Shown here piece after piece: positions 1-46,743 of a stretch of DNA of 46,743 bases. Within the stretch, counting starts at the first letter, position 1; each line of letters opens with the position of its first letter. The DNA is from Candidatus Omnitrophota bacterium (GTDB taxonomy: Bacteria > Omnitrophota > Gorgyraeia > Gygaellales > JBFMBJ01), in the NCBI GenBank assembly GCA_040755235.1, contig JBFMBJ010000002.1, positions 1 through 46,743 of the forward strand, written 5' to 3'. The notes beneath the pieces are model-generated. The model worked only from the letters and a program-made list of their open reading frames with translations. It had not been told where the DNA came from and made no database searches. The translations under genes were made by a program, and so were the position numbers.

Positions 1-1049
1 TTACCATCCGTAAGGGTTTCTCTTATGGTATCATCTTTTAAGCTAACAATGCATTTTGCGCAGACCATTGCTTCAAGTAAAGAATTATTGGTATTACTAT
101 ATTTTGAGAACGCTACAAATACCTCGCAAATGTTAAGTAATTTAACAACTAATTCTCGCTCGATGTTTCCGAGAAAAAGTACTCTTTGTTCAATATTTTT
201 TCTTTTTACAAATTCCACTAATTGACTGCGTTGCGGGCCATCCCCGGCAAATACACAAATAGCTTGGGGATTAAGTCTAAAAAGTTCGGGAAGCGAAGAA
301 ATAAGTTTGTCTAAACCGTAAAATGGAACTAATCTGGCTAAAGAAAGGATAATCTTAGAATCTGAATCTACGCCTAAGTCTTTACAAATTTTTTCCTTTA
401 AGTGAGGGTCTGGATTATAAATATCAAAATCTACGCCGTTACGATAATCTAATATTTTATCTTTATTTACTCCTAATAACTGGGCTAAATCTGCGCCCCT
501 AGTCCCGTCTTTAGTTATTACGAAATAATCTGCGCCTAACTTAAAAGCAAGGTAATCTCTGAAATTCTTAATTCTCAATAATGGCTTTTTAAAAGCCCAG
601 TATAGATTGTCTGTGCCGTATACCCTAATTACTAACCTAGTTTTAAATATCTTACTTATTAGCCACCCAACGAATGCAGGTGTAAGGCTGTGAACATAAA
701 TAAGGTCTGGCCTGAAACGCAAAGCTGATTTAATTGCCCAAAAAAAGCAAAAAAACTGGAAAAGAAACCATTGGAGATTTGAAAAAAACGTACTCAGCAA
801 ATGACTCCAGAATCTATCTAGCCGTAAAATAGATATCAAGTTAAATAATGAAGCGAACGGCACTTTAAATCTAGAAATTCTAATGCCCTGATAATCTGTA
901 TAGCCGCTTTTATTATTATTTGCCGGGCACAAAAAATAAATTTCATGCCCCCTTTCTCTAAATATTTTTTGGGAAAAATATATCGAAGGAATACCTTTCT
1001 TCTCACCGGCAGGCCAAATATCAAGATTAGAAATACTTAATATCTTCAT
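1..1049 (-). CDS. Glycosyltransferase, GT4-like (GT-B fold); the 3' end runs off the window
   Basis: Absent from the ORF track because no stop lies inside the window. Reading the minus strand from the ATG at 1049 gives an open frame down to position 1. That ATG abuts the TAG of the upstream gene at 1050-1052. The translation reads MKILSISNLDIWPAGEKKGIPSIYF...LARLVPFYGLDKLI...FAGDGPQRSQL...NSLLEAM, which has a GT4-like layout. Confidence 0.75.
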   Translation of the reverse strand, partial: MKILSISNLDIWPAGEKKGIPSIYFSQKIFRERGHEIYFLCPANNNKSGYTDYQGIRISRFKVPFASLFNLISILRLDRFWSHLLSTFFSNLQWFLFQFFCFFWAIKSALRFRPDLIYVHSLTPAFVGWLISKIFKTRLVIRVYGTDNLYWAFKKPLLRIKNFRDYLAFKLGADYFVITKDGTRGADLAQLLGVNKDKILDYRNGVDFDIYNPDPHLKEKICKDLGVDSDSKIILSLARLVPFYGLDKLISSLPELFRLNPQAICVFAGDGPQRSQLVEFVKRKNIEQRVLFLGNIERELVVKLLNICEVFVAFSKYSNTNNSLLEAMVCAKCIVSLKDDTIRETLTDG

Positions 1050-2630
1050 CTATTTTAATAAGTTGCTCTCGTTCTCTACGTGAAAAAGTTTTAAATTAGA
1101 ATCCAGCAGTCTGTATTCAAGAACTATGTCCTTATCCTTATAAAAGCCTTCATAAATTTGGTCTAAAAAACTACGTGGCGCCGGCAATAACAGATGCGTG
1201 ACATTGTATTTTTTTGCTAGAAATTTCAGCGTATCTAAATTTTCATAGGGGATTTGAACACATTTCACTTTTGTGAAGTAATTAAATTCCCAAGGGTTTC
1301 TAGTCATGATTACAATATCATCTGGATTATAGTGGCTTTTTAAGTATAGGCCCAACTCGCTATATTGCTTATACAACTTTCGATCGTCGCGATATCTTGC
1401 TTTTAGGTCAAAACCTATAAGAATAATATTATAAAAAACCAAAATAGATACAATAGACCACAACAATCTTCCCTTCTTAGAATTTAAATGTTTTTCATAA
1501 ATATCTGCTGTCAATACTAGCCCCTGAGAAGCTAAAGGAATAAAAAATAGCAATAATGATGGCAGCGTATTAGTATCCAAACCAAAAGAGGTAGCCATAA
1601 AAAAACTTACAAATAATAAAAAATATAAAGCGACTGGTATTAATTTAATTTTATTACGATTTACGATTAAGCCTAGATAAATAAACACAAACAATGACAT
1701 AACATATTTAGATATTAAGGAATTAAAACAATTCATAAGCTGTACTATTTTTAAATATATTATGCTAGTGAGCGGCAATTCAAAGTACTCTTTCCGAGCT
1801 AAGCTGAAATCATAGGAATATAATGCCTCGTAGGTTTTTAAAAATATACCCTTGCTAAGATATGATGGCAATATACTGCCTAAGACATAATAGTTTCTGA
1901 TAAACCATGGCATCATGGCCATGAGGTATGATAAATTCATAAATAGCAAATAACGATAAGCCAGATTATGATTCTTGACCTTAGAATAGATAAAAAATAG
2001 ATTTATTGCTATTATTAAAATAAATGCATCTAAGCGAATAAGGTGGCAAACAGCCAGAAAAAAACCTAGGAGCATCCAAATGTATAGTTTACTATGCTGT
2101 TTAGTTATCGTCTTACATGTTAATATAAATACAATACCCACGAAAAACACATAGGGCACAATAGTCTCAAGCGTCAAAGAATTAATAAATAGGACTGGGT
2201 TAGCCAATGTTAATATGGCGGCGAGTAGAGCTATATTATTATCGTCAACCAATTCTTTAGAGATAAAATAAATAAGGATAGGCAAGATAGAGCCTAGCAA
2301 GATATTAGGCATTAATGAGCTTAAGATAGAAAGACCAAATAATTTAAAGGAAAGGAATATTAGTATAGAGTTTAGAGGCATCCACCAATCATTGCTGGGG
2401 TGAGTTAAACTGGACCACTTTTTTAAAAAATGCCATATGTAATCAATTTGAAATCCTCTGCCATTATATAAATTCTCAGCGACAGAATAATAATAACTGG
2501 GGTCGGCATGGCCAGGTGATGTTATTGGAAACGCTGCTAACAATTTTGCCAAAATGGATATCAAAAAAAGAATGGCTAATAGATATTTTGTCTTAATTTT
2601 CGGCCTCAAATTATTCTGGCTATTTGTCAT
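1050..2630 (-). CDS. Integral-membrane GT-C glycosyltransferase (ArnT/PMT, GT39/83-like)
   Basis: 526 aa. The N-terminal ~400 aa are very hydrophobic and polytopic, followed by a soluble C-terminal domain. It overlaps the upstream GT2 gene by 11 nt. Size and topology fit polyprenyl-phosphate-sugar-dependent transferases. Confidence 0.6.
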   Translation of the reverse strand: MTNSQNNLRPKIKTKYLLAILFLISILAKLLAAFPITSPGHADPSYYYSVAENLYNGRGFQIDYIWHFLKKWSSLTHPSNDWWMPLNSILIFLSFKLFGLSILSSLMPNILLGSILPILIYFISKELVDDNNIALLAAILTLANPVLFINSLTLETIVPYVFFVGIVFILTCKTITKQHSKLYIWMLLGFFLAVCHLIRLDAFILIIAINLFFIYSKVKNHNLAYRYLLFMNLSYLMAMMPWFIRNYYVLGSILPSYLSKGIFLKTYEALYSYDFSLARKEYFELPLTSIIYLKIVQLMNCFNSLISKYVMSLFVFIYLGLIVNRNKIKLIPVALYFLLFVSFFMATSFGLDTNTLPSLLLFFIPLASQGLVLTADIYEKHLNSKKGRLLWSIVSILVFYNIILIGFDLKARYRDDRKLYKQYSELGLYLKSHYNPDDIVIMTRNPWEFNYFTKVKCVQIPYENLDTLKFLAKKYNVTHLLLPAPRSFLDQIYEGFYKDKDIVLEYRLLDSNLKLFHVENESNLLK

Positions 2631-3348
2631 TAAATTCTCCTGCTTCTAGTCTAATAAAAAGCTTCATATACCTTAAGAATGTATCAATCTTACCCATCTT
2701 ACTTCTGCCTTCCCTGCGGTATTTAAATATAATAGGTATTTCTACCATCTTAAATCCATTTTTTTGAGCCCAAATTAGAAATTCAACATAAAAATCGAAG
2801 TTTTTAGCTCGCACTCTATTTTTAACTTTATCAATAACTTCTCTTTTGCAAAGACGGTAACCTGATGTCTTGTCTTTTATATCATGCAATTTAGTCAGAT
2901 GAGAAAGGATATTATTAACCAACCTGCTGAGTAAATATTTCCAGGTCGGAAGACCATGCATCATTCCGCCTTTAACGTAGCGGGAGCCTATAACGATATC
3001 TACATTCTCTTGATCAATAGCTTTCAAAAAATGCGGTAATTCTTCCGGTTGATGATTAAGGTCACCATCCATCGTCAAAATATGAGTCGTATCTGCCGCA
3101 ATTGCATCAAAACCAATTTTAAAGGCTTTAGCTACCCCCAGGGGTTCTCTAAAATATATTAATTTTAGCTCTAATAATCCAGAGTCTTGCAGATTTTTAA
3201 GCTTTTCAATGGTGCCATCTTCTCCTTGAACTACTATTATTATTTCAAAATCTATATTTAATTCTGCAAATACATTTTTGAATCTCTTAACTAGGATTAA
3301 GATATTCTCTTCTTCATTATATGCCGGGATCACCGCTGATATCTTCAT
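2620..3348 (-). CDS. GT2 polyprenol-phosphate glycosyltransferase (Dpm1/ArnC/GtrB-like)
   Basis: 242 aa. N-terminal ISAVIPAYNEEENI and the DxD-type motif TMDGDLNHQPEE are typical of GT2 polyprenyl-phosphate sugar synthases. Confidence 0.8.
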   Translation of the reverse strand: MKISAVIPAYNEEENILILVKRFKNVFAELNIDFEIIIVVQGEDGTIEKLKNLQDSGLLELKLIYFREPLGVAKAFKIGFDAIAADTTHILTMDGDLNHQPEELPHFLKAIDQENVDIVIGSRYVKGGMMHGLPTWKYLLSRLVNNILSHLTKLHDIKDKTSGYRLCKREVIDKVKNRVRAKNFDFYVEFLIWAQKNGFKMVEIPIIFKYRREGRSKMGKIDTFLRYMKLFIRLEAGEFNDK

Positions 3349-4772
3349 ACACTAGCCCTATTTCTAAAACTAGTTAATATTGTCATGAGACCTCTTATAT
3401 CGTTTTTAATCTCCTGCAATGAACTTATTCGCTTAATTCTAGAAAGAATATAACCAGGCCTAAGGTAAAATTTACGATATGCGCGCTTGTACTCGTAAAA
3501 TATTTCTTTTGGAGAAAAAAAATCTGTCCTAAAAATAGGTTCGTTATGAAACGTATATTTTGACCAGTCCTCTTCTAATATATAGTTTCTATTTTTTAAT
3601 TCCTCATAAATGGCTGTTTTGGGAAGCGGGATAAGGATATGAAAATCTGCAATGTCAACCTTAATATCTTTCAAAAAGTGCAAGGTGTTATCAATATCAT
3701 TTCTGTTTTCGTTGGGAAAGCCGATTATTATAAAAGCTACCGTCTCTATCCCTACCTTGCGACATACCTCAAAAGCCCCTCTGATAGTAGCTAAATCTAT
3801 ATTCTTTTTTATATAGTCTAAGGTTTTCTGATTACCGGACTCAATGCCGAAAGATAATGAATAGCATCCGGATTTCTTCATTAACTTTGCTAACTCAAAA
3901 TCTATTGTTTTTGCATGCACCCCGTTTGGGGCTGACCATTTAATCTTTAGCCCTTTCTTTACTATACCATTGCATATCCCTTCGATATGGCTCCTATCCA
4001 AGGTGAAGTTATCATCAATAAAAGCGAAATCAAATACGGAATGCTTATTAATCAAATATTCGATTTCTTCAATTACATTTTCGGGGCTACGCATTCTGTA
4101 TCGTCTATTAAAAACACCTCTATTGCAGTATGTACAGTTAAAAGGGCATCCTCGACTTGTTAATATGGCAGCGGTTTTATTGCTTCTCATTAAAGGATGC
4201 CTATACCTCGCAAGGTTAAAAAGCTGGTGCGCTGGGAAAGGTAACGAATCAAGATCTTCTATAAATGGACGTCGGGGATTAAATATTATCTTTCCATCGC
4301 TCTTTTGAACAGTTCCACAGACAAAGAATCTTTTTTCCGAATTTTCCAGAGTGAGTTCAACTAGTTCTAAAAAGGTAAGTTCTCCCTCGCCTTGGACTAC
4401 AACATCAATCTCCTCTTGCCTAATCAGTTCCTCAGGAAAACAAGTAGGATGAACCCCGCCTAGCACTACCAAAGTGTTAGGTAAAATGCCTTTTACCATG
4501 CTGGCAATGTTGAGCGCTTTTTTAATTGCTGGCGTGGTAGAAGTGATTCCGACTATCTCAGGACTTTTAAAAAGCAGAAAATCTTTTAGTTTTTTCTCTT
4601 CAAATTCTTGCACAGCCATATCGATTATTTCTACTTCATATCCGCTACGAAGTAAAACGCTGGCAATATATCCTAATCCTAAGGGAGGAGAAACCCATTC
4701 TGAGCCATGTATAGCATTTGAAAATTCCAAATAAGATGGATTTATTAAAACTATCTTACCTCTTTTAGACAA
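3345..4772 (-). CDS. B12-binding-domain radical SAM enzyme
   Basis: 475 aa. The N-terminus has a Rossmann-like, cobalamin-domain layout (KIVLINP...VGITS...LGGVHPT), followed by SRGCPFNCTYCN (CxxxCxxC). Confidence 0.8.
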   Translation of the reverse strand: MSKRGKIVLINPSYLEFSNAIHGSEWVSPPLGLGYIASVLLRSGYEVEIIDMAVQEFEEKKLKDFLLFKSPEIVGITSTTPAIKKALNIASMVKGILPNTLVVLGGVHPTCFPEELIRQEEIDVVVQGEGELTFLELVELTLENSEKRFFVCGTVQKSDGKIIFNPRRPFIEDLDSLPFPAHQLFNLARYRHPLMRSNKTAAILTSRGCPFNCTYCNRGVFNRRYRMRSPENVIEEIEYLINKHSVFDFAFIDDNFTLDRSHIEGICNGIVKKGLKIKWSAPNGVHAKTIDFELAKLMKKSGCYSLSFGIESGNQKTLDYIKKNIDLATIRGAFEVCRKVGIETVAFIIIGFPNENRNDIDNTLHFLKDIKVDIADFHILIPLPKTAIYEELKNRNYILEEDWSKYTFHNEPIFRTDFFSPKEIFYEYKRAYRKFYLRPGYILSRIKRISSLQEIKNDIRGLMTILTSFRNRASV

Positions 4773-4798
4773 ATCTACTTGCCTCCAAAACTAATGAC

Positions 4799-5593
4799 TT
4801 ACTTTTTCACTAGTTCTACGAATAATCCATATCCTCGCTTTGATTTCTGAAAGTAATAATCTAATCTTACGGCGATGGAGAAAAATAAAAATTTAAGTCT
4901 GCTAAACCCCTTTATGCCATAAGTAATATCGGTCGCTAATGATGAAAATAATTTCAAAAAATACGCATAAAAGTTAAGTCTAAAAAAATCCTCTGTTTTA
5001 ACCCTTATCTCATCCAAAGAATATTTTCGCACATCGCCTAACTTGAGTCTCAAATGCTCACCATCTATTTTTAACCAAGATTTAGCATTAGGTAAATCTT
5101 TGGAATAAAAAAAATTAGGAATAATCTTTCTTATAATTCGTTGCAAAAAAAATAAATTTGCGCTGCAAGGATAATCCTCAGGCAAAGAGATTAGCAACCT
5201 GCCAGCGGATTTAATCACCCTAAAAAACTCTTTTATCGCTAAATAATCCTCTTTTATATACTCCAAAACATCCAAAGAAATAATGGCATCAATAGAATTA
5301 TCGCGTAAGGCTAAATTACGCAAATCAGAGACAATAAAATACGGCCTATCGCTAAGTTCTAAAGTTTTACTAAATCCCCTATCCTCTCTTATCCTCTCAA
5401 TTGAGCTATCAATTCCAATTGCCCTTACGCCTTTTCGAGCGAGTCCCAAAGTAACTATGCCTTGGCCACAACCAGCGTCTAAGACAATCTGTCCCTTATT
5501 AAATTTAGCTAATTTGAATAAGGTGTAATATCGCGGTAGCCAATGAATCTCTGATTTTAACAATAAATTAGATATCCTATTAAAAAACTTCAT
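4799..5593 (-). CDS. Class I SAM-dependent methyltransferase
   Basis: 264 aa. Motif I is VLDAGCGQGIVT and a post-I acidic residue lies in GIDSS. Confidence 0.75.
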   Translation of the reverse strand: MKFFNRISNLLLKSEIHWLPRYYTLFKLAKFNKGQIVLDAGCGQGIVTLGLARKGVRAIGIDSSIERIREDRGFSKTLELSDRPYFIVSDLRNLALRDNSIDAIISLDVLEYIKEDYLAIKEFFRVIKSAGRLLISLPEDYPCSANLFFLQRIIRKIIPNFFYSKDLPNAKSWLKIDGEHLRLKLGDVRKYSLDEIRVKTEDFFRLNFYAYFLKLFSSLATDITYGIKGFSRLKFLFFSIAVRLDYYFQKSKRGYGLFVELVKK

Positions 5594-5600
5594 AAAAAAA

Positions 5601-6266
5601 TTAAGGCTTTATTCTATATAATATATACTTATACCCGCCTGCCTCTATATGTTCGCTGATTCTTAAAATTTCGTAATTGTATTTTTCAAACGAATGCTCA
5701 TTAAATAGATATCTATGCTCTCCGCTAAGGTAAAGCCGTGGATTATCAAATTTTTCTATGTACGGAGTGCAGATAATTAAACTATCATTTATAAATTTTA
5801 AGCATTTGTCTACAACAGCAAAAGGGTCGTTAAGATGCTCCAAGACATGTATTAAAATTATAAAATCATATTTTTTAGGCGGCACTCCTGTCCTGATATC
5901 CAAAACAAAATAATCAACATCTGTTGTTTTGGATCTTGCCTTCTCTATTCCTACAGGGCTTATGTCTGCGCCACTAAATTGGGCTTTAGGAAAATAGGTT
6001 TTTAGGAGATTTAAACCGTCGCCCATAGCACAACCTATATCTAAAAGCATAAAAGGTCTATCCTTGGGTAAAATTTCAGTTAGCGGCCGATAAGGAAAAT
6101 CCCGCAGGAAATTGTCTTTTTTTGAAAACATGCGGTCCCAATATCTAGGCGTGTTTATATTAGTAAGCTCTCTGAAAATATTTCCAATTCTATAGTGCGT
6201 AGTTTTATCCAATGCCTTAATTTTTGACACTATTTTTCGGTGCAGGTTTTTAAATATTTTGTTCAT
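5601..6266 (-). CDS. Class I SAM-dependent methyltransferase
   Basis: 221 aa. Motif I is LLDIGCAMGDG, followed by GADISP and ILIHVLEHL. Confidence 0.75.
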   Translation of the reverse strand: MNKIFKNLHRKIVSKIKALDKTTHYRIGNIFRELTNINTPRYWDRMFSKKDNFLRDFPYRPLTEILPKDRPFMLLDIGCAMGDGLNLLKTYFPKAQFSGADISPVGIEKARSKTTDVDYFVLDIRTGVPPKKYDFIILIHVLEHLNDPFAVVDKCLKFINDSLIICTPYIEKFDNPRLYLSGEHRYLFNEHSFEKYNYEILRISEHIEAGGYKYILYRIKP

Positions 6267-7719
6267 ATTTATTGCAAAAAATATCGATTATCTCCCTGAA
6301 TATTTGGACGTTAGAAATGTATAGCCCGGCTAAATAAATCGACATACCCAATATCGCCGAGCTGATAAGCAGGAAGACATCCGGTAAAGAAAAGTTTATT
6401 TTCACTAACAGCAAGAACAACTTAAGAACTATTAGCATAACTGCTGAATAGATTATTGCCGGCAAAAGAGCATTTACATAACTGATTAAGTCTATTCTAA
6501 CTAGGCGCCTGACAAATATATAGGCAATTATGTTTATAAGTAAAGAATATACACAAATTCCAATTGCCACAGCTGTAATGCCTAATCTGGATGTTATTAC
6601 GATGGTCGATATCAAGGCAAATAAAGAAATAATCGAAAGGTGGAATTCGATTTCTGCGTGGCCGCTAGCAAGGAAAATTAATCCTACAAAAGTTGTTATA
6701 CTAGATATCATACCTGCAATGCATAAATACTGTAAAGGCACAACCATTGCATTCCATTTCTCGCTAAAGGCAAATCTGACAAACTCCGGACACAATAGAA
6801 TAAGACCGCAAAGTAAAGGGAAGATTATTATTGAAGCGTATTTTATAATTTTTAGATAGGCCCTCATTAATTGCTCTTTATCCTCTTGTATCTTGGAAAA
6901 AGCTGGAAAAGCTACTTTATTCACTATGCCAGAAATTTTCTCTCGAGCAAAATTAGAGATATTATAAGCCATAGAGTAATAGCCCAAAGTCAAACTTCCT
7001 AGGGACCTTCCTATTATAATCCTGTCTATATTTGAAATTAGATAATTAGTAACTTTATAACTAAACATATTCTTAGCAAACCTAATTAATTCATTCAAGC
7101 TATTCAAGCTCAAACTTAAATTAGGCCTCCAAGGGTAAATTATCCATAAAAGACAGACTCGCAGTAGACTGCTAAAAATATACCCGTAAACCAAACTCCA
7201 AACCCGCCAACCATTAAAGGCCAAGCCTATCGAAATGAGGCCAAAACTTAAGGTTTCGCAAATTTCAATAACTGCCACTTTCCTAAACAAGAGCTCTTTT
7301 CTAAGCAGTGAATCAGCCACTATGCCGAAGGAATCAATGATAAATTTTAGTGAGAACACCGTTATAACTGAATTAATAATTTCTTTATGAAAGAAATGGG
7401 AAATTACCGGTGCAACCTTAATCATAATTACAAAAAGTGCCGAGCCAGCCAGGGCGCAAACCCACAATGCAGATGAGAGGGCATTTTGCTTAAGATTTTT
7501 ATTTTGGACAATTGCTGCGCTTAACCCTAAATCGCCAATACTAAGCGAAAGCGCTGTAAACGCCATTACTATTGCCATAATGCCAAAATCATCAACAGAT
7601 AACAAGCGGGCTAAAATAGCGATAAAAGCGAATTGAAAGAGATAGCGCAAAAATTGCGATAAACTAACCCAGCCAATGCCGCCAAGTACCTGATATTTTA
7701 AAGTAATGCTCCTACCCAT
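6250..7719 (-). CDS. Polysaccharide flippase (Wzx/MOP family)
   Basis: 489 aa polytopic membrane protein with the size and hydrophobic pattern of Wzx-type oligosaccharide flippases. It sits inside a glycan locus. Confidence 0.7.
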   Translation of the reverse strand: MGRSITLKYQVLGGIGWVSLSQFLRYLFQFAFIAILARLLSVDDFGIMAIVMAFTALSLSIGDLGLSAAIVQNKNLKQNALSSALWVCALAGSALFVIMIKVAPVISHFFHKEIINSVITVFSLKFIIDSFGIVADSLLRKELLFRKVAVIEICETLSFGLISIGLAFNGWRVWSLVYGYIFSSLLRVCLLWIIYPWRPNLSLSLNSLNELIRFAKNMFSYKVTNYLISNIDRIIIGRSLGSLTLGYYSMAYNISNFAREKISGIVNKVAFPAFSKIQEDKEQLMRAYLKIIKYASIIIFPLLCGLILLCPEFVRFAFSEKWNAMVVPLQYLCIAGMISSITTFVGLIFLASGHAEIEFHLSIISLFALISTIVITSRLGITAVAIGICVYSLLINIIAYIFVRRLVRIDLISYVNALLPAIIYSAVMLIVLKLFLLLVKINFSLPDVFLLISSAILGMSIYLAGLYISNVQIFREIIDIFCNKYEQNI

Positions 7720-7720
7720 C

Positions 7721-8770
7721 TTACCTAATCACTCTATTGAAAAACATTTGTGCTCCACAAACTTGATAGGCAAATTGCGCCAGATTGCCGTTATGTATGA
7801 ACAACCTCTTCAATTTAAATATATCTTCATCTTTTCTATTCAATCTACCTTGGCAGATTAGCACGCAACTTAGATTTGTTGATTTCAAATAGTCAGACAC
7901 TTTATTATTGATCTTAGCAAAAGGCACAGAAAAATATATCTCATTACTGCCTTTAATTGATTTTATGTAATCAATTGATTCATCTATTTCTTTTTTAAGC
8001 TCTTCTTCTTTTAGTAACGTCAAATCTTTATGTGATAGCGAATGCGCCCCTATCTCTATGCCTGCCTCAACCAATATTTTTAAATCTTCTTTTCCAAGAA
8101 ATAGATTTCCTAAAATATCATCCTCATAAACATCCAATTCTTTTTTTAGTTTTAAAAGCGCAACTTTTCTATTCTCATCAGAAATTTTATCCATATATTC
8201 TAATAATAAAAGCAGACTTTCATATTTATGTTTTCCATCTATTAAGGATATGTTAATAGGCAGACCGGCGGCGGTTATAAATTTATGCTCTCTTTTTTTT
8301 GATAAGTCTAAAATTGCGTAAAGCTCTGAACGCCAAAAATTTCTATGCTCATTCTTTCCTATAACAAAAACTGTTGCCGGGCATTTATTTTTTTCGAGTA
8401 TCTCTAAAGCCACTTCTTTAAAATCCTTGAATCCGTCATCAAAGGTAATAACTGCAACACCTTTAAGGCTTTCATTGTTTTTCTTTCTACCCAAATATTG
8501 TTTTAAACTTATTATTTCGTAATTTTTTTTCAGATAAGCAATCTGTTTTTGAAAACTTGATTTAGAAATAGCCAAACCTCTTAAGGCAAATGAGGAGATT
8601 CCTGTCTTAGTATAAAGACTATCCATGACTCTGTGATAAAGAACAATTGGAACATACTCTTTTTTGTTATGAATAAACTTAAAAATCCTAAAAATCCCGC
8701 AATAGAAACAGAAATTTATTATTATAAATTTTACTGGTCTAATAAAGAAATGTTCGTTGTGCATATACAA
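7721..8770 (-). CDS. Polysaccharide deacetylase (NodB homology, CE4)
   Basis: 349 aa. It has an N-terminal TM segment, the ITFDDGFKD motif, and a later HSLSH His motif. Confidence 0.75.
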   Translation of the reverse strand: MYMHNEHFFIRPVKFIIINFCFYCGIFRIFKFIHNKKEYVPIVLYHRVMDSLYTKTGISSFALRGLAISKSSFQKQIAYLKKNYEIISLKQYLGRKKNNESLKGVAVITFDDGFKDFKEVALEILEKNKCPATVFVIGKNEHRNFWRSELYAILDLSKKREHKFITAAGLPINISLIDGKHKYESLLLLLEYMDKISDENRKVALLKLKKELDVYEDDILGNLFLGKEDLKILVEAGIEIGAHSLSHKDLTLLKEEELKKEIDESIDYIKSIKGSNEIYFSVPFAKINNKVSDYLKSTNLSCVLICQGRLNRKDEDIFKLKRLFIHNGNLAQFAYQVCGAQMFFNRVIR

Positions 8771-8789
8771 AGTGAATTAAAAGAGATTT

Positions 8790-10157
8790 TTACTTTTCTT
8801 CGGATTTGGCCTCTGGCAAAACATTAATCATAGCGGCAATAAACCAAAATGGTTCCATGATTCGCACAATAATAAATGTTGAGGCAGAAAAACCATGGCC
8901 CAATAGCCCAACAAATCCAGCAAGGAAGCCTACAATCAATCCTTGCGACCACGCATCATCAGCTTGCTTTAGGCCTGTCATTGAAGTCTTGAAAATCATA
9001 GCTAATAACCAAACAAATATCACAACTCCTATCAAACCAGTTTCGCCCAATACCAGCGTATATTGATTATCGATTAATTTCAAGCCAGTAACACCATAAC
9101 CCAAGATCGGCCTTTCTGCCCATTTTTTAAACACTTCTTTTGAGGATTCTATTCTGTTTGCTGCTGAGTCCTCTAAGTGTATACGTTTACCAAAGACCGT
9201 ATAATCTCTGCCGGGATCCGTAAAAGTTCTATTAATCCTAGTTTTTATTAACTCAGGAGTAACCAAGGGGATGAAGAATACAGCTGCGATCAGTATCATT
9301 ATAAGTATCGCCTTTTTTCTTCTTGTCAATATTATTAAGGCGAGGTACATAAAAATAAACCCCAGATATCCGCCTCGGGACTGAGTATAGAAAAATGAGG
9401 GCATGGTAAATAAAATAAGGGCTATACTTGAGAATTGCCAAAGGTTAGATTTAGCATATAGAAGTATACCGGTAGAAATTGCCAATAACAATATCTGGTA
9501 GCCAGCCAATGTATTAGGCTCTCCGCCATGGCCTCCTTCGAATGGCGCGGTGGTTTTTTCTGCCAGGACAATTTGCGGATAAGTAGAAATTGAAACTAAG
9601 ATACAGACAATAAAAAGAAACAAGGTAAATCTTTTGATATCTTTAGAGCTTTGTATATTGTCGGTAACCATAAAAAAGAGAAGGAAATACTCAAAATATT
9701 TAATAATATAAAAAATGCTCCTTATTAACGTAATCTCTCTCTCGCCTTCTGCTAAGTTCAATAAGGTCGAGATAATGCAAATTGCTATAAAGGAAAGTAA
9801 GGGTGCATTTAAGGGAGTTACTCTTAAAAGTCCTAATTTCTTATTAATTGCCATTTTTACCAACCAGGTAAAAGATATTACCAAAAGCAATAGGTCATCT
9901 AAACGAATAGCAATGGCTCTCGGGCCTAACTCACCTACCGAGAATTCCGGTGACAGCAACATTGAAAATATAAGCATTATCAAACTTGCATTGGTATTTA
10001 TCAGGGCGACAAGAAAAGCCGCAATTGCTGCGGCTATTATGAGCTGTTTTTCAGGATTAAACCCAAACAGAAATGGGATAAGCAGAAATAATAAAACTAT
10101 TGCTGCCGGGATAATTAAGGCATTAAGGTTGGCTTGGCCGATTCTCTTAAATCTCAT
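8790..10157 (-). CDS. O-antigen ligase/polymerase-like membrane protein (Wzy_C family)
   Basis: 455 aa polytopic protein with the YTQSRGGYLGF motif typical of Wzy_C/O-antigen-ligase domains. Confidence 0.65.
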   Translation of the reverse strand: MRFKRIGQANLNALIIPAAIVLLFLLIPFLFGFNPEKQLIIAAAIAAFLVALINTNASLIMLIFSMLLSPEFSVGELGPRAIAIRLDDLLLLVISFTWLVKMAINKKLGLLRVTPLNAPLLSFIAICIISTLLNLAEGEREITLIRSIFYIIKYFEYFLLFFMVTDNIQSSKDIKRFTLFLFIVCILVSISTYPQIVLAEKTTAPFEGGHGGEPNTLAGYQILLLAISTGILLYAKSNLWQFSSIALILFTMPSFFYTQSRGGYLGFIFMYLALIILTRRKKAILIMILIAAVFFIPLVTPELIKTRINRTFTDPGRDYTVFGKRIHLEDSAANRIESSKEVFKKWAERPILGYGVTGLKLIDNQYTLVLGETGLIGVVIFVWLLAMIFKTSMTGLKQADDAWSQGLIVGFLAGFVGLLGHGFSASTFIIVRIMEPFWFIAAMINVLPEAKSEEK

Positions 10158-10163
10158 CTTATT

Positions 10164-10190
10164 AAAAACAAAGAGGGTATTATCCCTCTT
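10164..10190 (-). terminator. Rho-independent terminator/attenuator candidate between the BY-kinase and Wzy-like genes
   Basis: The minus strand reads AAGAGGG-ATAATA-CCCTCTT (7-bp stem) followed by TGTTTTT. It lies about 50 nt after the kinase stop and 13 nt before the next ATG. Confidence 0.5.
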
Positions 10191-10240
10191 AATTTGGTAA
10201 TCTAAAAGTTAGCTTCCTAATAATAAATTTTGGCGTTTTT

Positions 10241-12196
10241 CTATGTTATGGCATCCTCAGTTTTTTGTATTTTTTTACCTTCTTCTTTATCAGTGTAATA
10301 ATATCTATACTTATAAGATTTATAATAAGGGTAGTAACTTGTCTGAAATTCTGTCTGCGGCCGAGTATGATTTAAAATAACTCCTAACATCTTGGCTGCC
10401 ATAGATTCAAGCTGAATCTTTGTGCGCAGTAGCGCATCGCGGCTAGTCCTGCCAACTTCATATACAATAATAACGCCGTCTACTCTCTTGGCAAGAATAG
10501 ATGCATCAGTCAAAGATAGAGCAGGGGGGGAATCGAAAATTACTACATCAAATTTATCTTTCAATTCTTTGATAACTTGGGTCATCGAGTCCGAACTTAA
10601 CACCTCGGCTGAACTGCTGGTTAAAGCACCACTGGAAAGCAGGCTTAAAAACTCCAAGCCAGGCAATTGAGTAACCTGCTCAAAACCAAGATTGCCCATG
10701 AGGAAATCTGTAAAATTTTTAATTATCTTGTCTACTTCTTTAATGCCGCTTAATAATAGGTCGGTTAAGCCGGGTTCGCGCTCTACACCAAAGACTTTCG
10801 AAACTGAAGGCCGACGTAAATCAGTGTCCACTAATAACGTCTTCAAGCCCATCTGAGATAGTACCAATCCCAAGGCAGACAAAATCATTGTCTTGCCTTC
10901 TCGCGGACCAGTAGAAGTAATCAACAAGGTTGTCTTTGTGCTCTTCTCTATCTTTAAATTTGTCCTCAATATTCGAAATGCCTCGGTAAAAGGAGAATTA
11001 GGTTCTAGACAAACCGTAAAAGCTATATCGCACCTATCGGAAGTCAAAGATTTAGGTTTAAGTTTATCTTTCTCTTCTTTTTCTCTCTTCACAGAAGGTA
11101 TAACTCCCAAGACAGGAAGTTTTATAAAACTCTCTACATCTTCGATGGTCGCGATAGAGGTATCTAAATTTTCGCTAACAAGTATCATGGTAAATCCAAT
11201 CACTAAACCCATCAACAAGCCTATCAATGAACTTCTCGCTTTATTAGCGCCAACCGGAAATCCTCTTTCTCCGGCTGGATTAACTATAGTTACGTCAGAC
11301 ACCTTCTCTGCCTCAGCGATTCTTGCCTCTTCTACCTTGTCCCTAAGCATTCTGTATACCTTATCGTTTACTTCAACATCACGATTTAGGCGAACATACT
11401 CTAATTCACTCTCAGGTAAATTTTTTAGTTGCTGTTCAATATTAGCAATTTCCTCTTTAGCCCTCAATACCTCAGGATGCTGTTCGGTAGCTTTAGTCAA
11501 CAACTGTGAAAGTTGTGTTTGCAATTCGCCTAATCTATTAGATAGCGCTACGCCAACACCTGTGGCTGTTTCTTTTTCTCTAAATGTTTTAAATGTGTCT
11601 TCGGCTATCTTTAGTTTTCCTTCCGCTTGGATAAGTTGTTTTTCAATAAATTCTCTACTAGTGCGTGCTTCACGATTTTTCTGTTTTAAATTCTCTTCTT
11701 GGTAAACAATAGCAACAGTATTTGCTAAGCCGGCAGCTCGCTGCGCATCAATAGAGGTAACAATAATTTTTACCAAATCGGTCTTTTCCTCCTGCTCGAC
11801 CGAAATAAGATTCAATGTCCCATTTATAACTATGTCTTTCTGAGCAATATCCATAGTATCTTTAATCCAGCCCATGCGCCTTGCCGACGCCTCTGCTACG
11901 GGACGGCTTTTAATTACCCTTATTTCCGATGCTATATAATCACCCACTCCGCTTCTAAAATAAACTGGGCTGTTCATTATCGCACCGACTAATGTCTTTC
12001 TCTCTTCAATACGCACGGTAACCACTGCTTTGTATTTTGATTTCTGAAAACTATTGTAAATTAAAACTAAAACTGTTGTAGAAACAACTGCCAAGACAAG
12101 TATCCAATATCTCTTTCGCAGGATACGCAAATAATCTCTAAAATTTAATTCATATGCTGGCATAAAATTTTTATCGGCCAACTGTCCCTGTGGCAA
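10241..12196 (-). CDS. Chain-length determinant (Wzz) fused to a BY-type tyrosine autokinase
   Basis: 651 aa. The N-terminus has a TM segment plus a long coiled-coil Wzz-like region and a second TM segment. Walker A is TSTGPREGKT, Walker A' is LLVDTDLRRP, and Walker B is VVIFDSPP. The C-terminal Tyr cluster is SYYPYYKSYKYRYYYTD. Confidence 0.85.
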   Translation of the reverse strand: MPQGQLADKNFMPAYELNFRDYLRILRKRYWILVLAVVSTTVLVLIYNSFQKSKYKAVVTVRIEERKTLVGAIMNSPVYFRSGVGDYIASEIRVIKSRPVAEASARRMGWIKDTMDIAQKDIVINGTLNLISVEQEEKTDLVKIIVTSIDAQRAAGLANTVAIVYQEENLKQKNREARTSREFIEKQLIQAEGKLKIAEDTFKTFREKETATGVGVALSNRLGELQTQLSQLLTKATEQHPEVLRAKEEIANIEQQLKNLPESELEYVRLNRDVEVNDKVYRMLRDKVEEARIAEAEKVSDVTIVNPAGERGFPVGANKARSSLIGLLMGLVIGFTMILVSENLDTSIATIEDVESFIKLPVLGVIPSVKREKEEKDKLKPKSLTSDRCDIAFTVCLEPNSPFTEAFRILRTNLKIEKSTKTTLLITSTGPREGKTMILSALGLVLSQMGLKTLLVDTDLRRPSVSKVFGVEREPGLTDLLLSGIKEVDKIIKNFTDFLMGNLGFEQVTQLPGLEFLSLLSSGALTSSSAEVLSSDSMTQVIKELKDKFDVVIFDSPPALSLTDASILAKRVDGVIIVYEVGRTSRDALLRTKIQLESMAAKMLGVILNHTRPQTEFQTSYYPYYKSYKYRYYYTDKEEGKKIQKTEDAIT

Positions 12197-13229
12197 GAAA
12201 CGGTGTAGCCCTCTCCCTAATAGTCTTAATAGAAGTGGTCGCTGCCCCAGAACTCTTCAAAGGACCAAGCAGTTGCTCAAGAATATAGTTAACATCAGCA
12301 ACTATATTTTTTGGAACAAAGACAATATCTTCTGGTTGGATATATACATTTTGTCTTAAGTCGCCTCGCTTCATAATATTGGCCAAATTTATTTTTTCCG
12401 GCCTCGGATCAGATAATCCGCCTCTGATCAAAATTACAGTGCCCAACGCGGCATCTTTTGTATAGCCTCCGGCCAAAGCAATTACATCAAGGATGCGAGC
12501 ATTATCTTGAGGCTTAAAAACCCCTGGGGAATGGACCTCTCCTAAAACTATTACCCTTTTTCCGCCAATCTGAGCCAAATTTATATAGACTTCTGGAGAA
12601 ACAATGAATTTTGCTAACTCAATGGTGAGCTTATCGTCTAACTCAGGTAAGGTTAAACCCCTGGCCATAATCTCTCCTACAAAAGGAAAAGAAATCCTGC
12701 CGTCAGGCCGCACGATAATCTTTTGAGGCAACTGTTCTAAAATTTTGCTTGAACCAAATCCGCTCTGACCAAAATCCATAACCATAATCGAAACTTCTGG
12801 ATATTTAATATAGGCTTTTAACTTTTCTGTCATTAGGTCATCAAGTTCTGTAAGGGTTAGTCCTTCCGCGAGTATATCTCCCACTAATGGAAAAGAAATC
12901 CTGCCGTCAGGCCGCACGATAATGTCACGATTTAAATCCGCCCATTGCCAGACATAGATATTTAAAGTATCGCCTCGGGATATACGATATTCCCTGTGTT
13001 CTTTTGCCTCTTCTTCTTTTTTAGCCACAGGAGTCATCGCCCCTTCCCATACCTTAATTTCCAGATTATCAAAATCTCCGATTCGGTATTCGAAATTGGG
13101 AGCCATTGCTCGAGTAGCATTCTCAGTTGACTTCGCCTCAGGTGATTTAAGCTGAGAATTTGGCGCCGAGCAAGCAAACAACGAAAATGTTGTTATTAAC
13201 AGCAAAAAAATCATCCTATACATATTCAA
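12171..13229 (-). CDS. Polysaccharide export lipoprotein (Wza-like) with a duplicated Poly_export module
   Basis: 352 aa. The signal peptide has lipobox-like LFAC. There are two copies of IIVRPDGRISFP(L/F)VG(D/E)I...GLTL.ELDD, followed by an SLBB-like C-terminus. Confidence 0.8.
   Translation of the reverse strand: MNMYRMIFLLLITTFSLFACSAPNSQLKSPEAKSTENATRAMAPNFEYRIGDFDNLEIKVWEGAMTPVAKKEEEAKEHREYRISRGDTLNIYVWQWADLNRDIIVRPDGRISFPLVGDILAEGLTLTELDDLMTEKLKAYIKYPEVSIMVMDFGQSGFGSSKILEQLPQKIIVRPDGRISFPFVGEIMARGLTLPELDDKLTIELAKFIVSPEVYINLAQIGGKRVIVLGEVHSPGVFKPQDNARILDVIALAGGYTKDAALGTVILIRGGLSDPRPEKINLANIMKRGDLRQNVYIQPEDIVFVPKNIVADVNYILEQLLGPLKSSGAATTSIKTIRERATPFLATGTVGR
12685..12923. repeat. Perfect 35-nt direct repeat inside the Wza-like gene
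   Basis: ggaaaagaaatcctgccgtcaggccgcacgataat occurs at 12685-12719 and at 12889-12923. The spacing is 204 nt, which is in frame (68 codons). Confidence 0.9.
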
Positions 13230-14350
13230 ACCTTTAATTTCAATTCTATCATCTCATCTAAAACCTGCTCTTTAACATAGAGGTTGGGTTGCTTGCTTAA
13301 ATCAACTATTTTTTCCGTCTCTAAGCGCTTCTCATGTTTGTCAAAGTAAAGTTGCACCAGTGGTTTCAGGAGAGAAGATTTATTTATACCAACGACCTTG
13401 GCAATATCGCCAGAACTTAATTTTACCCAACAACCCACGGGGTAAATTGAAATTGCCTCTATGAAAAATTTTAAAAGACGGCTGTTAAATGACGCCTTTC
13501 TCTCCACCAATAATTTAACTGCCTGTTCATTTAAGAGGCGCTCTCTGAATGGCCGCTTATGAATTAGAGAATCGTAGGCGTTAGCCAAACAAACAATCTG
13601 AGTAGATTCATCTATCTTGTCAGCCTTAAGGCCAAGTGGATATCCTGAACCGTCACTGCGCTCATGGTGACCAGAGACAATGGATAAAATATTTTTAGAT
13701 ATTCCTTTCTGTTTCTCTAGCAGTTTGGCTCCTAAGACAGGATGCCGCTTGACTTGTTCATATTCCTCATTTGTTATTTTACGTGCTGCATAAATTATCT
13801 CTTCGAACTGAAGTAAACCCACATCATGCAAAAGTGCGCCTAAGGCTAGCTCTAAGAGACGGGATTTGTTTAAGCCCACTTGTCGGCCTAAGAATATAGA
13901 AAGTACCGCGACATTAACCATATGAGGAAAAATATACTTAGGTGGGCAAGGGTTATTAACTAATACCAGGAATTGTTCATTGCCTAAAGCAATCTGGTCA
14001 ATGAGCGAATTCAAACTATTGTTTAGCGAATCTAATTCAATGCCTTGATTTAACACCAGATCCTTACAGACCTCTTGTAAAGAATTAATTATGGTTTCAT
14101 AGAGAACTTTTGATTCTTTTGGGTCTTCTAATTTGACTCTGTCTAACATTGACTTAGACAATTCTAACAAGGAAGGCTCTTGTTTTTCTAAAGGGGTAGG
14201 TGGCACCAAAGAAGAGAATTGGGTCTGGTTTTTTATCAACTCTACATTAGGTGGCGGGGTGGGCTCTTTCTGTTTCTCCTGGCGTTCTTTTTCTTTCTTT
14301 TCTTTATCTTCTTCCGAAGAGCCGCCAATTATATCAGCTATTCTTATCAT
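13226..14350 (-). CDS. HD-GYP domain protein (probable c-di-GMP phosphodiesterase)
   Basis: 374 aa with the HDVGLL and HHERSDGSGYP motifs. Confidence 0.85.
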   Translation of the reverse strand: MIRIADIIGGSSEEDKEKKEKERQEKQKEPTPPPNVELIKNQTQFSSLVPPTPLEKQEPSLLELSKSMLDRVKLEDPKESKVLYETIINSLQEVCKDLVLNQGIELDSLNNSLNSLIDQIALGNEQFLVLVNNPCPPKYIFPHMVNVAVLSIFLGRQVGLNKSRLLELALGALLHDVGLLQFEEIIYAARKITNEEYEQVKRHPVLGAKLLEKQKGISKNILSIVSGHHERSDGSGYPLGLKADKIDESTQIVCLANAYDSLIHKRPFRERLLNEQAVKLLVERKASFNSRLLKFFIEAISIYPVGCWVKLSSGDIAKVVGINKSSLLKPLVQLYFDKHEKRLETEKIVDLSKQPNLYVKEQVLDEMIELKLKV

Positions 14351-14353
14351 ATT

Positions 14354-15196
14354 TTATAGCCTGTGCAAGGGAGGAGAGCTTATCTCTTTAATCTGACCCT
14401 CTTCCATATCTCTAATAACTTCCTTAACAATCGCTTCGTCTATTAAGTCCTTTTTTGCCCCGAAACCCACTAATAAAGACATGTCGCAGATATTATTAAT
14501 AATGCGCGGAATGCCGCGTGAAGCCCTAAAAATTAACCGCAGGCTATGGTCATCAAACACTGGGGCCGTTCTTTCAGCAACATTTAATCTATGCTTAATA
14601 TATTCATAAGTCTCTCTCTCATCTAACCCCGGAAGATAATAACGAATTGCCACACGTTGATTAAGCTGAGGAATACTATTTATCTTTTTGACTAATTCTG
14701 GTTGGCCAAGAAGAATTAGGGTCAACAAGAAAGCATTGTTAAGCTGGAAATTAAGTATAAGCCGAAGCTCTTCAAAAACTTCATCACTTACAATTGCCTG
14801 GGCCTCATCTATTAAAATTATCGTGTCTTTGCCTTTGGAATAGTTATCGTAAAGCATGCCGTTTAGGATATGAAGAATATCCACTTTGTTATCCGGCACA
14901 TTATCTTTACCCAACTGGTAGGCAATCTCTTTTAAAAATTCTATGGGGCTTAAGACCGGATTAAAGATTAACACATCTGTATATCTCTCAGTGCTTAATT
15001 CTTTCAGTAGCACGCGGGAGAGGAGCGTTTTGCCTGAGCCATAATCACCAGTAAGCATGCCAGCACCTTTCTTTTCCCTTATGCAATAAAGCATCCGGCT
15101 TATCGCTTCTTCATGCTTAACCGAATAGTAAATAAAGCGCGGGTCAGGTGTATTTTCGAAAGGCTTCTCTTTTAACTTCCAATATTCTTTATACAT
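14354..15196 (-). CDS. ExeA-like AAA ATPase (the type found in EPS/PEP-CTERM-style loci)
   Basis: 280 aa. Walker A is GDYGSGKT and Walker B is ILIDEAQ. Length and order match ExeA/GspA-like ATPases. Confidence 0.7.
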   Translation of the reverse strand: MYKEYWKLKEKPFENTPDPRFIYYSVKHEEAISRMLYCIREKKGAGMLTGDYGSGKTLLSRVLLKELSTERYTDVLIFNPVLSPIEFLKEIAYQLGKDNVPDNKVDILHILNGMLYDNYSKGKDTIILIDEAQAIVSDEVFEELRLILNFQLNNAFLLTLILLGQPELVKKINSIPQLNQRVAIRYYLPGLDERETYEYIKHRLNVAERTAPVFDDHSLRLIFRASRGIPRIINNICDMSLLVGFGAKKDLIDEAIVKEVIRDMEEGQIKEISSPPLHRL

Positions 15197-15350
15197 TAGC
15201 CGAGTATAAAACTTACTATTTTACTCATAATTACCCATTTTATTTAAGTTTAATGTAGGTAAAGAGATATGTCAAGGAAATTTAACAGAAGTTAAAGAAC
15301 AATAATGGGTTAGTAACTTAAAAATCCTCTGGGTTTTTGAAAGGGAGGGA

Positions 15351-17012
15351 TTATGAGGCGGCTTTAGTTCTATAGGAATTAATATCTGCCAAAAATATGT
15401 CATCTCTGCAAACATCTCTAAATGTCCTGTCCTTATTTATCTCTTTATTGGCTTTTAAAAAAAGTCTGCGTAAAGAACGAGAATTAATACAAGCTGACTC
15501 ATACCTTGGCTCGCGAAGTAACTGGCTAAGTGGATTGCCGTTAAGATTAGCAAGGCGTTGTTTTTTAATCCTCATGGCATACTTTTTAAAACTCTTATGA
15601 ATCGTTGTCCCGCATATCACACTTAACATATTAATCTCAAATGTAAAATCAGTTTTATTTGATAATCGCCTATATTCTCTTATCTCTTTTTCGATGTCTT
15701 TTTTATATTGAAAAGGCAATCCAAAAATAGCTGTAATATGGCAGTAAATATTATTTCTTTTGCAATTTATCAATGTTTCCTCAAAGTTATTGACGTCTAT
15801 GCCTTTATTTATGATCTTTGATACTCGAGATACTAATGTTTCAACGCCAAGTTGGATATACCTGCATCCTGATTCATACAATGCTTTCATAAATTTCTTG
15901 TCTTTCAACTTCTTCTCAAAACGCAAACATAAACCATAATTAATTTTAAGACCGGATTTTCTAACTTCTCGTAACAACCTCTCGAGATATCCAACAGTTA
16001 AACAGGGATCAATAAAGAAAAAAATATTTGTCCTATATTTATTTATTAGCATCTTCACGTCTTTGATGACTAAGGCTGGTTTTTTCTGCCTAAATCCCTT
16101 ATTAAAAGACAAGGGTGAGCTGCAGAAGATACATTTATTCCAAGGACAATTCTTGGAAGTTGACAATAATAGCACCCTGCTGGGTAAAATATACTTATCA
16201 ATATCAAAATCAGAGTAATCTGGCGCTGGTAATTTATTAATATCGTTAACTGCCATGAGTCTATTTGTCTTAATAGTATTCTTTTCTAAATAGATCAAGT
16301 TAGGAACCCTCTCTCGAGGCTTTTGGTTTAATAATCCCAGTAAAGCCAGCTCTCCTTCCTTCTCGATTAGATAATCAATAAAGTTATAATTATTTAAAAG
16401 CATGCTTCTTTTTTCTTGGCTCATAATGCTAATTATGTGCCCACCAAAGATTATTGTCCTATTAGAGGAATTTTTTAGCAATTTTGCTAAATAAAGAGAA
16501 AAGGCAAGCTGTGAATAAGAAAAAAGCGAAAAGCCAATAATATCCGGCTGCTCAAAGATTACTTTTTCCATATAATATCTAAATATTCTATCTAAGTCTT
16601 TATTACTATTACTACTTATTCTACTGCTTATAATCCATATCCAGCAATCGACAAAATTTTTGTAAAACTTAGAAATCGAATGCCTTATTTTACATTTTAG
16701 CCGATAATCAAGGGTTGGGTCTTTTAACAGCGTAAGTAAATATAGCGAGGATTTCTTAAATTGCATCTCTTCATCAAATTTATTTTTTTGTTTAGACTGG
16801 GCACAGCCTGCTTTGGTTCTTTTGCAATAAATACAAATGTCCAATACCTTAGTGTCACTAAGCGCGTTAAAGAAGAATTCTTGGTTAAAATCAAAGCATT
16901 TAATCTCATGTTCAGAGTTTAACTCAACATAACTCTTCAGAGAAGAAATGCCGAATGGAATATAACTGGGCAAATCAAGGTTAAAGGGTGGAAAGATTAA
17001 AACTGCTTTCAT
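15351..17012 (-). CDS. B12-binding-domain radical SAM enzyme with a variant Cys motif
   Basis: 553 aa. The N-terminus looks like a B12-binding domain (KAVLIFPP...GFSLFS...FGGH). The cluster motif reads NCPWNKCIFCS, which is Cx4Cx2C rather than Cx3Cx2C. Confidence 0.7.
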   Translation of the reverse strand: MKAVLIFPPFNLDLPSYIPFGISSLKSYVELNSEHEIKCFDFNQEFFFNALSDTKVLDICIYCKRTKAGCAQSKQKNKFDEEMQFKKSSLYLLTLLKDPTLDYRLKCKIRHSISKFYKNFVDCWIWIISSRISSNSNKDLDRIFRYYMEKVIFEQPDIIGFSLFSYSQLAFSLYLAKLLKNSSNRTIIFGGHIISIMSQEKRSMLLNNYNFIDYLIEKEGELALLGLLNQKPRERVPNLIYLEKNTIKTNRLMAVNDINKLPAPDYSDFDIDKYILPSRVLLLSTSKNCPWNKCIFCSSPLSFNKGFRQKKPALVIKDVKMLINKYRTNIFFFIDPCLTVGYLERLLREVRKSGLKINYGLCLRFEKKLKDKKFMKALYESGCRYIQLGVETLVSRVSKIINKGIDVNNFEETLINCKRNNIYCHITAIFGLPFQYKKDIEKEIREYRRLSNKTDFTFEINMLSVICGTTIHKSFKKYAMRIKKQRLANLNGNPLSQLLREPRYESACINSRSLRRLFLKANKEINKDRTFRDVCRDDIFLADINSYRTKAAS

Positions 17013-17021
17013 AATAAATGG

Positions 17022-18740
17022 TTAATGCCGGGAAATGACCGATTTAATTTTATTAAATAACCTGCTGAATCTTCTTAATATGTAAATCGCATATTGCCAT
17101 TTTGACCACCCGACTTCTTGAGGCGGGGGAAACAGTCTTTTTATAATTTTGAGACAATCTTCTATACTGCCTGCTTCCAATATTTCAAAAAAAACATAAC
17201 TTAAGAATCCCTCCAGAACCCTCCTCCTAAAATTTGCATTAAAAATGACGCAACGAGATAAAAAAATCTTTATCAATAATCTTTTAAGAATTCCTGGCTT
17301 AAGTCTGGATAGAACATAATCAGGCACACCTGTGCCTAAAATATATTTTGTCTGATGGAGTGCGGCAAAAACAGAATTATCTATCCGATATTCAATTGCA
17401 TTTTTTATAAATGAATCCCAATCAAAACTATTTTTAGATTTTTCTATTAAGGTTGCTATCTCATAGAAATATTTTATGCTTCTATAACCACGGCTATTCA
17501 CTAAATCTACGCAAAGATAAAGCAATAAAGTTTCATCCGGCCATTCATAATAAAAAAATGCTCTGTTTGCTGCTTCTAAATTTATTTTTTTTGCTTCCTT
17601 CCAAAATCCTTCTATCCTCTCTTTGCTCCTCTTCATCATGGTTATATCCCAGAGCAAATGAAGCGGGAAAGAATCCTTTTTTATAAATAATTTATTCCAG
17701 CGCCAAGTTTTATATTTTTCTTCCTCGACCTGTTTATAGCCATTTTTTTCAAGTAATCCTACTGCTATCGCCTCATCTTCCTCTTTTATCAAAAAATCTA
17801 TATCTGCACTCATACCCCGCATTGAAATATCGCCATAAAGTCTTTTGGATAAATATGTACCTTTTAAGGGGATTGCCTTAATTTGCGCTTGAGAAAATAT
17901 TTCAAGAATCATTAAAGATTGCCTGTAATGCTGCTCGCTTAGGCCAATTGATTCTATCTGGAAACGTTGTAAGCGCTCAAAAACAAATGTTGGCACTTTA
18001 ATAAAATCTGTCAAGGTTTTTAGGGATTTTATTATTTCTTCACTTCTACCATTGTCTATAACCATATCGCAAAACCTATTCCAGCGTACTCCTTCTTTAA
18101 TTAAGTTTAAGGCATTATTCCTTTTTTCTATATTGTTAATACCAGCATTAACAGCAATGACCAGCTGCTGGGCATTGAAAAAAAGCGGGTCAGCGCATTG
18201 AAAGCGCTTTAGCATTTTATTGACTAATAAAGGATATTCCAAAATAAGGCAGAAAAAATTATTTATTATTTTAAACAATAAAGGCGCCCTAAGAGAAAAG
18301 TAAGCGGATAGCCGGTTAAATATTCTATGAGAGATGGTCTGAGTGTTAATGATAGTACCATTGCGTTTTATAGTAATGACCTTACCGAGTATCTGGCGCC
18401 TAACAAAGTAACCTTCCAGGCATTTTGCCGCATTGTCTGCCTTGGTAAAAAAAAGTGGCTGGTCATTCCTTGATGTGATTTTAACTAATCTATGGATGTA
18501 ATTAAAATAGGTATCATCCTCTCTTTCGGCATGCCTAACAGCTACGATATCCCCCAGATGTAAAATTTTATCTATATTGGGCGCGATGGTTAAAATATCG
18601 TAATCCTTAATATAAGGATACATACTATCCCCGTGCACACAGACGTCGATATTTTGGCCATCTTTAAGCGAATGCATATATAGCTTCTCTTTTATATTTT
18701 TGATATCGGTTACAATTCTATTTTTAGTCAGAAGACCCAT
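17022..18740 (-). CDS. Fusion of an S26 (SipW/ER-type) signal-peptidase-like domain to an NTP_transf_5-like nucleotidyltransferase
   Basis: 572 aa. N-terminal peptidase boxes are HGDSMYP, IHRLV and TKADN. The C-terminal part has the RGMSADIDFLIKEED motif typical of the uncharacterised nucleotidyltransferase family. Confidence 0.65.
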   Translation of the reverse strand: MGLLTKNRIVTDIKNIKEKLYMHSLKDGQNIDVCVHGDSMYPYIKDYDILTIAPNIDKILHLGDIVAVRHAEREDDTYFNYIHRLVKITSRNDQPLFFTKADNAAKCLEGYFVRRQILGKVITIKRNGTIINTQTISHRIFNRLSAYFSLRAPLLFKIINNFFCLILEYPLLVNKMLKRFQCADPLFFNAQQLVIAVNAGINNIEKRNNALNLIKEGVRWNRFCDMVIDNGRSEEIIKSLKTLTDFIKVPTFVFERLQRFQIESIGLSEQHYRQSLMILEIFSQAQIKAIPLKGTYLSKRLYGDISMRGMSADIDFLIKEEDEAIAVGLLEKNGYKQVEEEKYKTWRWNKLFIKKDSFPLHLLWDITMMKRSKERIEGFWKEAKKINLEAANRAFFYYEWPDETLLLYLCVDLVNSRGYRSIKYFYEIATLIEKSKNSFDWDSFIKNAIEYRIDNSVFAALHQTKYILGTGVPDYVLSRLKPGILKRLLIKIFLSRCVIFNANFRRRVLEGFLSYVFFEILEAGSIEDCLKIIKRLFPPPQEVGWSKWQYAIYILRRFSRLFNKIKSVISRH

Positions 18741-20511
18741 ATGGCTTTAATTTAAAAAATTCTTTATACTCCTTTGACTTCTCAAGTAACTCGTTGTGTC
18801 GGCCTACGCGCATAATAGTAGGACTCTGAAAAAAATATACTAAATCCATAGCCTGTATCGTAGTCAACCTATGTGAAACCACTATAATAGTGGAGTCATA
18901 AAATTTTCTCTTTATTAATTCAATTATTTCCATCTCTGAAGCTGGATCTAAGGAAGACAACGCTTCATCTAAGATTAAAACCTGTGGCTTTTTTATGATG
19001 GCGCGGGCAATAGCGATGCGCTGTTTTTGTCCTTGAGAAATTTTATAAGCATTTTCACCCACTACTGTATCAAAATCCTGAGGAAGCGACTCAACGAAAG
19101 TCGATGCTCCTACGATTTGCGTCGCCTCAATAATATCTTTTTGAGAAATATCCCTTAAGGCATAAGAGATATTATTAGAGATGCTATCATCAAAAAGAAA
19201 TGGCTCTTGCAAAGCAACGCCAAAATTACCAAGTAGATATTTTGAATCTATATCACCTAACTCATTATTGCCAATTATTATTGTTCCTCCTTTTGGTTTA
19301 TAAAGGCCCAATACTAAATTTAAGAGGGTTGTCTTACCGCATCCGGAGTAACCCACCAAACCGATATGCGAACCGGCGTCAACACTAAAACTCATATTCT
19401 TTAGGAGTTCTCTATCGGGCTGATAAGCAAAACTTACGTTTTTAAATTCAATCTTTCTGATATCAACTGGCCGAGCCAAATCTCGAGGGCTGCGCTTCCT
19501 AGTAACTGATTTATCAAATAAACTTGCTACCCTTTCTAAGGAAACTTTATTAAGCACCAATTCTTCACTCATGTTGATTAAAGTAGAGTAGGCGACAATG
19601 CCTTGCGAGATATAGAGTAAAGTTGCCACCATAGTGCCAAAGGTAATATTCCCCTTTAGCACCAGATAAGCTGCATAAAACGCTAGAATTCCAAAAAATA
19701 TTTTATCCACAAATGAAACTAGAAAATTGGAAATGCCTCTTAGGCGCGCTTCTTTCATATCCAATCTAATCAAATCAAGCAAGTTGTGCATATAATTTGT
19801 TATCTCTCTGCCAATAGTGGCAAATGCCTTCATAAGATAAATATGCGAAAAGAAATTATTAAGAGCGCGATAAATATCTTCCCCTCTCTCTAAGCCTAAT
19901 CTTTTTAATTCCTCGAGAGGTTTTACTAATAATTTCATTCTGGCTATAACTAAAAATTGATAAACAAGGACAATCAACAAAAAGACAGGGTTAATTATAA
20001 TTATAATAATTGTTATAAAAATTATTCTTAAAACAGCATTTATAAGATGGACTAAAGTAACATTTATTATCGTGGCTACGCTAGTAATATCATTGGTTAT
20101 CCGGAATATGTTCCTCGCCATTGGACTTTCTTGCAATTGGCTAAAATCAGAATCTCTAAGTCTCTTAAATAAATCTCTATTAAGATCCACTTCTACTTTA
20201 GCAAGTGCATAATTTTTTAAATAATCAAATGTGATGCTAAAGATAATGCCTAAGAGAAAAACTACAACCGCCAAAAGGCTGTAGGCAAATAATGCATTGA
20301 GGTCTTTAGCAAATATGCCTTTGTCCAAAATTAACTTGCCAAGATAGGGATTAAGCAAAGCAAGCCCCATTGAGAGATTCCCTAAAATCATAATTGAAAG
20401 CTCTAACTTCCAATATCGAAATATATATTTATTAAAGCGCCAAAAAAATTTTAAGGCTTCGTTGATATCCTTTAATACTAATATCTTTCTTTTGGAATCG
20501 ATAAAACTCAT
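18724..20511 (-). CDS. ABC exporter with fused permease and ATPase; no C39 peptidase domain
   Basis: 595 aa. The N-terminal half has six TM segments. Walker A is GYSGCGKTT, the signature is ISQGQKQR, and Walker B is VLILDEA. Confidence 0.85.
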   Translation of the reverse strand: MSFIDSKRKILVLKDINEALKFFWRFNKYIFRYWKLELSIMILGNLSMGLALLNPYLGKLILDKGIFAKDLNALFAYSLLAVVVFLLGIIFSITFDYLKNYALAKVEVDLNRDLFKRLRDSDFSQLQESPMARNIFRITNDITSVATIINVTLVHLINAVLRIIFITIIIIIINPVFLLIVLVYQFLVIARMKLLVKPLEELKRLGLERGEDIYRALNNFFSHIYLMKAFATIGREITNYMHNLLDLIRLDMKEARLRGISNFLVSFVDKIFFGILAFYAAYLVLKGNITFGTMVATLLYISQGIVAYSTLINMSEELVLNKVSLERVASLFDKSVTRKRSPRDLARPVDIRKIEFKNVSFAYQPDRELLKNMSFSVDAGSHIGLVGYSGCGKTTLLNLVLGLYKPKGGTIIIGNNELGDIDSKYLLGNFGVALQEPFLFDDSISNNISYALRDISQKDIIEATQIVGASTFVESLPQDFDTVVGENAYKISQGQKQRIAIARAIIKKPQVLILDEALSSLDPASEMEIIELIKRKFYDSTIIVVSHRLTTIQAMDLVYFFQSPTIMRVGRHNELLEKSKEYKEFFKLKPYGSSD

Positions 20512-20531
20512 ACCTTATTTGAGACTAAAAA

Positions 20532-21353
20532 TTAATGGATAACTGCAAAATAAATATTGCTGTCAGGATCCTTTATTAAGCTATCTACCTTAAAATCTGC
20601 CTCCTCTACCTCATTGATAAATTCCTCATTAGAATTAAACAGGTGATGAAATTCATTTGACGGCAATATCCTATCGCCTTTTTGGTATCTAAAATTTCCG
20701 AAGGAAAGAAAAGCTATTACTTTTCTTAAAATAAAAAATCTATTATTATCTTTTGGTCCCATCCCCCAAAAACTTATATATAATTTTGCACCTTCCTTTA
20801 AAGCCTTCTTCACCTCTTTAAGAAAACTTATTCTCCTTTCTCTTGTAGGTATTGAGCCGTACATACAGGAGGTAATCATAGAAAGGTCGAAAGAAAACTG
20901 CTTAAAAAAAAGGTTTGTGAAATCGCCAATTACAAATTTCATCCTGATTTCAGAACGTAGTGAATTTTCCATTGCCATATCGACCATCTCTTTAACAAAA
21001 TCAACGCCAATAACATCTATTCCAAGTTTAGCCAAAGCAATTGCCTCCCTACCGCCACCGCAGCCTAAAATCAAACATTTGTTTTTTTTGAAATTATATT
21101 TTTCTATAAATTCTTTTTCTGCATCATATAAGCCATCGCTAATTTTGTCCACCCCAAATATTTTAAGTTTTCTATCTTCGCCATAACAAGCCCTATTATA
21201 TTTAATCAAGCTCTCCGGAGTTAAAACCACAGCAAACAATGATTTCAGGAAACCTTTTAGCTTCGATAAAAAAGTATCCAGCAGAGAAATCGGTAATTTC
21301 AATAAATCCAATATCCTTATAAACAAATTTAAAAGTTTAATTTTTAGTCCCAT
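20532..21353 (-). CDS. Class I SAM-dependent methyltransferase
   Basis: 273 aa. Motif I is ILGCGGGREAIALA, followed by GVDF. Confidence 0.7.
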   Translation of the reverse strand: MGLKIKLLNLFIRILDLLKLPISLLDTFLSKLKGFLKSLFAVVLTPESLIKYNRACYGEDRKLKIFGVDKISDGLYDAEKEFIEKYNFKKNKCLILGCGGGREAIALAKLGIDVIGVDFVKEMVDMAMENSLRSEIRMKFVIGDFTNLFFKQFSFDLSMITSCMYGSIPTRERRISFLKEVKKALKEGAKLYISFWGMGPKDNNRFFILRKVIAFLSFGNFRYQKGDRILPSNEFHHLFNSNEEFINEVEEADFKVDSLIKDPDSNIYFAVIH

Positions 21354-21390
21354 ATAATATTTGTTAAAATAGCCATCTCGACTATAATAA

Positions 21391-21419
21391 TTGACCTCTT
21401 ATTTTGCCTATGTTAATAT
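21391..21419 (+). promoter_or_regulatory. Sigma70-like promoter candidate for the plus-strand PqqD and HprK-like pair
   Basis: TTGACC (21391-21396), a 17-nt spacer, then TAATAT (21414-21419). This is about 20 nt upstream of the ATG at 21440, which has an AGGA Shine-Dalgarno (SD) sequence. Chance matches are possible in AT-rich DNA. Confidence 0.4.
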
Positions 21420-21439
21420 AATTATGTGAGATAGGAAAA

Positions 21440-21724
21440 ATGGAAAAACTAAAACAAAAATATAATTTAAAGTACGAAAATATTGTCTGGGCAAAGGTAG
21501 GCAGAAAATATTTAGTAGTCTTGCTAAATAAAAAAGATATAAAAGACTCACTTTTCACAACAAATAAGTGTAGTATTGATATATTAGATTGGCTACTGAC
21601 TAAAAAATCTTCCGAGAAAATTATTAATCTTTTATCCAAAAAATACTCTTTAAGTCATAGACGCGCAAAAACTGACTTTTTAAAATTTATTGCTAAATTA
21701 GAAAGCCTTAAGGTTATAGATTAA
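21440..21724 (+). CDS. PqqD-family protein (RRE-type peptide chaperone)
   Basis: 94 aa. Size and pattern (VGRKYLVVLLNKK...FTTNKCSIDILDWLL...IINLLSKKYSLS...DFLKFIAKLESLKVI) fit the PqqD fold. Confidence 0.65.
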   Translation: MEKLKQKYNLKYENIVWAKVGRKYLVVLLNKKDIKDSLFTTNKCSIDILDWLLTKKSSEKIINLLSKKYSLSHRRAKTDFLKFIAKLESLKVID

Positions 21725-21731
21725 TCTAAAA

Positions 21732-22640
21732 ATGTATAGTAAAGATATTTATCTACATAATATAAAATTAAATTTTAATTGTAATAACTATAAAATCTTT
21801 AAAGATTTTTGCGAGCAGCTTAATTTTCCCAGATTTAGGCAATATAAAAAATATATCAAAGTCAAAATTAATCTTTCTTTAGTTGCTGCTATATCTACCG
21901 ATGAACGAGCTGATATTTTTAATACAGAAGCAAAAAATTTTAATCTAAATTGCTGGATAAAAAATATATCTTTAAAACTCGAGCGTAAAACTAATACAAT
22001 TAACGCGCAATTAATTTATCCAACTCACCTATCAATAGATAATTTGCTGCATCTAATAGTAATCGCCCCGTTAAGAAGAATTTTACAAAAATATAATATA
22101 TTTTTACTCCATGCAGGAGTGGTTTCAAAGAATGATAAAACCATATTGCTCTTTGCTGGCCCGGGCAGAGGAAAAAGCACGCTAACAACTTCCTTCCTCT
22201 TGGCTGGTTACGACGTTCTTTCAGATGAGTTCGCTATCTATAAGGACAAAAAGGTATTTAGCTTTCCCATAAAAATAAAATTAGATAGAAAAACTCTTCT
22301 TTGTCTAAAATGGAACAGAACACTAAGGCCGTGTTTCTACGTTAAGGATTTTTCCTCTTCCCAAGTTATTGAATTTAGCAAGCCCCTGTTGAGTTTATTC
22401 CTGCGCCAGGCAACAGAAAGTTTGAGAATTCCTCGCTTCAGTATGCTTGATCCTCTGGATGCCTTTAGATTTTTAGCACGTGACAAAGTAAATAGCCTTA
22501 CTTACGAAAAAGACCCATTGTTACGCAGACGCCAGCTTGATGCATTAGCTAATATAGCCCAGAAAACAAGATGCTATACCATAATTTATAATTTAAAACA
22601 TATAAAACAGATTCCCAAGATAGTTCAAGAAATTATCTAA
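21732..22640 (+). CDS. HPr-kinase-related P-loop protein
   Basis: 302 aa. LLHAGVVSKNDKTILLFAGPGRGKSTLTTSFLLAGYDVLSDEF parallels the HprK/P catalytic core (H-G...G.SG.GKS...G..L..D). Confidence 0.65.
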   Translation: MYSKDIYLHNIKLNFNCNNYKIFKDFCEQLNFPRFRQYKKYIKVKINLSLVAAISTDERADIFNTEAKNFNLNCWIKNISLKLERKTNTINAQLIYPTHLSIDNLLHLIVIAPLRRILQKYNIFLLHAGVVSKNDKTILLFAGPGRGKSTLTTSFLLAGYDVLSDEFAIYKDKKVFSFPIKIKLDRKTLLCLKWNRTLRPCFYVKDFSSSQVIEFSKPLLSLFLRQATESLRIPRFSMLDPLDAFRFLARDKVNSLTYEKDPLLRRRQLDALANIAQKTRCYTIIYNLKHIKQIPKIVQEII

Positions 22641-22651
22641 AAATCCTCTTT

Positions 22652-24313
22652 CTAATACTTCCTGAAAATTAAATCGAGAAAGGTCTCAACGGTTTTAAAT
22701 AGGAATGCTGACAACCTCAAAAAATAGGCTTTCATTAGAACAAAACCACTACTTTTTAACTTGAATCTTTCTTTCATATAATTTTTTGGAGGAAATATAA
22801 TTTTTAATAAGTATCTTAAGTAGACAATAAATCTTTTAAGTCTTAGACTAAATTTGCCACAGAAAAGAACTAAAATAAATTCAAACGGAATTTTTGCCCT
22901 AAATGTAGGACCTTCTTTGTTAAGCGAGATGGCATCCCTATCCCAAAAAAACTCAAATAATTTCGCTCTGATAAAATTTGGCTTTATCTTTAATAATATT
23001 TCCTCTGGCAAATTTGCACCCATTAATTTAGAGGTCAAATGCAGACTGTAATAGACTAAAGTAGCTAAGTCGCACCTTTTAATAAGATTTAAAAAATCTT
23101 CCCAATTAAGTGAATAGCGAAATTTATTGATTATTTCTTTTATATCATAAAACCAGATAAAACCGCTGAAATTATGTCTGGCAAGGTTAACACATGCTAA
23201 TAGAAGCGTATTCTCTAAAGAAGGAAAATATACTTTCAAATTATTTAAATTTATAGGCCTGGCATTTTGCCAGAAACAATAGTCAAAATAAGGGAAATCT
23301 ATCGCCCATATATTTGATTTTAATTCTAATCTTATGCCATCCATATGAAAATCTATATGATTATCTAAATATCTTAAAGGCAGTTTATTATAATTTCTTT
23401 CTAAAGCCCTCATCCTAAAGCCTAAGGCAAATATAGTGTGGCAAGCCCTAAGCCAATCCTCTTCTTTTACTAATAAATCAATATCTCCCATCCATCTATA
23501 GGAGCTATCGCGATAAAGCTCTATACCTACCTGGGCACCCTTTAAAATAAGTACATCAATTTTTTGTCTGTTAAATTCATTTAATAATCTATAGAGGGCA
23601 TCCCTCACCCTTACATCATGCACAAGTTGTAATCTATTCATATTCTCTAATTCGTCCTGGATCTTTTCTGGCAAAAATCCTATAATGCCTAAATCAGTTA
23701 AGGTCTTTATGAAAATATGGCTAAAAAAATTGAACTTAACTCTATTTGCTATATACTGCCAATCAAGATTTTCTCTAAATAAATTAGATAGCTCTAATCT
23801 TTCGCTATCGCTAAGAGCGTTTTTTATGGATAATCTTAAGATTTTTCTCTCATTAACAAAATCATATTTTTTATAAGTAATTTTTCTAAATAAGACTCTT
23901 GGATAAGAAATAAAAAAATAGAAAAGATTTTTAAATCTGCCTCTCGAGGTATCAAAAGATAATATTTTCTCATCTCGCTTAAGTTTAGTAACCCTGCCGA
24001 CTATATTATCTTCTGCGACAGGCTTGTCAAACTCAAGAAAGTTATCAGCCTTTAGAATAAAAAATTCTTTTTTGCCAATTCTTCTCTTTAAAATAAACCT
24101 ATGGACGATAAAATGGCTGTTATGTCGATAAACCACTAAGTCTCCAAAGCTAATTTTCCTTTCCTTCTCAAAGAATACTTCATCGCCTTCCTTAAGTAGC
24201 GGCATCATTGATTGTCCTTTATATTTAAGAAAAGGCTTTCTGCCCTCTTGAACTGAATCTATATAAAGCTCTTTTGCTAATATTTCTATTTTCTGATGGT
24301 CTGTTTTTATCAT
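22652..24313 (-). CDS. Second fusion of an S26 (SipW/ER-type) peptidase-like domain to an NTP_transf_5-like nucleotidyltransferase
   Basis: 553 aa, a paralogue of 17022-18740. Peptidase boxes are KGQSMMP, VHRFI and LKADN, followed by WMGDIDLLVKEED. Confidence 0.65.
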   Translation of the reverse strand: MIKTDHQKIEILAKELYIDSVQEGRKPFLKYKGQSMMPLLKEGDEVFFEKERKISFGDLVVYRHNSHFIVHRFILKRRIGKKEFFILKADNFLEFDKPVAEDNIVGRVTKLKRDEKILSFDTSRGRFKNLFYFFISYPRVLFRKITYKKYDFVNERKILRLSIKNALSDSERLELSNLFRENLDWQYIANRVKFNFFSHIFIKTLTDLGIIGFLPEKIQDELENMNRLQLVHDVRVRDALYRLLNEFNRQKIDVLILKGAQVGIELYRDSSYRWMGDIDLLVKEEDWLRACHTIFALGFRMRALERNYNKLPLRYLDNHIDFHMDGIRLELKSNIWAIDFPYFDYCFWQNARPINLNNLKVYFPSLENTLLLACVNLARHNFSGFIWFYDIKEIINKFRYSLNWEDFLNLIKRCDLATLVYYSLHLTSKLMGANLPEEILLKIKPNFIRAKLFEFFWDRDAISLNKEGPTFRAKIPFEFILVLFCGKFSLRLKRFIVYLRYLLKIIFPPKNYMKERFKLKSSGFVLMKAYFLRLSAFLFKTVETFLDLIFRKY

Positions 24314-25483
24314 CTAACTAAATATTGGAAAATAGATGCTATCAATATCTGAAATATTATCTTTTAGTCTCTGGTAGCAATTTTGGCAAGAAACAAATAA
24401 ATCGCCTTTCTTAAAACTTTCTCTTAATTTCTGATAACACTGTCCGTTCCAGATTTCTTTAAATGTCTGCTTGGCTACATTGCCCATCAACAGCCCTCTT
24501 CTATTAGGCGCGCAACAAGGAAAGACATCGCCGTTTAGTTCAATAAAACTTGAAGACCAAAGAAATCTACAGATAGGCTCTGATAAAGAACTTACATCTT
24601 TTGTAATTGACTCTGACTTATTTGAAAATAAAGGTGGAAAATCATAAGTATCTAAGCCATATTTATCAATTAGATCTCTTGATTCTATTAAATATCTATT
24701 AGCCAATTCCTTATGATATATAAGAGACTCACTACGCATTCTCTCATTAAACACAATCATATGGCATAACCCTATTGCATCGGCTTTCAAATTATGAGCC
24801 AACTTTATAAACTCAGGCAATTCTTCGATATTGCTACGCATCAAGGTAAGCCAGAACACTAAGCGCGGCTTTCTGTCATTATCTAAACTATCTTGGTGAG
24901 AATTGAATCTTTTTATGTTACTTAAGACAGCCTTAAAATCAGCACCTTTGCGTATGCGCTCATATGTTCTTTTAGTAGCCCCGTCAAAAGACACAATTAA
25001 AGTTGAAAGATTATTAAGTAGACTTAATAAGGTCTTTCCTTTTGGTAGAAGTGTTGCATTAGTAAATATCACCAATTTAACTTTATAATTTTCAATTAAT
25101 TCTAACTCCTTTATAAAGTGCGGGTTCATAAATGGTTCTCCTGCAATGCTCAAGGTCAAAGAAAATAAATAAGGGAATGTTTCGCGGCAAATTTTTTCAA
25201 AAAGCTCAAAATCCATAAGTGTCTTATTCCTGTGATGAGCATATAATTTAACAAGGTCTCTCGTTAAAGGAAATCTTTTCAAGAATGGCTTTGGACCTTT
25301 GTCAAAGAAATTTCTGGTGCGATGGCACATTATGCAGTTCAAATTACACCTCGTAGTATCAGAAATTGTCAAAGACAAAGGCATGCTCTCGCAAGTAGGG
25401 CTTTTAACTTCTGTCTCACTTAAATATAGTTGCCGATTCTTAATCTTTAAAGCTATATCGTAATCTAATTGATTAATTTGCAT
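24314..25483 (-). CDS. Radical SAM enzyme with a Cys-rich (SPASM/twitch-like) C-terminus
   Basis: 389 aa. The cluster motif is TTRCNLNCIMCH. C-terminal cysteines lie in CRFLW...GDVFPCC...VSCQNCY. Confidence 0.75.
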   Translation of the reverse strand: MQINQLDYDIALKIKNRQLYLSETEVKSPTCESMPLSLTISDTTRCNLNCIMCHRTRNFFDKGPKPFLKRFPLTRDLVKLYAHHRNKTLMDFELFEKICRETFPYLFSLTLSIAGEPFMNPHFIKELELIENYKVKLVIFTNATLLPKGKTLLSLLNNLSTLIVSFDGATKRTYERIRKGADFKAVLSNIKRFNSHQDSLDNDRKPRLVFWLTLMRSNIEELPEFIKLAHNLKADAIGLCHMIVFNERMRSESLIYHKELANRYLIESRDLIDKYGLDTYDFPPLFSNKSESITKDVSSLSEPICRFLWSSSFIELNGDVFPCCAPNRRGLLMGNVAKQTFKEIWNGQCYQKLRESFKKGDLFVSCQNCYQRLKDNISDIDSIYFPIFS

Positions 25484-26648
25484 TGTTTAAAATCTTTTGA
25501 TAAATTTTTAAATATTCTTTAGATAAATTTTTCCAACTAAAATTTCCTGCCTCAATTTTTTTCCTTGCATTTTCTCCTAAGGTCTTTCTTAAATCCTCAT
25601 CAATTAAAAGTCTTTTTATACCTTCTGAAAGCGCTTTATCACTGCAGGGCTTAACTAATAAGCCAGTTACCCCGTCTTCGATTACCTCTGGCACTCCTCC
25701 TACCTTAGTAGCAACCACAGCCTTTCCGGCTGCCATTGCTTCTAAATTTACTATGCCGAAAGGTTCGATTCGCGAAGGCATAACAAAAAAAAGGCAATTT
25801 TTAAAAAGGTTAACTGTCTCGCTTCTATTAACCAAACCAAAGAACATCACTTTTCCATCAAGATTTAGTAATTCTTTAAATTCTCTATATATTGGCATTG
25901 CCGGACCATCTCCGGCTATTACTAAATTTATATTAAAACCGCTATCTAGGACATCTTTAAAAGCAAGGAGTGCCAAATCGAAACCTTTATAGGGAGAATC
26001 TAGTCTACCTAAACAAAGTATATATGGAAAATTTATTAGTGCTGAACCATTTTGGTCAAACTCTCTTAGATCTATACCATTATGTATAACAGTTGATTTT
26101 GTCTTTAGTTCTGGGGCTGTCTCTATTGCGCTATTAAGGAAATCTCTGGAGCAGGCAGTTATAAAACTTGCCCTCTTTAGAATTAGTCTGTAAATAATTT
26201 TAACAATAAATGCGCGGTTTCCTTTTAAGAAAGGAATGACATGATCGTGAAAACCCTGCAAAGTAATTATAAACTTTAATGGCAGGAAAAAAGAAAGTAT
26301 ATAGAGACAAAAAGCATTTAAACCTTCGTAATGAACATTTATGATTTGAATTTTATTCTTTTTTAATATCTTACTTAATTCTATTAGCGTCTTTGGCAGG
26401 CTAAAGGAAAGTTTTACAAGGTCAATTAAGCATTTAAATCCCTTTCCGGGCAATATTAAAAATGGAACATATAATCTATACACCTCTATTCCATCAACAA
26501 CCTCAAATGGCTTATATTTCTTTACTGTTAATACAACGATTATTGCCTTGTGAAGTTGGTTAGTAAATTCCTTAGCTAAGCCCCTAACTGTCTGTTCACT
26601 ACCGCCTACATCAGGTAAATAAGAATGTGTAACTATTGCTATATTCAT
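25473..26648 (-). CDS. GT4 glycosyltransferase
   Basis: 391 aa. N-terminal IAIVTHSYLPDVGGSE and the EX7E region EPFGIVNLEAMAAGKAVVATKVGGVPEVI. Confidence 0.85.
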   Translation of the reverse strand: MNIAIVTHSYLPDVGGSEQTVRGLAKEFTNQLHKAIIVVLTVKKYKPFEVVDGIEVYRLYVPFLILPGKGFKCLIDLVKLSFSLPKTLIELSKILKKNKIQIINVHYEGLNAFCLYILSFFLPLKFIITLQGFHDHVIPFLKGNRAFIVKIIYRLILKRASFITACSRDFLNSAIETAPELKTKSTVIHNGIDLREFDQNGSALINFPYILCLGRLDSPYKGFDLALLAFKDVLDSGFNINLVIAGDGPAMPIYREFKELLNLDGKVMFFGLVNRSETVNLFKNCLFFVMPSRIEPFGIVNLEAMAAGKAVVATKVGGVPEVIEDGVTGLLVKPCSDKALSEGIKRLLIDEDLRKTLGENARKKIEAGNFSWKNLSKEYLKIYQKILNNAN

Positions 26649-26657
26649 AGGATAATT

Positions 26658-27932
26658 TTATTTTGCCGGCGCTAATGCAAAATTGACAGAATGCGAAGAA
26701 ACCAGGCTTAAAATTTCTTCATTAGAAATGTTTTTAATTGGTCGGAATTCCTCATCACTGTAAAAGTAATAATAAGACTCCCACGCTCCGGCGCAAAATG
26801 TCTTTAATCTGCATTCTAGGCATTTTACAGAAAGCCGTAGCCCAGAACTTTTATATCTATGATATAGGCATCCCCCGTCGGCGTGAGAAAAATTAGTAGC
26901 TAAAACTTCGTATCTGCGGTTTATGAAATATTTCCAGTATCGGCTTTTAAATAAACATAAAGGAAACGAAGTAATTCTTACTTTTAAATTTTTTTCAATA
27001 AGGACATCTAAGGCATCCTGAATATATATAGCTGTATCTTTCAGCTTAACTCCGAGAGTTTGGATATTCTTGGCAGCATTGCCTACGTATACCAAAGATT
27101 CAAAAGCAACTCCACCAATGCCTTCGCCAGCTAAGAATTGTGCTGTGGCTTTTAAGTCTTTATAATTTTTTCTATTTATTATAAGTATAATATCAAAATT
27201 CTTAAAGCCAAGCGCCATTAAGTTCCTTATCCCACTAACAGTTTCTTTAAAGCTTCCCTGTCTCTGTGTAAGGGAATCGTGTATTTGAGCAATATGGCTG
27301 TTTAGGCAAACAATCATACCATCAAGCCCAGAGTCTATTATTTCTTTGGCAAAATTTCTATAAGAGAATCTTCTCCCATTTGTCAATAGCCAAGCAGAAA
27401 GATTTCTTTTCTTGGAGAACTCTATTAGATGCTCCAGTCCTTTGAATAAGGTGGGTTCTCCGCCTCCAAAGTGAATCTCTCTGTATTCGCTACTTAAATC
27501 TTCTATCATATGCTCTAACTCATTTAGGGAAAAATTCTTTCTCTTTGTTTTTTCTCCCCCAAAGCAGTACTCGCAATTATTATTGCAATAATAATTTGTA
27601 AAACAGAAAATCTTTCCCAGATAATGCCTGCCCTCGTTAAGGACGCCTTTATCCAAGCTACGCCTCAAGGAATATCCGATCATATCTTGATATGAATATT
27701 CTGGCTGAAAATCTAATTTAACGCTGGAATCTAACATTTTTTTTCCTAAGCAGTCGCCTTGTAGAGCTGTTTTAAGGAAATCACAACGTAGCGACTCTCT
27801 ATCTGAATAATCATCGATAAATGTGGCCTTGGTTCCGTTTGAGAATCTAATCCTATTATCATATCCTACTGTAAAAGATATGTTCGAATCTGGATGGCAA
27901 TTCATATATTTTTGCTTAAGATTAATGGGCAT
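26658..27932 (-). CDS. Radical SAM/SPASM-like enzyme with a ~110-aa N-terminal extension
   Basis: 424 aa. The cluster motif is YYCNNNCEYCF, followed by GGGEPTL, and the C-terminus has KCLECRLKTFCAGAW. It overlaps the PqqD gene upstream by 11 nt. Confidence 0.75.
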   Translation of the reverse strand: MPINLKQKYMNCHPDSNISFTVGYDNRIRFSNGTKATFIDDYSDRESLRCDFLKTALQGDCLGKKMLDSSVKLDFQPEYSYQDMIGYSLRRSLDKGVLNEGRHYLGKIFCFTNYYCNNNCEYCFGGEKTKRKNFSLNELEHMIEDLSSEYREIHFGGGEPTLFKGLEHLIEFSKKRNLSAWLLTNGRRFSYRNFAKEIIDSGLDGMIVCLNSHIAQIHDSLTQRQGSFKETVSGIRNLMALGFKNFDIILIINRKNYKDLKATAQFLAGEGIGGVAFESLVYVGNAAKNIQTLGVKLKDTAIYIQDALDVLIEKNLKVRITSFPLCLFKSRYWKYFINRRYEVLATNFSHADGGCLYHRYKSSGLRLSVKCLECRLKTFCAGAWESYYYFYSDEEFRPIKNISNEEILSLVSSHSVNFALAPAK

Positions 27933-28218
27933 AATTCATTTTTAAGATGAGCTCCTCTTTCTCCAAATCACAAAGCAGAGAAATAGCATCATTTTTCAAT
28001 TCCTCAGCGCCTATTTCTAATTTAGAACCCAAATATTCAATGATTTCTCCCAAGCTTCTCTGTTGTTCAATAAATTGCCATATCAAAGTTCCTGTCTTGT
28101 TTAGGCTATAATAAAAGCCTCTTTCTAAATGCAAAACAACTGCTTCCTGATTTATCAGACGATAACTAACCTTTGCTTTATTAATTTTAAAGCAAGTATC
28201 AATCTCTATCTTTGGCAC
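27922..28218 (-). CDS. PqqD-family RRE protein
   Basis: 98 aa. GTG start with an AAGGAGA SD 7 nt upstream. The PqqD pattern is classic: QEAVVLHLERGFYYSLNKTGTLIWQFIEQQRSLGEIIEYL...DAISLLCDLEKEELI. Confidence 0.8.
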   Translation of the reverse strand: MPKIEIDTCFKINKAKVSYRLINQEAVVLHLERGFYYSLNKTGTLIWQFIEQQRSLGEIIEYLGSKLEIGAEELKNDAISLLCDLEKEELILKMNYAH

Positions 28219-28259
28219 AGCTTATTCTCCTTGGTGTTATATTGTTTATAACAAATTTT

Positions 28260-28376
28260 CTAAGTTACATTACCCCCTACAGCAATATCTAAGAGTTTAT
28301 ATTTTATAAGCTTGGGCTTTTCGTATTTCTCGGGGCTTTTTCTTACCTCCTTACAATTCTTCCTATCCTTTTTCAT
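28260..28376 (-). CDS. 38-aa candidate precursor peptide, absent from the ORF track
   Basis: My own translation of the minus strand: ATG at 28376, with a GGAGG SD (ccaGGAGGcataacATG) upstream. The product is MKKDRKNCKEVRKSPEKYEKPKLIKYKLLDIAVGGNVT, ending at a TAG at 28260-28262. It lies 41 nt upstream of the PqqD gene. Confidence 0.55.
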   Translation of the reverse strand: MKKDRKNCKEVRKSPEKYEKPKLIKYKLLDIAVGGNVT

Positions 28377-28394
28377 GTTATGCCTCCTGGTTAA

Positions 28395-28943
28395 TCAGGC
28401 GTCCCTAACCATCACTAACTGTGACGAAGGATACTCAACACCATCCACCTGAAATCTTTCTTTTTCATTAGTCGCCTTAAATCCGAGTTTTTCATATAAA
28501 CTTATAGCTGGCTTATTAGTTTCTAAAGCATCTAAAAATATCGCTAAATTTTCACTTTTAGCTAAAAAGATTGCTTTTCTTAGCAACCTCTCGCCTATGC
28601 CCTTAGAACGAAACTCTTTTAAGACTGCCACGCCCTTAACCTGCCAAGCCTTTAAATTCTGCTGTGTAGATTTTTTTAAAAGAATGATGCCGACAATTCT
28701 ATGGCTCTCCCTATGCCAAGCAACAAAACATATATCTGTATCGCTATTTATTGGAAAGTCTATCCTTTTATCTCTCTCTACTGGATTATCTTTAAAAAAT
28801 TCATTCCTAAATTCAGTTATAAAATCAAAATGCTTTTTTCTATCAGTTGGCTCTATAAGGCGCAAATCCACATAATAATAAGAAAAAATCAGCTTTCTTA
28901 TTTTTCGCAAGATTCTTGTATTATTCAAGATTCCCTTAAGCAT
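28395..28943 (-). CDS. GNAT N-acetyltransferase
   Basis: 182 aa. Motif A is VAVLKEFRSKGIGERLLRKAI. Confidence 0.8.
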   Translation of the reverse strand: MLKGILNNTRILRKIRKLIFSYYYVDLRLIEPTDRKKHFDFITEFRNEFFKDNPVERDKRIDFPINSDTDICFVAWHRESHRIVGIILLKKSTQQNLKAWQVKGVAVLKEFRSKGIGERLLRKAIFLAKSENLAIFLDALETNKPAISLYEKLGFKATNEKERFQVDGVEYPSSQLVMVRDA

Positions 28944-29976
28944 CTACTAAAGATTCCTCAAGTAGCTTGCCGTCTCTTCTTAATCCTGACTTTGTTAATT
29001 TGCAGAGCCATCGAGGCGAAGCTAAAAAATCACCCTGCTCCAGCCAAGCCAAACCCGGCTCCCAACAACAATAAGCGCTAAGAGGGCATTCTGAACACTT
29101 GAGATCTTTAAAATCAATCTCTCTTAAAACTTTTATTGCTTTTGAATTTAACCAAATATCTTCTAAGGAATTCTCTCTCAAATTGCCAAGCTTTATCCTT
29201 AAGTTGCAGTGGGCAAATACCTCAGCCTGCGCTGATATATAGCAATCCTTTCTACCCAATGAAAGAAAATGAAAATATTTATTAAGCCGGCTAACCCTGC
29301 TGACTTGCTCTTCTAATTTGAGCTCTCTGACTCTCTCTCTAATCTGTCTTTTTGTGACTCTATATTTTAACGGACCCCTAAACCCATCCCAGCGAGGAGT
29401 AATATAGTAATCCGGCTTTATTGGCCATGCTCGAGTTTTTGCTATTTCCTTTAATTCTCTTAATTCGTCAAAGTTTTGTCTGAAAACTAAAAAGGATATG
29501 GCAAATTCAACATTATTTGCTTCTAATGAACCTATTGACTTAATAGTTTTTTTAAAAGATCCTCGAACTCTTGTTATTGAATCGTGCGTGTCTTCTTTTG
29601 CGCCATATAGACTGATACGAATATTAACCGGATTAAATTCTATAATTCTCCGAGCCAAACTGTCTGTTATCAATGTTCCATTTGTTAATATGGTGACTGC
29701 AAATCCTAGACGGCAAGCAAATTCTAAAATATCTAATAAATCTTTCCTTAAGAAAACTTCACCTCCGGTAAAACCCACTGCCATAGCGCCTAATGCCTTT
29801 AGCTGTGTTAAGATTTCTTTTATTTCAATTAAACTTAACTCATTAGAGGTGTCTTTATTTTCAAAACAATGAAGACAGCTAAGGTTGCATCTATAGGTTA
29901 ATGCAATCTGGGCTTTCAAGAGTGCATTATTTTTTTTTAATTTACAAAGTAAGTCTAAATAAGTTTTCTCTTGCAT
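28936..29976 (-). CDS. Radical SAM/SPASM enzyme (paralogue set)
   Basis: 346 aa. The cluster motif is ALTYRCNLSCLHCF, followed by GFTGGEVFLR, and the C-terminus has CSECPLSAYCCW. Confidence 0.8.
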   Translation of the reverse strand: MQEKTYLDLLCKLKKNNALLKAQIALTYRCNLSCLHCFENKDTSNELSLIEIKEILTQLKALGAMAVGFTGGEVFLRKDLLDILEFACRLGFAVTILTNGTLITDSLARRIIEFNPVNIRISLYGAKEDTHDSITRVRGSFKKTIKSIGSLEANNVEFAISFLVFRQNFDELRELKEIAKTRAWPIKPDYYITPRWDGFRGPLKYRVTKRQIRERVRELKLEEQVSRVSRLNKYFHFLSLGRKDCYISAQAEVFAHCNLRIKLGNLRENSLEDIWLNSKAIKVLREIDFKDLKCSECPLSAYCCWEPGLAWLEQGDFLASPRWLCKLTKSGLRRDGKLLEESLVDA

Positions 29977-29988
29977 ATTAATTCGGCA

Positions 29989-31278
29989 TTAATTATTTAC
30001 AAAAGAATCAGAGCTATAGGCAGAGATATTGTAATATTTCCTTCTGTCAAAATCCTTATCCTTAACGCCTTCATAAAGAAAATCAAGAAATCTACCCATA
30101 AACTTATGCCTTTTAGCTTGAGCTAAACGATAAAGCGGTCTATTATCGATTTTTCTCTTTAGCGTGTCTAAGATAATTTTTTCTAATAGATTGCCAATCC
30201 TTTCAAAAGAAAAATTATTTTTTACATGCTTAATACAGTTATTAGACATAGTTAAGAGTTTCTTTCTATCTGCTAAAAGTTCTATTAGAAAACTTAACCC
30301 TTTTTGCCAGTCAAATGTTACGCCACTGTCAGTCAATATAGTGGGGATACGATACCCGGTTTTACCATGAATAACTGTATCTTTTAAACCACCCCAGTCT
30401 GTACAGATAACCGGTGTAGCACAGGCCATTGCCTCAACCTGGGCATAGCCAAAATTCTCTCCGTAATCAGTTGTTAAATTTATCAAAATATCTGCAGTTG
30501 AATATAAAAATGTGAGTTCTTCTCTCTTTAACTGGCCAGTGAATATTACCTTATCAGAAATACCGTAGTTTCTACATTTATGCTTAATAAATTCAAGATA
30601 ATCTTTATCCTGAACAAAACTGATCCCAGAATAAGGTTTATTATCTTCTCGCCCTGCGAGGCAAAGCCGGCTCTGCGGTACTATTTTTAAAAGCTCTTTA
30701 AATGTTTTAATTAGAAAATGTACATTTTTTGCAAAGCTGATTCTTCCGGCATAAAGTATAAGCGGGCTGCTTGCGGGGATATTAAATCTTTTTCTCATAA
30801 CCGCTTGCCCTGCATATCCTCTAGGTTTAAACATATTAGTATCCAAAGGCCAAGGTAAATAATAAGCCATATCCTTAAATATACCAGCGCATAAATTAGA
30901 CCAGATTTTAAGGTCTGAGTTAGATGAACAGAGGATAGAATTATTTCCCAAAAGCCGGTGATAAAACTTGGCAAAAAAATTATAGGGATTAGTCAAGTAT
31001 CCAAGCGCAAAAAATATTATTGGAGTTGAATTATTCGTATTTTTGAATATCTTACGGCCTGGTAATTCCAAGACTATATCGCAGCAAGAGATAAATCTAT
31101 TGAACAATACCTGTTGATTTCCTAAATTGTCTGAGCTATCAACATAAAAATATCTAGGACCAAATCTACGCTCTGCAATTTTTATTAGGTTTCTACAAAG
31201 CATTCTGCAGCTTATGCTCTTTAAGTCAGTTAAATTTCTATGGGTAATTATTCCCAATTTTATCTTTTTAATGGTCAT
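29989..31278 (-). CDS. GT4-like glycosyltransferase
   Basis: 429 aa. The EX7E region is GENFGYAQVEAMACATPVICTDWGGLKDTVIHGKTGY. Confidence 0.75.
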   Translation of the reverse strand: MTIKKIKLGIITHRNLTDLKSISCRMLCRNLIKIAERRFGPRYFYVDSSDNLGNQQVLFNRFISCCDIVLELPGRKIFKNTNNSTPIIFFALGYLTNPYNFFAKFYHRLLGNNSILCSSNSDLKIWSNLCAGIFKDMAYYLPWPLDTNMFKPRGYAGQAVMRKRFNIPASSPLILYAGRISFAKNVHFLIKTFKELLKIVPQSRLCLAGREDNKPYSGISFVQDKDYLEFIKHKCRNYGISDKVIFTGQLKREELTFLYSTADILINLTTDYGENFGYAQVEAMACATPVICTDWGGLKDTVIHGKTGYRIPTILTDSGVTFDWQKGLSFLIELLADRKKLLTMSNNCIKHVKNNFSFERIGNLLEKIILDTLKRKIDNRPLYRLAQAKRHKFMGRFLDFLYEGVKDKDFDRRKYYNISAYSSDSFVNN

Positions 31279-31280
31279 AC

Positions 31281-32621
31281 CTAATTATACAAGATAAGAA
31301 CCTTAAACTCGGTTGGGTCAAAGCCATCTATATTTCTTCTCGCGCTTACAAATTGTAAATTTTTGACTCGGGCTAGGAGTGAGCCTAACTCTTTTTTAAG
31401 TAACTTTTTAGTATATAATTCTTTTTTATTTTTTTTCCCTTTTGAGCTTAGAAATTTTTTCAAGAGAATCTTACTTGTTAGAGAAAGTAAAGGAATATCA
31501 CGGATTTTAAGAAAATTTGATAAGTCCAATACTTCTACCTTAAAACCAATTCTCTGGGAAATTGATTTGATAATACTGAAATCTATTGAATATTCAAGGT
31601 GGCCTTCTAACCTAACTATTCTCGTCCTATAATCAAAACTCCCATATTCAACTAAAACCGCTAAACCATTTTTTCTTAAGATTCTTCTTATCTCTTCCAA
31701 AAAACTAACTATGCCTAAAGGAAAGATAAAATTAGTAAATTTAGCGACTGGGAAATCAGCAATGCATTCATTGGCAATAATAATATCTAAACTATTTGAC
31801 TGAAACGGCAGACGAATAGCATTTGCCTGAACAAAGTTTAAGCAGCTATAAAAACGCTTATTTAATTTTTGCTGGGCGTTCAATAATTTAGCTGATAAAT
31901 CCAAAAGAATATAAGAAAAAGATGATTTTTTAAATCTTTTTTTCATATTTCTTATTGCGTTAAAAGCCAAGTAGCCCAAACCGCCTCCTATCTCTGCAAT
32001 TTTTATTCCATTAAAAAATCTTTTTCTCGCCAAGATGGCTTTAATAAATCTTTCACCATATGAGATATTGCCAAGAACTATTGTTTTTTCTCTTAAAAGA
32101 TGAGAAAAGGTCTTTTCTTCTTTTTCAAACTGCTTATCTGGCTCCTTGATAGCGTGTTTATGATAATTATAACTGTCATAGATATTCTTCGTCTCTAAAA
32201 GCGCCTTTTTCTCCCTGAAAATATTGGCTGCGATATGCATTAATTTTGACTCATTTCTAACCTTTGAGTTTAAACTAGAAAAAGGTGCATCTAAGAGCTC
32301 AATTAACTGAACCTGTTTAGAATTCCATTTTCTCAAAGTTTTTAAAAAAATATTTTTAAGAACGCCTTTTTTATCAAAACCCTTCGAAATCTTCTCAAAT
32401 ATCTCATTAGAATTCAAATTCCCTGTTAAACTTTTCCAGATATCAACCTCAACGCCTTTAAGTCTATGGTTCGCTACATTTAGTCTCTTTCCATTTCTTT
32501 TAAAATAATAAATTTTTGGCTGGCTATCTTCATGTATATGAAGGTGAGGCTGGCAAGATTTCGGATACGCCTTATTTATATTTGGTTTCCTTGTACTTGG
32601 TTTTAGGGTTAAATCTTTCAT
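31281..32621 (-). CDS. SAM-dependent methyltransferase with an N-terminal extension of ~110 aa
   Basis: 446 aa. Motif I is IAEIGGGLGYLAFN, followed by LLDLS. The N-terminal region (YYFKRNGKRLNVANHRLKGVEVDIWKSLTGNLNSNEIFEKISKGF) looks PqqD/RRE-like by eye. Confidence 0.65.
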   Translation of the reverse strand: MKDLTLKPSTRKPNINKAYPKSCQPHLHIHEDSQPKIYYFKRNGKRLNVANHRLKGVEVDIWKSLTGNLNSNEIFEKISKGFDKKGVLKNIFLKTLRKWNSKQVQLIELLDAPFSSLNSKVRNESKLMHIAANIFREKKALLETKNIYDSYNYHKHAIKEPDKQFEKEEKTFSHLLREKTIVLGNISYGERFIKAILARKRFFNGIKIAEIGGGLGYLAFNAIRNMKKRFKKSSFSYILLDLSAKLLNAQQKLNKRFYSCLNFVQANAIRLPFQSNSLDIIIANECIADFPVAKFTNFIFPLGIVSFLEEIRRILRKNGLAVLVEYGSFDYRTRIVRLEGHLEYSIDFSIIKSISQRIGFKVEVLDLSNFLKIRDIPLLSLTSKILLKKFLSSKGKKNKKELYTKKLLKKELGSLLARVKNLQFVSARRNIDGFDPTEFKVLILYN

Positions 32622-32627
32622 TTAATA

Positions 32628-33632
32628 TTACTGACTAATACTTTGAAACTTTAAATACTTTTCTTCGGCAAAACTTTTACAAACCGGATCGCAACTTGTA
32701 AATGTCTTATTAAAAGCCCAACTCCTTGCCGGGCACCACGGACAAAATTGCCTCAGATGACAAGAATTGCATTTAAAATTTTTATCTGGTTTTAAATCCT
32801 GGATTATTTTCTTAAGTCTTTGCCAACAGCGGGCTAATGAAGTTTCTAAAATATCGAAATGAGGATAATCTATGTGTAGACACATCTTAAGAGTGCCAAA
32901 GGGGCTAATAATTAAACTATTAGTTCCTACGCCGCAGGAAAATAATCTACCATTATGCCTGCTTGTTAAAGGAGAAACAGAATTATGCTCCTTAAGACCA
33001 TCAAAAGATGTACCAGATAAAGAAGGCATAAGCAAATTGCAAATTCTCAAATTGCCTCCATAGTCAGCAGAAAATTTTTTTAATGAATTAATTTCGCCTT
33101 TGTTTTCATTTAAGTAACAAGTCTTAAAATCGAGATGGATTTTGTTTTTGCGTAAGTACTCAATAGCAGAAAAAGTTTTATTGAAAAACCCCCTCGCCCC
33201 GGTAATATGGTCAAAATTAGTTTTACTTAAAGAATTAATATTAACATCCAGACGGCTTGGCACAATCCTACCTAATTCCCGAGCTTTTTTTCTATCAACC
33301 AACGAGGCATTAGTATGTATGGAAATATTAAACCCTTTTCTTTTCGCATACCATAATATGTCAAAAATATCCTTTCTTAAGAAAACTTCTCCACCTGTAA
33401 AGCCCAAGTAAAAACAGCCCAAGTCCGACAATTCATCAAGAATAAAAAATATCTTTTTTGCATTTAATTGCCTCTGGGAAGATTCCTCTCTGTACTGCGC
33501 TGGCACATAGCAATAAACGCAATTAAAATTACATTCGTAGGTAAGTTCAAACATCGCCTGTAAAGGAAATTGCTTAACCTTAGCAGAATCCGCTAAACGC
33601 TCTCGAAAGATGTTATAGTGTTGAGACCGCAT
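32628..33632 (-). CDS. Radical SAM/SPASM enzyme (paralogue set)
   Basis: 334 aa. The cluster motif is ELTYECNFNCVYCY, followed by GFTGGEVFLR, then CGVG...GTLKMCL...CNSCHLRQFCPWCPA. Confidence 0.85.
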   Translation of the reverse strand: MRSQHYNIFRERLADSAKVKQFPLQAMFELTYECNFNCVYCYVPAQYREESSQRQLNAKKIFFILDELSDLGCFYLGFTGGEVFLRKDIFDILWYAKRKGFNISIHTNASLVDRKKARELGRIVPSRLDVNINSLSKTNFDHITGARGFFNKTFSAIEYLRKNKIHLDFKTCYLNENKGEINSLKKFSADYGGNLRICNLLMPSLSGTSFDGLKEHNSVSPLTSRHNGRLFSCGVGTNSLIISPFGTLKMCLHIDYPHFDILETSLARCWQRLKKIIQDLKPDKNFKCNSCHLRQFCPWCPARSWAFNKTFTSCDPVCKSFAEEKYLKFQSISQ

Positions 33633-33665
33633 AGTACATTGCTAAATTGTTACATTGCTTCATTG

Positions 33666-34043
33666 TTATATTGATAACCTATCATTAGTAAATTTAATTA
33701 GGGAATTAATTTCTTTTGGCAATTTTTGTAATTCTCCAGATATATATTTATACTCGCCCTCTTTTAATAGGCCCCTTATCTTTGCTTTATTTGCCCAATC
33801 AAAAGATTCATCAAGTGAGCCATAACTATAACGATAAAAATTGACCTTATCCTTTTTAAAATATCTTCCAAATCCTTCAGCGATATTAGAAGATATAGAA
33901 TCCACTGCCCTTACCAACTGCCTGCCAACAGTATCCTTTGCAAAATAATCCCATTTAATCACAACATCCCAAACGTAATTGGACAAATTAAAAGCAATTT
34001 TATAAGCACTAATATCATTTAATTCTAAATATCTTTTTGTCAT
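33666..34043 (-). CDS. Four-helix-bundle protein of the 23S rRNA intervening-sequence protein family
   Basis: 125 aa. AEGFGRYFKKDKVNFYRYSYGSLDES matches the family's EG.gR...f..fl..a.GS..E signature. Confidence 0.75.
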   Translation of the reverse strand: MTKRYLELNDISAYKIAFNLSNYVWDVVIKWDYFAKDTVGRQLVRAVDSISSNIAEGFGRYFKKDKVNFYRYSYGSLDESFDWANKAKIRGLLKEGEYKYISGELQKLPKEINSLIKFTNDRLSI

Positions 34044-34045
34044 AG

Positions 34046-34096
34046 TAATTTAACGGTTTATTTTAGCAATTTAACAGTTTGACAATTTAACAGTTT
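34046..34096. repeat. Three direct copies of (T/C)AATTTAAC(G/A)GTT(T)
   Basis: TAATTTAACGGTT lies at 34046-34058. CAATTTAACAGTTT lies at 34068-34081 and again at 34083-34096. The third copy overlaps the stop of the rSAM gene at 34087. Confidence 0.7.
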
Positions 34097-35163
34097 AACT
34101 TTGCTCTTTCCTGTGACATTGCCTTGGCAAACTGGCAAAAATATGGCGTGGGAGATTCTTCATTGCCAGTTTCTAAAAATGCTATTGCCGGGCAATTAAT
34201 GCAGTTCGACCTCAAAGAGCATTTCCTGCACTCAGATTTAGTTCTAAAATGTTGCTTTAGAACCTGTGGCAGTATTTCATAAAAGCCCTCTTTAAAACTC
34301 GTTGTCCTTAAATCAACGCTGAATTTATCCGAGAGCATGCAGAATTTAAGCCTGCCAAATGGGTCAATAATAAATTCTTCCATCCAGCTATTACATTGAT
34401 AGAGAAAGCCTCTTCCTCTCTTTAAACTACTTAAACTGCTGTGTAAATTTCTTTTATATTCCTGCCATATATCCAAATCTTCTTTAGCAAGGTCTGTTAA
34501 TTCTCTGAAGGAAAGCCTTAAATTACTTAACGCATTATCAAGGTTTAACCTGGGATAAAGTATCGGGTCGTATTTGAAATAATACTTATCTTTTCCTTTT
34601 CCTAAAAACTTTTCAGTAAATTCCTTTATTTTTACAATCTCATTTTTATTCTGTTTAAGCGCATTTGCCTTTAAAATGAGAGGCAATTTTCTTTCTTTTA
34701 TTTTTTTAATATTTTCCAGGGTTTTCGCAAATGAGCCGCTTACTTGGGTAACTGCCTCATATGTTGCCTGCGTAATAGCGTTTAGGGTAATCTCGATAGA
34801 AAACGGTGGGAATTTCTCAAGATAATCTAAAATTTCATCTGTGAATAAAAGGCCATTACTAAATATGGTTATAATAAAACCTTTCTTCTTAACATAGGAA
34901 TAAATTTCCAAAAAATCATTCCTTATTAATGGCTCGCCTCCGCTAAATACAAGCGAGAGGCAGCCTTCTTTAGAGAGCTGGTTAAAGATATTTCTAAATT
35001 CTTCAGATGATAATTCTTTCCCTTTCTCTTCGCAGCCTTTGCAATAACAATGTATACAATTTAGATTACATCTATAGGTAAGCTCAATATGGCCTTTCCA
35101 GGGATACTGGTCTTTTTTTCTAAACAGACTTGTAAAAAAATGCGCTGAGCTATGCGTTTTCAT
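34087..35163 (-). CDS. Radical SAM/SPASM enzyme (paralogue set)
   Basis: 358 aa. The cluster motif is ELTYRCNLNCIHCY, followed by VFSGGEPLIR, then CNSW...GRLKFCM...CRKCSLRSNCINCPA. Confidence 0.85.
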   Translation of the reverse strand: MKTHSSAHFFTSLFRKKDQYPWKGHIELTYRCNLNCIHCYCKGCEEKGKELSSEEFRNIFNQLSKEGCLSLVFSGGEPLIRNDFLEIYSYVKKKGFIITIFSNGLLFTDEILDYLEKFPPFSIEITLNAITQATYEAVTQVSGSFAKTLENIKKIKERKLPLILKANALKQNKNEIVKIKEFTEKFLGKGKDKYYFKYDPILYPRLNLDNALSNLRLSFRELTDLAKEDLDIWQEYKRNLHSSLSSLKRGRGFLYQCNSWMEEFIIDPFGRLKFCMLSDKFSVDLRTTSFKEGFYEILPQVLKQHFRTKSECRKCSLRSNCINCPAIAFLETGNEESPTPYFCQFAKAMSQERAKLNC

Positions 35164-35179
35164 CTTTTCAATTAACTGT

Positions 35180-35374
35180 TTAAGAAGAAGGGGTGTTGGG
35201 AGTTTTGGAACATGAAAATGACAGGTCGCCTTTACTTGTTCCGCAATAACTATAACTCTTCCTGCCAGTTAAAGTTCCGTATCCTGTCGTAATACAATTA
35301 CAAGTTATAACTGCCTGCTCAGGGTTGAGTTTTATGCGGGTGATTTCAGGTTCAAATTTTGGCTTTGTTGGCAT
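35180..35374 (-). CDS. Candidate RiPP precursor peptide A2 (64 aa)
   Basis: MPTKPKFEPEITRIKLNPEQAVITCNCITTGYGTLTGRKSYSYCGTSKGDLSFSCSKTPNTPSS. An AGGAGG SD lies 6 nt upstream. It is a paralogue of 36006-36200 and is flanked by maturase-type genes. Confidence 0.8.
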   Translation of the reverse strand: MPTKPKFEPEITRIKLNPEQAVITCNCITTGYGTLTGRKSYSYCGTSKGDLSFSCSKTPNTPSS

Positions 35375-35388
35375 TTGACACCTCCTAT
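35273..35388. repeat. ~116-nt near-identical repeat, copy 1, covering the leader-coding part and SD of precursor A2
   Basis: It aligns to 36099-36214 at a constant offset of 826 nt, with about 4 mismatches by eye. Confidence 0.85.
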
Positions 35389-35390
35389 GT

Positions 35391-35972
35391 CTAATTACCG
35401 AACTCTTTTAAGGCTAAATTTTTTGTTACCAAGTCATAAGTAATGACTCTCTGATATCTACTACAGTTATTATTACTAAAGTTGTTTTTTAATGAATTTA
35501 TATTTAAAAAAGGATATTTTTTAATTTCGTTTATTTGTCCGAGAATTAAATTATTTACTACGGTATTATTAATTAGATTATCGTTTGTATATAAATTCAA
35601 CAGTTCAATATCATAAATAGCTGCATCAGCAATAATCGTATGTCCTTGTTTAAGTATTGTTTTCCTTGTATCATTAATAGCGCTTTCTAATTTTTTAAGA
35701 GTACTCTCGTCAGTTACCTGGCCAAAAAAAACATTCGACACATCGCCGGTAAAAAACTCTGAAAAACAGGTTCCCTCAATACAATAAGAAACTATCTTTT
35801 GCCTGCCATCTTTAACTCTTTCTGCTATGAAAAAATTTGAATCCCTTATTTGTATGCCTCCTATATATAAACGAATCTTGTCCCTTTTTTGGTCACACCC
35901 TTCTGAAAATAAGTAAGCAGCATTAAATAAAAAAATAACACTTATTATCCCTATCCACATTTTCTTGTTCAT
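35391..35972 (-). CDS. Secreted or membrane-anchored protein of unknown function
   Basis: 193 aa. The N-terminal hydrophobic segment is MNKKMWIGIISVIFLFNAAYLF. An AAGGAG SD is present. I recognise no motif in it. Confidence 0.6.
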   Translation of the reverse strand: MNKKMWIGIISVIFLFNAAYLFSEGCDQKRDKIRLYIGGIQIRDSNFFIAERVKDGRQKIVSYCIEGTCFSEFFTGDVSNVFFGQVTDESTLKKLESAINDTRKTILKQGHTIIADAAIYDIELLNLYTNDNLINNTVVNNLILGQINEIKKYPFLNINSLKNNFSNNNCSRYQRVITYDLVTKNLALKEFGN

Positions 35973-35994
35973 ATTTCACTCCTTTTCCTAATCT

Positions 35995-36012
35995 GTCTTA
36001 ATGACTTAAGAC
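35995..36012 (-). other. 7-bp stem / 4-nt loop hairpin overlapping the stop codon of precursor A1
   Basis: GTCTTAA-TGAC-TTAAGAC on the plus strand; the stems are exact reverse complements. The stem is A/T-rich, so stability is modest. Confidence 0.4.
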
Positions 36013-36200
36013 GATGCTGTGGCAGCAACTTTCGAACATGTAAATGACAGGTCGCCTTTAGCTGTCTGACAAAGTGTATAAGATCTGCTAAGGGTATAAG
36101 TTCCATAGCCTGTCGTAATACAATTACAAGTTATGACTGCCTGCTCAGGGTTGAGTTTTATGCGGGTGATTTCAGGTTCAAATTTTGGCTTTGTTGGCAT
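36006..36200 (-). CDS. Candidate RiPP precursor peptide A1 (64 aa)
   Basis: MPTKPKFEPEITRIKLNPEQAVITCNCITTGYGTYTLSRSYTLCQTAKGDLSFTCSKVAATASS. I moved the start from 36221 to the ATG at 36200. The reasons are a GGGGGTG SD 6 nt upstream and a start and length identical to paralogue A2. Confidence 0.8.
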   Translation of the reverse strand: MPTKPKFEPEITRIKLNPEQAVITCNCITTGYGTYTLSRSYTLCQTAKGDLSFTCSKVAATASS

Positions 36201-36214
36201 TTGACACCCCCTAT
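36099..36214. repeat. ~116-nt near-identical repeat, copy 2, covering the leader-coding part and SD of precursor A1
   Basis: See copy 1 at 35273-35388. Confidence 0.85.
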
Positions 36215-36220
36215 TTAGCA

Positions 36221-37261
36221 TTAGAGATACAATAAAGCCTGTTTATAAAATTCTTCGTCTGGATTTAAGGCACAATCGTAATCAATATCTGCAAATCCTC
36301 TTTTCTCGCCACTAATAATGCCTCTTAAAAATTTAGTTTCGTTTGAACAATCATGCAAAACCACATTTTTCCACCCCTCTTTGGCTGCTACCTCAAAAAT
36401 ATTATATGTTAATTGCCTACTTTTTATCGGCGATACGTAACCTAACTTATAGCGATAAATAGTACCTTCTTTGCTAAAATTATCTTTGGTTTTAGGAAAT
36501 AACTGTAATTCTGCAAAATGTATATGGTCAACCCCAGTATCCAATATTGCCTTTTTCTTTTTCATAAAACTTTCGTAAAAGAGAGTAAACATAGGAGACT
36601 CAATGCAAAGATACTTAAAATATTTCCTTGCCTGGCTCATGTTTTTAATGACTTCTTCAGAACAGTTTGTTGCTGCCAAATTAAACCGTATTTCATCAAG
36701 GCCGGCATCTTTTAACTTTTTTAAATTTTCTTTGTTGGCAAGCAAGCCATTTGTATACAGCCATTGATGGTAGCCCAGATTATGAATGAATTTCATAAGA
36801 GGTAACATCTTATCCATATCCATCAAGGGTTCAAAATGTAACCACGCTACGCCGTTAAGGAATTTCTTAGCATGCGTTTCAAATAGCAATTCCATATCCT
36901 TTTCATTAAATAATCTCCTCGAGACCAGATACAAATCGTGGGGAATAAATTCCTGCTCCGTGGTTTCTTTCTCGCCAAAATAATAACAAAAAGAACAATT
37001 AAGATTACATTTAGTAGTAGTCCTAATCTGCGTCCATCTGCCTTTTAAGCAACAACGCTTACAACCAGGAGTTAAATCGCCATTACCCCAAACTGCAGTG
37101 TAGTCAAAATTGTCTAATTTTAAGCCAGGAATCTCCTTCTGGCGTTTTCTTATCTGCGAGATAACTTTTTTCTCTAATGCAACTTCAATTTCTAAAAGCT
37201 TTGCACCAGCTACTCTTTTTTCAAATTCAGATTCAGTCTGTTTTGGCTTTTTCCTAATCAT
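36221..37261 (-). CDS. Radical SAM enzyme without an obvious SPASM tail and with extra N-terminal cysteines
   Basis: 346 aa. The cluster motif is TTKCNLNCSFCYY, preceded by TPGCKRCCLKG. The stop lies 20 nt upstream of the precursor A1 start. Confidence 0.75.
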   Translation of the reverse strand: MIRKKPKQTESEFEKRVAGAKLLEIEVALEKKVISQIRKRQKEIPGLKLDNFDYTAVWGNGDLTPGCKRCCLKGRWTQIRTTTKCNLNCSFCYYFGEKETTEQEFIPHDLYLVSRRLFNEKDMELLFETHAKKFLNGVAWLHFEPLMDMDKMLPLMKFIHNLGYHQWLYTNGLLANKENLKKLKDAGLDEIRFNLAATNCSEEVIKNMSQARKYFKYLCIESPMFTLFYESFMKKKKAILDTGVDHIHFAELQLFPKTKDNFSKEGTIYRYKLGYVSPIKSRQLTYNIFEVAAKEGWKNVVLHDCSNETKFLRGIISGEKRGFADIDYDCALNPDEEFYKQALLYL

Positions 37262-37281
37262 TTATCCTCTTTTTGTTTCCT

Positions 37282-38895
37282 TTAAACTAACTCCTGCTTA
37301 GCTCCTAATTGCCTTAAAAAACTATCTGCCTTTATATCTATTCTTTTCCTTAGAATTTGGGGCAACTCAACCCTACCATATTTATGATAGTAGAAACCAG
37401 CGAATTCCTTAAACAATCCAGTAAGTTTAATCAGGGCTACTATGTTTAATGCCTTATTCAATTTTCCATCTCCCTGCTCGCTTTCAGATTTTTTGTTTAA
37501 CTCTGAAAATATTGAGTAAGCCCAAGGGTGGTTTAAACTTAACCAGGAATCTAATGCCACACAGATGTCAGAAAATCTTCTTGAAAGCGAATCAGATAAC
37601 AGGTAGATTACTTCTTTAAAAAACTCATTGCCAAATACATAAAGTAGCATAAATTTTAGATTGTCCATCCTCTCTAATTCTTCTTTGCCGAAAGTATTTG
37701 CTTGTAATACAAAATGGGGTGCTTTTTTTTCATATTTGATTTTGAATTCTTTAGCATAGTTGCGTAAATATGTCCCTGGTAAAAGCATTAATTTCGGTAT
37801 TTCAATCGAGGGCGGCTTTAAACTGCAAACCCAATTAATAGATTTCTTAAAAGATGAGTAATTGTCTCCTGGCAGACCTTCGATTATCTGAATTACATAA
37901 TTTATTTTCTTTTTATTAAGTAAGCCGATATTTTGCTTAAAACGAACTGGGCTGAAATCGCGCTTAACCAAAGCCAGTGCTTTTCTATTTGTACTTTGTA
38001 GGCCTATCTCTAAGAAACCAACTCCTGCTTTAGAAAGAAGTTCAATTAGCTCCTTATCCAATAGTTCTGCTTTTAATTCAACGTGAAGATGAGAATCTTT
38101 CTTATGTTTAATAAAGAAGCGCAATATTTCCTTTGACCTATCAATTTTTAAATTAAATGTCGGGTCCATCAAGTATATGATCTTAATATTTTTACTTAAT
38201 AAATATCTTAATTCCTCCTTTACTCTTTGCATGGAAAAGAATCTTACGCCCCAGAATTGTTTATGATAATAACAATAACGGCAACTAAAAGTGCAGCCTC
38301 GCATTGTCTCTAAACAGGCATCTTTCTTGTTAACTTTAATTGTCCCGCTTAAGTATGGAGAAGGTATGGTGTCTAAGTTTTGAATTTGTGCGCGAAAAGG
38401 AGTTTCAATAACATTGCCGTTATTTCTATAACAAAGGCCCTTGATCTTCGACAAATCTCTGCTATCATTAAGCCATGAGTCAACAAGCTCCTTAAAGGTC
38501 TCTTCTCCTTCATTTATCACAACAGCATCTATTAGCGGTTCAGCCCTTAGCAGGTTTTTTGCCTGGGCTGAAACTTCTGGACCGCCTAAAACAATCTTAA
38601 GATAAGGGAAATTGCGTTTCAGTAACCGCACTATCTCTAAGGTTTTATCAATATTCCAGACATAACAGGAAAACCCTAGCATATGAGGCTTGAGTCTGGC
38701 TAATTTAAAAGTTATCGCCTCATTAGAATCAAAAATAGAAAAAGTCTGAATCTTAATGTCAACTAATTTAGAGAACTCACTATATCTTGAAAAATAGACC
38801 TTTAGATAAGATAGGGCAAGCTCTTTATATCTATCTTTGAGATATAAGCTGACTAAAATGATTCTTTTCTTCTGCCGACTTACCTTTTTAATCAT
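37282..38895 (-). CDS. B12-binding-domain radical SAM enzyme (class B, methyltransferase-like)
   Basis: 537 aa. The N-terminus has a B12-like domain (RIILVSL...LGFSCYVWN...LGGPEV), followed by MRGCTFSCRYCYY. Confidence 0.8.
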   Translation of the reverse strand: MIKKVSRQKKRIILVSLYLKDRYKELALSYLKVYFSRYSEFSKLVDIKIQTFSIFDSNEAITFKLARLKPHMLGFSCYVWNIDKTLEIVRLLKRNFPYLKIVLGGPEVSAQAKNLLRAEPLIDAVVINEGEETFKELVDSWLNDSRDLSKIKGLCYRNNGNVIETPFRAQIQNLDTIPSPYLSGTIKVNKKDACLETMRGCTFSCRYCYYHKQFWGVRFFSMQRVKEELRYLLSKNIKIIYLMDPTFNLKIDRSKEILRFFIKHKKDSHLHVELKAELLDKELIELLSKAGVGFLEIGLQSTNRKALALVKRDFSPVRFKQNIGLLNKKKINYVIQIIEGLPGDNYSSFKKSINWVCSLKPPSIEIPKLMLLPGTYLRNYAKEFKIKYEKKAPHFVLQANTFGKEELERMDNLKFMLLYVFGNEFFKEVIYLLSDSLSRRFSDICVALDSWLSLNHPWAYSIFSELNKKSESEQGDGKLNKALNIVALIKLTGLFKEFAGFYYHKYGRVELPQILRKRIDIKADSFLRQLGAKQELV

Positions 38896-39806
38896 CTCTT
38901 CAAAGAAATCCCCCTTACAAACTCAATCATCTCTTTATCGTTTTTAAACCCTAATTTAAAACAGGGAACTTCTTTTGTTAACTGCGACGAAAATCTGATA
39001 GCATTGCCTATGCCTTTTCTATCCCAAAAGGTATGAAACGTGCAGGGATACAAAAGATTAAATGCCTTAACAGTTGGTACTAATTGGAAGGAATTAAATT
39101 TTGAGTGCTCGAGGAAAAAAACAGAGTTTAAATCAGTTGTTTCTATCTTAGAGATAAGATAGTCAGTGAATTCGCCGTGCCAAGGACAACCATAAATTAA
39201 GAATTTATCTTTATTCTTTCTAATAATAATTCTATCATCGTTTAACACTGTTGCCTCACTAAACTTATGCCAGATTCTCGCTGTAGTTGATTTGCCGTCG
39301 CCTGATTTGCCTACAAATAAGAGCCCCCTTTTATCAATATCTTTCATGCCTACTGCGTGGACAAAGATGCCGTCCCGACCTGTTATATAATTTATCAGAA
39401 TTACCTGAAGCGCATCGTAGATAATATCCTCTGGTTTCCAAGAACCATCAGCATCGGCCGTAGTTTTATAATAAACCTTTCCTCGGGTGAAATCCTGGTT
39501 AAGAAAAATCTCATGTATTTTACTTACAACAAATGTCGCTAATATAAATAAACCATTGCTTTTATACAAAGCCCAGTTTTTTTCGTTTGTGGCAGGATGG
39601 CGAGTTAGAAAAATTCTTTTCTTACTAAACTTGACTTTTGGTAATTGATTAACTACTTCTATTGTCAAAACAATTTGCGCTCGCTTTTTGCCTTTATAAA
39701 TAAAGTTACAAAAACGCCAACTTATTTTCTCGTTAATTGGCTGCATGGGAAATTTACTCTTTAGTTCTATTATTATGTCAGCAATCTTTAGTTTTAGAGT
39801 AGTCAT
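38892..39806 (-). CDS. HPr-kinase-related P-loop protein
   Basis: 304 aa. FVHAVGMKDIDKRGLLFVGKSGDGKSTTARIW...VLNDDRIII matches the HprK/P core pattern. The gene overlaps both neighbours. Confidence 0.65.
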   Translation of the reverse strand: MTTLKLKIADIIIELKSKFPMQPINEKISWRFCNFIYKGKKRAQIVLTIEVVNQLPKVKFSKKRIFLTRHPATNEKNWALYKSNGLFILATFVVSKIHEIFLNQDFTRGKVYYKTTADADGSWKPEDIIYDALQVILINYITGRDGIFVHAVGMKDIDKRGLLFVGKSGDGKSTTARIWHKFSEATVLNDDRIIIRKNKDKFLIYGCPWHGEFTDYLISKIETTDLNSVFFLEHSKFNSFQLVPTVKAFNLLYPCTFHTFWDRKGIGNAIRFSSQLTKEVPCFKLGFKNDKEMIEFVRGISLKR

Positions 39807-40854
39807 CAGACACCAAACTCGCCATTTCGCACCACCATTTTATTGGTGCTTCTAAATCGCCTGTTTCAAGATATGCATCGCCTGGACAAGTAAAGCAGTG
39901 CTTTTTTAACTGGCAAAACCTGCACTTTGAATCTGTAACATATCCTCTTTGTCTCATATCTCTAAAGACAATAAGGGCCTCTTCAATAGGGGAAGTTAAA
40001 ATATCAGAACATTCATTCCTCAGAAAAGGACAGAACAATATCTGTCCATAAGGAGTTAGGGTCAAGCTACTCCCGCAACCTGCCGAACAGTAGAAGGGAG
40101 AATCTTCTTGATTTGCCTTCCCATCAGACCTTGAGCATTCCTTAAAGAAACTTAATTGGGGGTCTACCTGCTTATTAATTAAAAGGGCTTCCCTTGGGCT
40201 TAGACGCAAGGAACAAGGAAACTGCTCATTATTAAGGCGTGCTCTAATATAAAAATCCGGAAAAAATTTAAGATTTAAACTTTCTACGAATCTCCTTATC
40301 TGCCAAATTTCTTTCACATTATCATTTATCAATATTGTTTTAATTTTTAAAGGCATCTTGTTCTTAATCAATAGCCTTAAGCCCTGCATTGACTTAGAAA
40401 AACTATCTTTAAGCCCAGAGATTTCTTCAAAAGTATCTTTTCTAATAGAATTCAGAGTGATCTCAATAACAAAAGGCGGTTTTTTTTGCAGGCGCTTAAC
40501 AATTTCTTCATTTATAGAATATGAGGTAGTAAATATAGTAATGATAAAACCCAATTTCTTAGCATAATCATAAATTTCGAAGAAATCTTCCCTTGCCAAT
40601 GGGTCTCCGCCAGTAAAACAAAGCCAGATGACCCCGAGCAGATAAAGTCTATCCAAGGTAGATTTAACCTGCTCTGTAGATAATTCTTTTTTAATAAGTT
40701 CTTTTTTGTTGTAACAGTCGCTATAACAGTATTTGCAATGGAAATCACATTTAAAGGTTAGTTCAAACTGACAGAGGTTTACACTACCGCTTTGCCAGTT
40801 TCTTTGGTGGGTTTTTAAGCTAAAGTCCTTATACTGAAGTTCTTTCATATACAA
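39778..40854 (-). CDS. Radical SAM/SPASM enzyme (paralogue set)
   Basis: 358 aa. The cluster motif is ELTFKCDFHCKYCY, followed by CFTGGDPLAR, then CSAGCGSS...GQILFCP...CRFCQLKKHCFTCPG. Confidence 0.85.
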   Translation of the reverse strand: MYMKELQYKDFSLKTHQRNWQSGSVNLCQFELTFKCDFHCKYCYSDCYNKKELIKKELSTEQVKSTLDRLYLLGVIWLCFTGGDPLAREDFFEIYDYAKKLGFIITIFTTSYSINEEIVKRLQKKPPFVIEITLNSIRKDTFEEISGLKDSFSKSMQGLRLLIKNKMPLKIKTILINDNVKEIWQIRRFVESLNLKFFPDFYIRARLNNEQFPCSLRLSPREALLINKQVDPQLSFFKECSRSDGKANQEDSPFYCSAGCGSSLTLTPYGQILFCPFLRNECSDILTSPIEEALIVFRDMRQRGYVTDSKCRFCQLKKHCFTCPGDAYLETGDLEAPIKWWCEMASLVSDDYSKTKDC

Positions 40855-40863
40855 TTTAGCAGT

Positions 40864-41181
40864 TTAAATAACCGCCTTTATCTCTTTCAAGTCTTTAAAA
40901 AGACTTTTTAGTTCTCTTTCGGCCTCTTTCTCATTTGTGTCAAATTCTTTTAACATCTTATCTTTTATGTTATCTATTGAATTTTTACCATCTATCATAT
41001 CCCAGATACGAGAAGCACAATTATTTAAAGTGTAGATGCAGTTAAGATCGTCAGAGGCCTTAAAGATCGGCACTAAGATGGTTTCTCCTTCTATTTTTCT
41101 GGTAACCATATCAGGATTTTTCTTAAATACTAAAGAATCAGATAAGTCAATTGCACTTTTTTTTAATGTTTTTTTCTGCAT
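40864..41181 (-). CDS. PqqD-family RRE protein; first gene of the long minus-strand operon
   Basis: 105 aa. The PqqD pattern is VTRKIEGETILVPI...CIYTLNNCASRIWDMIDGKNSIDNIKDKMLKEF...ELKSLFKDLKEIKAV. A G-rich SD is present. Confidence 0.8.
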   Translation of the reverse strand: MQKKTLKKSAIDLSDSLVFKKNPDMVTRKIEGETILVPIFKASDDLNCIYTLNNCASRIWDMIDGKNSIDNIKDKMLKEFDTNEKEAERELKSLFKDLKEIKAVI

Positions 41182-41377
41182 ACTGCCCCCCCTTTTTTTT
41201 CATTTGTTTATTAATAATAAGTTGAGTTGCCGGCTAGAAAACTATTGCTTCTGTAGGATTTCAAGTAAGAACGTTGGTACATTTGGTGGGTTATAATATT
41301 TTGCCTTTTAAATTTAGTTTAATCGCGGTCTTGAGGAAAGTCAAGGCAAATTTCACGGCTTTTAAGGTAAAGCCTTC

Positions 41378-41406
41378 TTGACGTAAGGCATTAACTGGGC
41401 TATAAT
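41378..41406 (+). promoter_or_regulatory. Near-consensus sigma70 promoter for the PpiD-like gene
   Basis: TTGACG (41378-41383), a 17-nt spacer, then TATAAT (41401-41406). This is 38 nt upstream of the ATG at 41445, which has a GGGAGAGG SD. Confidence 0.6.
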
Positions 41407-41444
41407 TGCAAGATTCGCTAAAAGCCATAAATAAGGGAGAGGAT

Positions 41445-42920
41445 ATGCTCAAACAATTAAGAAATAAGAAAACTGCTAAGAGAATATTCTTTTTTCTGGC
41501 GCTTATTATTGTGCCGGCATTTGTGCTCTGGGGCTCTGGAAGCCTTATCCGTGACAAGTCAAAATCTAATTTTGCCGGAGAAATATTCGGAAAAAAAGTT
41601 CCTATCGATGTCTACCGCGATTGCCTAATGGCAGTTCGCGACCAGGCAATAATCCAATTCGGTGAAAATTTCAATCAAATTCAGGGCATGTTGAATTTAG
41701 AAGAGCGCGCCTGGGAAAGATTGATACTTCTAACTAAGGCAAAACAGGAAAAAATCCGGATAAGCGACAAAGAAGTTGTAGAACAAATTGCTGACTTTCC
41801 TTTTTTTCAAAAAGACGGTAAATTTAACGAGCAAATCTACCAACAGGTGTTGCGCTATGGTTTAGGTACCACTGCGAAGATATTTGAACAACATATCCGG
41901 GAATCACTGATGATTAGCGAGCTATTCAAAAAAGCCACCCAAAATATCATTATCACCGACGAAGAGGTGTTAAGTGAGTTTAAAAGAGAAAATGAGAAAA
42001 TTAAAGTTGCCTTAATCGCTTTTAATAATAGAGACTTTGAGGTTGAGGTTTCAGCCAGTCCAGAAGAGACAAAGGATTATTTTGATAAAAATAAGGAGAA
42101 TTTCCTCTTGCCCGCTTCTATAAATATCGAATATATTGGCGCTAATCTGAGCCCTGATTCGACTGCGGAGCAAAAACAAGAGGCAAAAGACAAGCTTAGT
42201 TCTATTTTGGAACTTGCTAAAAAGGACAACGATTGGAAGGCATTGAGCGAAAAAAGCAATCTTACCTTTAAAAATACCGGTCTTTTCAGCATAGAAGAGC
42301 CTATCCCAGGGATTGGCTGGTCTAATGAGTTTTTCCAGGCAATTTTACCATTAAAGCCGGGCGAGGTGAGTGATATTATTGCAACTGAGGCAGGCTTTTT
42401 CTTGGCAAGGTTATTAGAGAAAGTCGAGCCGCGAATACCTGAATTTTCCGAAGTAGAGAATAAAGTTAGCCAAGAGATAAAAAAGGAAAAGGCAAAAGAA
42501 TTATCGCTGGCTAAGGCAGAAAATTTTAAGAAAATAATTGAAGAGAAATTAAAACAAGATAAGGTATCTGAATTCAAAAAAATAGCTAATGAGTTAAATC
42601 TTAAAACGAGCGAGACTGACTTTTTTAAAAGGAGTCAATATATCGATAATATTGGAATGTCTTTTGAATTTTCTCAAAAAGCATTTTCCCTCTTAGATAA
42701 ACCTTCGGCGTTGGAAACTGTTACTACACCACAGGCAAGTTATATAATGAAATTGGCAGGCGTAATGCAAGTCGATATGGAAACTTTTAAGAAAGAAAAT
42801 GTTGGATATCGCGGGAAACTTGCGGCGGGAAAAAAAGAAGAGGCATTTTTTAGTTTAGTACAAAAATTAAAAAACGAAGCACACCTTAAAAGTTATATTA
42901 CAAATATCACTCCACCTTAA
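41445..42920 (+). CDS. PpiD/SurA-like periplasmic chaperone
   Basis: The start is trimmed from 41406 to 41445, based on the SD and because the -10 box would otherwise lie inside the ORF. The N-terminus MLKQLRNKKTAKRIFFFLALIIVPAFVLWGSG is the PpiD-type anchor. A long helical, Lys/Glu-rich chaperone-like body follows. Confidence 0.55.
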   Translation: MLKQLRNKKTAKRIFFFLALIIVPAFVLWGSGSLIRDKSKSNFAGEIFGKKVPIDVYRDCLMAVRDQAIIQFGENFNQIQGMLNLEERAWERLILLTKAKQEKIRISDKEVVEQIADFPFFQKDGKFNEQIYQQVLRYGLGTTAKIFEQHIRESLMISELFKKATQNIIITDEEVLSEFKRENEKIKVALIAFNNRDFEVEVSASPEETKDYFDKNKENFLLPASINIEYIGANLSPDSTAEQKQEAKDKLSSILELAKKDNDWKALSEKSNLTFKNTGLFSIEEPIPGIGWSNEFFQAILPLKPGEVSDIIATEAGFFLARLLEKVEPRIPEFSEVENKVSQEIKKEKAKELSLAKAENFKKIIEEKLKQDKVSEFKKIANELNLKTSETDFFKRSQYIDNIGMSFEFSQKAFSLLDKPSALETVTTPQASYIMKLAGVMQVDMETFKKENVGYRGKLAAGKKEEAFFSLVQKLKNEAHLKSYITNITPP

Positions 42921-43086
42921 TTGCTTCAACCGGACACTGGCTGGCAACCTCTTTTAAATCGCAAGTGCTACAATTTTGTTTTATCACGTGTGCTATATTA
43001 TCATCCTGCATCTTAAAGACCTCAGGGCAGGACTGTTCGCATAAACCGCAACCCACGCAAGTGCTTGCATCAACAGTTACCTTCAT
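42907..43086 (-). CDS. Small 4Fe-4S ferredoxin (59 aa), absent from the ORF track
   Basis: My own translation: MKVTVDASTCVGCGLCEQSCPEVFKMQDDNIAHVIKQNCSTCDLKEVASQCPVEAIKVE. It has a CxxCxxC...CP motif plus a distal CP. A GGAGGAG SD lies upstream. The 3' end overlaps the convergent PpiD-like gene by 14 nt. Confidence 0.75.
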   Translation of the reverse strand: MKVTVDASTCVGCGLCEQSCPEVFKMQDDNIAHVIKQNCSTCDLKEVASQCPVEAIKVE

Positions 43087-43146
43087 ATTCTCCTCCCATT
43101 TAATTTATTTGGCTATTTTAACAAACTTTGGCAATATTGCCTATGA

Positions 43147-44148
43147 TTATTTATTGATTTTTAATTCTTTCTTAGCCGCCTCTAATACCTCCTCAACGCT
43201 TATCGCATCCATACAAGGCGCTTTGCCTTCTTTCTTACACTCGGCAAATCTATTTGTTTTTAGACAGGGTGCGCAGGAAGGCAAATTATCTGCAATTATC
43301 ATAGAGCGGAGGTGAAAATATGGATAATACGCAGTATTTGCAGTAGGGCCATAAAGGCCTATACAAGGCACATTCATAGCACTTGCAATATGAAGCAAAC
43401 TTGTATCAGAAGAGATAAAAAGCCTGCTACGCTTAATTAAAGCCATGCTCTCTTTTAAACTACACTGGTTAATAGCGCTAATAGCAGTGGTTGAAATATT
43501 CTTGGCTAAATATTTGCTATAGGCATCATTACCGATTTTCCCTAGTACGATTATCTTAAAATTAAATTGGCTACTTACTGTCTTTATCAATTCATTCCAC
43601 TTCTCAACTGGCCAGCACTTTAAAGACCAGTTACTAAACGGCCCTATGGCAATAACGCTATCTTTAGGGCTTATCCTGTTTTTAGCGAAAAATGAATCCG
43701 CAAAACCTAATTCTTGGTTATTAAAGCCGAAATCAAACCTTGCTTTTTCTTCTATCTTTATGCCATGGATTTTTAGTAAATTAAGGTAATTATCCGCTAC
43801 GTGCAAGCGGGTATTTCTTTTCAAAGACCAGATGCAAGGAATATTTAAAAAATAAAAGAATAAACTTTTTTTAAGTACTATACATAAATCAAACTTTTTA
43901 GTTCTTAAAAGTTTAATTAGCTCAATAAGTTTATAAAACCCTTTCTGCTGACCGCGCTTATCAAAAATAATAATCTCACTTATTCCAGGATAATTTTCTA
44001 GTAATTGCCTTGATTGAGAAGAGGTAAGAAAGGTTATTTTACCTCCAGGATAGGCACGCCGCAAAGGAGCAATTACTACCAAATCATAGCAAACATCGCC
44101 TATATTTGAATGGCCAATAATAAGGATACGTTTAAAATCTCTGTTCAT
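43147..44148 (-). CDS. GT9 glycosyltransferase (LPS heptosyltransferase-like)
   Basis: 333 aa with ILIIGHSNIGDV, GPFSNWSLKCWP and ISSDTSLLHIASAM, which are typical GT9 blocks. Confidence 0.7.
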   Translation of the reverse strand: MNRDFKRILIIGHSNIGDVCYDLVVIAPLRRAYPGGKITFLTSSQSRQLLENYPGISEIIIFDKRGQQKGFYKLIELIKLLRTKKFDLCIVLKKSLFFYFLNIPCIWSLKRNTRLHVADNYLNLLKIHGIKIEEKARFDFGFNNQELGFADSFFAKNRISPKDSVIAIGPFSNWSLKCWPVEKWNELIKTVSSQFNFKIIVLGKIGNDAYSKYLAKNISTTAISAINQCSLKESMALIKRSRLFISSDTSLLHIASAMNVPCIGLYGPTANTAYYPYFHLRSMIIADNLPSCAPCLKTNRFAECKKEGKAPCMDAISVEEVLEAAKKELKINK

Positions 44149-44461
44149 TTATAGTAAACGATTGCTTGTTAAATCCCAAGCACCAAGCATCAAATCCCAA
44201 ATAAATCCATACACTCCCAAGACTATAAAGGCATTTATGGCAAACAAGACTAATAAGGCAATAAGAGTAAACGGCTATCAAGGCAAGATATGGCTATCTT
44301 TTTTGCCTTTTAAAAACCCTGTTATCTTTATACTCTTCATAGCCCTGAATGCCTTGTATGCCTTAATAGACCTGGAAACCCTATTTGTGAATACTGTAAT
44401 TTATTTGGTGCTCGGAATTTGTGATTTGGAATTTTTTTGCTTAAGGCTAGGGTTGCGAAGG

Positions 44462-45334
44462 TTAAACCTTTAGATTATATCTTTTAATGTTTGCATCAGC
44501 CACAGCCTGAACTTTGGCTAATTCTTCTCTGGATTGGAGGAGATGTTTAAATCTACCTTGGAGTTTTAAATATTCTTCAACTGGTTTAGGGAGAGATAGT
44601 TTTTTTGTCACATTTAACTTGCCGTTCTCAAATTCTACCAAAGGATAAAGGCCGGTCTCCACAGCAAGCCTTCCTATTTCTAGAGTCACAGATGGCTCAT
44701 AACGCCAACCTAATGGACAAGGAACATGGATTTGAATATATTTAGGCCCTTTTATTGATATGGCTTTTTTTATCTTCTTAGTTAAATCCAGTGCGAAACT
44801 TGCTGAAGCAGTGGCAACATAAGGAATACCGTGTGCTAACGCAATTTCCGGCATAGGCTTCTTGTATTTCGGGTTACCAAAAGACTGTTTGCCAGATGGA
44901 GTAGTAGTAGTGTTGGCATCAAAAGGTGTAAGGCCACTACGCTGTACACCGGTATTTTCATACGCCTCATTATCATAACAGATGCTCAAAATATCATGTC
45001 CCCTCTCCCACATTCCTGAAAGTGCCTGTAAGCCAATATCAGCAGTTCCTCCGTCTCCTGCCTGGCATATTACAGTTGTACCTTCTTTTTTGCCAAGATA
45101 TGTCAATGCTGCTTCAATGCCAGAGGCAACTGCTGCAGCATTTTCAAATAAAGAATGTATCCATGGAATATTCCAGCAAGACTCTGGATAAGGAGTTGAA
45201 AAAACCTCAAGGCATCCGGTGTTATTAGCAATAATAGTCTTTTCGCCGGTAGTCTCAACCACTAAGCGCGCTGCTATTGCCTGTCCGCATCCAGCACAGG
45301 CAGAATGTCCAGAAGTAAATAAAGGCTTATTCAT
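44462..45334 (-). CDS. 2-oxoacid:ferredoxin oxidoreductase beta subunit (TPP-binding; PorB/KorB type)
   Basis: 290 aa. It has the N-terminal CAGCG, and the TPP motif GDGGTADIGLQALSG...NEAYENTG. Confidence 0.85.
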   Translation of the reverse strand: MNKPLFTSGHSACAGCGQAIAARLVVETTGEKTIIANNTGCLEVFSTPYPESCWNIPWIHSLFENAAAVASGIEAALTYLGKKEGTTVICQAGDGGTADIGLQALSGMWERGHDILSICYDNEAYENTGVQRSGLTPFDANTTTTPSGKQSFGNPKYKKPMPEIALAHGIPYVATASASFALDLTKKIKKAISIKGPKYIQIHVPCPLGWRYEPSVTLEIGRLAVETGLYPLVEFENGKLNVTKKLSLPKPVEEYLKLQGRFKHLLQSREELAKVQAVADANIKRYNLKV

Positions 45335-45338
45335 TTTT

Positions 45339-45378
45339 TTATTCGCGTGTATTCGCGTTGGATTAGCGACTATTCGCG
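45339..45378. repeat. Helically phased direct repeats of TATTCGCGT in the alpha-beta intergenic spacer
   Basis: TATTCGCGT occurs at 45339, 45349 and 45370. A degenerate copy, GATTAGCGA, lies at 45360. The spacing is 10-11 bp. Confidence 0.8.
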
Positions 45379-45391
45379 TTTGATAAATATT

Positions 45392-46588
45392 TCAGATGTC
45401 TTTAAAATCTTCGCTTAGCAGTTCTTTCTTTACGCCGATAAATTGGCAAGGATCTTCTTTCCCTGCTAATCTATCGAAAATTTGCCTGATATCTGTCTTT
45501 GTAATATCCCTGCCGCCTAAGCCAATAACAAATCCGCTTACCTTCTTCTTTGAGTCATTTGGTAAACATGATTTTATATCAGCATATAGCGGCCCTGAAG
45601 AACCCAGGGAAATGGATTTTTCTACAATACCAACATTTGCAATCTTAGTCAGACAGTTTCTTATTGCGTCTGCAGGGAACGGCCTATAGGTTATTACCTT
45701 TACAGCACCTACCTTTTTCCCTTCAGAACGCAATTCATCTACAGTGTCCTTAATCGTCCCGATGAGTGAACCTTTGGCAACTAAACAAAAATCAGCATCT
45801 TCGGTTTTATAAGTCTCAATCAACCCGCCCCTCTCCCTGCCAAAAATCTTTTTAAATTCACTGCTAATCTCAGGGATAATGCTTAAACAATCATTCATAG
45901 TCTCCTGGATAGCAAAACGTGCCTCCATATAATAATCAGGTCCGGCTAAAAATCCTAAAGTCATAGGATTATCTACGTCCAATTTGAATAAAGGGTTGTA
46001 GGTGGGCAAGAATTTGTCCGTTTGTTCTTGGGTAGGCAAATCTACTACTTCCAGGCCGTGGGTTAGAATATAACCGTCCATGTTTACCATTACCGGCAAA
46101 TAAACTCTTTTGTCTTCAGCCAGACGATATGCCTGGATGTGTAAATCTACTACATCCTGCATATCCTCTGCCCAAAGCTGAATCCAGCCGCTATCGCGCA
46201 CAGTTACTGCATCCTGATGATCATTCCAGATATTTATTGGAGCAGATACCGCTCGGTTTGTGCAGGTTAACACCAAAGGCAGTCGCATACCTGCTATATT
46301 AAACAAGACCTCTACCATCAAGAGTAAACCCTGAGAACTCGTGGCTGTAAAAGACCGCACACCAGTTGCACAGGCGCCCAACACAACACTAGCTGCTGAA
46401 TGCTCGCTTTCAACATTAATAAACTGCGCATTCAACTGGCCATCAGCAACCATCTGAGCTAACTCTTCGACAATATGAGTCTGCGGCGTAATCGGATAGG
46501 CTGAAATTACACCTGGCTTACACAATTGAACCGCTTTAGCAACTGCTTGAGAGCCTTCGAGGAATTGTTTCATTTTTAATGAGACCAC
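45392..46588 (-). CDS. 2-oxoacid:ferredoxin oxidoreductase alpha subunit (PorA/KorA type)
   Basis: 398 aa. The N-terminus reads FLEGSQAVAKAVQLCKPGVISAYPITPQT. Its length fits the alpha subunit of four-subunit enzymes. The true start may be the ATG at 46573 (MKQFLEG). Confidence 0.85.
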   Translation of the reverse strand: MVSLKMKQFLEGSQAVAKAVQLCKPGVISAYPITPQTHIVEELAQMVADGQLNAQFINVESEHSAASVVLGACATGVRSFTATSSQGLLLMVEVLFNIAGMRLPLVLTCTNRAVSAPINIWNDHQDAVTVRDSGWIQLWAEDMQDVVDLHIQAYRLAEDKRVYLPVMVNMDGYILTHGLEVVDLPTQEQTDKFLPTYNPLFKLDVDNPMTLGFLAGPDYYMEARFAIQETMNDCLSIIPEISSEFKKIFGRERGGLIETYKTEDADFCLVAKGSLIGTIKDTVDELRSEGKKVGAVKVITYRPFPADAIRNCLTKIANVGIVEKSISLGSSGPLYADIKSCLPNDSKKKVSGFVIGLGGRDITKTDIRQIFDRLAGKEDPCQFIGVKKELLSEDFKDI

Positions 46589-46634
46589 AATTTATGGAAT
46601 GAAATGACGTAAATTGTATGGTCGAAGTAAATAT

Positions 46635-46654
46635 CTATGGCCTTACGGCCATAG
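46635..46654. repeat. Perfect 8-bp stem / 4-nt loop hairpin, a candidate IS200/IS605 subterminal end structure
   Basis: CTATGGCC-TTAC-GGCCATAG, 9 nt downstream of the tnpA-like stop on the minus strand. Confidence 0.55.
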
Positions 46655-46662
46655 CATTCAAA

Positions 46663-46743
46663 TCAAAATTCAAGTTCCACTTGTCCGCTGTCTTCTCTCC
46701 CTTGATGTTCGATGTATTTCTGTATCACTACTTCATCTATGCC
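46663..46743 (-). mobile_element. tnpA: C-terminal 26 codons of an IS200/IS605-family Y1 transposase (TnpA); the rest lies outside the window
   Basis: The minus-strand frame from the window edge reads GIDEVVIQKYIEHQGREDSGQVELEF then stops at 46663-46665. The ..V..YI..Q..ED tail matches IS200 and IS608 TnpA C-termini as I remember them. Confidence 0.55.

Follow-up and report, generated by a model that had tools for sequence, protein, structure and literature searches.

A 26-kb Operon-Like, RiPP-Like Island in an Omnitrophota Bacterium with an Undescribed Precursor Family and an LPP-Like Core

Introduction

What is made by a 26-kb gene island that carries nine radical SAM (rSAM) genes, and does it belong to any described biosynthetic class? 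The island occupies positions 15351-41181 of a 46,743-nucleotide stretch of DNA from a Candidatus Omnitrophota bacterium, the whole of which is referred to here as the window. A first-pass annotation regarded it as RiPP-like and as fitting no described class. On the basis of domain scans, profile searches, structural comparison and reading of related loci (numbered L001 to L038), we favor with moderate confidence a composite RiPP pathway that would couple cross-linking by rSAM enzymes with phosphorylation of the linear polyphosphorylated peptide (LPP) type, glycosylation, leader removal and export, and that would be tied to exopolysaccharide (EPS).

Gene Content and Operon Layout

Pfam and NCBIfam scans of the island recovered nine rSAM genes (four SPASM paralogues, two with weaker Cys-rich tails, two B12-binding enzymes and one plain enzyme), three PqqD/RRE proteins, two HprK-fold P-loop proteins, two Peptidase_S24-NTP_transf_5 fusions, one ABC exporter, two GT4 glycosyltransferases, one GNAT, two methyltransferases and three precursor ORFs (Table 1), which reproduced all gene counts of the first-pass annotation. 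Nine rSAM genes per 26 kb greatly exceed the genomic density; by a rough estimate, well under one would be expected by chance. None of the island proteins reached an NCBIfam equivalog cut-off. An operon from 41181 to 22652 had been proposed with 20 co-directional genes; the shared direction was confirmed for 21 ORFs (18 proteins and three peptides), with every gap among them between -29 and +43 nt. The best Shine-Dalgarno sequences of the operon are those ahead of the three peptide ORFs. A promoter and terminator scan performed at chance level and has no bearing on operon structure. The start of precursor A1 was corrected from 36221 to 36200. The 193-aa protein has no Pfam or NCBIfam match, and the 23S_rRNA_IVP gene, not present in the related locus L033, is inserted in the operon and is probably not part of the pathway. 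The island is confirmed as a real, operon-like gene set of RiPP-like character with conserved precursor genes, RREs and many maturases.

Table 1. Features of the island and its left flank, in order from the head of the operon.
Feature	Position	Strand	Evidence or remark
PqqD1, discrete RRE heading operon	40864..41181	-	PF05402 43 bits (cut-off 23.4)
rSAM1, radical SAM/SPASM paralogue	39778..40854	-	Radical_SAM 1.7e-19; CX3CX2C at residue 36; 7-Cys tail
ScmC-like P-loop protein, HprK/PEPCK fold, predicted peptide Ser kinase	38892..39806	-	Weak TIGR04355, TIGR04249
B12-binding radical SAM, predicted C-methyltransferase	37282..38895	-	PF02310 and PF04055 matches
rSAM3, plain radical SAM, extra N-terminal CxxCC	36221..37261	-	PF04055 36 bits; window-specific
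A1, A-type precursor, 64 aa, ends -SS	36006..36200	-	80% identical to A2, same leader; RBS AGGGGGTG
193-aa protein, N-terminal hydrophobic signal/anchor	35391..35972	-	Sequence; window-specific
A2, A-type precursor, 64 aa, CNC motif, 4 Cys, C-terminal SS	35180..35374	-	Leader KPKFEPEITRIKLNPEQAV; RBS AGGAGGTG
rSAM4, radical SAM/SPASM paralogue	34087..35163	-	Pfam/NCBIfam scans, Cys map
23S_rRNA_IVP protein (bAvd-like four-helix)	33666..34043	-	PF05635 73 bits
rSAM5, radical SAM/SPASM paralogue	32628..33632	-	Pfam/NCBIfam scans, Cys map; orthologues in all A-type loci
Class I SAM methyltransferase, 446 aa	31281..32621	-	Methyltransf_11, _31, _25; window-specific
GT4-type glycosyltransferase, 429 aa	29989..31278	-	Glycos_transf_1 3.9e-31
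rSAM6, radical SAM/SPASM paralogue	28936..29976	-	Radical_SAM and SPASM matches; orthologue in L033
GNAT acetyltransferase	28395..28943	-	Acetyltransf_1 5.6e-17; window-specific
B, 38-aa precursor	28260..28376	-	Lasso/LPP-type leader motif YEKPKLIKY; RBS AGGAGG
PqqD2, lasso-B1-like RRE	27922..28218	-	PF05402 56.5 bits
rSAM7, HxsC-like radical SAM	26658..27932	-	TIGR03977 129.9 bits (cut-off 267.9); weaker Cys-rich tail
GT4 glycosyltransferase	25473..26648	-	Glycos_transf_1 2.6e-43
rSAM8, radical SAM/SPASM	24314..25483	-	SPASM 2.1e-15; among the two weaker-tailed rSAM
Signal-peptidase-I-like (ER/archaeal-type)-NTP_transf_5 fusion, predicted leader peptidase	22652..24313	-	PF00717; PF14907 145.6 bits
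HprK_rel_A-like P-loop protein, predicted second peptide kinase	21732..22640	+	TIGR04352 58 bits (cut-off 200)
PqqD3, RRE paired with HprK_rel_A-like gene	21440..21724	+	PF05402 25.6 bits (cut-off 23.4)
Class I SAM methyltransferase, 273 aa	20532..21353	-	Pfam scan; homologue at equivalent position in L002
MsbA-like ABC exporter	18724..20511	-	ABC_membrane and ABC_tran; TIGR02203 272.8 bits
Second S24-NTP_transf_5 fusion	17022..18740	-	24% identical to first fusion
Second B12-binding radical SAM, CX4CX2C	15351..17012	-	rSAM_ocin_1 107 bits, under cut-off
XrtA/PEP-CTERM-type EPS export/assembly genes: ATPase, HD, Poly_export, Wzz/tyrosine kinase, Wzy_C, deacetylase	7721..15196	-	

A-Type Precursor Peptides

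A1 and A2 belong to a precursor family with the leader KPKFxPxITRxKLNPEQAVL, in which CxC is invariant and the core hypervariable. By a profile search, the family comprises 707 or more clusters when grouped at 50% identity. Among the best 148 profile matches, 143 have the NPEQA leader; CxC follows it immediately in all 143, the core contains three to five Cys in all but two (range 2-6), and the C-terminal residue is Ser in 136 and Thr in five. Cores extend 17-73 residues past the leader motif and are hypervariable in length as well as sequence. No Pfam or NCBIfam model covers these peptides, nor was the leader motif found in the literature searched; the A-type precursors are a large, previously undescribed family.

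Orthologous peptides occur in loci L030-L033 and L036-L038, several divergent copies being found in some of them. Intact A-type peptides end in Ser in all eight contexts read, and a decayed copy in L038 has neither CxC nor the C-terminal Ser. Their constant companions in the loci read are the ScmC-like kinase, SPASM rSAM paralogues and the ABC exporter; a PqqD1-like RRE is present wherever the contig end does not cut the locus, and S24 and NTP_transf_5 domains accompany most A-type loci as well. Orthologues of PqqD1 (42-59% identity) are encoded before or alongside the peptides in L031, L032, L033 and L036, and PqqD1 is likely the reader of the A-type leader.

Invariance confined to CxC and the C-terminal residue might also be expected of precursors of an intracellular cofactor, or of a small redox or metal-binding factor, that is not exported. 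PQQ and glycosylated mycofactocin would be the models: the best rSAM matches include PqqE and the mycofactocin maturase, and decoration by glycosyltransferase and methyltransferase, for which the island has genes, is known for mycofactocin. We consider this reading very improbable, because A-type cores, unlike cofactor precursors, vary in sequence and length and occur in multiple divergent copies in some loci, and because a dedicated ABC exporter accompanies them in all A-type loci and an S24 leader peptidase in most; no partner oxidoreductases were seen in the loci read.

Radical SAM Enzymes and Decorating Enzymes

The SPASM paralogues rSAM1, rSAM4, rSAM5 and rSAM6 are 26-32% identical to one another (32% for rSAM1 and rSAM4), and all four have a CX3CX2C motif as well as a 7-Cys tail. 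Every A-type locus has an rSAM4 orthologue (37-56% identity), and an rSAM7 orthologue was found in L003 (40%); L033 has none for rSAM3. All specific NCBIfam models fell under cut-off against rSAM1. The predicted C-methyltransferase scored 171 bits with a KedN5-like model (cut-off 700), its L033 orthologue being 47% identical. The rSAM genes score about 70-135 bits with AhbD, NirJ, PqqE and MoaA models, whose cut-offs range from 265 to 650, a likeness at superfamily level only, and peptide-maturase models match equally well.

The presence of AhbD, NirJ and MoaA, which are non-peptide enzymes, among the best matches raises the question of whether most rSAM, glycosyltransferase, methyltransferase and GNAT genes tailor polysaccharide or nucleotide-sugars, with only a small LPP-like set acting on peptides. 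A tenth rSAM gene, of the B12 type (3345-4772), lies beyond the island, within the EPS locus proper, as do two methyltransferases; rSAM8 is fused to GT4 in relatives, and in L032 and L038 the cluster is interspersed with GT4 and other glycan genes. However, WgkB, StsB, PqqE, mycofactocin and AlbA maturases score like the non-peptide enzymes, and the HMM searches did not place the rSAM genes in sugar or cofactor pathways unrelated to peptides, a placement that the first-pass annotation had named as refuting its view. Moreover, the four SPASM paralogues co-occur strictly with an RRE and with the Cys-containing A-type peptides. SPASM rSAM genes (3-4) and core Cys (3-4) are roughly matched in number across loci, and L001 has a GT4 with a fused PqqD/RRE domain. 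A role mainly in polysaccharide tailoring is accordingly judged improbable.

Orthologues of the GT4 next to rSAM8 are fused to the rSAM8 orthologue in L003 (a 775-aa GT4-rSAM-SPASM protein), L004 and L033, and to the PqqD domain in L001; these fusions tie GT4 and rSAM8 to RRE-bound peptides, and rSAM8 is the predicted functional partner of its neighboring GT4. The 429-aa GT4 has TIGR04157 (glyco_rSAM_CFB) as best NCBIfam match, at 99.7 bits and under cut-off, with an L033 orthologue at 40% identity. In L031 a GNAT domain and NTP_transf_5 form one fusion protein, and the 446-aa methyltransferase is missing from L033.

Precursor B and the LPP-Like Machinery

A 47-aa B orthologue with the motif YEKPALTKY occupies the equivalent position in L003, L004 and L033; B was found in two lineages only, and its core in this window has no Ser. 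Its neighbor PqqD2 scored 48 bits with lasso_PqqD_Bac (cut-off 80), and its top PDB match is TbiB1 (5v1u, 3e-7), followed by 9x90_B and TfuB1. PqqD3 orthologues (33-41% identity) invariably adjoin the kinase gene.

The triad of PqqD, HprK-like and NTP_transf_5 proteins reported earlier is real according to the Pfam and NCBIfam scans. The ScmC-like protein has a Walker A sequence GKSGDGKST and an LNDD motif; its AF2 model (pLDDT 90.9) has PEPCK and HprK/P as best Foldseek matches. At least 171 homologues were found, most with PF27840 (ScmC); all those with a named source are from Omnitrophota/Omnitrophica, and the remainder are metagenome proteins. The HprK_rel_A-like protein carries GPGRGKST and LSDE, with orthologues in L001-L006 and L033. 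The suggested resemblance to the HPr-rel-A system and the SynChlorMet cassette holds as a relationship, but a distant one only, with all NCBIfam equivalogs far under cut-off.

The first fusion protein has TIGR02228 as top NCBIfam match and conserves (S/C)MxP, HR, (G/A/S)D(N) and GDIDLL. Its S24 profile matches human SEC11A (E = 2.3e-10), the SMxP, HR and GDN boxes aligning with the catalytic boxes, and Foldseek retrieved ANT(2'')-Ia, LnuA and SipA/SEC11C. The two domains are arranged as S24-NTP fusions in the window, as an NTP-S24 fusion in L037 and as adjacent separate genes in L032 and L036. Orthologues of the second fusion adjoin the ABC gene in L001-L003, L006, L031 and L033. The ABC exporter, in which the scans detected no C39 peptidase domain, has orthologues (28-64% identity) in all loci.

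Genomic Context and Modularity

The left flank of the island contains pepcterm_export above cut-off, then pepcterm_ATPase-like, Wzz/tyrosine kinase, Wzy_C, deacetylase and flippase genes, and EPS flank genes are common to L001-L004, L006, L030, L031 and L033. In seven of eight independent contexts, polysaccharide or EPS-type genes are found no more than 10 kb away; the vicinity of L037, an A-type locus, lacks EPS export genes. The adjacency to an EPS/envelope-glycan locus noted in the first-pass annotation is real and kept in relatives. In L033, from a relative's genome, the whole island is found with its gene order unchanged, and its flanking genes on both sides are those of the window.

Against a single pathway, it may be argued that two or three independent RiPP systems (A-type rSAM, B-type and LPP-like) with separate products and no EPS tie have come to share a variable region. 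The modules do occur apart: B, PqqD2 and rSAM7 are missing from L031, L036, L037 and L038, all of which have the A-type system. The island also has three RREs and two kinases, its proteins are only 37-57% identical to those of L033 whereas flanking proteins are 71-83% identical, as is typical of fast-evolving accessory regions, and L037 illustrates separation from EPS export genes. Nevertheless, the full composite, its order and its site are retained in L033 despite that divergence, the 21 ORFs are tightly packed, and EPS-type genes are nearby in most contexts. In simpler loci, furthermore, the ABC gene and the second S24-NTP gene lie directly behind the A-type rSAM genes; in the window other modules intervene, which argues for shared tailoring and export. 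Independent systems are on balance rather unlikely. The island is an assembly of modules that can exist apart, rather than a single indivisible system.

Proposed Pathway

The composite pathway would start from three small precursors encoded in the island: A1 and A2 of the undescribed family, and B with its lasso/LPP-like leader. Discrete PqqD-type RREs would bind the leaders, PqqD1 that of the A-type peptides and PqqD2 the YxxPxL of B. The four SPASM enzymes and accessory rSAM enzymes would, judging from their families, cross-link the three to five core Cys, thioethers being our best guess, and the B12-rSAM enzymes may C-methylate the core. HprK-fold kinases would phosphorylate Ser, in a step likened to those of PadeK, PsmK and LppK. 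The A-type phosphosite would most likely be the near-invariant C-terminal Ser; the two grounds for this choice are the lasso analogy (PadeK and PsmK act on C-terminal Ser) and conservation. NTP_transf_5 domains and GT4 might then add sugars to phosphate or peptide, with further decoration by the GNAT and methyltransferases. The fused signal-peptidase-I domain, in which the catalytic residues are present, would cleave the leader as LppS does, the MsbA-like transporter would export the product, and the product may act at or with the EPS or envelope of the neighboring locus. The steps from phosphorylation to export form an LPP-like core, and leader recognition and cross-linking form an rSAM extension.

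Comparison with Known Systems

The first-pass annotation likened the triad to families known only computationally. The triad is no longer confined to such families: the LPP family was demonstrated experimentally in capsule loci of Bacillota (Popov 2026; PMC13381572), and in paeninodin and pseudomycoidin the C-terminal Ser is tailored by HprK/NTP-transferase enzymes (PMC6993621). LPP loci are defined by a TIGR02228 peptidase, a discrete PqqD/RRE, an HprK-like kinase, NTP_transf_5 and a TIGR02203 MsbA-like ABC transporter; LppS removes the leader, LppK targets Ser3 of the core and not a C-terminal Ser, and LppN had no activity seen in a heterologous host (PMC13381572). The same defining set is present in the island, with peptidase and nucleotidyltransferase joined as a fusion protein; no rSAM extension has been reported for the characterized LPP clusters. 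The LPP leader motif [Y/W]xxP is absent from the A-type leader (FxPxI...NPEQA), and its type is present in B. With lasso peptides, the island shares an RRE, PqqD2, that resembles TbiB1, and the lasso/LPP-type YxxPxL leader of B; the structural templates of the pseudomycoidin enzyme PsmN, such as ANT(2'')-Ia, are those matched by the island nucleotidyltransferase (PMC6993621). The view that the island fits no described class must be divided accordingly: its machinery core is that of the LPP family (PMC13381572), and its main peptide family, the A-type, is undescribed.

Gene content and operon layout

The island (15351-41181) is a core like that of the linear polyphosphorylated peptide (LPP) family, with its parts fused and duplicated, to which a maturation layer rich in radical SAM (rSAM) enzymes for a large precursor family has been added. 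When every ORF was scanned with Pfam and NCBIfam, the gene inventory of the first-pass annotation was reproduced: nine rSAM genes, three PqqD proteins, two HprK-like P-loop proteins, two Peptidase_S24-NTP_transf_5 (S24-NTP) fusions, one ABC exporter that lacks a peptidase domain, two GT4 enzymes, one GNAT and two methyltransferases. Curated cut-offs of specific NCBIfam models were reached by no island protein. Each of the four paralogous maturases rSAM1, rSAM4, rSAM5 and rSAM6 carries a CX3CX2C motif and a seven-Cys SPASM tail. The second B12-binding rSAM enzyme has CX4CX2C (C289, C294, C297) in place of the canonical CX3CX2C. The long co-directional run from 41181 down to 22652, proposed earlier to be one operon, was confirmed as 21 ORFs with gaps of -29 to +43 nt, and its best ribosome-binding sites lie ahead of the three small ORFs. 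A consensus promoter and terminator scan gave results at chance level and adds nothing to this picture.

Features of the island and its flanks, in descending order of coordinates
Feature	Coordinates	Strand	Description
PpiD-like gene	41406-42920		Divergent; ahead of PqqD1
PqqD1	40864-41181	-	RRE protein
rSAM1	39778-40854		Paralogue of rSAM4, rSAM5 and rSAM6 (mutual identity 26-32%)
ScmC-like protein	38892-39806	-	Predicted kinase
First B12-rSAM	37282-38895		B12-binding rSAM enzyme
rSAM3	36221-37261		Plain radical SAM
A1	36006-36200	-	A-type precursor peptide
193-residue protein	35391-35972		Hydrophobic N-terminus; without family match
A2	35180-35374	-	A-type precursor peptide
rSAM4	34087-35163		Paralogue, as rSAM1
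IVP gene	33666-34043		23S_rRNA_IVP (bAvd-like) four-helix protein
rSAM5	32628-33632		Paralogue, as rSAM1
rSAM6	28936-29976		Paralogue, as rSAM1
B	28260-28376	-	Precursor with lasso-type leader motif
PqqD2	27922-28218	-	RRE protein
rSAM7	26658-27932		HxsC-like
rSAM8	24314-25483		Clear SPASM domain
S24-NTP fusion	22652-24313	-	Peptidase_S24-NTP_transf_5
HprK_rel_A-like protein	21732-22640	+	Predicted kinase
PqqD3	21440-21724	+	RRE protein
85-residue ORF	21382-21639	-	Antisense to PqqD3; without family match
S24-NTP fusion	17022-18740	-	Peptidase_S24-NTP_transf_5
Second B12-rSAM	15351-17012		B12-binding rSAM enzyme
EPS locus	7721-15196		pepcterm_export (above cut-off), pepcterm_ATPase-like gene, HD-GYP-like HD_5 protein
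Methyltransferase	5601-6266		Beside tenth rSAM
Methyltransferase	4799-5593		Beside tenth rSAM
Tenth rSAM	3345-4772		B12-binding, BchE-like (277 bits vs cut-off of 481)
GT2	2620-3348		ArnC/PpgS-like; beside tenth rSAM
GT-C	1050-2630		PMT_2; beside tenth rSAM

Two further ORFs deserve comment. The 193-residue protein between A1 and A2 seems to be part of a window-specific insertion together with rSAM3 and A1, and may serve in immunity or in an accessory role. The 85-residue ORF is unlikely to be a precursor and is probably spurious.

Precursor peptides

A1, whose true start is at 36200, and A2 have 64 residues each and are 80% identical; their leaders and upstream regions are the same. Orthologous A-type peptides were found in every related locus that could be read (L030-L033 and L036-L038). 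A word-index search with A2 returned the window's own protein alone, and the family surfaced only in an exhaustive search, in which a profile of A1 and A2 run against 1.84 billion representative proteins yielded 707 clusters (E ≤ 0.001). The statistics that follow come from the top 148 genuine profile matches, two long repeat proteins (P0135, P0221) having been inspected and excluded as spurious. The NPEQA leader is present in 143 of these 148, and in all 143 a CxC follows the leader immediately. The same 143 peptides end in Ser (136) or Thr (5) with few exceptions, and all but two have 3-5 core Cys (range 2-6). Between 17 and 73 residues follow the leader motif, and Gly, Ser and Thr are abundant in the cores. 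Neither Pfam nor NCBIfam holds a model for A-type peptides, and a literature search found no paper containing the leader motif. A precursor family of at least 707 clusters for which we found no description in the literature offers, in its CxC and C-terminal Ser, sharp and cheap predictions for mass spectrometry. The alternative that the peptides are cofactor precursors fits the evidence less well.

A decayed-looking A-type copy occurs in a simpler related locus (L038:9715-9975). It retains the leader, has lost the CxC (LLRSC) and ends in ...HNA instead of Ser, and it adjoins an inserted NTP_transf_2/NTase_sub_bind pair.

The second precursor type, B, has 38 residues, carries a YEKPKLIKY motif and lies immediately upstream of PqqD2. 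Among solved structures, those closest to PqqD2 are the lasso-peptide RREs TbiB1 (3e-7), 9x90_B and TfuB1. The position of B is taken by a 47-residue ORF with YEKPALTKY in L003, L004 and L033, and B is represented in just two lineages.

A diversity-generating retroelement was considered as the source of the hypervariable cores and was rejected for the window and the L031 sequence. The differences between A1 and A2 have no adenine specificity, a repeat search for the retroelement signature found no repeats, and two scans of the window and L031 for template and variable repeats, allowing adenine-only mismatches, were both empty. The operon does include the bAvd-like IVP gene, and in L031 a bAvd-like gene and a reverse transcriptase stand directly after the A-type precursor (L031:13571-15001).

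Conservation in related loci

Homologues of the S24-NTP fusion show 38-49% identity, and at least 171 homologues of the ScmC-like protein show 42-53%; both sets derive from Candidatus Omnitrophota/Omnitrophica MAGs or metagenome contigs, and on this basis the island probably belongs to Omnitrophota. Full-length S24-NTP fusions occurred just twice in the genome collection, each time on a short Omnitrophota contig, and a metagenome scan gave one close locus. In the relative L033 the entire island is present with the gene order of the window: PqqD1, rSAM1, ScmC-like kinase, B12-rSAM, A, rSAM4, rSAM5, GT, rSAM6, B, PqqD2, rSAM7, a GT4-rSAM8 fusion, S24-NTP, the divergent kinase with PqqD3, ABC and the second S24-NTP. 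The flanking genes are also the same, with identities of 71% for PpiD and 83% for the PEP-CTERM ATPase; island proteins are only 37-57% identical, and therefore the island is evolving much faster than its surroundings.

Simpler loci (L031, L036, L037, L038) have the A-type system alone, which consists of an RRE, the ScmC-like kinase, 3-4 SPASM rSAM enzymes, an ABC transporter, and S24 and NTP_transf_5 domains. Extras of the window are rSAM3, A1, the 193-residue protein, the IVP protein, a methyltransferase, the GNAT and the second B12-rSAM. As judged by these sequence comparisons, the island is conserved and modular. Two A-type variants contain pairs of Peptidase_U32-family genes that the window does not have (L032:13790-15415; L036:13342-15239). 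Ahead of PqqD1, where the window has the PpiD-like gene, L031 and L032 encode a TPR protein that carries FlmR_OhkR_N (PF12640; L031:5902-7428, L032:6755-8221).

Peptidase, nucleotidyltransferase and kinase domains

Searched by sequence against the PDB, neither the HprK_rel_A-like protein nor the S24-NTP fusion as a whole nor a single S24 domain gave a match. A PDB match for S24 was obtained with a profile rather than a single sequence: built from twelve S24 domains, among them the free-standing ones of L032 and L036, the profile matches human SEC11A (E = 2.3e-10). The SMxP, HR and GDN boxes align with those of SEC11A, and therefore S24 is a signal peptidase of the ER/archaeal Ser-His-Asp type. 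For each of the two S24 domains the best NCBIfam match is TIGR02228, with scores of 43.8 and 31.8 bits that fall just short of the cut-off of 51.85. In the S24-NTP homologues P0005, P0007 and P0008, Cys (GSCMxP) replaces the predicted catalytic Ser35 (GxSMxP). The nucleotidyltransferase parts score 145.6 and 114.7 bits against NTP_transf_5 (PF14907; cut-off 31.2), and a GDIDLL motif is invariant in them. In an AF2 model of an S24-NTP fusion (pLDDT 76.5), SipA and SEC11C are similar in structure to the N-terminal domain, and ANT(2'')-Ia, LnuA and TM1012 to the nucleotidyltransferase part. The ScmC-like protein is modeled with an HprK/PEPCK-type fold (pLDDT 90.9); the HprK_rel_A-like protein matches TIGR04352 over the P-loop region. 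Both predicted kinases have a Walker A motif and a DD or DE motif.

S24 and NTP_transf_5 are joined as S24-NTP in the window and as NTP-S24 in L037, and are adjacent separate genes in L032 and L036. Fusion in both orders, or adjacency, is independent genomic evidence that NTP_transf_5 works alongside leader removal. In L001 a GT4 forms a fusion with a PqqD domain, and in L003 the GT4 is fused to rSAM8. Together these links argue that the leader peptidase works on the same RRE-bound peptides as the nucleotidyltransferase, the glycosyltransferase and one or more of the rSAM enzymes. The alternative that the modules are independent and merely collocated fits less well.

Exopolysaccharide neighborhood

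An XrtA/PEP-CTERM-type exopolysaccharide (EPS) locus forms the left flank of the island. The scan of window ORFs turned up no exosortase gene. A tenth rSAM gene lies inside this EPS locus, beyond the reported island, with methyltransferase and glycosyltransferase genes beside it. Seven of eight independent A-type contexts have EPS-type genes within 10 kb, the exception being L037. LPP and paeninodin clusters in Bacilli are likewise found in polysaccharide or capsule loci (PMC13381572). A role at the envelope or in exopolysaccharide is plausible because of this recurrent adjacency and the same association in Bacilli. Since polysaccharide-export adjacency recurs in two unrelated phyla, the role of phosphopeptides in capsule loci becomes directly testable. 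The setting also brings up the alternative that the rSAM and glycosyltransferase genes tailor a glycan and not peptides, which fits less well than action on the RRE-bound precursors.

Proposed pathway

From the gene content, conservation, catalytic motifs, folds, fusions and peptide invariants described here, we infer a pathway in which every chemical step is a prediction. Leaders would first be bound by the RREs. The SPASM rSAM paralogues would then cross-link core Cys, most likely as thioethers, and the B12-rSAM enzymes would methylate. Ser would be phosphorylated by the HprK-fold kinases, the A-type target most likely being the invariant C-terminal Ser, and sugars could be added by NTP_transf_5 and the GT4 enzymes. 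Finally, the signal-peptidase-like domain would remove the leader, and the ABC transporter would export the product.

An extension of this pathway, which we regard as unlikely, is that A-type peptides phosphorylated at the C-terminal Ser and extended by NTP_transf_5 and GT enzymes serve as covalent primers, anchors or caps for the neighboring exopolysaccharide. If it were true, a ribosomal-peptide-phosphoglycan conjugate would be made, and the island would be integral to Omnitrophota envelope/EPS assembly. The location of LPP and paeninodin clusters inside Bacilli capsule loci would then be accounted for as well, and the hypervariable cores and fast-evolving island would amount to surface variation.

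Comparison with known systems

The first-pass annotation likened the PqqD, HprK-like and NTP_transf_5 triad to HPr-rel-A and SynChlorMet, and both of these assignments fail at the membership thresholds. SynChlorMet (ScmC/D/E/F; TIGR04248-04251, PF27840) and HPr-rel-A (TIGR04352) share with the island the combination of PqqD, HprK-like P-loop and SPASM rSAM proteins, and PF27840 ScmC matches occur in most homologues of the ScmC-like protein. Scores are, however, far below the model cut-offs for ScmC (17.8 vs 125 bits), ScmD (23.8 vs 100), ScmE (at most 89.5 vs 400), ScmF (at most 97.4 vs 400) and TIGR04352 (58.1 vs 200, over 55 residues only). A literature search for SynChlorMet, HprK-related kinase and HPr-rel-A found no paper. 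As for His-Xaa-Ser systems, rSAM7 scores 129.9 vs 267.9 against HxsC, and neither A nor B peptides have an HxS repeat.

Sactipeptide and ranthipeptide systems (AlbA, SkfB, PapB, StsB, CefB) resemble the island in having SPASM rSAM enzymes with seven auxiliary Cys, an RRE and Cys-containing precursors, all of which are present here, with the models of these five maturases under cut-off. The window differs in having four paralogous maturases per peptide instead of one, cores that are far longer and hypervariable, and an added layer of kinase, nucleotidyltransferase and GT.

Phosphorylated and glycosylated lasso peptides (paeninodin, PadeK; pseudomycoidin, PsmK/PsmN) provide precedents for the tailoring chemistry, with an HprK-family kinase that targets the C-terminal Ser of the precursor and an NTP_transf_5-like enzyme with a DxD motif that is needed for hexose on the phosphate (PMC6993621). 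In pseudomycoidin, PsmK phosphorylates the C-terminal Ser, and hexose addition to the phosphate requires the NTP-transferase PsmN, which is inactivated by the D134A/D136A double mutation (PMC6993621). The window shares with these systems the ABC exporter, a B1-type RRE and the [Y/W]xxPx[L/V/I] leader (YxxPxL in these lasso peptides; YEKPKL in B, YEKPAL in its L033 orthologue). In contrast, no Asn-synthetase-like macrolactam cyclase (C) or transglutaminase-like B2 protease was found among the window proteins scanned with Pfam and NCBIfam; rSAM enzymes and a signal-peptidase-like leader peptidase are present instead.

The closest comparison is LPP (lppAKBSDN), defined by Popov et al. (2026, Nat Commun; PMC13381572), in which LppK acts by polyphosphorylating a Ser and LppS by cleaving off the leader, activity of LppN not having been observed. 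The reading of the island as RiPP-like was upheld, but the PqqD, HprK-like and NTP_transf_5 triad, earlier thought to be known only from computation, has in LPP an experimentally studied relative. Window proteins match the same models that Supplementary Data 2 of that study lists for LPP, namely TIGR02228, PqqD, NTP_transf_5 and TIGR02203 (PMC13381572). Common to both are an archaeal/SipW-type signal peptidase I, discrete PqqD RREs (three above the Pfam cut-off here), an HprK-like kinase (two P-loop proteins, predicted kinases, here), NTP_transf_5, an MsbA-like ABC transporter (TIGR02203, 272.8 bits), a polysaccharide-locus setting, and precursors whose N-terminus is conserved and whose C-terminus varies. 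In the B leader (YEKPKLIKYKLLDI), as in LPP, YxxPx[L/V] is followed by a hydrophobic pattern; compared with the LPP motif YxxPxVLxHQxIxFETxxS, the Y, P, L and hydrophobic positions agree, whereas HQ and FET do not. The main, A-type leader (KFEPEITRIKLNPEQAV) does not match the LPP motif, and the conserved Ser is C-terminal in A-type peptides and Ser3 in LPP. The peptidase, moreover, is not free-standing in the window but fused to the nucleotidyltransferase, in two copies, and the window adds nine rSAM enzymes, two GT4, methyltransferases and a GNAT. LPP is defined by a linear peptide product with Ser polyphosphorylation as its primary modification, and the presence of nine rSAM genes speaks against a simply linear product here. 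LPP was described by its authors as restricted to Bacillota (PMC13381572). The Omnitrophota island would thus place an LPP-type tailoring core outside Bacillota, in an uncultivated phylum and coupled to heavy rSAM chemistry.

Follow-up and report, generated by a model that had tools for sequence, protein, structure and literature searches.

Linear polyphosphorylated peptides (LPPs) have been described from Bacillota only (Popov et al., Nat Commun 2026; PMC13381572). The LPP precursors present a conserved N-terminus and variable C-termini, their clusters often sit within capsule loci, and radical SAM goes unmentioned in that paper (PMC13381572). The handle of lasso peptide leaders is Y-x-x-P-x-L, at positions -17 to -12 (PMC10368454), and the leaders of the LPP family also use a YxxPx[V/L] handle (PMC13381572). 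In the crystal structures of LPP RRE-leader complexes, the Tyr lies in a first hydrophobic pocket, where it is held by a hydrogen bond; the Pro is sandwiched; the Val or Leu occupies a second pocket; and the residues after the motif extend the RRE beta-sheet (PMC13381572). Substitutions Y-to-A and P-to-A in the leader weakened the binding to the RRE, and the kinase LppK required Ser (PMC13381572).

The window, which is the whole stretch of 46,743 nucleotides that was analysed, contains one long radical-SAM-rich cluster on the minus strand, of about 26 kb (approximately 15351-41181), as delimited by Pfam and NCBIfam scans. The cluster totals nine radical-SAM enzymes, three RREs, two precursor types and two SpI-NTP-transferase fusions. 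The GC content of the host is low (0.35), and the presence of SurA and heptosyltransferase genes indicates an apparently Gram-negative organism. The features are the following:

1050-13229: polysaccharide export/assembly locus (Wza-like, Wzc-like, Wzy-like, flippase, deacetylase, GT2)
13226-15196: AAA_22 and HD genes, one border of the cluster
15351-17012, minus strand: B12-rSAM (Pfam/NCBIfam scans)
17022-18740, minus strand: second SpI-like/NTP_transf_5 fusion (domain scan and motifs)
18724-20511, minus strand: MsbA-type ABC exporter of 595 aa (ABC_membrane at residues 41-303, ABC_tran at 370-518)
20532-21353, minus strand: methyltransferase (Pfam/NCBIfam scans)
21440-21724, plus strand: PqqD3 (PF05402, 1.5e-5), in a divergent pair with the HprK-related kinase
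21732-22640, plus strand: HprK-related kinase (TIGR04352 HprK_rel_A, 7.5e-16; 58 bits, below the cut-off of 200)
22652-24313, minus strand: SpI-like (S24/S26) domain fused to an NTP_transf_5 nucleotidyltransferase, candidate leader peptidase (PF00717, PF14907)
24314-25483, minus strand: radical SAM/SPASM enzyme (PF13186, 2.1e-15; PF04055)
25473-26648, minus strand: GT4 glycosyltransferase (Pfam scan)
26658-27932, minus strand: HxsC-like radical SAM enzyme (conserved N-terminal domain of ~100 aa, 4-Cys auxiliary motif)
27922-28218, minus strand: PqqD2, PqqD-family RRE, presumed cognate leader chaperone (PF05402, 3.7e-15)
28260-28376, minus strand: 38-aa precursor-peptide gene (translation and family membership by HMM)
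28263-28277, minus strand: GGNVT, codons G34-T38, short variable tail and putative core (21-member alignment; boundary uncertain)
28308-28325, minus strand: YEKPKL, codons Y18-L23, putative RRE-binding motif of the lasso/LPP type [Y/W]xxPx[L/V] (21-member alignment; PMC13381572, PMC10368454)
28383-28387, minus strand: Shine-Dalgarno GGAGG, with a 6-nt spacer before the ATG of the 38-aa ORF
28395-28943, minus strand: GNAT acetyltransferase, between the rSAM/SPASM and peptide genes, in the window only
28936-29976, minus strand: rSAM/SPASM enzyme with a true SPASM match (Pfam scan)
29989-31278, minus strand: glycosyltransferase (Pfam/NCBIfam scans)
31281-32621, minus strand: methyltransferase (Pfam/NCBIfam scans)
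32628-33632, minus strand: radical SAM enzyme (rSAM; Pfam/NCBIfam scans)
33666-34043, minus strand: '23S rRNA IVP' gene (Pfam/NCBIfam scans)
34087-35163, minus strand: rSAM (Pfam/NCBIfam scans)
35180-35374, minus strand: second 64-aa twin precursor
35391-35972, minus strand: 193-aa protein without assigned function
36006-36200, minus strand: 64-aa twin precursor
36221-37261, minus strand: rSAM (Pfam/NCBIfam scans)
37282-38895, minus strand: B12-rSAM (Pfam/NCBIfam scans)
38892-39806, minus strand: weak HprK-B-like protein (Pfam/NCBIfam scans)
39778-40854, minus strand: rSAM (Pfam/NCBIfam scans)
40864-41181, minus strand: PqqD1 (Pfam/NCBIfam scans)
41406-42920, plus strand: SurA-like gene, the other border of the cluster

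We propose that the 38-aa ORF is probably a second, short precursor type of this radical-SAM-rich RiPP cluster, the twin 64-aa peptides being the first. Its 38 codons (ATG 28376-28374, TAG 28260-28262) encode the product MKKDRKNCKEVRKSPEKYEKPKLIKYKLLDIAVGGNVT and fill most of the 176-nt gap (28219-28394) between the stop codon of the GNAT gene (28397-28395) and the GTG start of PqqD2 (28218). From the stop of the ORF to the start of PqqD2 there are 41 nt, and about 45 nt in the homologs. The initial annotation had claimed a minus-strand ORF of this size with a GGAGG Shine-Dalgarno sequence in the gap, and the coordinates, the ATG and the Shine-Dalgarno sequence were all confirmed. When the gap was shuffled 200,000 times, an ATG-initiated ORF of at least 38 aa appeared on the minus strand in 2.3% of the shuffles, and in 0.4% together with a Shine-Dalgarno-like 4-mer. 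A search of the window for ORFs of 20-80 aa with GGAGG placed 4-9 nt ahead of an ATG gave only three, namely the 38-aa ORF, a twin precursor and an ORF resembling ferredoxin. Near the ORF, no Rfam family was matched and no terminator-like site was found, and the promoter-like sites were unremarkable (4 observed against 6.0 expected from shuffles). The ORF apparently had not been called as a gene, since it was absent from both protein searches; its relatives are called.

Wherever a related locus extends far enough, a small ORF is found beside PqqD. In loci L002/L003, L004/L005 and L087 nearly every gene falls in the same order as in the window, out to the SurA, AAA_22 and HD flanks, and an ORF of 46-47 aa has been called between rSAM/SPASM and PqqD. 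In L006 an ORF of 53 aa precedes PqqD and separates it from the rSAM gene; in L127, a 44-aa ORF precedes PqqD, which is followed by an incomplete ORF. The contig of L001, the closest relative by rSAM (53% identity), ends inside the PqqD gene, before the position of the peptide. The peptides found by synteny are MKKENERGKDKKGSKPYEKPALTKYKKISEWIRSGTTTPVSSPIGPG, MRKENGRSKDKKGNRDYEKPALTKYKKISEWIRSGTSDPIQQGCGG and MQKKDNKKTKGKKNKTYIPPKIKIYDIKELLMSWDNELFGLPTGGPSSPVGPV.

Profile searches led by a 47-aa family member as first sequence added P0032-P0035, P0037, P0038, P0040 and P0042 to the family. A DNA-pattern scan for YEKPxLxKYK in JGI metagenomes added L120, which presents full synteny with the window, together with L107, L098, L124, L100, L110, L114 and L121. 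The variants most like the window peptide are those of L100 (MKKDEKKEMKKATYEKPVLIKYKKLTDVVGGASPNGS), L110, L114 and L121; these contigs, of 2-8 kb, carry no PqqD or radical-SAM gene, a point against the proposed reading. Tandem second copies of the peptide occur in the same four loci and in L128. A protein search with PqqD2 returned two relatives, L129, where no family peptide was seen, and L130, which carries a short form of the peptide downstream of its PqqD gene. A metagenome scan with the peptide alignment gave 160 pattern matches, none of which was supported by tblastn against the 38-aa query.

By synteny, profile and DNA pattern, the family comprises about 21 members. In their alignment, Tyr18 and Pro21 are invariant and K20, L23 and Y26 nearly so, within an ungapped conserved block that extends to about G35 and beyond which the sequences are unalignable. 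The conservation of the motif in the DNA-pattern members is by construction, because they were retrieved with YEKPxLxKYK; the synteny and profile members are free of that bias. When an HMM was made from just the three peptides found by synteny, the window ORF ranked first among 1140 stop-to-stop segments (E=3.3e-4, the next being 0.22), and a 13-member HMM matched it with E=1.6e-8. A strong GGAGG-type Shine-Dalgarno sequence precedes all 12 of the family ORFs examined (the window ORF and 11 from other loci). Among L002, L004 and L087, codons 17-36 (YEKP...SG[TS]) present a pN of 0.02-0.06 against a pS of 0.74-0.96, and over the last nine codons dN and dS are closely similar in two of the three pairs. 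The leader codons are thus under strong purifying selection and the C-terminal tail is free to change; a constant leader with a variable tail is the classic pattern of RiPP precursors. Neither the short nor the long precursors are covered by an NCBIfam model, and the short family also lacks one in Pfam. Conservation in syntenic loci was the test that the initial annotation had suggested, and there the ORF is kept in position, in frame and in peptide sequence. By synteny, HMM and selection pattern, the 38-aa ORF, which lies beside an RRE gene, is a real, conserved and unannotated gene for a small precursor-type peptide.

Orthologs of the radical SAM gene 26658-27932 come after the peptide and PqqD genes in L002, L004, L087 and L120. 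In L002 and L004, GT4 and rSAM/SPASM are fused in a single protein of 774-775 aa; orthologs of the divergent pair of PqqD3 and the HprK-related kinase are also present in these two loci. The association with LPP-like genes recurs in other loci with family peptides: L098 and L124 contain rSAM/SPASM, peptide, HprK-like, ABC and NTP_transf_5 genes; L107 contains genes for PqqD, a GT2-PqqD fusion directly upstream of the family peptide, rSAM/SPASM, ABC, NTP_transf_5 and an HprK-like protein; and L128 contains B12-rSAM, two peptides, ScmC/HprK-like, rSAM, B2-like peptidase, PqqD and NTP_transf_5 genes. The GT2-RRE fusion of L107 and the GT4-rSAM/SPASM fusions of L002 and L004 argue for glycosylation and radical chemistry on this peptide family. 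The GNAT gene had no match in the other loci compared.

The motif conserved across the family, YEKPxLxKY, fits the [Y/W]xxPx[L/V] handle of lasso-type RREs. Among solved structures, PqqD2 best matched TbiB1 (3.2e-7), PbaB1 (9x90; 5.3e-6) and TfuB1 (0.013); with the same lasso B1 structures, PqqD1 gave a weak match (E=0.1) and PqqD3 none. The best NCBIfam model for PqqD2 was lasso_PqqD_Bac (48 bits, below the cut-off of 80), and its matches were limited to the lasso, GeoRSP, PQQ and WgkC PqqD models. Adjacency and B1 similarity both point to PqqD2 as the likely partner of the 38-aa peptide; in a cluster with three RREs and two precursor types, adjacency and B1 likeness are what this probable pairing rests on. 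A KPK(F/L) element shared with the twin precursors, which had been suggested as a common RRE recognition motif, is present in the window and does not hold as such a motif across the family. The residue after the invariant Pro varies in the short peptides (A/K/V/R/M/I/T/Q/L/P), and the long precursors of the relatives have EKPKFKPEI, GKMKFKPEV and RRPKFKPVI, with no Tyr and without an invariant Pro (L004 has KMKF). At most, a Pro-x-hydrophobic element would be common to the short and long precursors.

From the peptide gene to 22652 the reading frames abut or overlap, which suggests a single transcription unit; the radical SAM gene 26658-27932 overlaps that of PqqD2 by 11 nt, and the genes of 22652-28218 are uninterrupted ORFs. 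The product of 26658-27932 had been annotated as rSAM/SPASM. It is a radical SAM enzyme, without a Pfam SPASM match; the true SPASM proteins are those of 24314-25483 and 28936-29976. It has four invariant C-terminal Cys, namely C326 followed by CX2CX5C at 371/374/380. In a collection of 5.8 billion proteins, only four were 38-53% identical to it over approximately the full length. A contig scan with the alignment of this enzyme and generic radical-SAM patterns was uninformative on the family, the matches listed having about 26% identity and being mostly from Actinomycetota. Its best NCBIfam match was HxsC, with 129.9 bits and a cut-off of 267.9. The HXS system (PMC13128918) was rejected as an assignment, on account of this sub-threshold score, the lack of an HxS-repeat peptide and a different context; from the other Hxs-system family models, only a rare HxsC4 variant matched, far below its cut-off. 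The protein of 22652-24313 matched TIGR02228 sigpep_I_arch (2.3e-11). Both SpI-like domains of the cluster retain GxSMxP, HR and KxDN motifs, consistent with the Ser/His/Asp residues that were targeted by mutation in LppS.

The tail of the window peptide is short. It is NVT by the alignment, after a block ending in ...AVGG; GGNVT under LPP-like spacing, with Tyr at -16; and IAVGGNVT under lasso-like spacing, counted from a KLTD-type position. It thus has 3-8 residues, compared with 10-20 in most relatives, being shorter by about nine or more; within the family, only L130 (...KKLIAH) ends in a shorter one. L100 has ...VVGG, as in the window type, followed by ASPNGS. The window tail may be too short for a normal core. 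A tiny C-terminal core released after a double-glycine leader had been suggested: the region after the leader is indeed tiny, with the conserved block reaching about G35, and the Gly-Gly is not conserved. GG occurs at that column in 2 of the 21 members, and the ABC exporter 18724-20511 has no C39 peptidase domain match. It is clearly unlikely that the 3-8 residues of the tail, for example Asn-Val-Thr, are built up by the HxsC-like enzyme together with the pair of GT4 and rSAM/SPASM into a small glycosylated product or peptide-anchored glycan primer, which the SpI-type peptidase would release to the neighbouring polysaccharide machinery. If true, such a pathway would make a minimal glyco-conjugate in RiPP style under the guidance of a leader, with a precursor family and an enzyme set not described before.

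Other readings of the ORF have to be weighed against that of a second precursor. An ORF arisen by chance, or a non-coding element of the gap (attenuator or RNA), would agree with the shortness of the ORF, the AT-rich genome and the uncalled gene. The probability of this reading is close to negligible in view of the 0.4% of shuffles, the conservation at the protein level with synonymous sites saturated in the leader codons, the HMM match (E=1.6e-8), and the absence of an Rfam match and of a terminator-like site near the ORF; the codon-selection and HMM results effectively refute it. It is unlikely that the window copy is decayed or leader-only, able to bind the RRE and non-productive, either as a relic or as a leader that acts in trans or competes, modulating the enzymes of the twin precursors. 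The reduced tail without Ser is what such a peptide would present, in a cluster rearranged by the GNAT and IVP insertions and by the duplication of the long precursor. On the other hand, the ATG and the strong Shine-Dalgarno sequence are intact, every invariant or nearly invariant leader position is kept, and the genes of 22652-28218 are uninterrupted and abut or overlap. The spacer to PqqD2 is normal (41 against about 45 nt in the relatives), so the short tail does not come from a recent nonsense mutation, and the independent short forms of L100 (VGGASPNGS) and L130 suggest that short tails are tolerated.

The initial annotation had compared the arrangement to mycofactocin biosynthesis. In a mycofactocin- or PQQ-like pathway, the peptide would be a sacrificial scaffold whose last few residues, once cross-linked by the radical SAM enzyme and glycosylated, would leave it as a small redox cofactor or another small molecule. 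The order of small peptide, PqqD-type RRE, radical SAM and glycosyltransferase is indeed shared, and the tail is very short, that of L130 ending sooner still. All the testable features of membership fail, however. The MftC model TIGR03962 scored 49.5 bits on the radical SAM protein 26658-27932, against a cut-off of 265; the peptide, which ends in GGNVT, had no NCBIfam match at E<=0.01, MftA (TIGR03969) included; no MftB model was matched in the NCBIfam scan; and no creatininase or FMN-dehydrogenase/oxidase domain of the MftD/MftE type was found among the scanned ORFs of the cluster. MftF is a GT2 and the transferase of the window a GT4. MftA ends in an invariant tail, ...GVY, and to our knowledge the core stays constant in the known precursors of cofactors, whereas the tails of this family are hypervariable, wholly different between relatives and with dN about equal to dS. 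In addition, the window cluster has an exporter and a candidate leader peptidase domain; together with the adjoining polysaccharide locus, these suggest that the product is secreted or displayed at the surface. A cofactor-type pathway is therefore very improbable.

For the second-precursor reading, we infer the tail chemistry, the cleavage site and the product as follows. The peptide would consist of Lys-rich residues 1-17, the handle Y18-E-K-P21-K-L23, a strand-like IKYKLLDIAV segment and a tail of at most eight residues, most likely GGNVT or NVT. PqqD2 would bind the leader as the lasso B1 and LppB proteins do, with the Tyr in one hydrophobic pocket, the Pro kinked over an aromatic residue, the Leu in a second pocket and the residues after the handle extending the beta-sheet of PqqD2. 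It could then present the C-terminal tail to the radical SAM enzyme of 26658-27932, after which the GT4 and the rSAM/SPASM enzyme would receive it; the SpI-like domain of the NTP_transf_5 fusion would remove the leader, and the MsbA-type ABC pump would export the product.

These results add a real gene that had not been called and define a family of precursors with a YEKPxLxKY leader, uncurated so far, which links leader recognition of the lasso/LPP type to radical-SAM and glycosyltransferase chemistry. The clusters widen the LPP family, known since 2026 from Bacillota only. They also offer a natural test of how several leaders are sorted by several RREs within one pathway, and the extremely short tail may serve as a probe of the minimum core size accepted by such machinery.

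Compared with lasso peptides (TbiA-TbiB1, FusA/TfuB1 and the paeninodin-type PbaA-PbaB1), the window shares the YxxPxL handle and a discrete B1-like RRE, and the paeninodin-type clusters have HprK-like kinase and NTP transferase accessories, as in the window. The window core lacks the ring-forming pattern of Gly1 ... Asp/Glu7-9, and neither a lasso cyclase (Asn-synthetase-like C) nor a B2 transglutaminase-type protease was found among the scanned ORFs of the window; a canonical lasso peptide was rejected on these three grounds. In L128 there is a B2-like Transglut_core3 protein, with no cyclase among the called genes.

The core set of LPP genes (SpI-like peptidase, discrete RRE, HprK-like kinase, NTP transferase and MsbA-like exporter) has a counterpart for every member in the window, and both systems present an N-terminal YxxPx[V/L] leader, a hypervariable C-terminus and a polysaccharide locus alongside. 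On the other hand, from the LPP consensus YxxPxVLxHQxIxFETxxS the window peptide shares only YxxPxL, its remainder being IKYKLLDIAVGG; beyond this handle, the window family has KYKK[LI]xx-hydrophobic in place of VLxHQxIxFETxxS. In LPPs the core Ser is polyphosphorylated and cleavage by SpI depends on the RRE; the window tail has no Ser. The hosts also differ, being Bacillota for the LPPs and low-GC, apparently Gram-negative uncultured bacteria for the window family. The window also departs from the LPP clusters in having the SpI domain on the same polypeptide as the NTP transferase, in its three RREs and two types of precursor, and in carrying, beyond the LPP core genes, nine radical-SAM enzymes, methyltransferases and two transferases of the GT4 type. 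Judged from its gene content, the cluster appears to be LPP-like, augmented by rSAM and GT genes, and the LPP/paeninodin-type machinery is the closest published system and a better comparison than mycofactocin.

The long precursors of the RiPP cluster and their counterparts in the syntenic loci L002, L004 and L120 form a set of 64–74 aa:

36006-36200, minus strand, long precursor of the window
35180-35374, minus strand, second long precursor of the window
L002 4761-4958, long precursor
L004 3329-3529, long precursor
L120 190-414, long precursor

Their common leader has the pattern xKPKFxPE[IV]TR[IV]xLNPEQA[VL] and precedes a Cys-rich core; no NCBIfam model matched these precursors at E<=1. All of them end in Ser (ASS, PSS, VSS, VSS and AGS). 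The HprK-type kinase of paeninodin phosphorylates a C-terminal Ser and, given this constant terminal residue, the kinases of the cluster may by analogy act on the long precursors and not on the short precursor.

Compared with L002 and L004, the window cluster carries three additional genes, which are signs of a recent rearrangement:

35391-35972, minus strand, 193-aa ORF with no family match, between the duplicated long precursors
33666-34043, minus strand, '23S rRNA intervening sequence protein' gene
28395-28943, minus strand, GNAT gene

The first fusion of signal-peptidase-I-like and NTP_transf_5 domains presents a GxSMxP box in the window (23924-24313), as do the second fusions, and a GSCMxP box in L002 (13597-13986) and L004 (13562-13951), where the Cys aligns with the presumed nucleophilic Ser. 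The HxsC-like radical SAM protein (26658-27932, minus strand) has an N-terminal domain (residues 1–105) without a Pfam match, which is conserved in this protein and four relatives at C12, F20, N26, F30, G33, I39-D40, Y42, D44-R45 and F52; one relative, P0003, is extended at its N-terminus by about 70 aa more. L107 (1642-2862) encodes a single 406-aa protein composed of a GT2 glycosyltransferase and a C-terminal PqqD/RRE domain, which looks like a leader-guided peptide glycosyltransferase; a family peptide is encoded immediately downstream of it.

The family peptides closest to the short precursor of the window occur as tandem pairs on contigs of 2–8 kb with higher GC (0.52–0.56):

L110 5592-5868, tandem pair
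L121 40-317, tandem pair
L114 1839-2112, tandem pair
L100 2008-2272, tandem pair

No PqqD, radical SAM or kinase genes were detected on these contigs, and the neighbouring genes in L110 and L121 encode a PD40 beta-propeller protein and a DUF2229 'CoA enzyme activase'. The enzymes acting on these precursors may be encoded at a distance from them, or this peptide family may serve a different function.

Outside the RiPP cluster, a 59-aa ferredoxin-like ORF (42907-43086, minus strand) presents two CxxCxxC-type motifs and a GGAGG Shine-Dalgarno sequence. The boundary of the cluster formed by the AAA_22 and HD genes is closely followed by a polysaccharide locus (1050-13229, minus strand) with Wza-like, Wzc-like, Wzy-like, flippase, deacetylase, B12-radical SAM, GT2, PMT_2 and two methyltransferase genes, an adjoining arrangement that echoes the capsule-locus setting reported for the clusters of linear polyphosphorylated peptides and paeninodin.

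Follow-up and report, generated by a model that had tools for sequence, protein, structure and literature searches.

A probable family of RiPP precursor peptides, found mostly in Omnitrophota and encoded beside LPP-like and sactipeptide-like machinery

We found that two small genes in the window, by which we mean the whole 46,743-nucleotide stretch of DNA analysed here, encode what are probably paralogous RiPP precursors of an undescribed family. This family occurs mostly in Omnitrophota, and its enzymes appear to combine machinery like that of linear polyphosphorylated peptides (LPPs) with maturases like those of sactipeptides and ranthipeptides. Every chemical step proposed below is inferred. 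The two peptides, A1 and A2, are not unique; they are members of a large family.

Twin peptides and their family

The first-pass annotation described a pair of 64-residue ORFs spaced 826 bp apart, each with a strong SD site. Both ORFs, both SD sites and the spacing were found.

35180..35374, minus strand: precursor-like peptide A1, 64 aa; ORF with SD site AGGAGGTG; family HMM E = 6.6e-23
36006..36200, minus strand: precursor-like peptide A2, 64 aa; ORF with SD site GGGGGTG; family HMM E = 6.6e-24
35157..35397, no strand given: first copy of the DNA repeat, with the A1 RBS, leader and core; repeat family D1, from alignment
35983..36223, no strand given: second copy of the DNA repeat, with the A2 RBS, leader and core; repeat family D1, from alignment
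35391..35972, minus strand: ORF of 193 aa with a hydrophobic N-terminus, between the twins; from the ORF listing; cassette membership uncertain

The SD site lies 5 nt upstream of the ATG in A1 and A2 alike. The ORF listing gave an upstream ATG at 36221 for A2, but we set its start at 36200, because this ATG is linked to the SD site and matches the start of A1 and of the whole family. The 193-aa ORF has no Pfam or NCBIfam match, and none of the 60 loci contains a homologue. A scan of 34900-41500 for promoters and terminators detected no enrichment relative to shuffled sequences, and no convincing attenuator 3′ of the precursors.

A1 and A2 have 51 of 64 residues in common. As the first-pass annotation had stated, residues 1-34 are identical and the remainder has diverged, while Cys44, Cys55, GDLSF(S/T)CSK and a C-terminal SS are kept in both. 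All 13 amino-acid differences fall in residues 35-64 (leader 0/34, core 13/30; p = 9e-6 by Fisher's test), and nucleotide changes are distributed similarly (3/102 versus 33/90; p = 8e-10). The near-identical part of the two repeat copies, which start 826 bp apart, spans the RBS and the first 34 codons, and so it does reach into the RBS, as had been noted. The leader has a dS of 0.14 and no nonsynonymous changes, compared to a dS of 0.75 and a dN of 0.44 in the core. Given that leader dS is far below core dS, purifying selection alone is insufficient to explain the pattern. Rather, it looks as though gene conversion has homogenised the leader and RBS of the twins, or as though their cores have been exchanged.

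A word-indexed protein search with A1 alone returned only A1 itself, and the family emerged only with an exhaustive HMMER search. This search gave 707 matches at E ≤ 1e-3, which are small proteins of 63-90 aa that share this N-terminus, and we take the family to comprise at least 700 sequence clusters. P0002 (2274 aa) and P0088 (1068 aa), which were among the top or long HMMER matches, are repetitive, eukaryote-like proteins and were judged spurious.

The family leader has the consensus M-x-[RK]-K-P-K-F-[KR]-P-x-I-T-R-[VI]-K-L-N-P-E-Q-A-V-L-x-C-x-C. Conservation is family-wide over the first ~23 residues (KPKF-x-P-x-ITR-[VI]-KLNPEQAV[L/I]), which are followed by an invariant C-x-C. In a profile of 271 sequences, all unique members, positions 1-27 are near-invariant, especially 1-23, C25 and C27. 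The core beyond the C-x-C is hypervariable and has one or two further Cys; the third Cys overall is invariant. The core is extremely diverse in sequence across the family and spans 26-78 aa after C27, and each locus has one to three divergent precursor paralogues. At the C-terminus, 92% of the profile has Ser and 7% has Thr (together 99%). The leader/core pattern typical of RiPP substrates, earlier proposed for the twins, is found in them and across about 270 unique members of the family.

The leader had also been placed outside the named RiPP classes, and our searches agree. No Pfam or NCBIfam model matches A1, A2 or any other family member, and the twins match neither SCIFF nor other precursor models in these databases. 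Family members listed are called “hypothetical protein” or are unnamed, except for one evident mis-annotation. In the literature searched, the leader motif is absent and no description of the peptide family was found. SCIFF and NHLP/Nif11 membership was separately rejected from the NCBIfam and Pfam scans. An AF2 model of a precursor peptide, made with a 116-sequence alignment, has a pLDDT of 61 and a pTM of 0.25. It thus has no confident autonomous fold, which fits an unstructured substrate.

The enzyme cassette and its neighbours

The following genes in the window encode enzymes or transporters that could act on the peptides.

40864..41181, minus strand: PqqD-family RiPP recognition element (RRE), the conserved peptide partner; Pfam PqqD E = 5.9e-11
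39778..40854, minus strand: radical SAM/SPASM maturase, orthogroup 4; Pfam Radical_SAM; 38 loci
34087..35163, minus strand: radical SAM/SPASM maturase, orthogroup 3; 42 loci, as a rule directly following the precursor gene
32628..33632, minus strand: radical SAM/SPASM maturase, orthogroup 2; Pfam Radical_SAM and SPASM; 39 loci
38892..39806, minus strand: HPr-kinase-fold P-loop kinase (HprK-like); homologues in 37 loci
37282..38895, minus strand: B12-binding radical SAM protein, accessory; Pfam B12-binding and Radical_SAM
36221..37261, minus strand: 346-aa radical SAM protein without SPASM, accessory; Pfam Radical_SAM only
18724..20511, minus strand: MsbA-like ABC exporter lacking a peptidase domain; Pfam ABC_membrane and ABC_tran
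17022..18740, minus strand: S24/NTP_transf_5 protein, candidate leader peptidase and phosphate-decorating transferase; Pfam and NCBIfam sigpep_I_arch
22652..24313, minus strand: second S24/NTP_transf_5 fusion; domain and motif matches

The conserved maturases are the three radical SAM (rSAM)/SPASM genes, the HprK-like kinase and the PqqD protein, and we refer to these as the five core genes. Co-occurrence of the leader with such maturases, a check proposed in advance, was borne out: at least one core gene is present in 52 of 59 loci, and 29 loci have all five, in conserved order. Where at least 7 kb of downstream sequence is available (36 loci), the three rSAM/SPASM genes occur together with HprK in 26. 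The first-pass annotation had held that homologues lacking neighbouring maturases would count against its reading. A few such orphans exist, as in L013 and L048, where they lie among housekeeping genes, and in MAG JAHJHM01, and they count in part against that reading. Dispersed precursor genes are, however, known in other RiPPs, e.g., prochlorosins.

PqqD homologues occur in 46 of 60 loci, mostly immediately upstream of the peptide gene, and are fused to it in frame in one MAG; such fusions are listed for loci L021, L023, L030 and L049. PqqD-type RREs are known to bind leaders. The seven-Cys SPASM motif is conserved in all three rSAM/SPASM orthogroups, and orthogroup 4 combines a CX3CX2C motif with its seven conserved SPASM Cys. 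The solved structure closest to orthogroup 3 is SkfB (6efn, E = 6e-17), followed by GDGT/macrocyclic archaeol synthase (7tol) and then by PqqE and YydG.

The HprK-like protein has the P-loop GKSGxGKST, and its AF2 model has a pLDDT of 91. Sequence-only PDB searches yielded P-loop matches only, so a fold search was needed; all 50 PDB matches listed by Foldseek for the model are PEPCK or HPr kinase/phosphatase. Of 36 homologues, all 36 are matched by HprK_rel_B, 33 by ScmC and 19 by the true HPr(Ser) kinase model.

Two further radical SAM proteins, the B12-binding and the 346-aa ones, had been viewed as central enzymes. This role is not supported: homologues of the former are present in only 3 loci and of the latter in 2 (with 67% identity in L020), and both are lineage-specific accessories. 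The B12-binding protein matches KedN5 and TIGR03975 below their cut-offs and is a probable C-methyltransferase.

The peptide gene is also syntenic with genes for an SpI-like peptidase, an NTP_transf_5 transferase and the MsbA-like exporter. The S24 domain is present in 32 loci, NTP_transf_5 in 25 and the exporter in 29, where it is typically at the end of the cassette. The S24 domains keep their Ser/His/Asp motifs, which read GDSMYP, IHRL and KADN in the protein at 17022-18740. In addition, the cassette is often within polysaccharide-export loci (Wza/Wzz/AAA22/HD).

The peptides of the window had been described as sitting among rSAM, PqqD, kinase-like and exporter genes. The first three are indeed adjacent, but the exporter (18724-20511) is about 15 kb away, even though it is directly attached in most related loci. 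Together, the exporter and S24/NTP_transf_5 genes are 12-18 kb from A1 and A2. A second PqqD/HprK pair (HprK_rel_A, 21440-22640) lies beside the S24/NTP_transf_5 genes, and a third PqqD has its own candidate precursor, so several modules coexist in the window. Because of this distance and this second pair, it is ambiguous which kinase and which peptidase serve A1 and A2.

A proposed pathway and its alternatives

In the pathway that we favour, the PqqD protein would bind the conserved N-terminal leader and present the peptide to the enzymes, and the three rSAM/SPASM enzymes would cross-link the core. The presence of three invariant Cys and three maturases suggests thioether bridges of the sacti-/ranthipeptide type. 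Enzymes of this type can also form C-C and C-O links or epimerise residues, so that thioethers are no more than the likeliest option. The HprK-like kinase would phosphorylate Ser, and the most likely site, judging from the analogy to paeninodin and from conservation, is the near-invariant C-terminal Ser; pseudomycoidin would be a further parallel. The NTP_transf_5 domain may decorate the phosphate, the SpI-like S24 domain may remove the leader with the help of the RRE, as LppS does in LPPs, and the ABC pump would export the product. From the SPase -3/-1 rule we speculate that the leader would be cut near V22-[I/L]23-[A/S/T]24 | C25. In the window specifically, the B12-binding and the additional rSAM proteins could tailor the peptide further, probably by C-methylation. 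The twin genes would supply this one pathway with two different cores behind one leader.

It is unlikely that the peptides are instead modified by the rSAM/SPASM enzymes only, as a sacti-/ranthipeptide-type bacteriocin, and that the kinase, S24/NTP_transf_5 and polysaccharide genes form a separate, adjacent capsule or LPP-like pathway. The separate PqqD/HprK_rel_A pair by the S24/NTP_transf_5 gene (21440-24313) and the third PqqD with its candidate precursor are consistent with such a division, as is the position of SkfB as the closest solved structure to orthogroup 3. However, in 37 loci the HprK_B gene shares its strand with the rSAM/SPASM genes and is interleaved among them, and SpI-like genes are directly upstream of PqqD in many loci. 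Moreover, the 99% conservation of a C-terminal Ser or Thr lacks another obvious reason.

An extension of the favoured pathway concerns the fate of the product. The peptides might be hypervariable, rSAM-stapled molecules whose C-terminal Ser phosphate is joined to, or extended into, capsule polysaccharide by NTP_transf_5 and the glycosyltransferase/Wzx-Wzy-Wza machinery, and might thereby act as a genetically encoded, fast-diversifying surface “barcode” or primer. We consider this idea speculative and give it only a small chance. If true, a peptide barcode on the surface of Omnitrophota nanobacteria would imply host or partner recognition rather than a diffusible antibiotic.

Very little probability is assigned to the peptide being a scaffold for a cofactor or signal, like PqqA or mycofactocin, where the product derives from the C-x-C, the third Cys and the C-terminal Ser, and the variable middle is a spacer. 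PqqD together with rSAM/SPASM proteins likewise marks PQQ and mycofactocin biosynthesis, whose rSAM models are among the matches, and the conserved features of the peptides are limited to few residues. Yet these matches are far below their cut-offs (PqqE 73-89 versus 381 bits, MftC 74-90 versus 265), and the hypervariable core does not resemble PqqA or MftA, which rules out membership in these families. The divergent paralogues within loci and the diversity of the core are typical of diversified end products and not of a cofactor, and an ABC exporter belongs to the cassette.

Least probable of all is that the peptides are not enzyme substrates but small Cys-containing secreted or structural proteins, or that they regulate the polysaccharide locus, with the N-terminus as an export or targeting signal: the Wza/Wzz/AAA22/HD context and the orphan copies away from any maturase fit this, but the N-terminus is highly charged and has no hydrophobic signal-peptide core, AF2 yields no confident fold, and the peptide gene tightly adjoins, or is even fused to, that of a PqqD-type RRE.

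Comparison with known systems

LPPs were described in Bacillota, to which they were stated to be restricted (Popov et al. 2026, Nat Commun; PMC13381572). Their core set consists of SpI, RRE, HprK, an NTP transferase as well as an MsbA-like pump in capsule loci, and LppS is their RRE-dependent leader peptidase (PMC13381572). The link of the A1/A2 peptides to S24 peptidase and NTP_transf_5 genes and to a polysaccharide locus, which was missed earlier, ties the system to this family (PMC13381572). A discrete PqqD-type RRE, a kinase resembling HprK, an archaeal-type SpI-like peptidase, an NTP_transf_5-type transferase and an MsbA-like pump are all present. Both systems are in capsular or exopolysaccharide loci, where each cluster encodes one to three precursors whose N-terminus is conserved and whose C-terminus varies strongly.

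The differences are also clear. The leader is KFKPxITRVKLNPEQAVLxCxC in the A1/A2 family and YxxPxVLxHQxIxFETxxS in LPPs, with only “P..VL” loosely similar, and the lasso/LPP RRE motif [Y/W]xxPx[L/V/I] is absent, with F-x-P-x-I and L-N-P-E-Q found instead. The A1/A2 cassette has three conserved rSAM/SPASM proteins (38-42 loci), whereas no radical SAM is mentioned for LPPs, and the core set of these linear peptides is without a cyclase or cross-linking enzyme. Invariant Cys and a C-terminal Ser distinguish the A1/A2 family. The LPP phosphosite lies at core residue Ser3 rather than at the C-terminus (PMC13381572), a point against the phosphorylation site proposed above. In the A1/A2 system, one protein sometimes carries both the S24 and the NTP transferase domain, and the hosts are Omnitrophota rather than Bacillota. 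Our results could extend the LPP logic of RRE-guided HprK phosphorylation, an SpI-type leader peptidase and a capsule locus beyond Bacillota to an uncultivated phylum whose biology is poorly understood, and couple it to radical SAM cross-linking.

Sacti- and ranthipeptide systems (SkfA/SkfB, SCIFF/CteB and PapA/PapB) resemble the A1/A2 system in their rSAM/SPASM maturases with seven auxiliary-cluster Cys and in the Cys of their cores, and SkfB is the closest solved structure. By contrast, the RRE of the A1/A2 system is a separate PqqD protein that is not fused to the rSAM, each cassette has three paralogous maturases, and a kinase, an SpI-like peptidase and an NTP transferase are added. The maturases score 45-71 bits against the SCIFF, PapB, AlbA, StsB, SkfB and CefB models, whose cut-offs are 300-850.

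Paeninodin and pseudomycoidin share the HprK-like kinase, the NTP_transf_5 transferase, the PqqD-type RRE and Ser-ending precursors, which are (poly)phosphorylated or glycosylated there; the kinase of pseudomycoidin, PsmK, phosphorylates its C-terminal Ser, and a hexose is added by PsmN (PMC9266682). Lasso peptide membership is nevertheless ruled out, because none of the window ORFs scanned with Pfam encodes an Asn-synthase-like cyclase or a B2 (transglutaminase-like) cysteine protease; A1 and A2 also have no YxxP/WxxP.

The twins lie next to a compact group of enzymes and, together with it, could be expressed heterologously as a unit and tested directly. With at least 700 clusters, and nearly every core unique, the family hints at a wide chemical space yet to be tapped, or else at a surface or recognition function that diversifies in Omnitrophota.

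SynChlorMet (Scm) and GeoRSP are in-silico systems defined in NCBIfam/TIGRFAM. Like the A1/A2 cassette, they have a PqqD homologue, an HprK-like protein and two or more PqqE-like rSAM/SPASM proteins, and the best NCBIfam matches of the cassette include ScmC, ScmD, ScmE/F, GeoRSP and HprK_rel_B. Every match of a cassette enzyme to a curated NCBIfam model is far below cut-off, however (ScmC 17.8 versus 125, ScmD 23.8 versus 100, ScmE/F 53-89 versus 400 and the GeoRSP rSAM 56-80 versus 400). To our knowledge, no precursor has been identified for SynChlorMet or GeoRSP, whereas a precursor family is evident for the A1/A2 cassette. The A1/A2 family thus supplies candidate precursors for a widespread type of cassette that resembles these two systems, in which PqqD and HprK-like proteins accompany several rSAM/SPASM enzymes.

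Twin candidate precursor genes with a shared leader

Two small ORFs with a common leader, diverged cores and a surrounding DNA repeat were described in the first-pass annotation, and our checks of starts, identity, repeat and substitutions bear this out in every detail. The relevant features are:

35180-35374, - strand: A1, 64 codons; AGGAGGTG precedes the start
36006-36200, - strand: A2, 64 codons; GGGGGTG precedes the ATG at 36200
35157-35397 and 35983-36223: copies of the DNA repeat, spaced 826 bp
35391-35972, - strand: 193-aa ORF with a hydrophobic N-terminus, between the twin genes

In a mechanical ORF list, A2 begins further upstream, at an ATG at 36221. We set its start at 36200 because of the preceding GGGGGTG and the alignment with the A1 start. 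The two peptides are identical at 51 of 64 positions. All leader residues (1-34) are the same, and 13 of the last 30 residues are changed; C44, C55, GDLSF(S/T)CSK and a C-terminal SS are kept in both.

The nucleotide differences are concentrated in the core (33/90, versus 3/102 in the leader; p = 8e-10). Leader codons 1-34 contain 3 synonymous and 0 nonsynonymous differences (dS 0.14, dN 0), whereas core codons 35-64 contain 10.5 and 22.5, respectively (dS 0.75, dN 0.44). Purifying selection alone is insufficient to explain the conserved leader, given its low dS. Synonymous divergence in the leader and ribosome-binding site is roughly 5-fold below that of the core, which indicates either that this region was homogenised by gene conversion or that the twins exchanged cores in a cassette-like manner.

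The intervening 193-aa ORF matched no family and has a homologue in 0 of 60 related loci. It could be an immunity protein, an accessory protein or a lineage-specific insertion.

A peptide family and its conserved gene cassette

A1 and A2 match nothing in Pfam or NCBIfam, and a word-indexed protein search with the peptide returned the query alone. HMMER, run exhaustively against 1.84 billion cluster representatives, yielded 707 matches at E <= 1e-3, nearly all of 63-90 aa; two long matches, which are repetitive, eukaryote-like proteins, were judged spurious. A profile search of 90%-identity clusters gave 713 proteins. Among the 120 of these listed, single-member clusters predominate, none has a Pfam domain, and the source name is missing or "hypothetical protein", except for one evident mis-annotation.

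In 271 unique full-length members, positions 1-23 follow M-x-[RK]-K-P-K-F-[KR]-P-x-I-T-R-[VI]-K-L-N-P-E-Q-A-V-L, with invariant Cys at 25 and 27. An aromatic residue or His fills position 28 in 89%, and 67% have G31. A third Cys follows 16-28 residues past C27, with at least one additional Cys in 64%. The rest of the peptide (26-78 residues) is hypervariable and Gly/Ser/Thr-rich, and the C-terminal residue is Ser (92%) or Thr (7%). Both twins are typical of the family, their sole oddities being I23 and I28. An AF2 model based on a 116-sequence alignment shows no confident fold (pLDDT 61, pTM 0.25), as would be expected for an unstructured substrate.

Scanning one genome per GTDB species, we found 60 loci with 83 family peptides (1-3 each). 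Most of these loci (44) are labelled Omnitrophota, Omnitrophica or Ca. Gygaella, and the others carry Elusimicrobia, Planctomycetales, NPL-UPA2, WOR-3 and other labels. Best-hit matching of locus ORFs to window proteins gave the following counts:

40864-41181: PqqD, a RiPP recognition element (RRE); homologue in 46 loci
34087-35163, - strand: rSAM/SPASM_3, a radical SAM (rSAM) maturase; 42 loci
32628-33632, - strand: rSAM/SPASM_2; 39 loci
39778-40854, - strand: rSAM/SPASM_4; 38 loci
38892-39806: HprK-like kinase; 37 loci
18724-20511: ABC exporter; 29 loci
37282-38895: B12-rSAM; 3 loci
36221-37261: 346-aa rSAM; 2 loci

The genes usually lie on one strand, in the order (SpI-like peptidase) - PqqD - peptide - rSAM/SPASM_3 - rSAM/SPASM_2 - HprK-like - rSAM/SPASM_4 - ABC - NTP_transf_5, often with AAA22/HD genes upstream and with Wza/Wzz genes downstream. 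At least one of the five core genes (PqqD, the three maturases and the kinase) occurs in 52/59 loci, and all five in 29/59. Where 7 kb or more follow the first peptide (36 loci), the three maturases and the kinase are present in 26. An S24 domain, detected by HMM in 32 loci, forms a protein of its own (~140 aa) or is joined to NTP_transf_5, which itself occurs in 25 loci. The closest relative of the window cluster (L020) shares the accessory rSAM (67% identical), the B12-rSAM and a gene for a 23S rRNA intervening-sequence protein (23S-IVP). A few orphan peptide copies lie among housekeeping genes, between BirA and BioB (L013) or between a TonB receptor and MnmA (L048).

In one MAG, JAHJHM01, the PqqD frame reads stop-free into a family peptide through a Lys/Glu/Arg-rich linker of ~40-90 aa (loci L021; L023, 8868-9623; L030, 9533-10255; L049, 7151-7990). 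These fusions link RRE and precursor directly. The fusion genes are scattered among unrelated genes, e.g. SMC and HemN-like.

The earlier interpretation of the twins as RiPP precursors is supported. Both peptides truly belong to a large and so far undescribed family of RiPP-like peptides in Omnitrophota.

Enzymes, neighbouring modules and a proposed pathway

CX3CX2C and seven SPASM Cys are kept in all three rSAM/SPASM orthogroups. Among solved structures, the sactisynthase SkfB (E = 6e-17) is nearest to rSAM/SPASM_3, followed by GDGT/macrocyclic archaeol synthase (7tol), then PqqE and YydG. All 36 homologues of the kinase-like protein match HprK_rel_B, 33 match ScmC and 19 the true HPr(Ser) kinase model. 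Its AF2 model (pLDDT 91) retrieved only PEPCK and HPr kinase/phosphatase among the 50 structure matches listed. Most homologues of this kinase carry Pfam PF27840.1 in precomputed annotation. Two S24/NTP_transf_5 fusions in the window match the archaeal signal peptidase I model and keep GxSMxP, HR and KADN motifs. None of the enzymes reaches curated NCBIfam cut-offs.

Further genes in the window are:

33666-34043, - strand: 23S-IVP (PF05635, four-helix-bundle), inside the cassette
28260-28376, - strand: second candidate precursor, 38 aa, MKKDRKNCKEVRKSPEKYEKPKLIKYKLLDIAVGGNVT, unrelated to A1/A2
27922-28218: another PqqD, directly downstream of this peptide
21440-21724, + strand: third PqqD
21732-22640, + strand: HprK_rel_A-like kinase (E = 7.5e-16, under cut-off), paired with the third PqqD
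22652-24313, - strand: S24/NTP_transf_5 fusion, adjoining this pair

The 23S-IVP gene also occurs in L009, L010, L020 and L056, mostly beside rSAM/SPASM_3. Its identity between loci is 73-80%, versus just 40-57% for the flanking maturases, suggesting a recently spread passenger gene.

The second candidate precursor and its PqqD are followed by an HxsC-like rSAM, GT4 and a SPASM rSAM. Its YEKPKL fits [Y/W]xxPx[L/V/I], the motif by which leaders of lasso peptides and linear polyphosphorylated peptides (LPPs) bind RREs. Small ORFs in syntenic position, with GY[EQ]KPxL[IV]KFK, precede PqqD homologues in L027 (9803-9949) and L028 (16962-17156). The group at 21440-24313 has the appearance of an LPP-like module; its surroundings yielded no precursor, and its PqqD/kinase pair has no homologue among the 60 loci.

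The flanks of the cluster (1-15200 and 41406-42920) hold a complete polysaccharide locus, comprising PMT_2, GT2, B12-rSAM, methyltransferases, Wzx, deacetylase, Wzy, Wzz-tyrosine kinase, Wza, HD and AAA22, and, on the opposite side, a divergent PpiD/SurA-like gene. In many Omnitrophota loci the cassette is bordered by AAA22/HD/Wza/Wzz, and in L053 and L056 by PpiD.

From the established anatomy of peptides and genes, the synteny and the enzyme folds, we infer a pathway. PqqD would bind the leader, and the three rSAM/SPASM enzymes would cross-link the core. Thioethers are the leading option, since three invariant Cys match three maturases; C-C links or epimerisation may also occur. The HprK-like kinase would phosphorylate a Ser, probably Ser64, and NTP_transf_5 would decorate the phosphate. 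The SpI-like domain, with help from the RRE, would remove the leader, speculatively near V22-[I/L]23-[A/S/T]24 / C25 by the SPase -3/-1 rule, and the ABC pump would export the product. The B12-rSAM and 346-aa rSAM are probably lineage-specific tailoring enzymes, and through the twins one pathway could serve two cores. The product may be an antibiotic or a capsule-linked surface molecule.

Comparison with known systems

The in-silico systems SynChlorMet and GeoRSP share the PqqD, HprK-like and PqqE-like rSAM architecture, but cassette scores against their models are all far under cut-off. In pseudomycoidin and paeninodin, the C-terminal Ser is the phosphorylation target of an HprK-like kinase, and PsmN attaches a hexose (PMC9266682). 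The near-invariant C-terminal Ser of our family is reminiscent of these peptides, although a lasso cyclase and B2 protease were not found in the window.

Of the systems described so far, the LPP family comes closest. Its core set consists of LppS (an SpI-like leader peptidase), discrete RRE LppB, HprK-like kinase LppK, NTP transferase LppN and an MsbA-like pump, and its clusters lie within capsular polysaccharide loci and carry 1-3 precursors whose N-terminus is conserved and whose C-terminus varies (Popov et al. 2026, PMC13381572). All of these properties recur here, and the S24 motif spacing resembles the reported S29/H68/D93 triad of LppS. However, the LPP leader YxxPxVLxHQxIxFETxxS is absent, LPPs are said to occur in Bacillota alone, and they are phosphorylated at core Ser3 instead of the C-terminus (PMC13381572). 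Moreover, radical SAM enzymes are unmentioned in that paper (PMC13381572), whereas rSAM/SPASM enzymes are conserved here. The present family combines LPP-type with rSAM/SPASM-type machinery.

Follow-up and report, generated by a model that had tools for sequence, protein, structure and literature searches.

A PEPCK/HprK-type kinase encoded among radical SAM enzymes in Candidatus Omnitrophota and its probable target, the C-terminal serine of Cys-rich precursor peptides

Sactipeptide and ranthipeptide systems associate PqqD-type recognition with radical SAM/SPASM enzymes acting on Cys-containing cores, and we know of no kinase, NTP_transf_5 or signal-peptidase module, nor of a conserved C-terminal serine, in these classes. 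In the SynChlorMet (Scm) cassette (TIGR04248-04251, ScmC-F; PF27840), a PqqD homologue, radical SAM/SPASM enzymes and a ScmC-type protein are found together. This cassette has reportedly been defined only in silico, with ScmC labelled a conserved hypothetical protein, and no precursor has to our knowledge been assigned to the cassette. In lasso peptide pathways, the kinases PadeK, ThcoK, SyanK and PsmK phosphorylate the conserved C-terminal serine of the precursor, and mutagenesis has established that a His-Lys-Asp-Asp motif is essential in these tailoring enzymes (PMC9266682). In pseudomycoidin, PsmN, an NTP_transf_5-type enzyme, adds a hexose to the phosphate of the phosphoserine (PMC6993621). 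A kinase, an NTP-transferase, SpI, an RRE and an MsbA-type protein, without lasso cyclase, also form the set behind the linear polyphosphorylated peptides (LPPs; LppK/LppB/LppS/LppN/LppD; Nat Commun 2026), which have been described as Bacillota-restricted, linear and devoid of radical SAM enzymes (PMC13381572). The residue targeted by LppK is Ser3, which belongs to a conserved FETxxS motif close to the junction with the leader; LppK did not accept Thr, and no activity could be detected for LppN (PMC13381572).

The locus described here lies in a stretch of 46,743 nucleotides from a Candidatus Omnitrophota bacterium, analyzed as a whole and called the window below. A search of the literature on SynChlorMet, HPr kinase with radical SAM enzymes, and Omnitrophota RiPPs returned no published description of this system. 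The operon around the kinase gene (KIN1) comprises, from its first gene onward:

40864-41181, reverse strand: PqqD1, PqqD-type RiPP recognition element, first gene of the operon (PF05402 5.9e-11; lasso_PqqD_Bac 6e-7)
39778-40854, reverse strand: SPASM_A, radical SAM/SPASM maturase, 3' end overlapping the KIN1 start by 29 nt
38892-39806, reverse strand: KIN1, predicted HprK/PEPCK-fold P-loop kinase, ScmC-like (PF27840), 304 aa, ATG start
37282-38895, reverse strand: B12-binding radical SAM enzyme resembling KedN5-like C-methyltransferases, 4-nt overlap with the KIN1 stop
36221-37261, reverse strand: radical SAM enzyme, 346 aa, without SPASM match
36006-36200, reverse strand: precursor A1, 64 aa, MPTKPKFEPEITRIKLNPEQAVITCNC...KVAATASS
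35391-35972, reverse strand: 193-aa ORF with hydrophobic N-terminus, between the twin precursors
35180-35374, reverse strand: precursor A2, 64 aa, ending ...KTPNTPSS, GGAGG ribosome-binding site
34087-35163, reverse strand: SPASM_B, radical SAM/SPASM maturase, the best conserved partner of KIN1
32628-33632, reverse strand: SPASM_C, radical SAM/SPASM maturase, found in synteny with the kinase across most Omnitrophota loci

KIN1 is translationally coupled to radical SAM genes and, as in the Scm cassette, a PqqD homologue is accompanied by radical SAM/SPASM enzymes (PqqD1 with SPASM_A, SPASM_B and SPASM_C). The window holds ten radical SAM genes, and its SPASM proteins give sub-cutoff matches (1e-14 to 1e-28) to models of the StsB, AlbA and PapB types. 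The start of A1 was reassigned to a Met preceded by a GGGGTG ribosome-binding site; no homologue of the 193-aa ORF was found among the related loci retrieved, and scanning the window against Rfam and for tRNA genes gave no matches. A large EPS locus, with Wzx/Wzy/Wza/Wzc and glycosyltransferase genes, surrounds the whole set. A gene pair encoding an XrtA/PEP-CTERM-type ATPase and an HD-domain protein also recurs close to the kinase module.

With over 170 homologues at 42-53% identity (E as low as 1e-101), nearly all of them from Candidatus Omnitrophota, KIN1 is a real gene. Its only Pfam match is a weak one to AAA_33, and its NCBIfam matches to HprK_rel_B (3.6e-5) and ScmC (1.6e-3) are sub-threshold, far under the cutoffs of every HprK-related model. 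Both scans gave no match to TIGR00679 or PF07475, for which sub-threshold matches were found in relatives (L044, 3.2e-5; P0211, 2.8e-5). PF27840 is a precomputed match in most homologues at 42-53% identity, and membership of KIN1 in this Pfam ScmC family is therefore very likely. It nevertheless differs from the SynChlorMet equivalog, as the TIGR04249 ScmC model gives 17.8 bits for KIN1 and at most 41.7 bits for its relatives against a cutoff of 125 bits. In a profile search of the ScmC family, clustering at 50% identity yielded 620 clusters for E<=1e-30, and 5,333 when the limit was relaxed to E<=1e-10.

Searches of PDB sequences with KIN1, the second kinase described below (KIN2) and a KIN1 profile gave only non-significant, P-loop-level matches and no significant match to HprK, so that structure prediction was required to approach the fold of KIN1. 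Its AlphaFold2 model (pLDDT 87.9) matches ATP-PEPCK and HprK/P structures in Foldseek (E 1e-6 to 1e-4), with the HprK/P entries 1knx (7e-6), 1kkl (1.8e-5, TM 0.52 on the target), 1ko7 and 1kkm falling within E 7e-6 to 2e-4. The model aligns over its full length to PEPCK and not to HprK, whose N-terminal domain is unlike that of KIN1. By this model, KIN1 is a P-loop kinase of the PEPCK/HprK type, only distantly related to characterized kinases. It shares with HprK/P the C-terminal kinase fold and a Walker A of the form GxSGxGKS (GKSGDGKST, with K172) preceded by a His (H150) and followed by an Asp-Asp pair (D190-D191), and a KIN1 homologue can be aligned to Staphylococcus xylosus HprK/P (1ko7) over these elements. 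Among 80 homologues, H150, K172 and D190 are invariant (80/80 each) and D191 is retained in 79. These residues are the counterpart of the essential His-Lys-Asp-Asp motif of lasso kinases (PMC9266682), D190/D191 corresponding to D158/D159 of PsmK (PMC6993621), and as judged from the alignment the catalytic set of KIN1 is intact. A previous sequence-only reading of this DNA, which had called KIN1 an HprK-like kinase of the precursor operon, is thus upheld by its conservation, its model, its catalytic residues and its overlaps with radical SAM genes.

Further genes of interest in the window include the NTP_transf_5 genes, 14-20 kb from KIN1, and a module associated with a type-B precursor (24314-28218 and upstream):

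17022-18740, reverse strand: signal-peptidase (GDSMYP) plus NTP_transf_5 protein (NTP_transf_5 7e-33)
18724-20511, reverse strand: MsbA/HlyB-like ABC exporter, with orthologues directly after KIN1 and SPASM_A in three related loci (L024, L025, L027)
21440-21724, forward strand: PqqD3, PqqD-like recognition element paired with KIN2
21732-22640, forward strand: KIN2, second HprK-like kinase (HprK_rel_A-like), with H127, K148, D165 and E166
22652-24313, reverse strand: fusion of a signal-peptidase-I-like domain (GQSMMP, VHR) and NTP_transf_5 (GDIDLL; 2.5e-42), convergent with KIN2
24314-25483, reverse strand: rSAM/SPASM, type-B precursor module
25473-26648, reverse strand: GT4, type-B precursor module
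26658-27932, reverse strand: rSAM, type-B precursor module
27922-28218, reverse strand: PqqD2, type-B precursor module
28260-28376, reverse strand: third precursor, type-B, 38 aa, MKKDRKNCKEVRKSPEKYEKPKLIKYKLLDIAVGGNVT, upstream of PqqD2, with a YxxPxL leader motif

The second HprK-like gene and the two NTP_transf_5 domains had likewise been called from sequence and were recovered at these positions, KIN2 matching HprK_rel_A at 7.5e-16, below the cutoff. PF07475 (Hpr_kinase_C) is present in one of three KIN2 homologues. An hhalign comparison of the KIN1 and KIN2 families aligned 36 columns, around the P-loop only, so the two kinases cannot be treated as one family; they are only distantly related and belong to separate conserved modules. 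The AlphaFold2 model of KIN2, built from a four-sequence alignment, reached a pLDDT of 45 and was kept out of the fold search. Both NTP_transf_5 proteins of the window carry an archaeal-type signal-peptidase domain at their N-terminus. These domains, the third precursor and the existence of two kinase modules go beyond the sequence-only reading. In the three loci in which the ABC exporter follows KIN1, orthologues of the 17022-18740 protein lie directly downstream of this exporter.

Comparison with other genomes places the kinase among RiPP genes. Radical SAM/SPASM genes stand beside it in 78 of 80 kinase-anchored loci, PqqD in 60 and NTP_transf_5 in 50, with an ABC exporter as a frequent neighbor, in line with the radical SAM-modified scaffold that had been proposed. 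Beyond Omnitrophota, PqqD comes first, followed by rSAM/SPASM, precursor, kinase, signal-peptidase-I and NTP_transf_5, and in 33/36 cases (Desulfobacterota, Nitrospirota, Nitrospinota, Aminicenantes and others) the precursor precedes the kinase by at most 350 bp. In these loci, the kinase is directly followed by a gene for signal-peptidase-I (65 bits to TIGR02228, which exceeds the cutoff) and by NTP_transf_5, two adjacent genes that are separate there and fused in the window. The kinase is present in every adequately long cluster-bearing locus but one (L107), which has radical SAM genes and a Ser-ending precursor without a kinase within 14 kb.

With lasso systems such as paeninodin and pseudomycoidin, the locus shares the His-Lys-Asp-Asp set, precursors ending in serine, a discrete PqqD-type element and an NTP_transf_5 partner; by analogy, the kinase would also act on the leader-bearing precursor. 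As had been noted earlier, however, it has neither lasso cyclase (Asn-synthase-type) nor B2 protease (transglutaminase-type) among the 44 plausible genes of the window, to which this absence applies, the search of the related loci having covered relatives of the proteins encoded in the window. It further differs from lasso systems by its scaffold, a Cys-rich peptide with up to ten radical SAM enzymes, by its kinase, which very likely belongs to another, very distant subfamily (ScmC, PF27840), and by its hosts, Omnitrophota and other anaerobic phyla. Owing to the signal-peptidase domains on the NTP_transf_5 proteins, the window holds the full LPP gene set, that is, a signal peptidase I of archaeal type, a stand-alone RRE, a kinase resembling HprK, an NTP transferase and an exporter similar to MsbA. 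As in LPP systems, there is no macrolactam cyclase, the surroundings are rich in polysaccharide and glycosyltransferase genes, and a YxxPx[I/L] leader motif is found in 31/33 precursors of non-Omnitrophota relatives. In contrast, the LPP leader YxxPxVLxHQxIxFETxxS with its acceptor Ser3 is not recovered, no FETxxS motif occurring in Omnitrophota or other-type leaders; the conserved hydroxyl residue is C-terminal here, while LPP C-termini are variable; peptidase and NTP transferase form one fused protein in the window; and the regular presence of radical SAM/SPASM enzymes departs from the definition of LPPs as having no other maturase.

Both window precursors have four Cys per core and, as previously pointed out, end in Ser-Ser (...VAATASS in A1, ...TPNTPSS in A2). 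Their conserved leader reads KFxPxITRIKLNPEQAV; across the family, the consensus leader is KFxPxITRVKLNPEQAVL in the Omnitrophota type and YxKPxIxxVxLxxEEAVL in the other type. Across 164 non-redundant related cores, 158 (96%) end in Ser or Thr (126/131 Omnitrophota-type, 32/33 other-type), compared to a background C-terminal Ser frequency of 9-11% in the same loci, and a precursor-anchored metagenome sample gave 78/85. Thr-ending precursors account for 11 of 93 non-redundant sequences in kinase-anchored loci. The exceptions, six in the kinase-anchored set and seven in the precursor-anchored one, are mostly truncated ORFs of 35-56 aa, full-length precursors without C-terminal Ser/Thr being L097:6856-7116 (...HNA) and L119:4571-4879 (...TTN). 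No hydroxyl residue other than the C-terminal Ser/Thr is nearly invariant in these cores, which are hypervariable elsewhere. Since radical SAM enzymes are also present in all loci, this conservation cannot be attributed to the kinase by presence or absence, and orphan precursors are Ser-ending as well. As nearly all related precursors, which come from more than ten phyla, end in serine, the last Ser is the most likely site of phosphorylation, and KIN1 is probably a peptide-tailoring kinase of a RiPP pathway which, by analogy with lasso kinases, would phosphorylate Ser64 of its precursors. The comparative data thereby lend support to the C-terminal tailoring predicted in the sequence-only reading. 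Weighing against it are the remoteness of KIN1 from characterized kinases, the choice of Ser3 by LppK and its failure to accept Thr, which ends some of the precursors here, the lack of detectable LppN activity, the L107 cluster, and the 14-20 kb between KIN1 and the NTP_transf_5 genes of the window.

An internal acceptor finds its precedent in LppK, the sole characterized kinase of a non-lasso system with this gene set, which targets Ser3 of the core, phosphorylation being required for LPP leader cleavage (PMC13381572). The C-terminal serine would then be kept for another purpose, for example recognition by a radical SAM enzyme, the exporter or the peptidase. The cores are indeed rich in Ser/Thr (21% in the Omnitrophota type), and Ser/Thr often occupies positions +1 (51%) and +3 (35%) after the leader, but no internal position exceeds 62% Ser/Thr, against 96-97% at the C-terminus in both precursor types, and other-type cores offer only Thr at +5 (61%), which makes an internal site unlikely. 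Phosphorylation of the last residue could also be transient, the phosphate being eliminated to give a C-terminal dehydroalanine and then an amide, with Ser as a sacrificial residue, or serving as leaving group for cyclization. In thiopeptides, conversion of a C-terminal dehydroalanine into an amide is established chemistry and offers a precedent. The penultimate residue is small and conserved, being Gly in 30/33 cores of the other type and either Ser or Ala in 86/131 of the Omnitrophota type, which would suit processing after removal of the last one. This fate is nonetheless distinctly unlikely: neither the window nor the compact loci from other phyla show a recognizable lyase or elimination domain, and the conserved neighbor of the kinase, NTP_transf_5, extends the phosphate in pseudomycoidin (PMC6993621).

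The surroundings of the window raise the question of whether the kinase and NTP_transf_5 instead act on an exopolysaccharide or a lipid-linked sugar, their co-location with precursors being incidental. Besides the large EPS locus and the recurring XrtA/PEP-CTERM-type pair, this would agree with the ability of PEPCK-fold kinases to act on small molecules. Yet in compact loci of other phyla the kinase gene is flanked by those for the precursor and the leader peptidase, and searches with window proteins detected none of the window's polysaccharide-type genes beside it there. Together with the translational coupling of KIN1 to radical SAM genes, and with the fact that characterized His-Lys-Asp-Asp relatives all act on peptides or proteins (PMC9266682), this makes a saccharide target very improbable, and it was rejected on synteny. 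The same holds, more strongly, for a true HPr kinase/phosphorylase serving carbon catabolite control. The fold and the P-loop/Asp-Asp motif are common to both proteins, but KIN1 lacks a family-level match (TIGR00679, PF07475), has another N-terminal domain and a model that aligns full-length to PEPCK, is encoded without any HPr or PTS gene among the 44 window genes, and shows RiPP-type synteny across 80 loci; this assignment is effectively refuted and was likewise rejected on synteny.

Phosphorylation of the C-terminal serine by KIN1 can be placed in a putative pathway, of which we infer the order of steps. The PqqD-type recognition element would bind both 64-aa precursors via their conserved leader, and the radical SAM/SPASM and B12-dependent radical SAM enzymes of the operon may cross-link and methylate the Cys-rich cores. 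With ATP, the kinase would phosphorylate the side-chain hydroxyl of Ser64, possibly several times, using the Walker A K172, H150 and D190/D191. The NTP_transf_5 domain may then extend this phosphate with a hexose or a nucleotidyl group, the fused signal-peptidase-I-like domain would remove the leader, and the MsbA-like ABC transporter would export the product. It is conceivable, albeit rather unlikely, that the C-terminal phosphoserine is the phosphodiester attachment point, begun by NTP_transf_5, for a glycan that the neighboring glycosyltransferases and Wzx/Wzy/Wza/Wzc proteins would assemble. Were this so, Omnitrophota and other phyla would make radical SAM-cross-linked ribosomal peptide-polysaccharide conjugates, and such a peptide-primed or peptide-capped, capsule-like polymer would be a class of molecule without earlier description.

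The system connects to the newly reported LPPs and to polysaccharide loci. For genome mining, a practical rule emerges: a leader ending in ...[E/Q]AVL, a Cys near the core start (CxC or CK), a C-terminal Ser and an adjoining ScmC-type kinase. If the proposed role of KIN1 is correct, the ScmC family would gain a concrete, testable function, and C-terminal Ser (poly)phosphorylation or phospho-glycosylation would no longer be confined to lasso peptides or to Bacillota. This module would be paired with radical SAM cross-linking in over ten phyla, for the most part uncultivated and with an archaeal bin among them, and lasso-peptide chemistry would extend to a large unstudied group of radical SAM-modified peptides.

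Nearly all genes of the window are on the minus strand, its GC content is 29-40%, and its nearest homologues come throughout from Candidatus Omnitrophota MAGs. An exopolysaccharide locus (glycosyltransferases, Wzx, Wzy, Wzc, Wza, a deacetylase, methyltransferases and a B12-rSAM gene) occupies 1-13.2 kb, and 15.3-41.2 kb carries radical SAM (rSAM) genes, three PqqD-type recognition elements (RREs), two HprK-like and two NTP_transf_5 genes, an MsbA-like ABC exporter, glycosyltransferases, methyltransferases and a GNAT. Radical SAM genes within 3345-40854 number ten: three code for B12-binding enzymes, five are SPASM-type and two are others. Small precursor genes, by comparison, number only three in the 46.7-kb window. 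As the sequence-only reading had described, the HprK-like kinase KIN1 belongs to a precursor operon, which is tightly packed.

Genes of the KIN1 operon, in operon order, followed by other genes in or beside the cluster
40864-41181, minus: PqqD1, first in the operon
39778-40854, minus: rSAM/SPASM, 29-nt overlap with the kinase start
38892-39806, minus: kinase KIN1, between rSAM/SPASM and B12-rSAM
37282-38895, minus: B12-rSAM, 4-nt overlap with the kinase
36221-37261, minus: rSAM
36006-36200, minus: precursor A1
35391-35972, minus: 193-aa ORF with a hydrophobic N-terminus, between the twin precursors
35180-35374, minus: precursor A2
34087-35163, minus: rSAM/SPASM, last in the operon
33666-34043, minus: "23S rRNA intervening sequence protein" (four-helix bundle, PF05635), inside the RiPP cluster
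13226-15196, minus: HD_5-domain gene and AAA_22 ATPase pair, adjoining the exopolysaccharide locus
42907-43086, minus: small 4Fe-4S ferredoxin, flanking the cluster
44462-46588, minus: pyruvate:ferredoxin-oxidoreductase-type subunits, flanking the cluster

The 193-aa ORF, which has no Pfam or NCBIfam match and no homologue among the ~160 fetched loci, could be an immunity protein, an accessory protein or a lineage-specific insertion. The ferredoxin and oxidoreductase genes might serve the rSAM enzymes as a source of reducing equivalents, or be housekeeping genes with no connection to the cluster. A PF05635 protein also lies between SPASM genes in seven comparison loci (L003, L005, L018, L082, L109, L114 and L138). 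The AAA_22 ATPase matches TIGR03015 (XrtA/PEP-CTERM-associated ATPase) at 231 bits, below cutoff; roughly one locus in four, from Omnitrophota, Desulfobacterota and Aminicenantes among others, has it paired with the HD gene next to the kinase module.

At the sequence level, the evidence on KIN1 is weak: AAA_33 is its sole Pfam match, the NCBIfam matches to HprK_rel_B (3.6e-5) and ScmC (1.6e-3) are far under their cutoffs, and PDB sequences gave no significant match. An AlphaFold2 model built on an alignment of 26 homologues was confident (pLDDT 87.9, pTM 0.86), and Foldseek retrieved exclusively ATP-dependent PEP carboxykinases and HprK/P structures (for instance 1oen, 1e-6; 1knx, 7e-6; 1kkl, 1.8e-5, with a TM of 0.52 normalised on the HprK domain), which assigns the predicted model to the PEPCK/HprK-type P-loop kinase fold. 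KIN1 belongs to a well-supported family: over 170 homologues are 42-53% identical to it, most of them carrying the precomputed Pfam PF27840 (named ScmC). When 1.84 billion cluster representatives were searched with a profile, the relatives numbered 620 at E<=1e-30 and 5,333 at E<=1e-10. One homologue, from a Nitrospiraceae MAG, matches TIGR00679 (3.2e-5) and aligns with Staphylococcus xylosus HprK/P across the His, Walker-A and Asp-Asp segment. Among 80 homologues from all phyla sampled, H150, K172 and D190 are invariant and D191 is kept in 79; they correspond to the His-Lys-Asp-Asp residues that lasso-tailoring kinases need for activity, as mutagenesis has shown (PMC9266682), and to the D158/D159 pair of PsmK (PMC6993621). 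Based on the modelled fold and these conserved residues, KIN1 is assigned to the HprK superfamily, with an intact active site. Fusions with a GNAT acetyltransferase or a class-I methyltransferase occur among ScmC-type kinases, and other members bear a ~160-aa N-terminal extension without recognisable domain (this set comprising P0127, 538 aa; P0211, 652 aa; L088/L089:6902-8293).

The neighbourhood of KIN1 was surveyed using one genome per species, giving 381 relatives; 80 loci were retained from these, and the window proteins were mapped onto them. An rSAM/SPASM gene lies beside the kinase in 78 of the 80, PqqD accompanies it in 60 (46/53 among loci of at least 12 kb) and NTP_transf_5 in 50, with an ABC exporter often nearby. 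With L107 the one exception, the kinase is present in all long loci that bear the rSAM genes. In Omnitrophota and Elusimicrobia, the module comprises two or three SPASM enzymes and one to five precursors, and a Woesearchaeota bin has this type rather than the compact six-gene unit found in Desulfobacterota, Nitrospirota, Nitrospinota, Aminicenantes, Acidobacteriota, WOR-3, KSB1, Chloroflexota and Clostridia bins. The latter unit runs PqqD, one rSAM/SPASM, a precursor of ~45-70 aa, kinase, a 150-170-aa protein and NTP_transf_5, the downstream protein matching PF14907 at 1e-44 to 1e-46. In 18 loci, the kinase is followed without a gap, or with an overlap at its stop, by the peptidase or NTP_transf_5 gene.

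A1 and A2, each 64 aa with four Cys and a Met start preceded by a ribosome-binding site, do end in Ser-Ser as first read (...ATASS and ...NTPSS). A leader HMM found this precursor family in almost all loci. The Omnitrophota-type leader (MxxKxKFxPxITRVKLNPEQAVL) and that of other phyla (KKxYxKPxIxxVxLxxEEAVL, with the lasso/LPP-type motif YxxPx[I/L] in 31/33) share Pro -15, Ile -13, Val -10, Leu -8 and [E/Q]-A-V-L. Beyond the Cys residues (CxC or CK right behind the leader, three or four overall) and the C-terminus, core sequence is hypervariable. At kinase-anchored loci, the last residue of the 93 non-redundant precursors is Ser in 76 and Thr in 11, against a background C-terminal Ser frequency of 9-11%; all six that deviate are truncated ORFs (35-48 aa). 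In the non-Omnitrophota type, 33/36 close with Gly-Ser and three with Gly-Thr. Scanning metagenome contigs with the leader alone, to avoid ascertainment via the kinase, gave a Ser/Thr end in 78 of 85 further non-redundant precursors. In pooled cores, this end is present in 126/131 of the Omnitrophota type and 32/33 of the other type. Since every other core position is Ser/Thr in at most 62%, the C-terminal hydroxyl residue is the sole conserved candidate acceptor. A C-terminal hydroxyl residue conserved in this way is also reported for precursors of kinase-encoding lasso clusters (PMC9266682).

Most precursors lacking a Ser end are explained by truncated copies of 38-43 aa (L005:4618-4734, L010:2576-2692, L016:8920-9051, L133:858-974), which have an intact leader and a shortened core, lie beside full-length copies and look like decaying paralogues. 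Orphan type-A precursors distant from any cluster also end in Ser (L143:9371-9643, L146:4987-5247, L157:9992-10198, L090:3273-3473); no homologue of a window maturase was found within the 7-10 kb searched on each side of these four. The L143 orphan lies among ribosomal-protein genes and dnaB in a high-GC genome.

Both NTP_transf_5 proteins anticipated from sequence, 17022-18740(-) and 22652-24313(-), have their nucleotidyltransferase motifs (SADIDF, GDIDLL) and, in addition, an N-terminal archaeal-type signal-peptidase-I-like domain (TIGR02228, 1.2e-7 and 2.3e-11) with catalytic-type Ser and His-Arg boxes (GDSMYP/IHR, GQSMMP/VHR). Other phyla encode the peptidase separately, immediately behind the kinase; the window fusion would couple removal of the leader to decoration of the phosphate. 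The ABC exporter and the 17022-18740 fusion are likely the cognate pair of KIN1, as their orthologues directly follow the kinase in L024, L025 and L027; in the window, inserted modules have split this pair off from KIN1.

The second HprK-like kinase, KIN2 (21732-22640(+)), also proved to be correctly recognised: it retains H127, K148, D165 and E166, and PF07475 is found on one of its only three homologues. It aligns with KIN1 in the P-loop region only and belongs to a separate, conserved module: ABC(-), PqqD(+), kinase(+), SpI-NTP_transf_5(-), rSAM/SPASM(-) and glycosyltransferase, SpI denoting signal peptidase I. This module recurs in L081-L083, L082 having a KIN1-type gene 7 kb away. The third precursor is an unannotated ORF:

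28260-28376, minus: 38-aa ORF MKKDRKNCKEVRKSPEKYEKPKLIKYKLLDIAVGGNVT, in a 176-bp gap upstream of PqqD2

Its YxxPxL leader motif (YEKPKL) resembles lasso and LPP leaders. Equivalents precede the PqqD2 orthologue in four related loci (L021, L022, L160, L082), across which the C-terminus is not conserved. This ORF probably represents a second type of precursor, on which the PqqD2/rSAM/GT4/SPASM module would act.

From the observed genes, catalytic residues, synteny and Ser conservation, and a fold taken from a predicted model, we infer the entire chemistry of the pathway. The best-supported model, which we regard as reasonably probable, is that of the sequence-only reading supplemented with a leader peptidase and an exporter. 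RRE-guided rSAM enzymes would cross-link and methylate the Cys-rich core; the ScmC-type kinase would then catalyze ATP-dependent (poly)phosphorylation of Ser64, the last residue, whose phosphate the NTP_transf_5 domain would extend, as PsmN adds one or two hexoses onto phospho-Ser in pseudomycoidin (PMC6993621). The fused signal-peptidase domain would remove the leader, a role held by LppS in linear polyphosphorylated peptides (LPPs; PMC13381572), before export by the MsbA-like transporter.

Of four rival explanations, the heaviest is phosphorylation of an internal acceptor instead of the C-terminal Ser, for which LppK, targeting Ser3, provides a precedent; we consider it unlikely. Somewhat less probable is a phosphorylation that is only transient and gives way to elimination with C-terminal amidation, or to cyclisation, and a polysaccharide-directed kinase appears quite improbable. 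A genuine HPr kinase has negligible weight and is effectively ruled out, because KIN1 has no family-level match, the window encodes no HPr partner and the synteny is of another kind.

The proposed pathway resembles the phosphorylating branch of paeninodin and pseudomycoidin biosynthesis, and the window has the complete LPP core gene set. LPPs, published in 2026, were described as linear, Bacillota-restricted and encoded in capsule loci (PMC13381572). The present system differs from LPPs and lasso peptides by its leader and acceptor motif, its rSAM maturases and its taxonomy, and by lacking, as initially noticed, a lasso cyclase and B2 protease: among 44 window genes scanned, none encodes an Asn-synthase-type cyclase or a transglutaminase-type protease. 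It is related as a sister to the SynChlorMet cassette, known in silico; the ScmC protein of that cassette has, to our knowledge, no function assigned so far. Our literature search found no description of an HprK-like kinase in an rSAM RiPP pathway. The system is of real interest to RiPP specialists and is directly testable.
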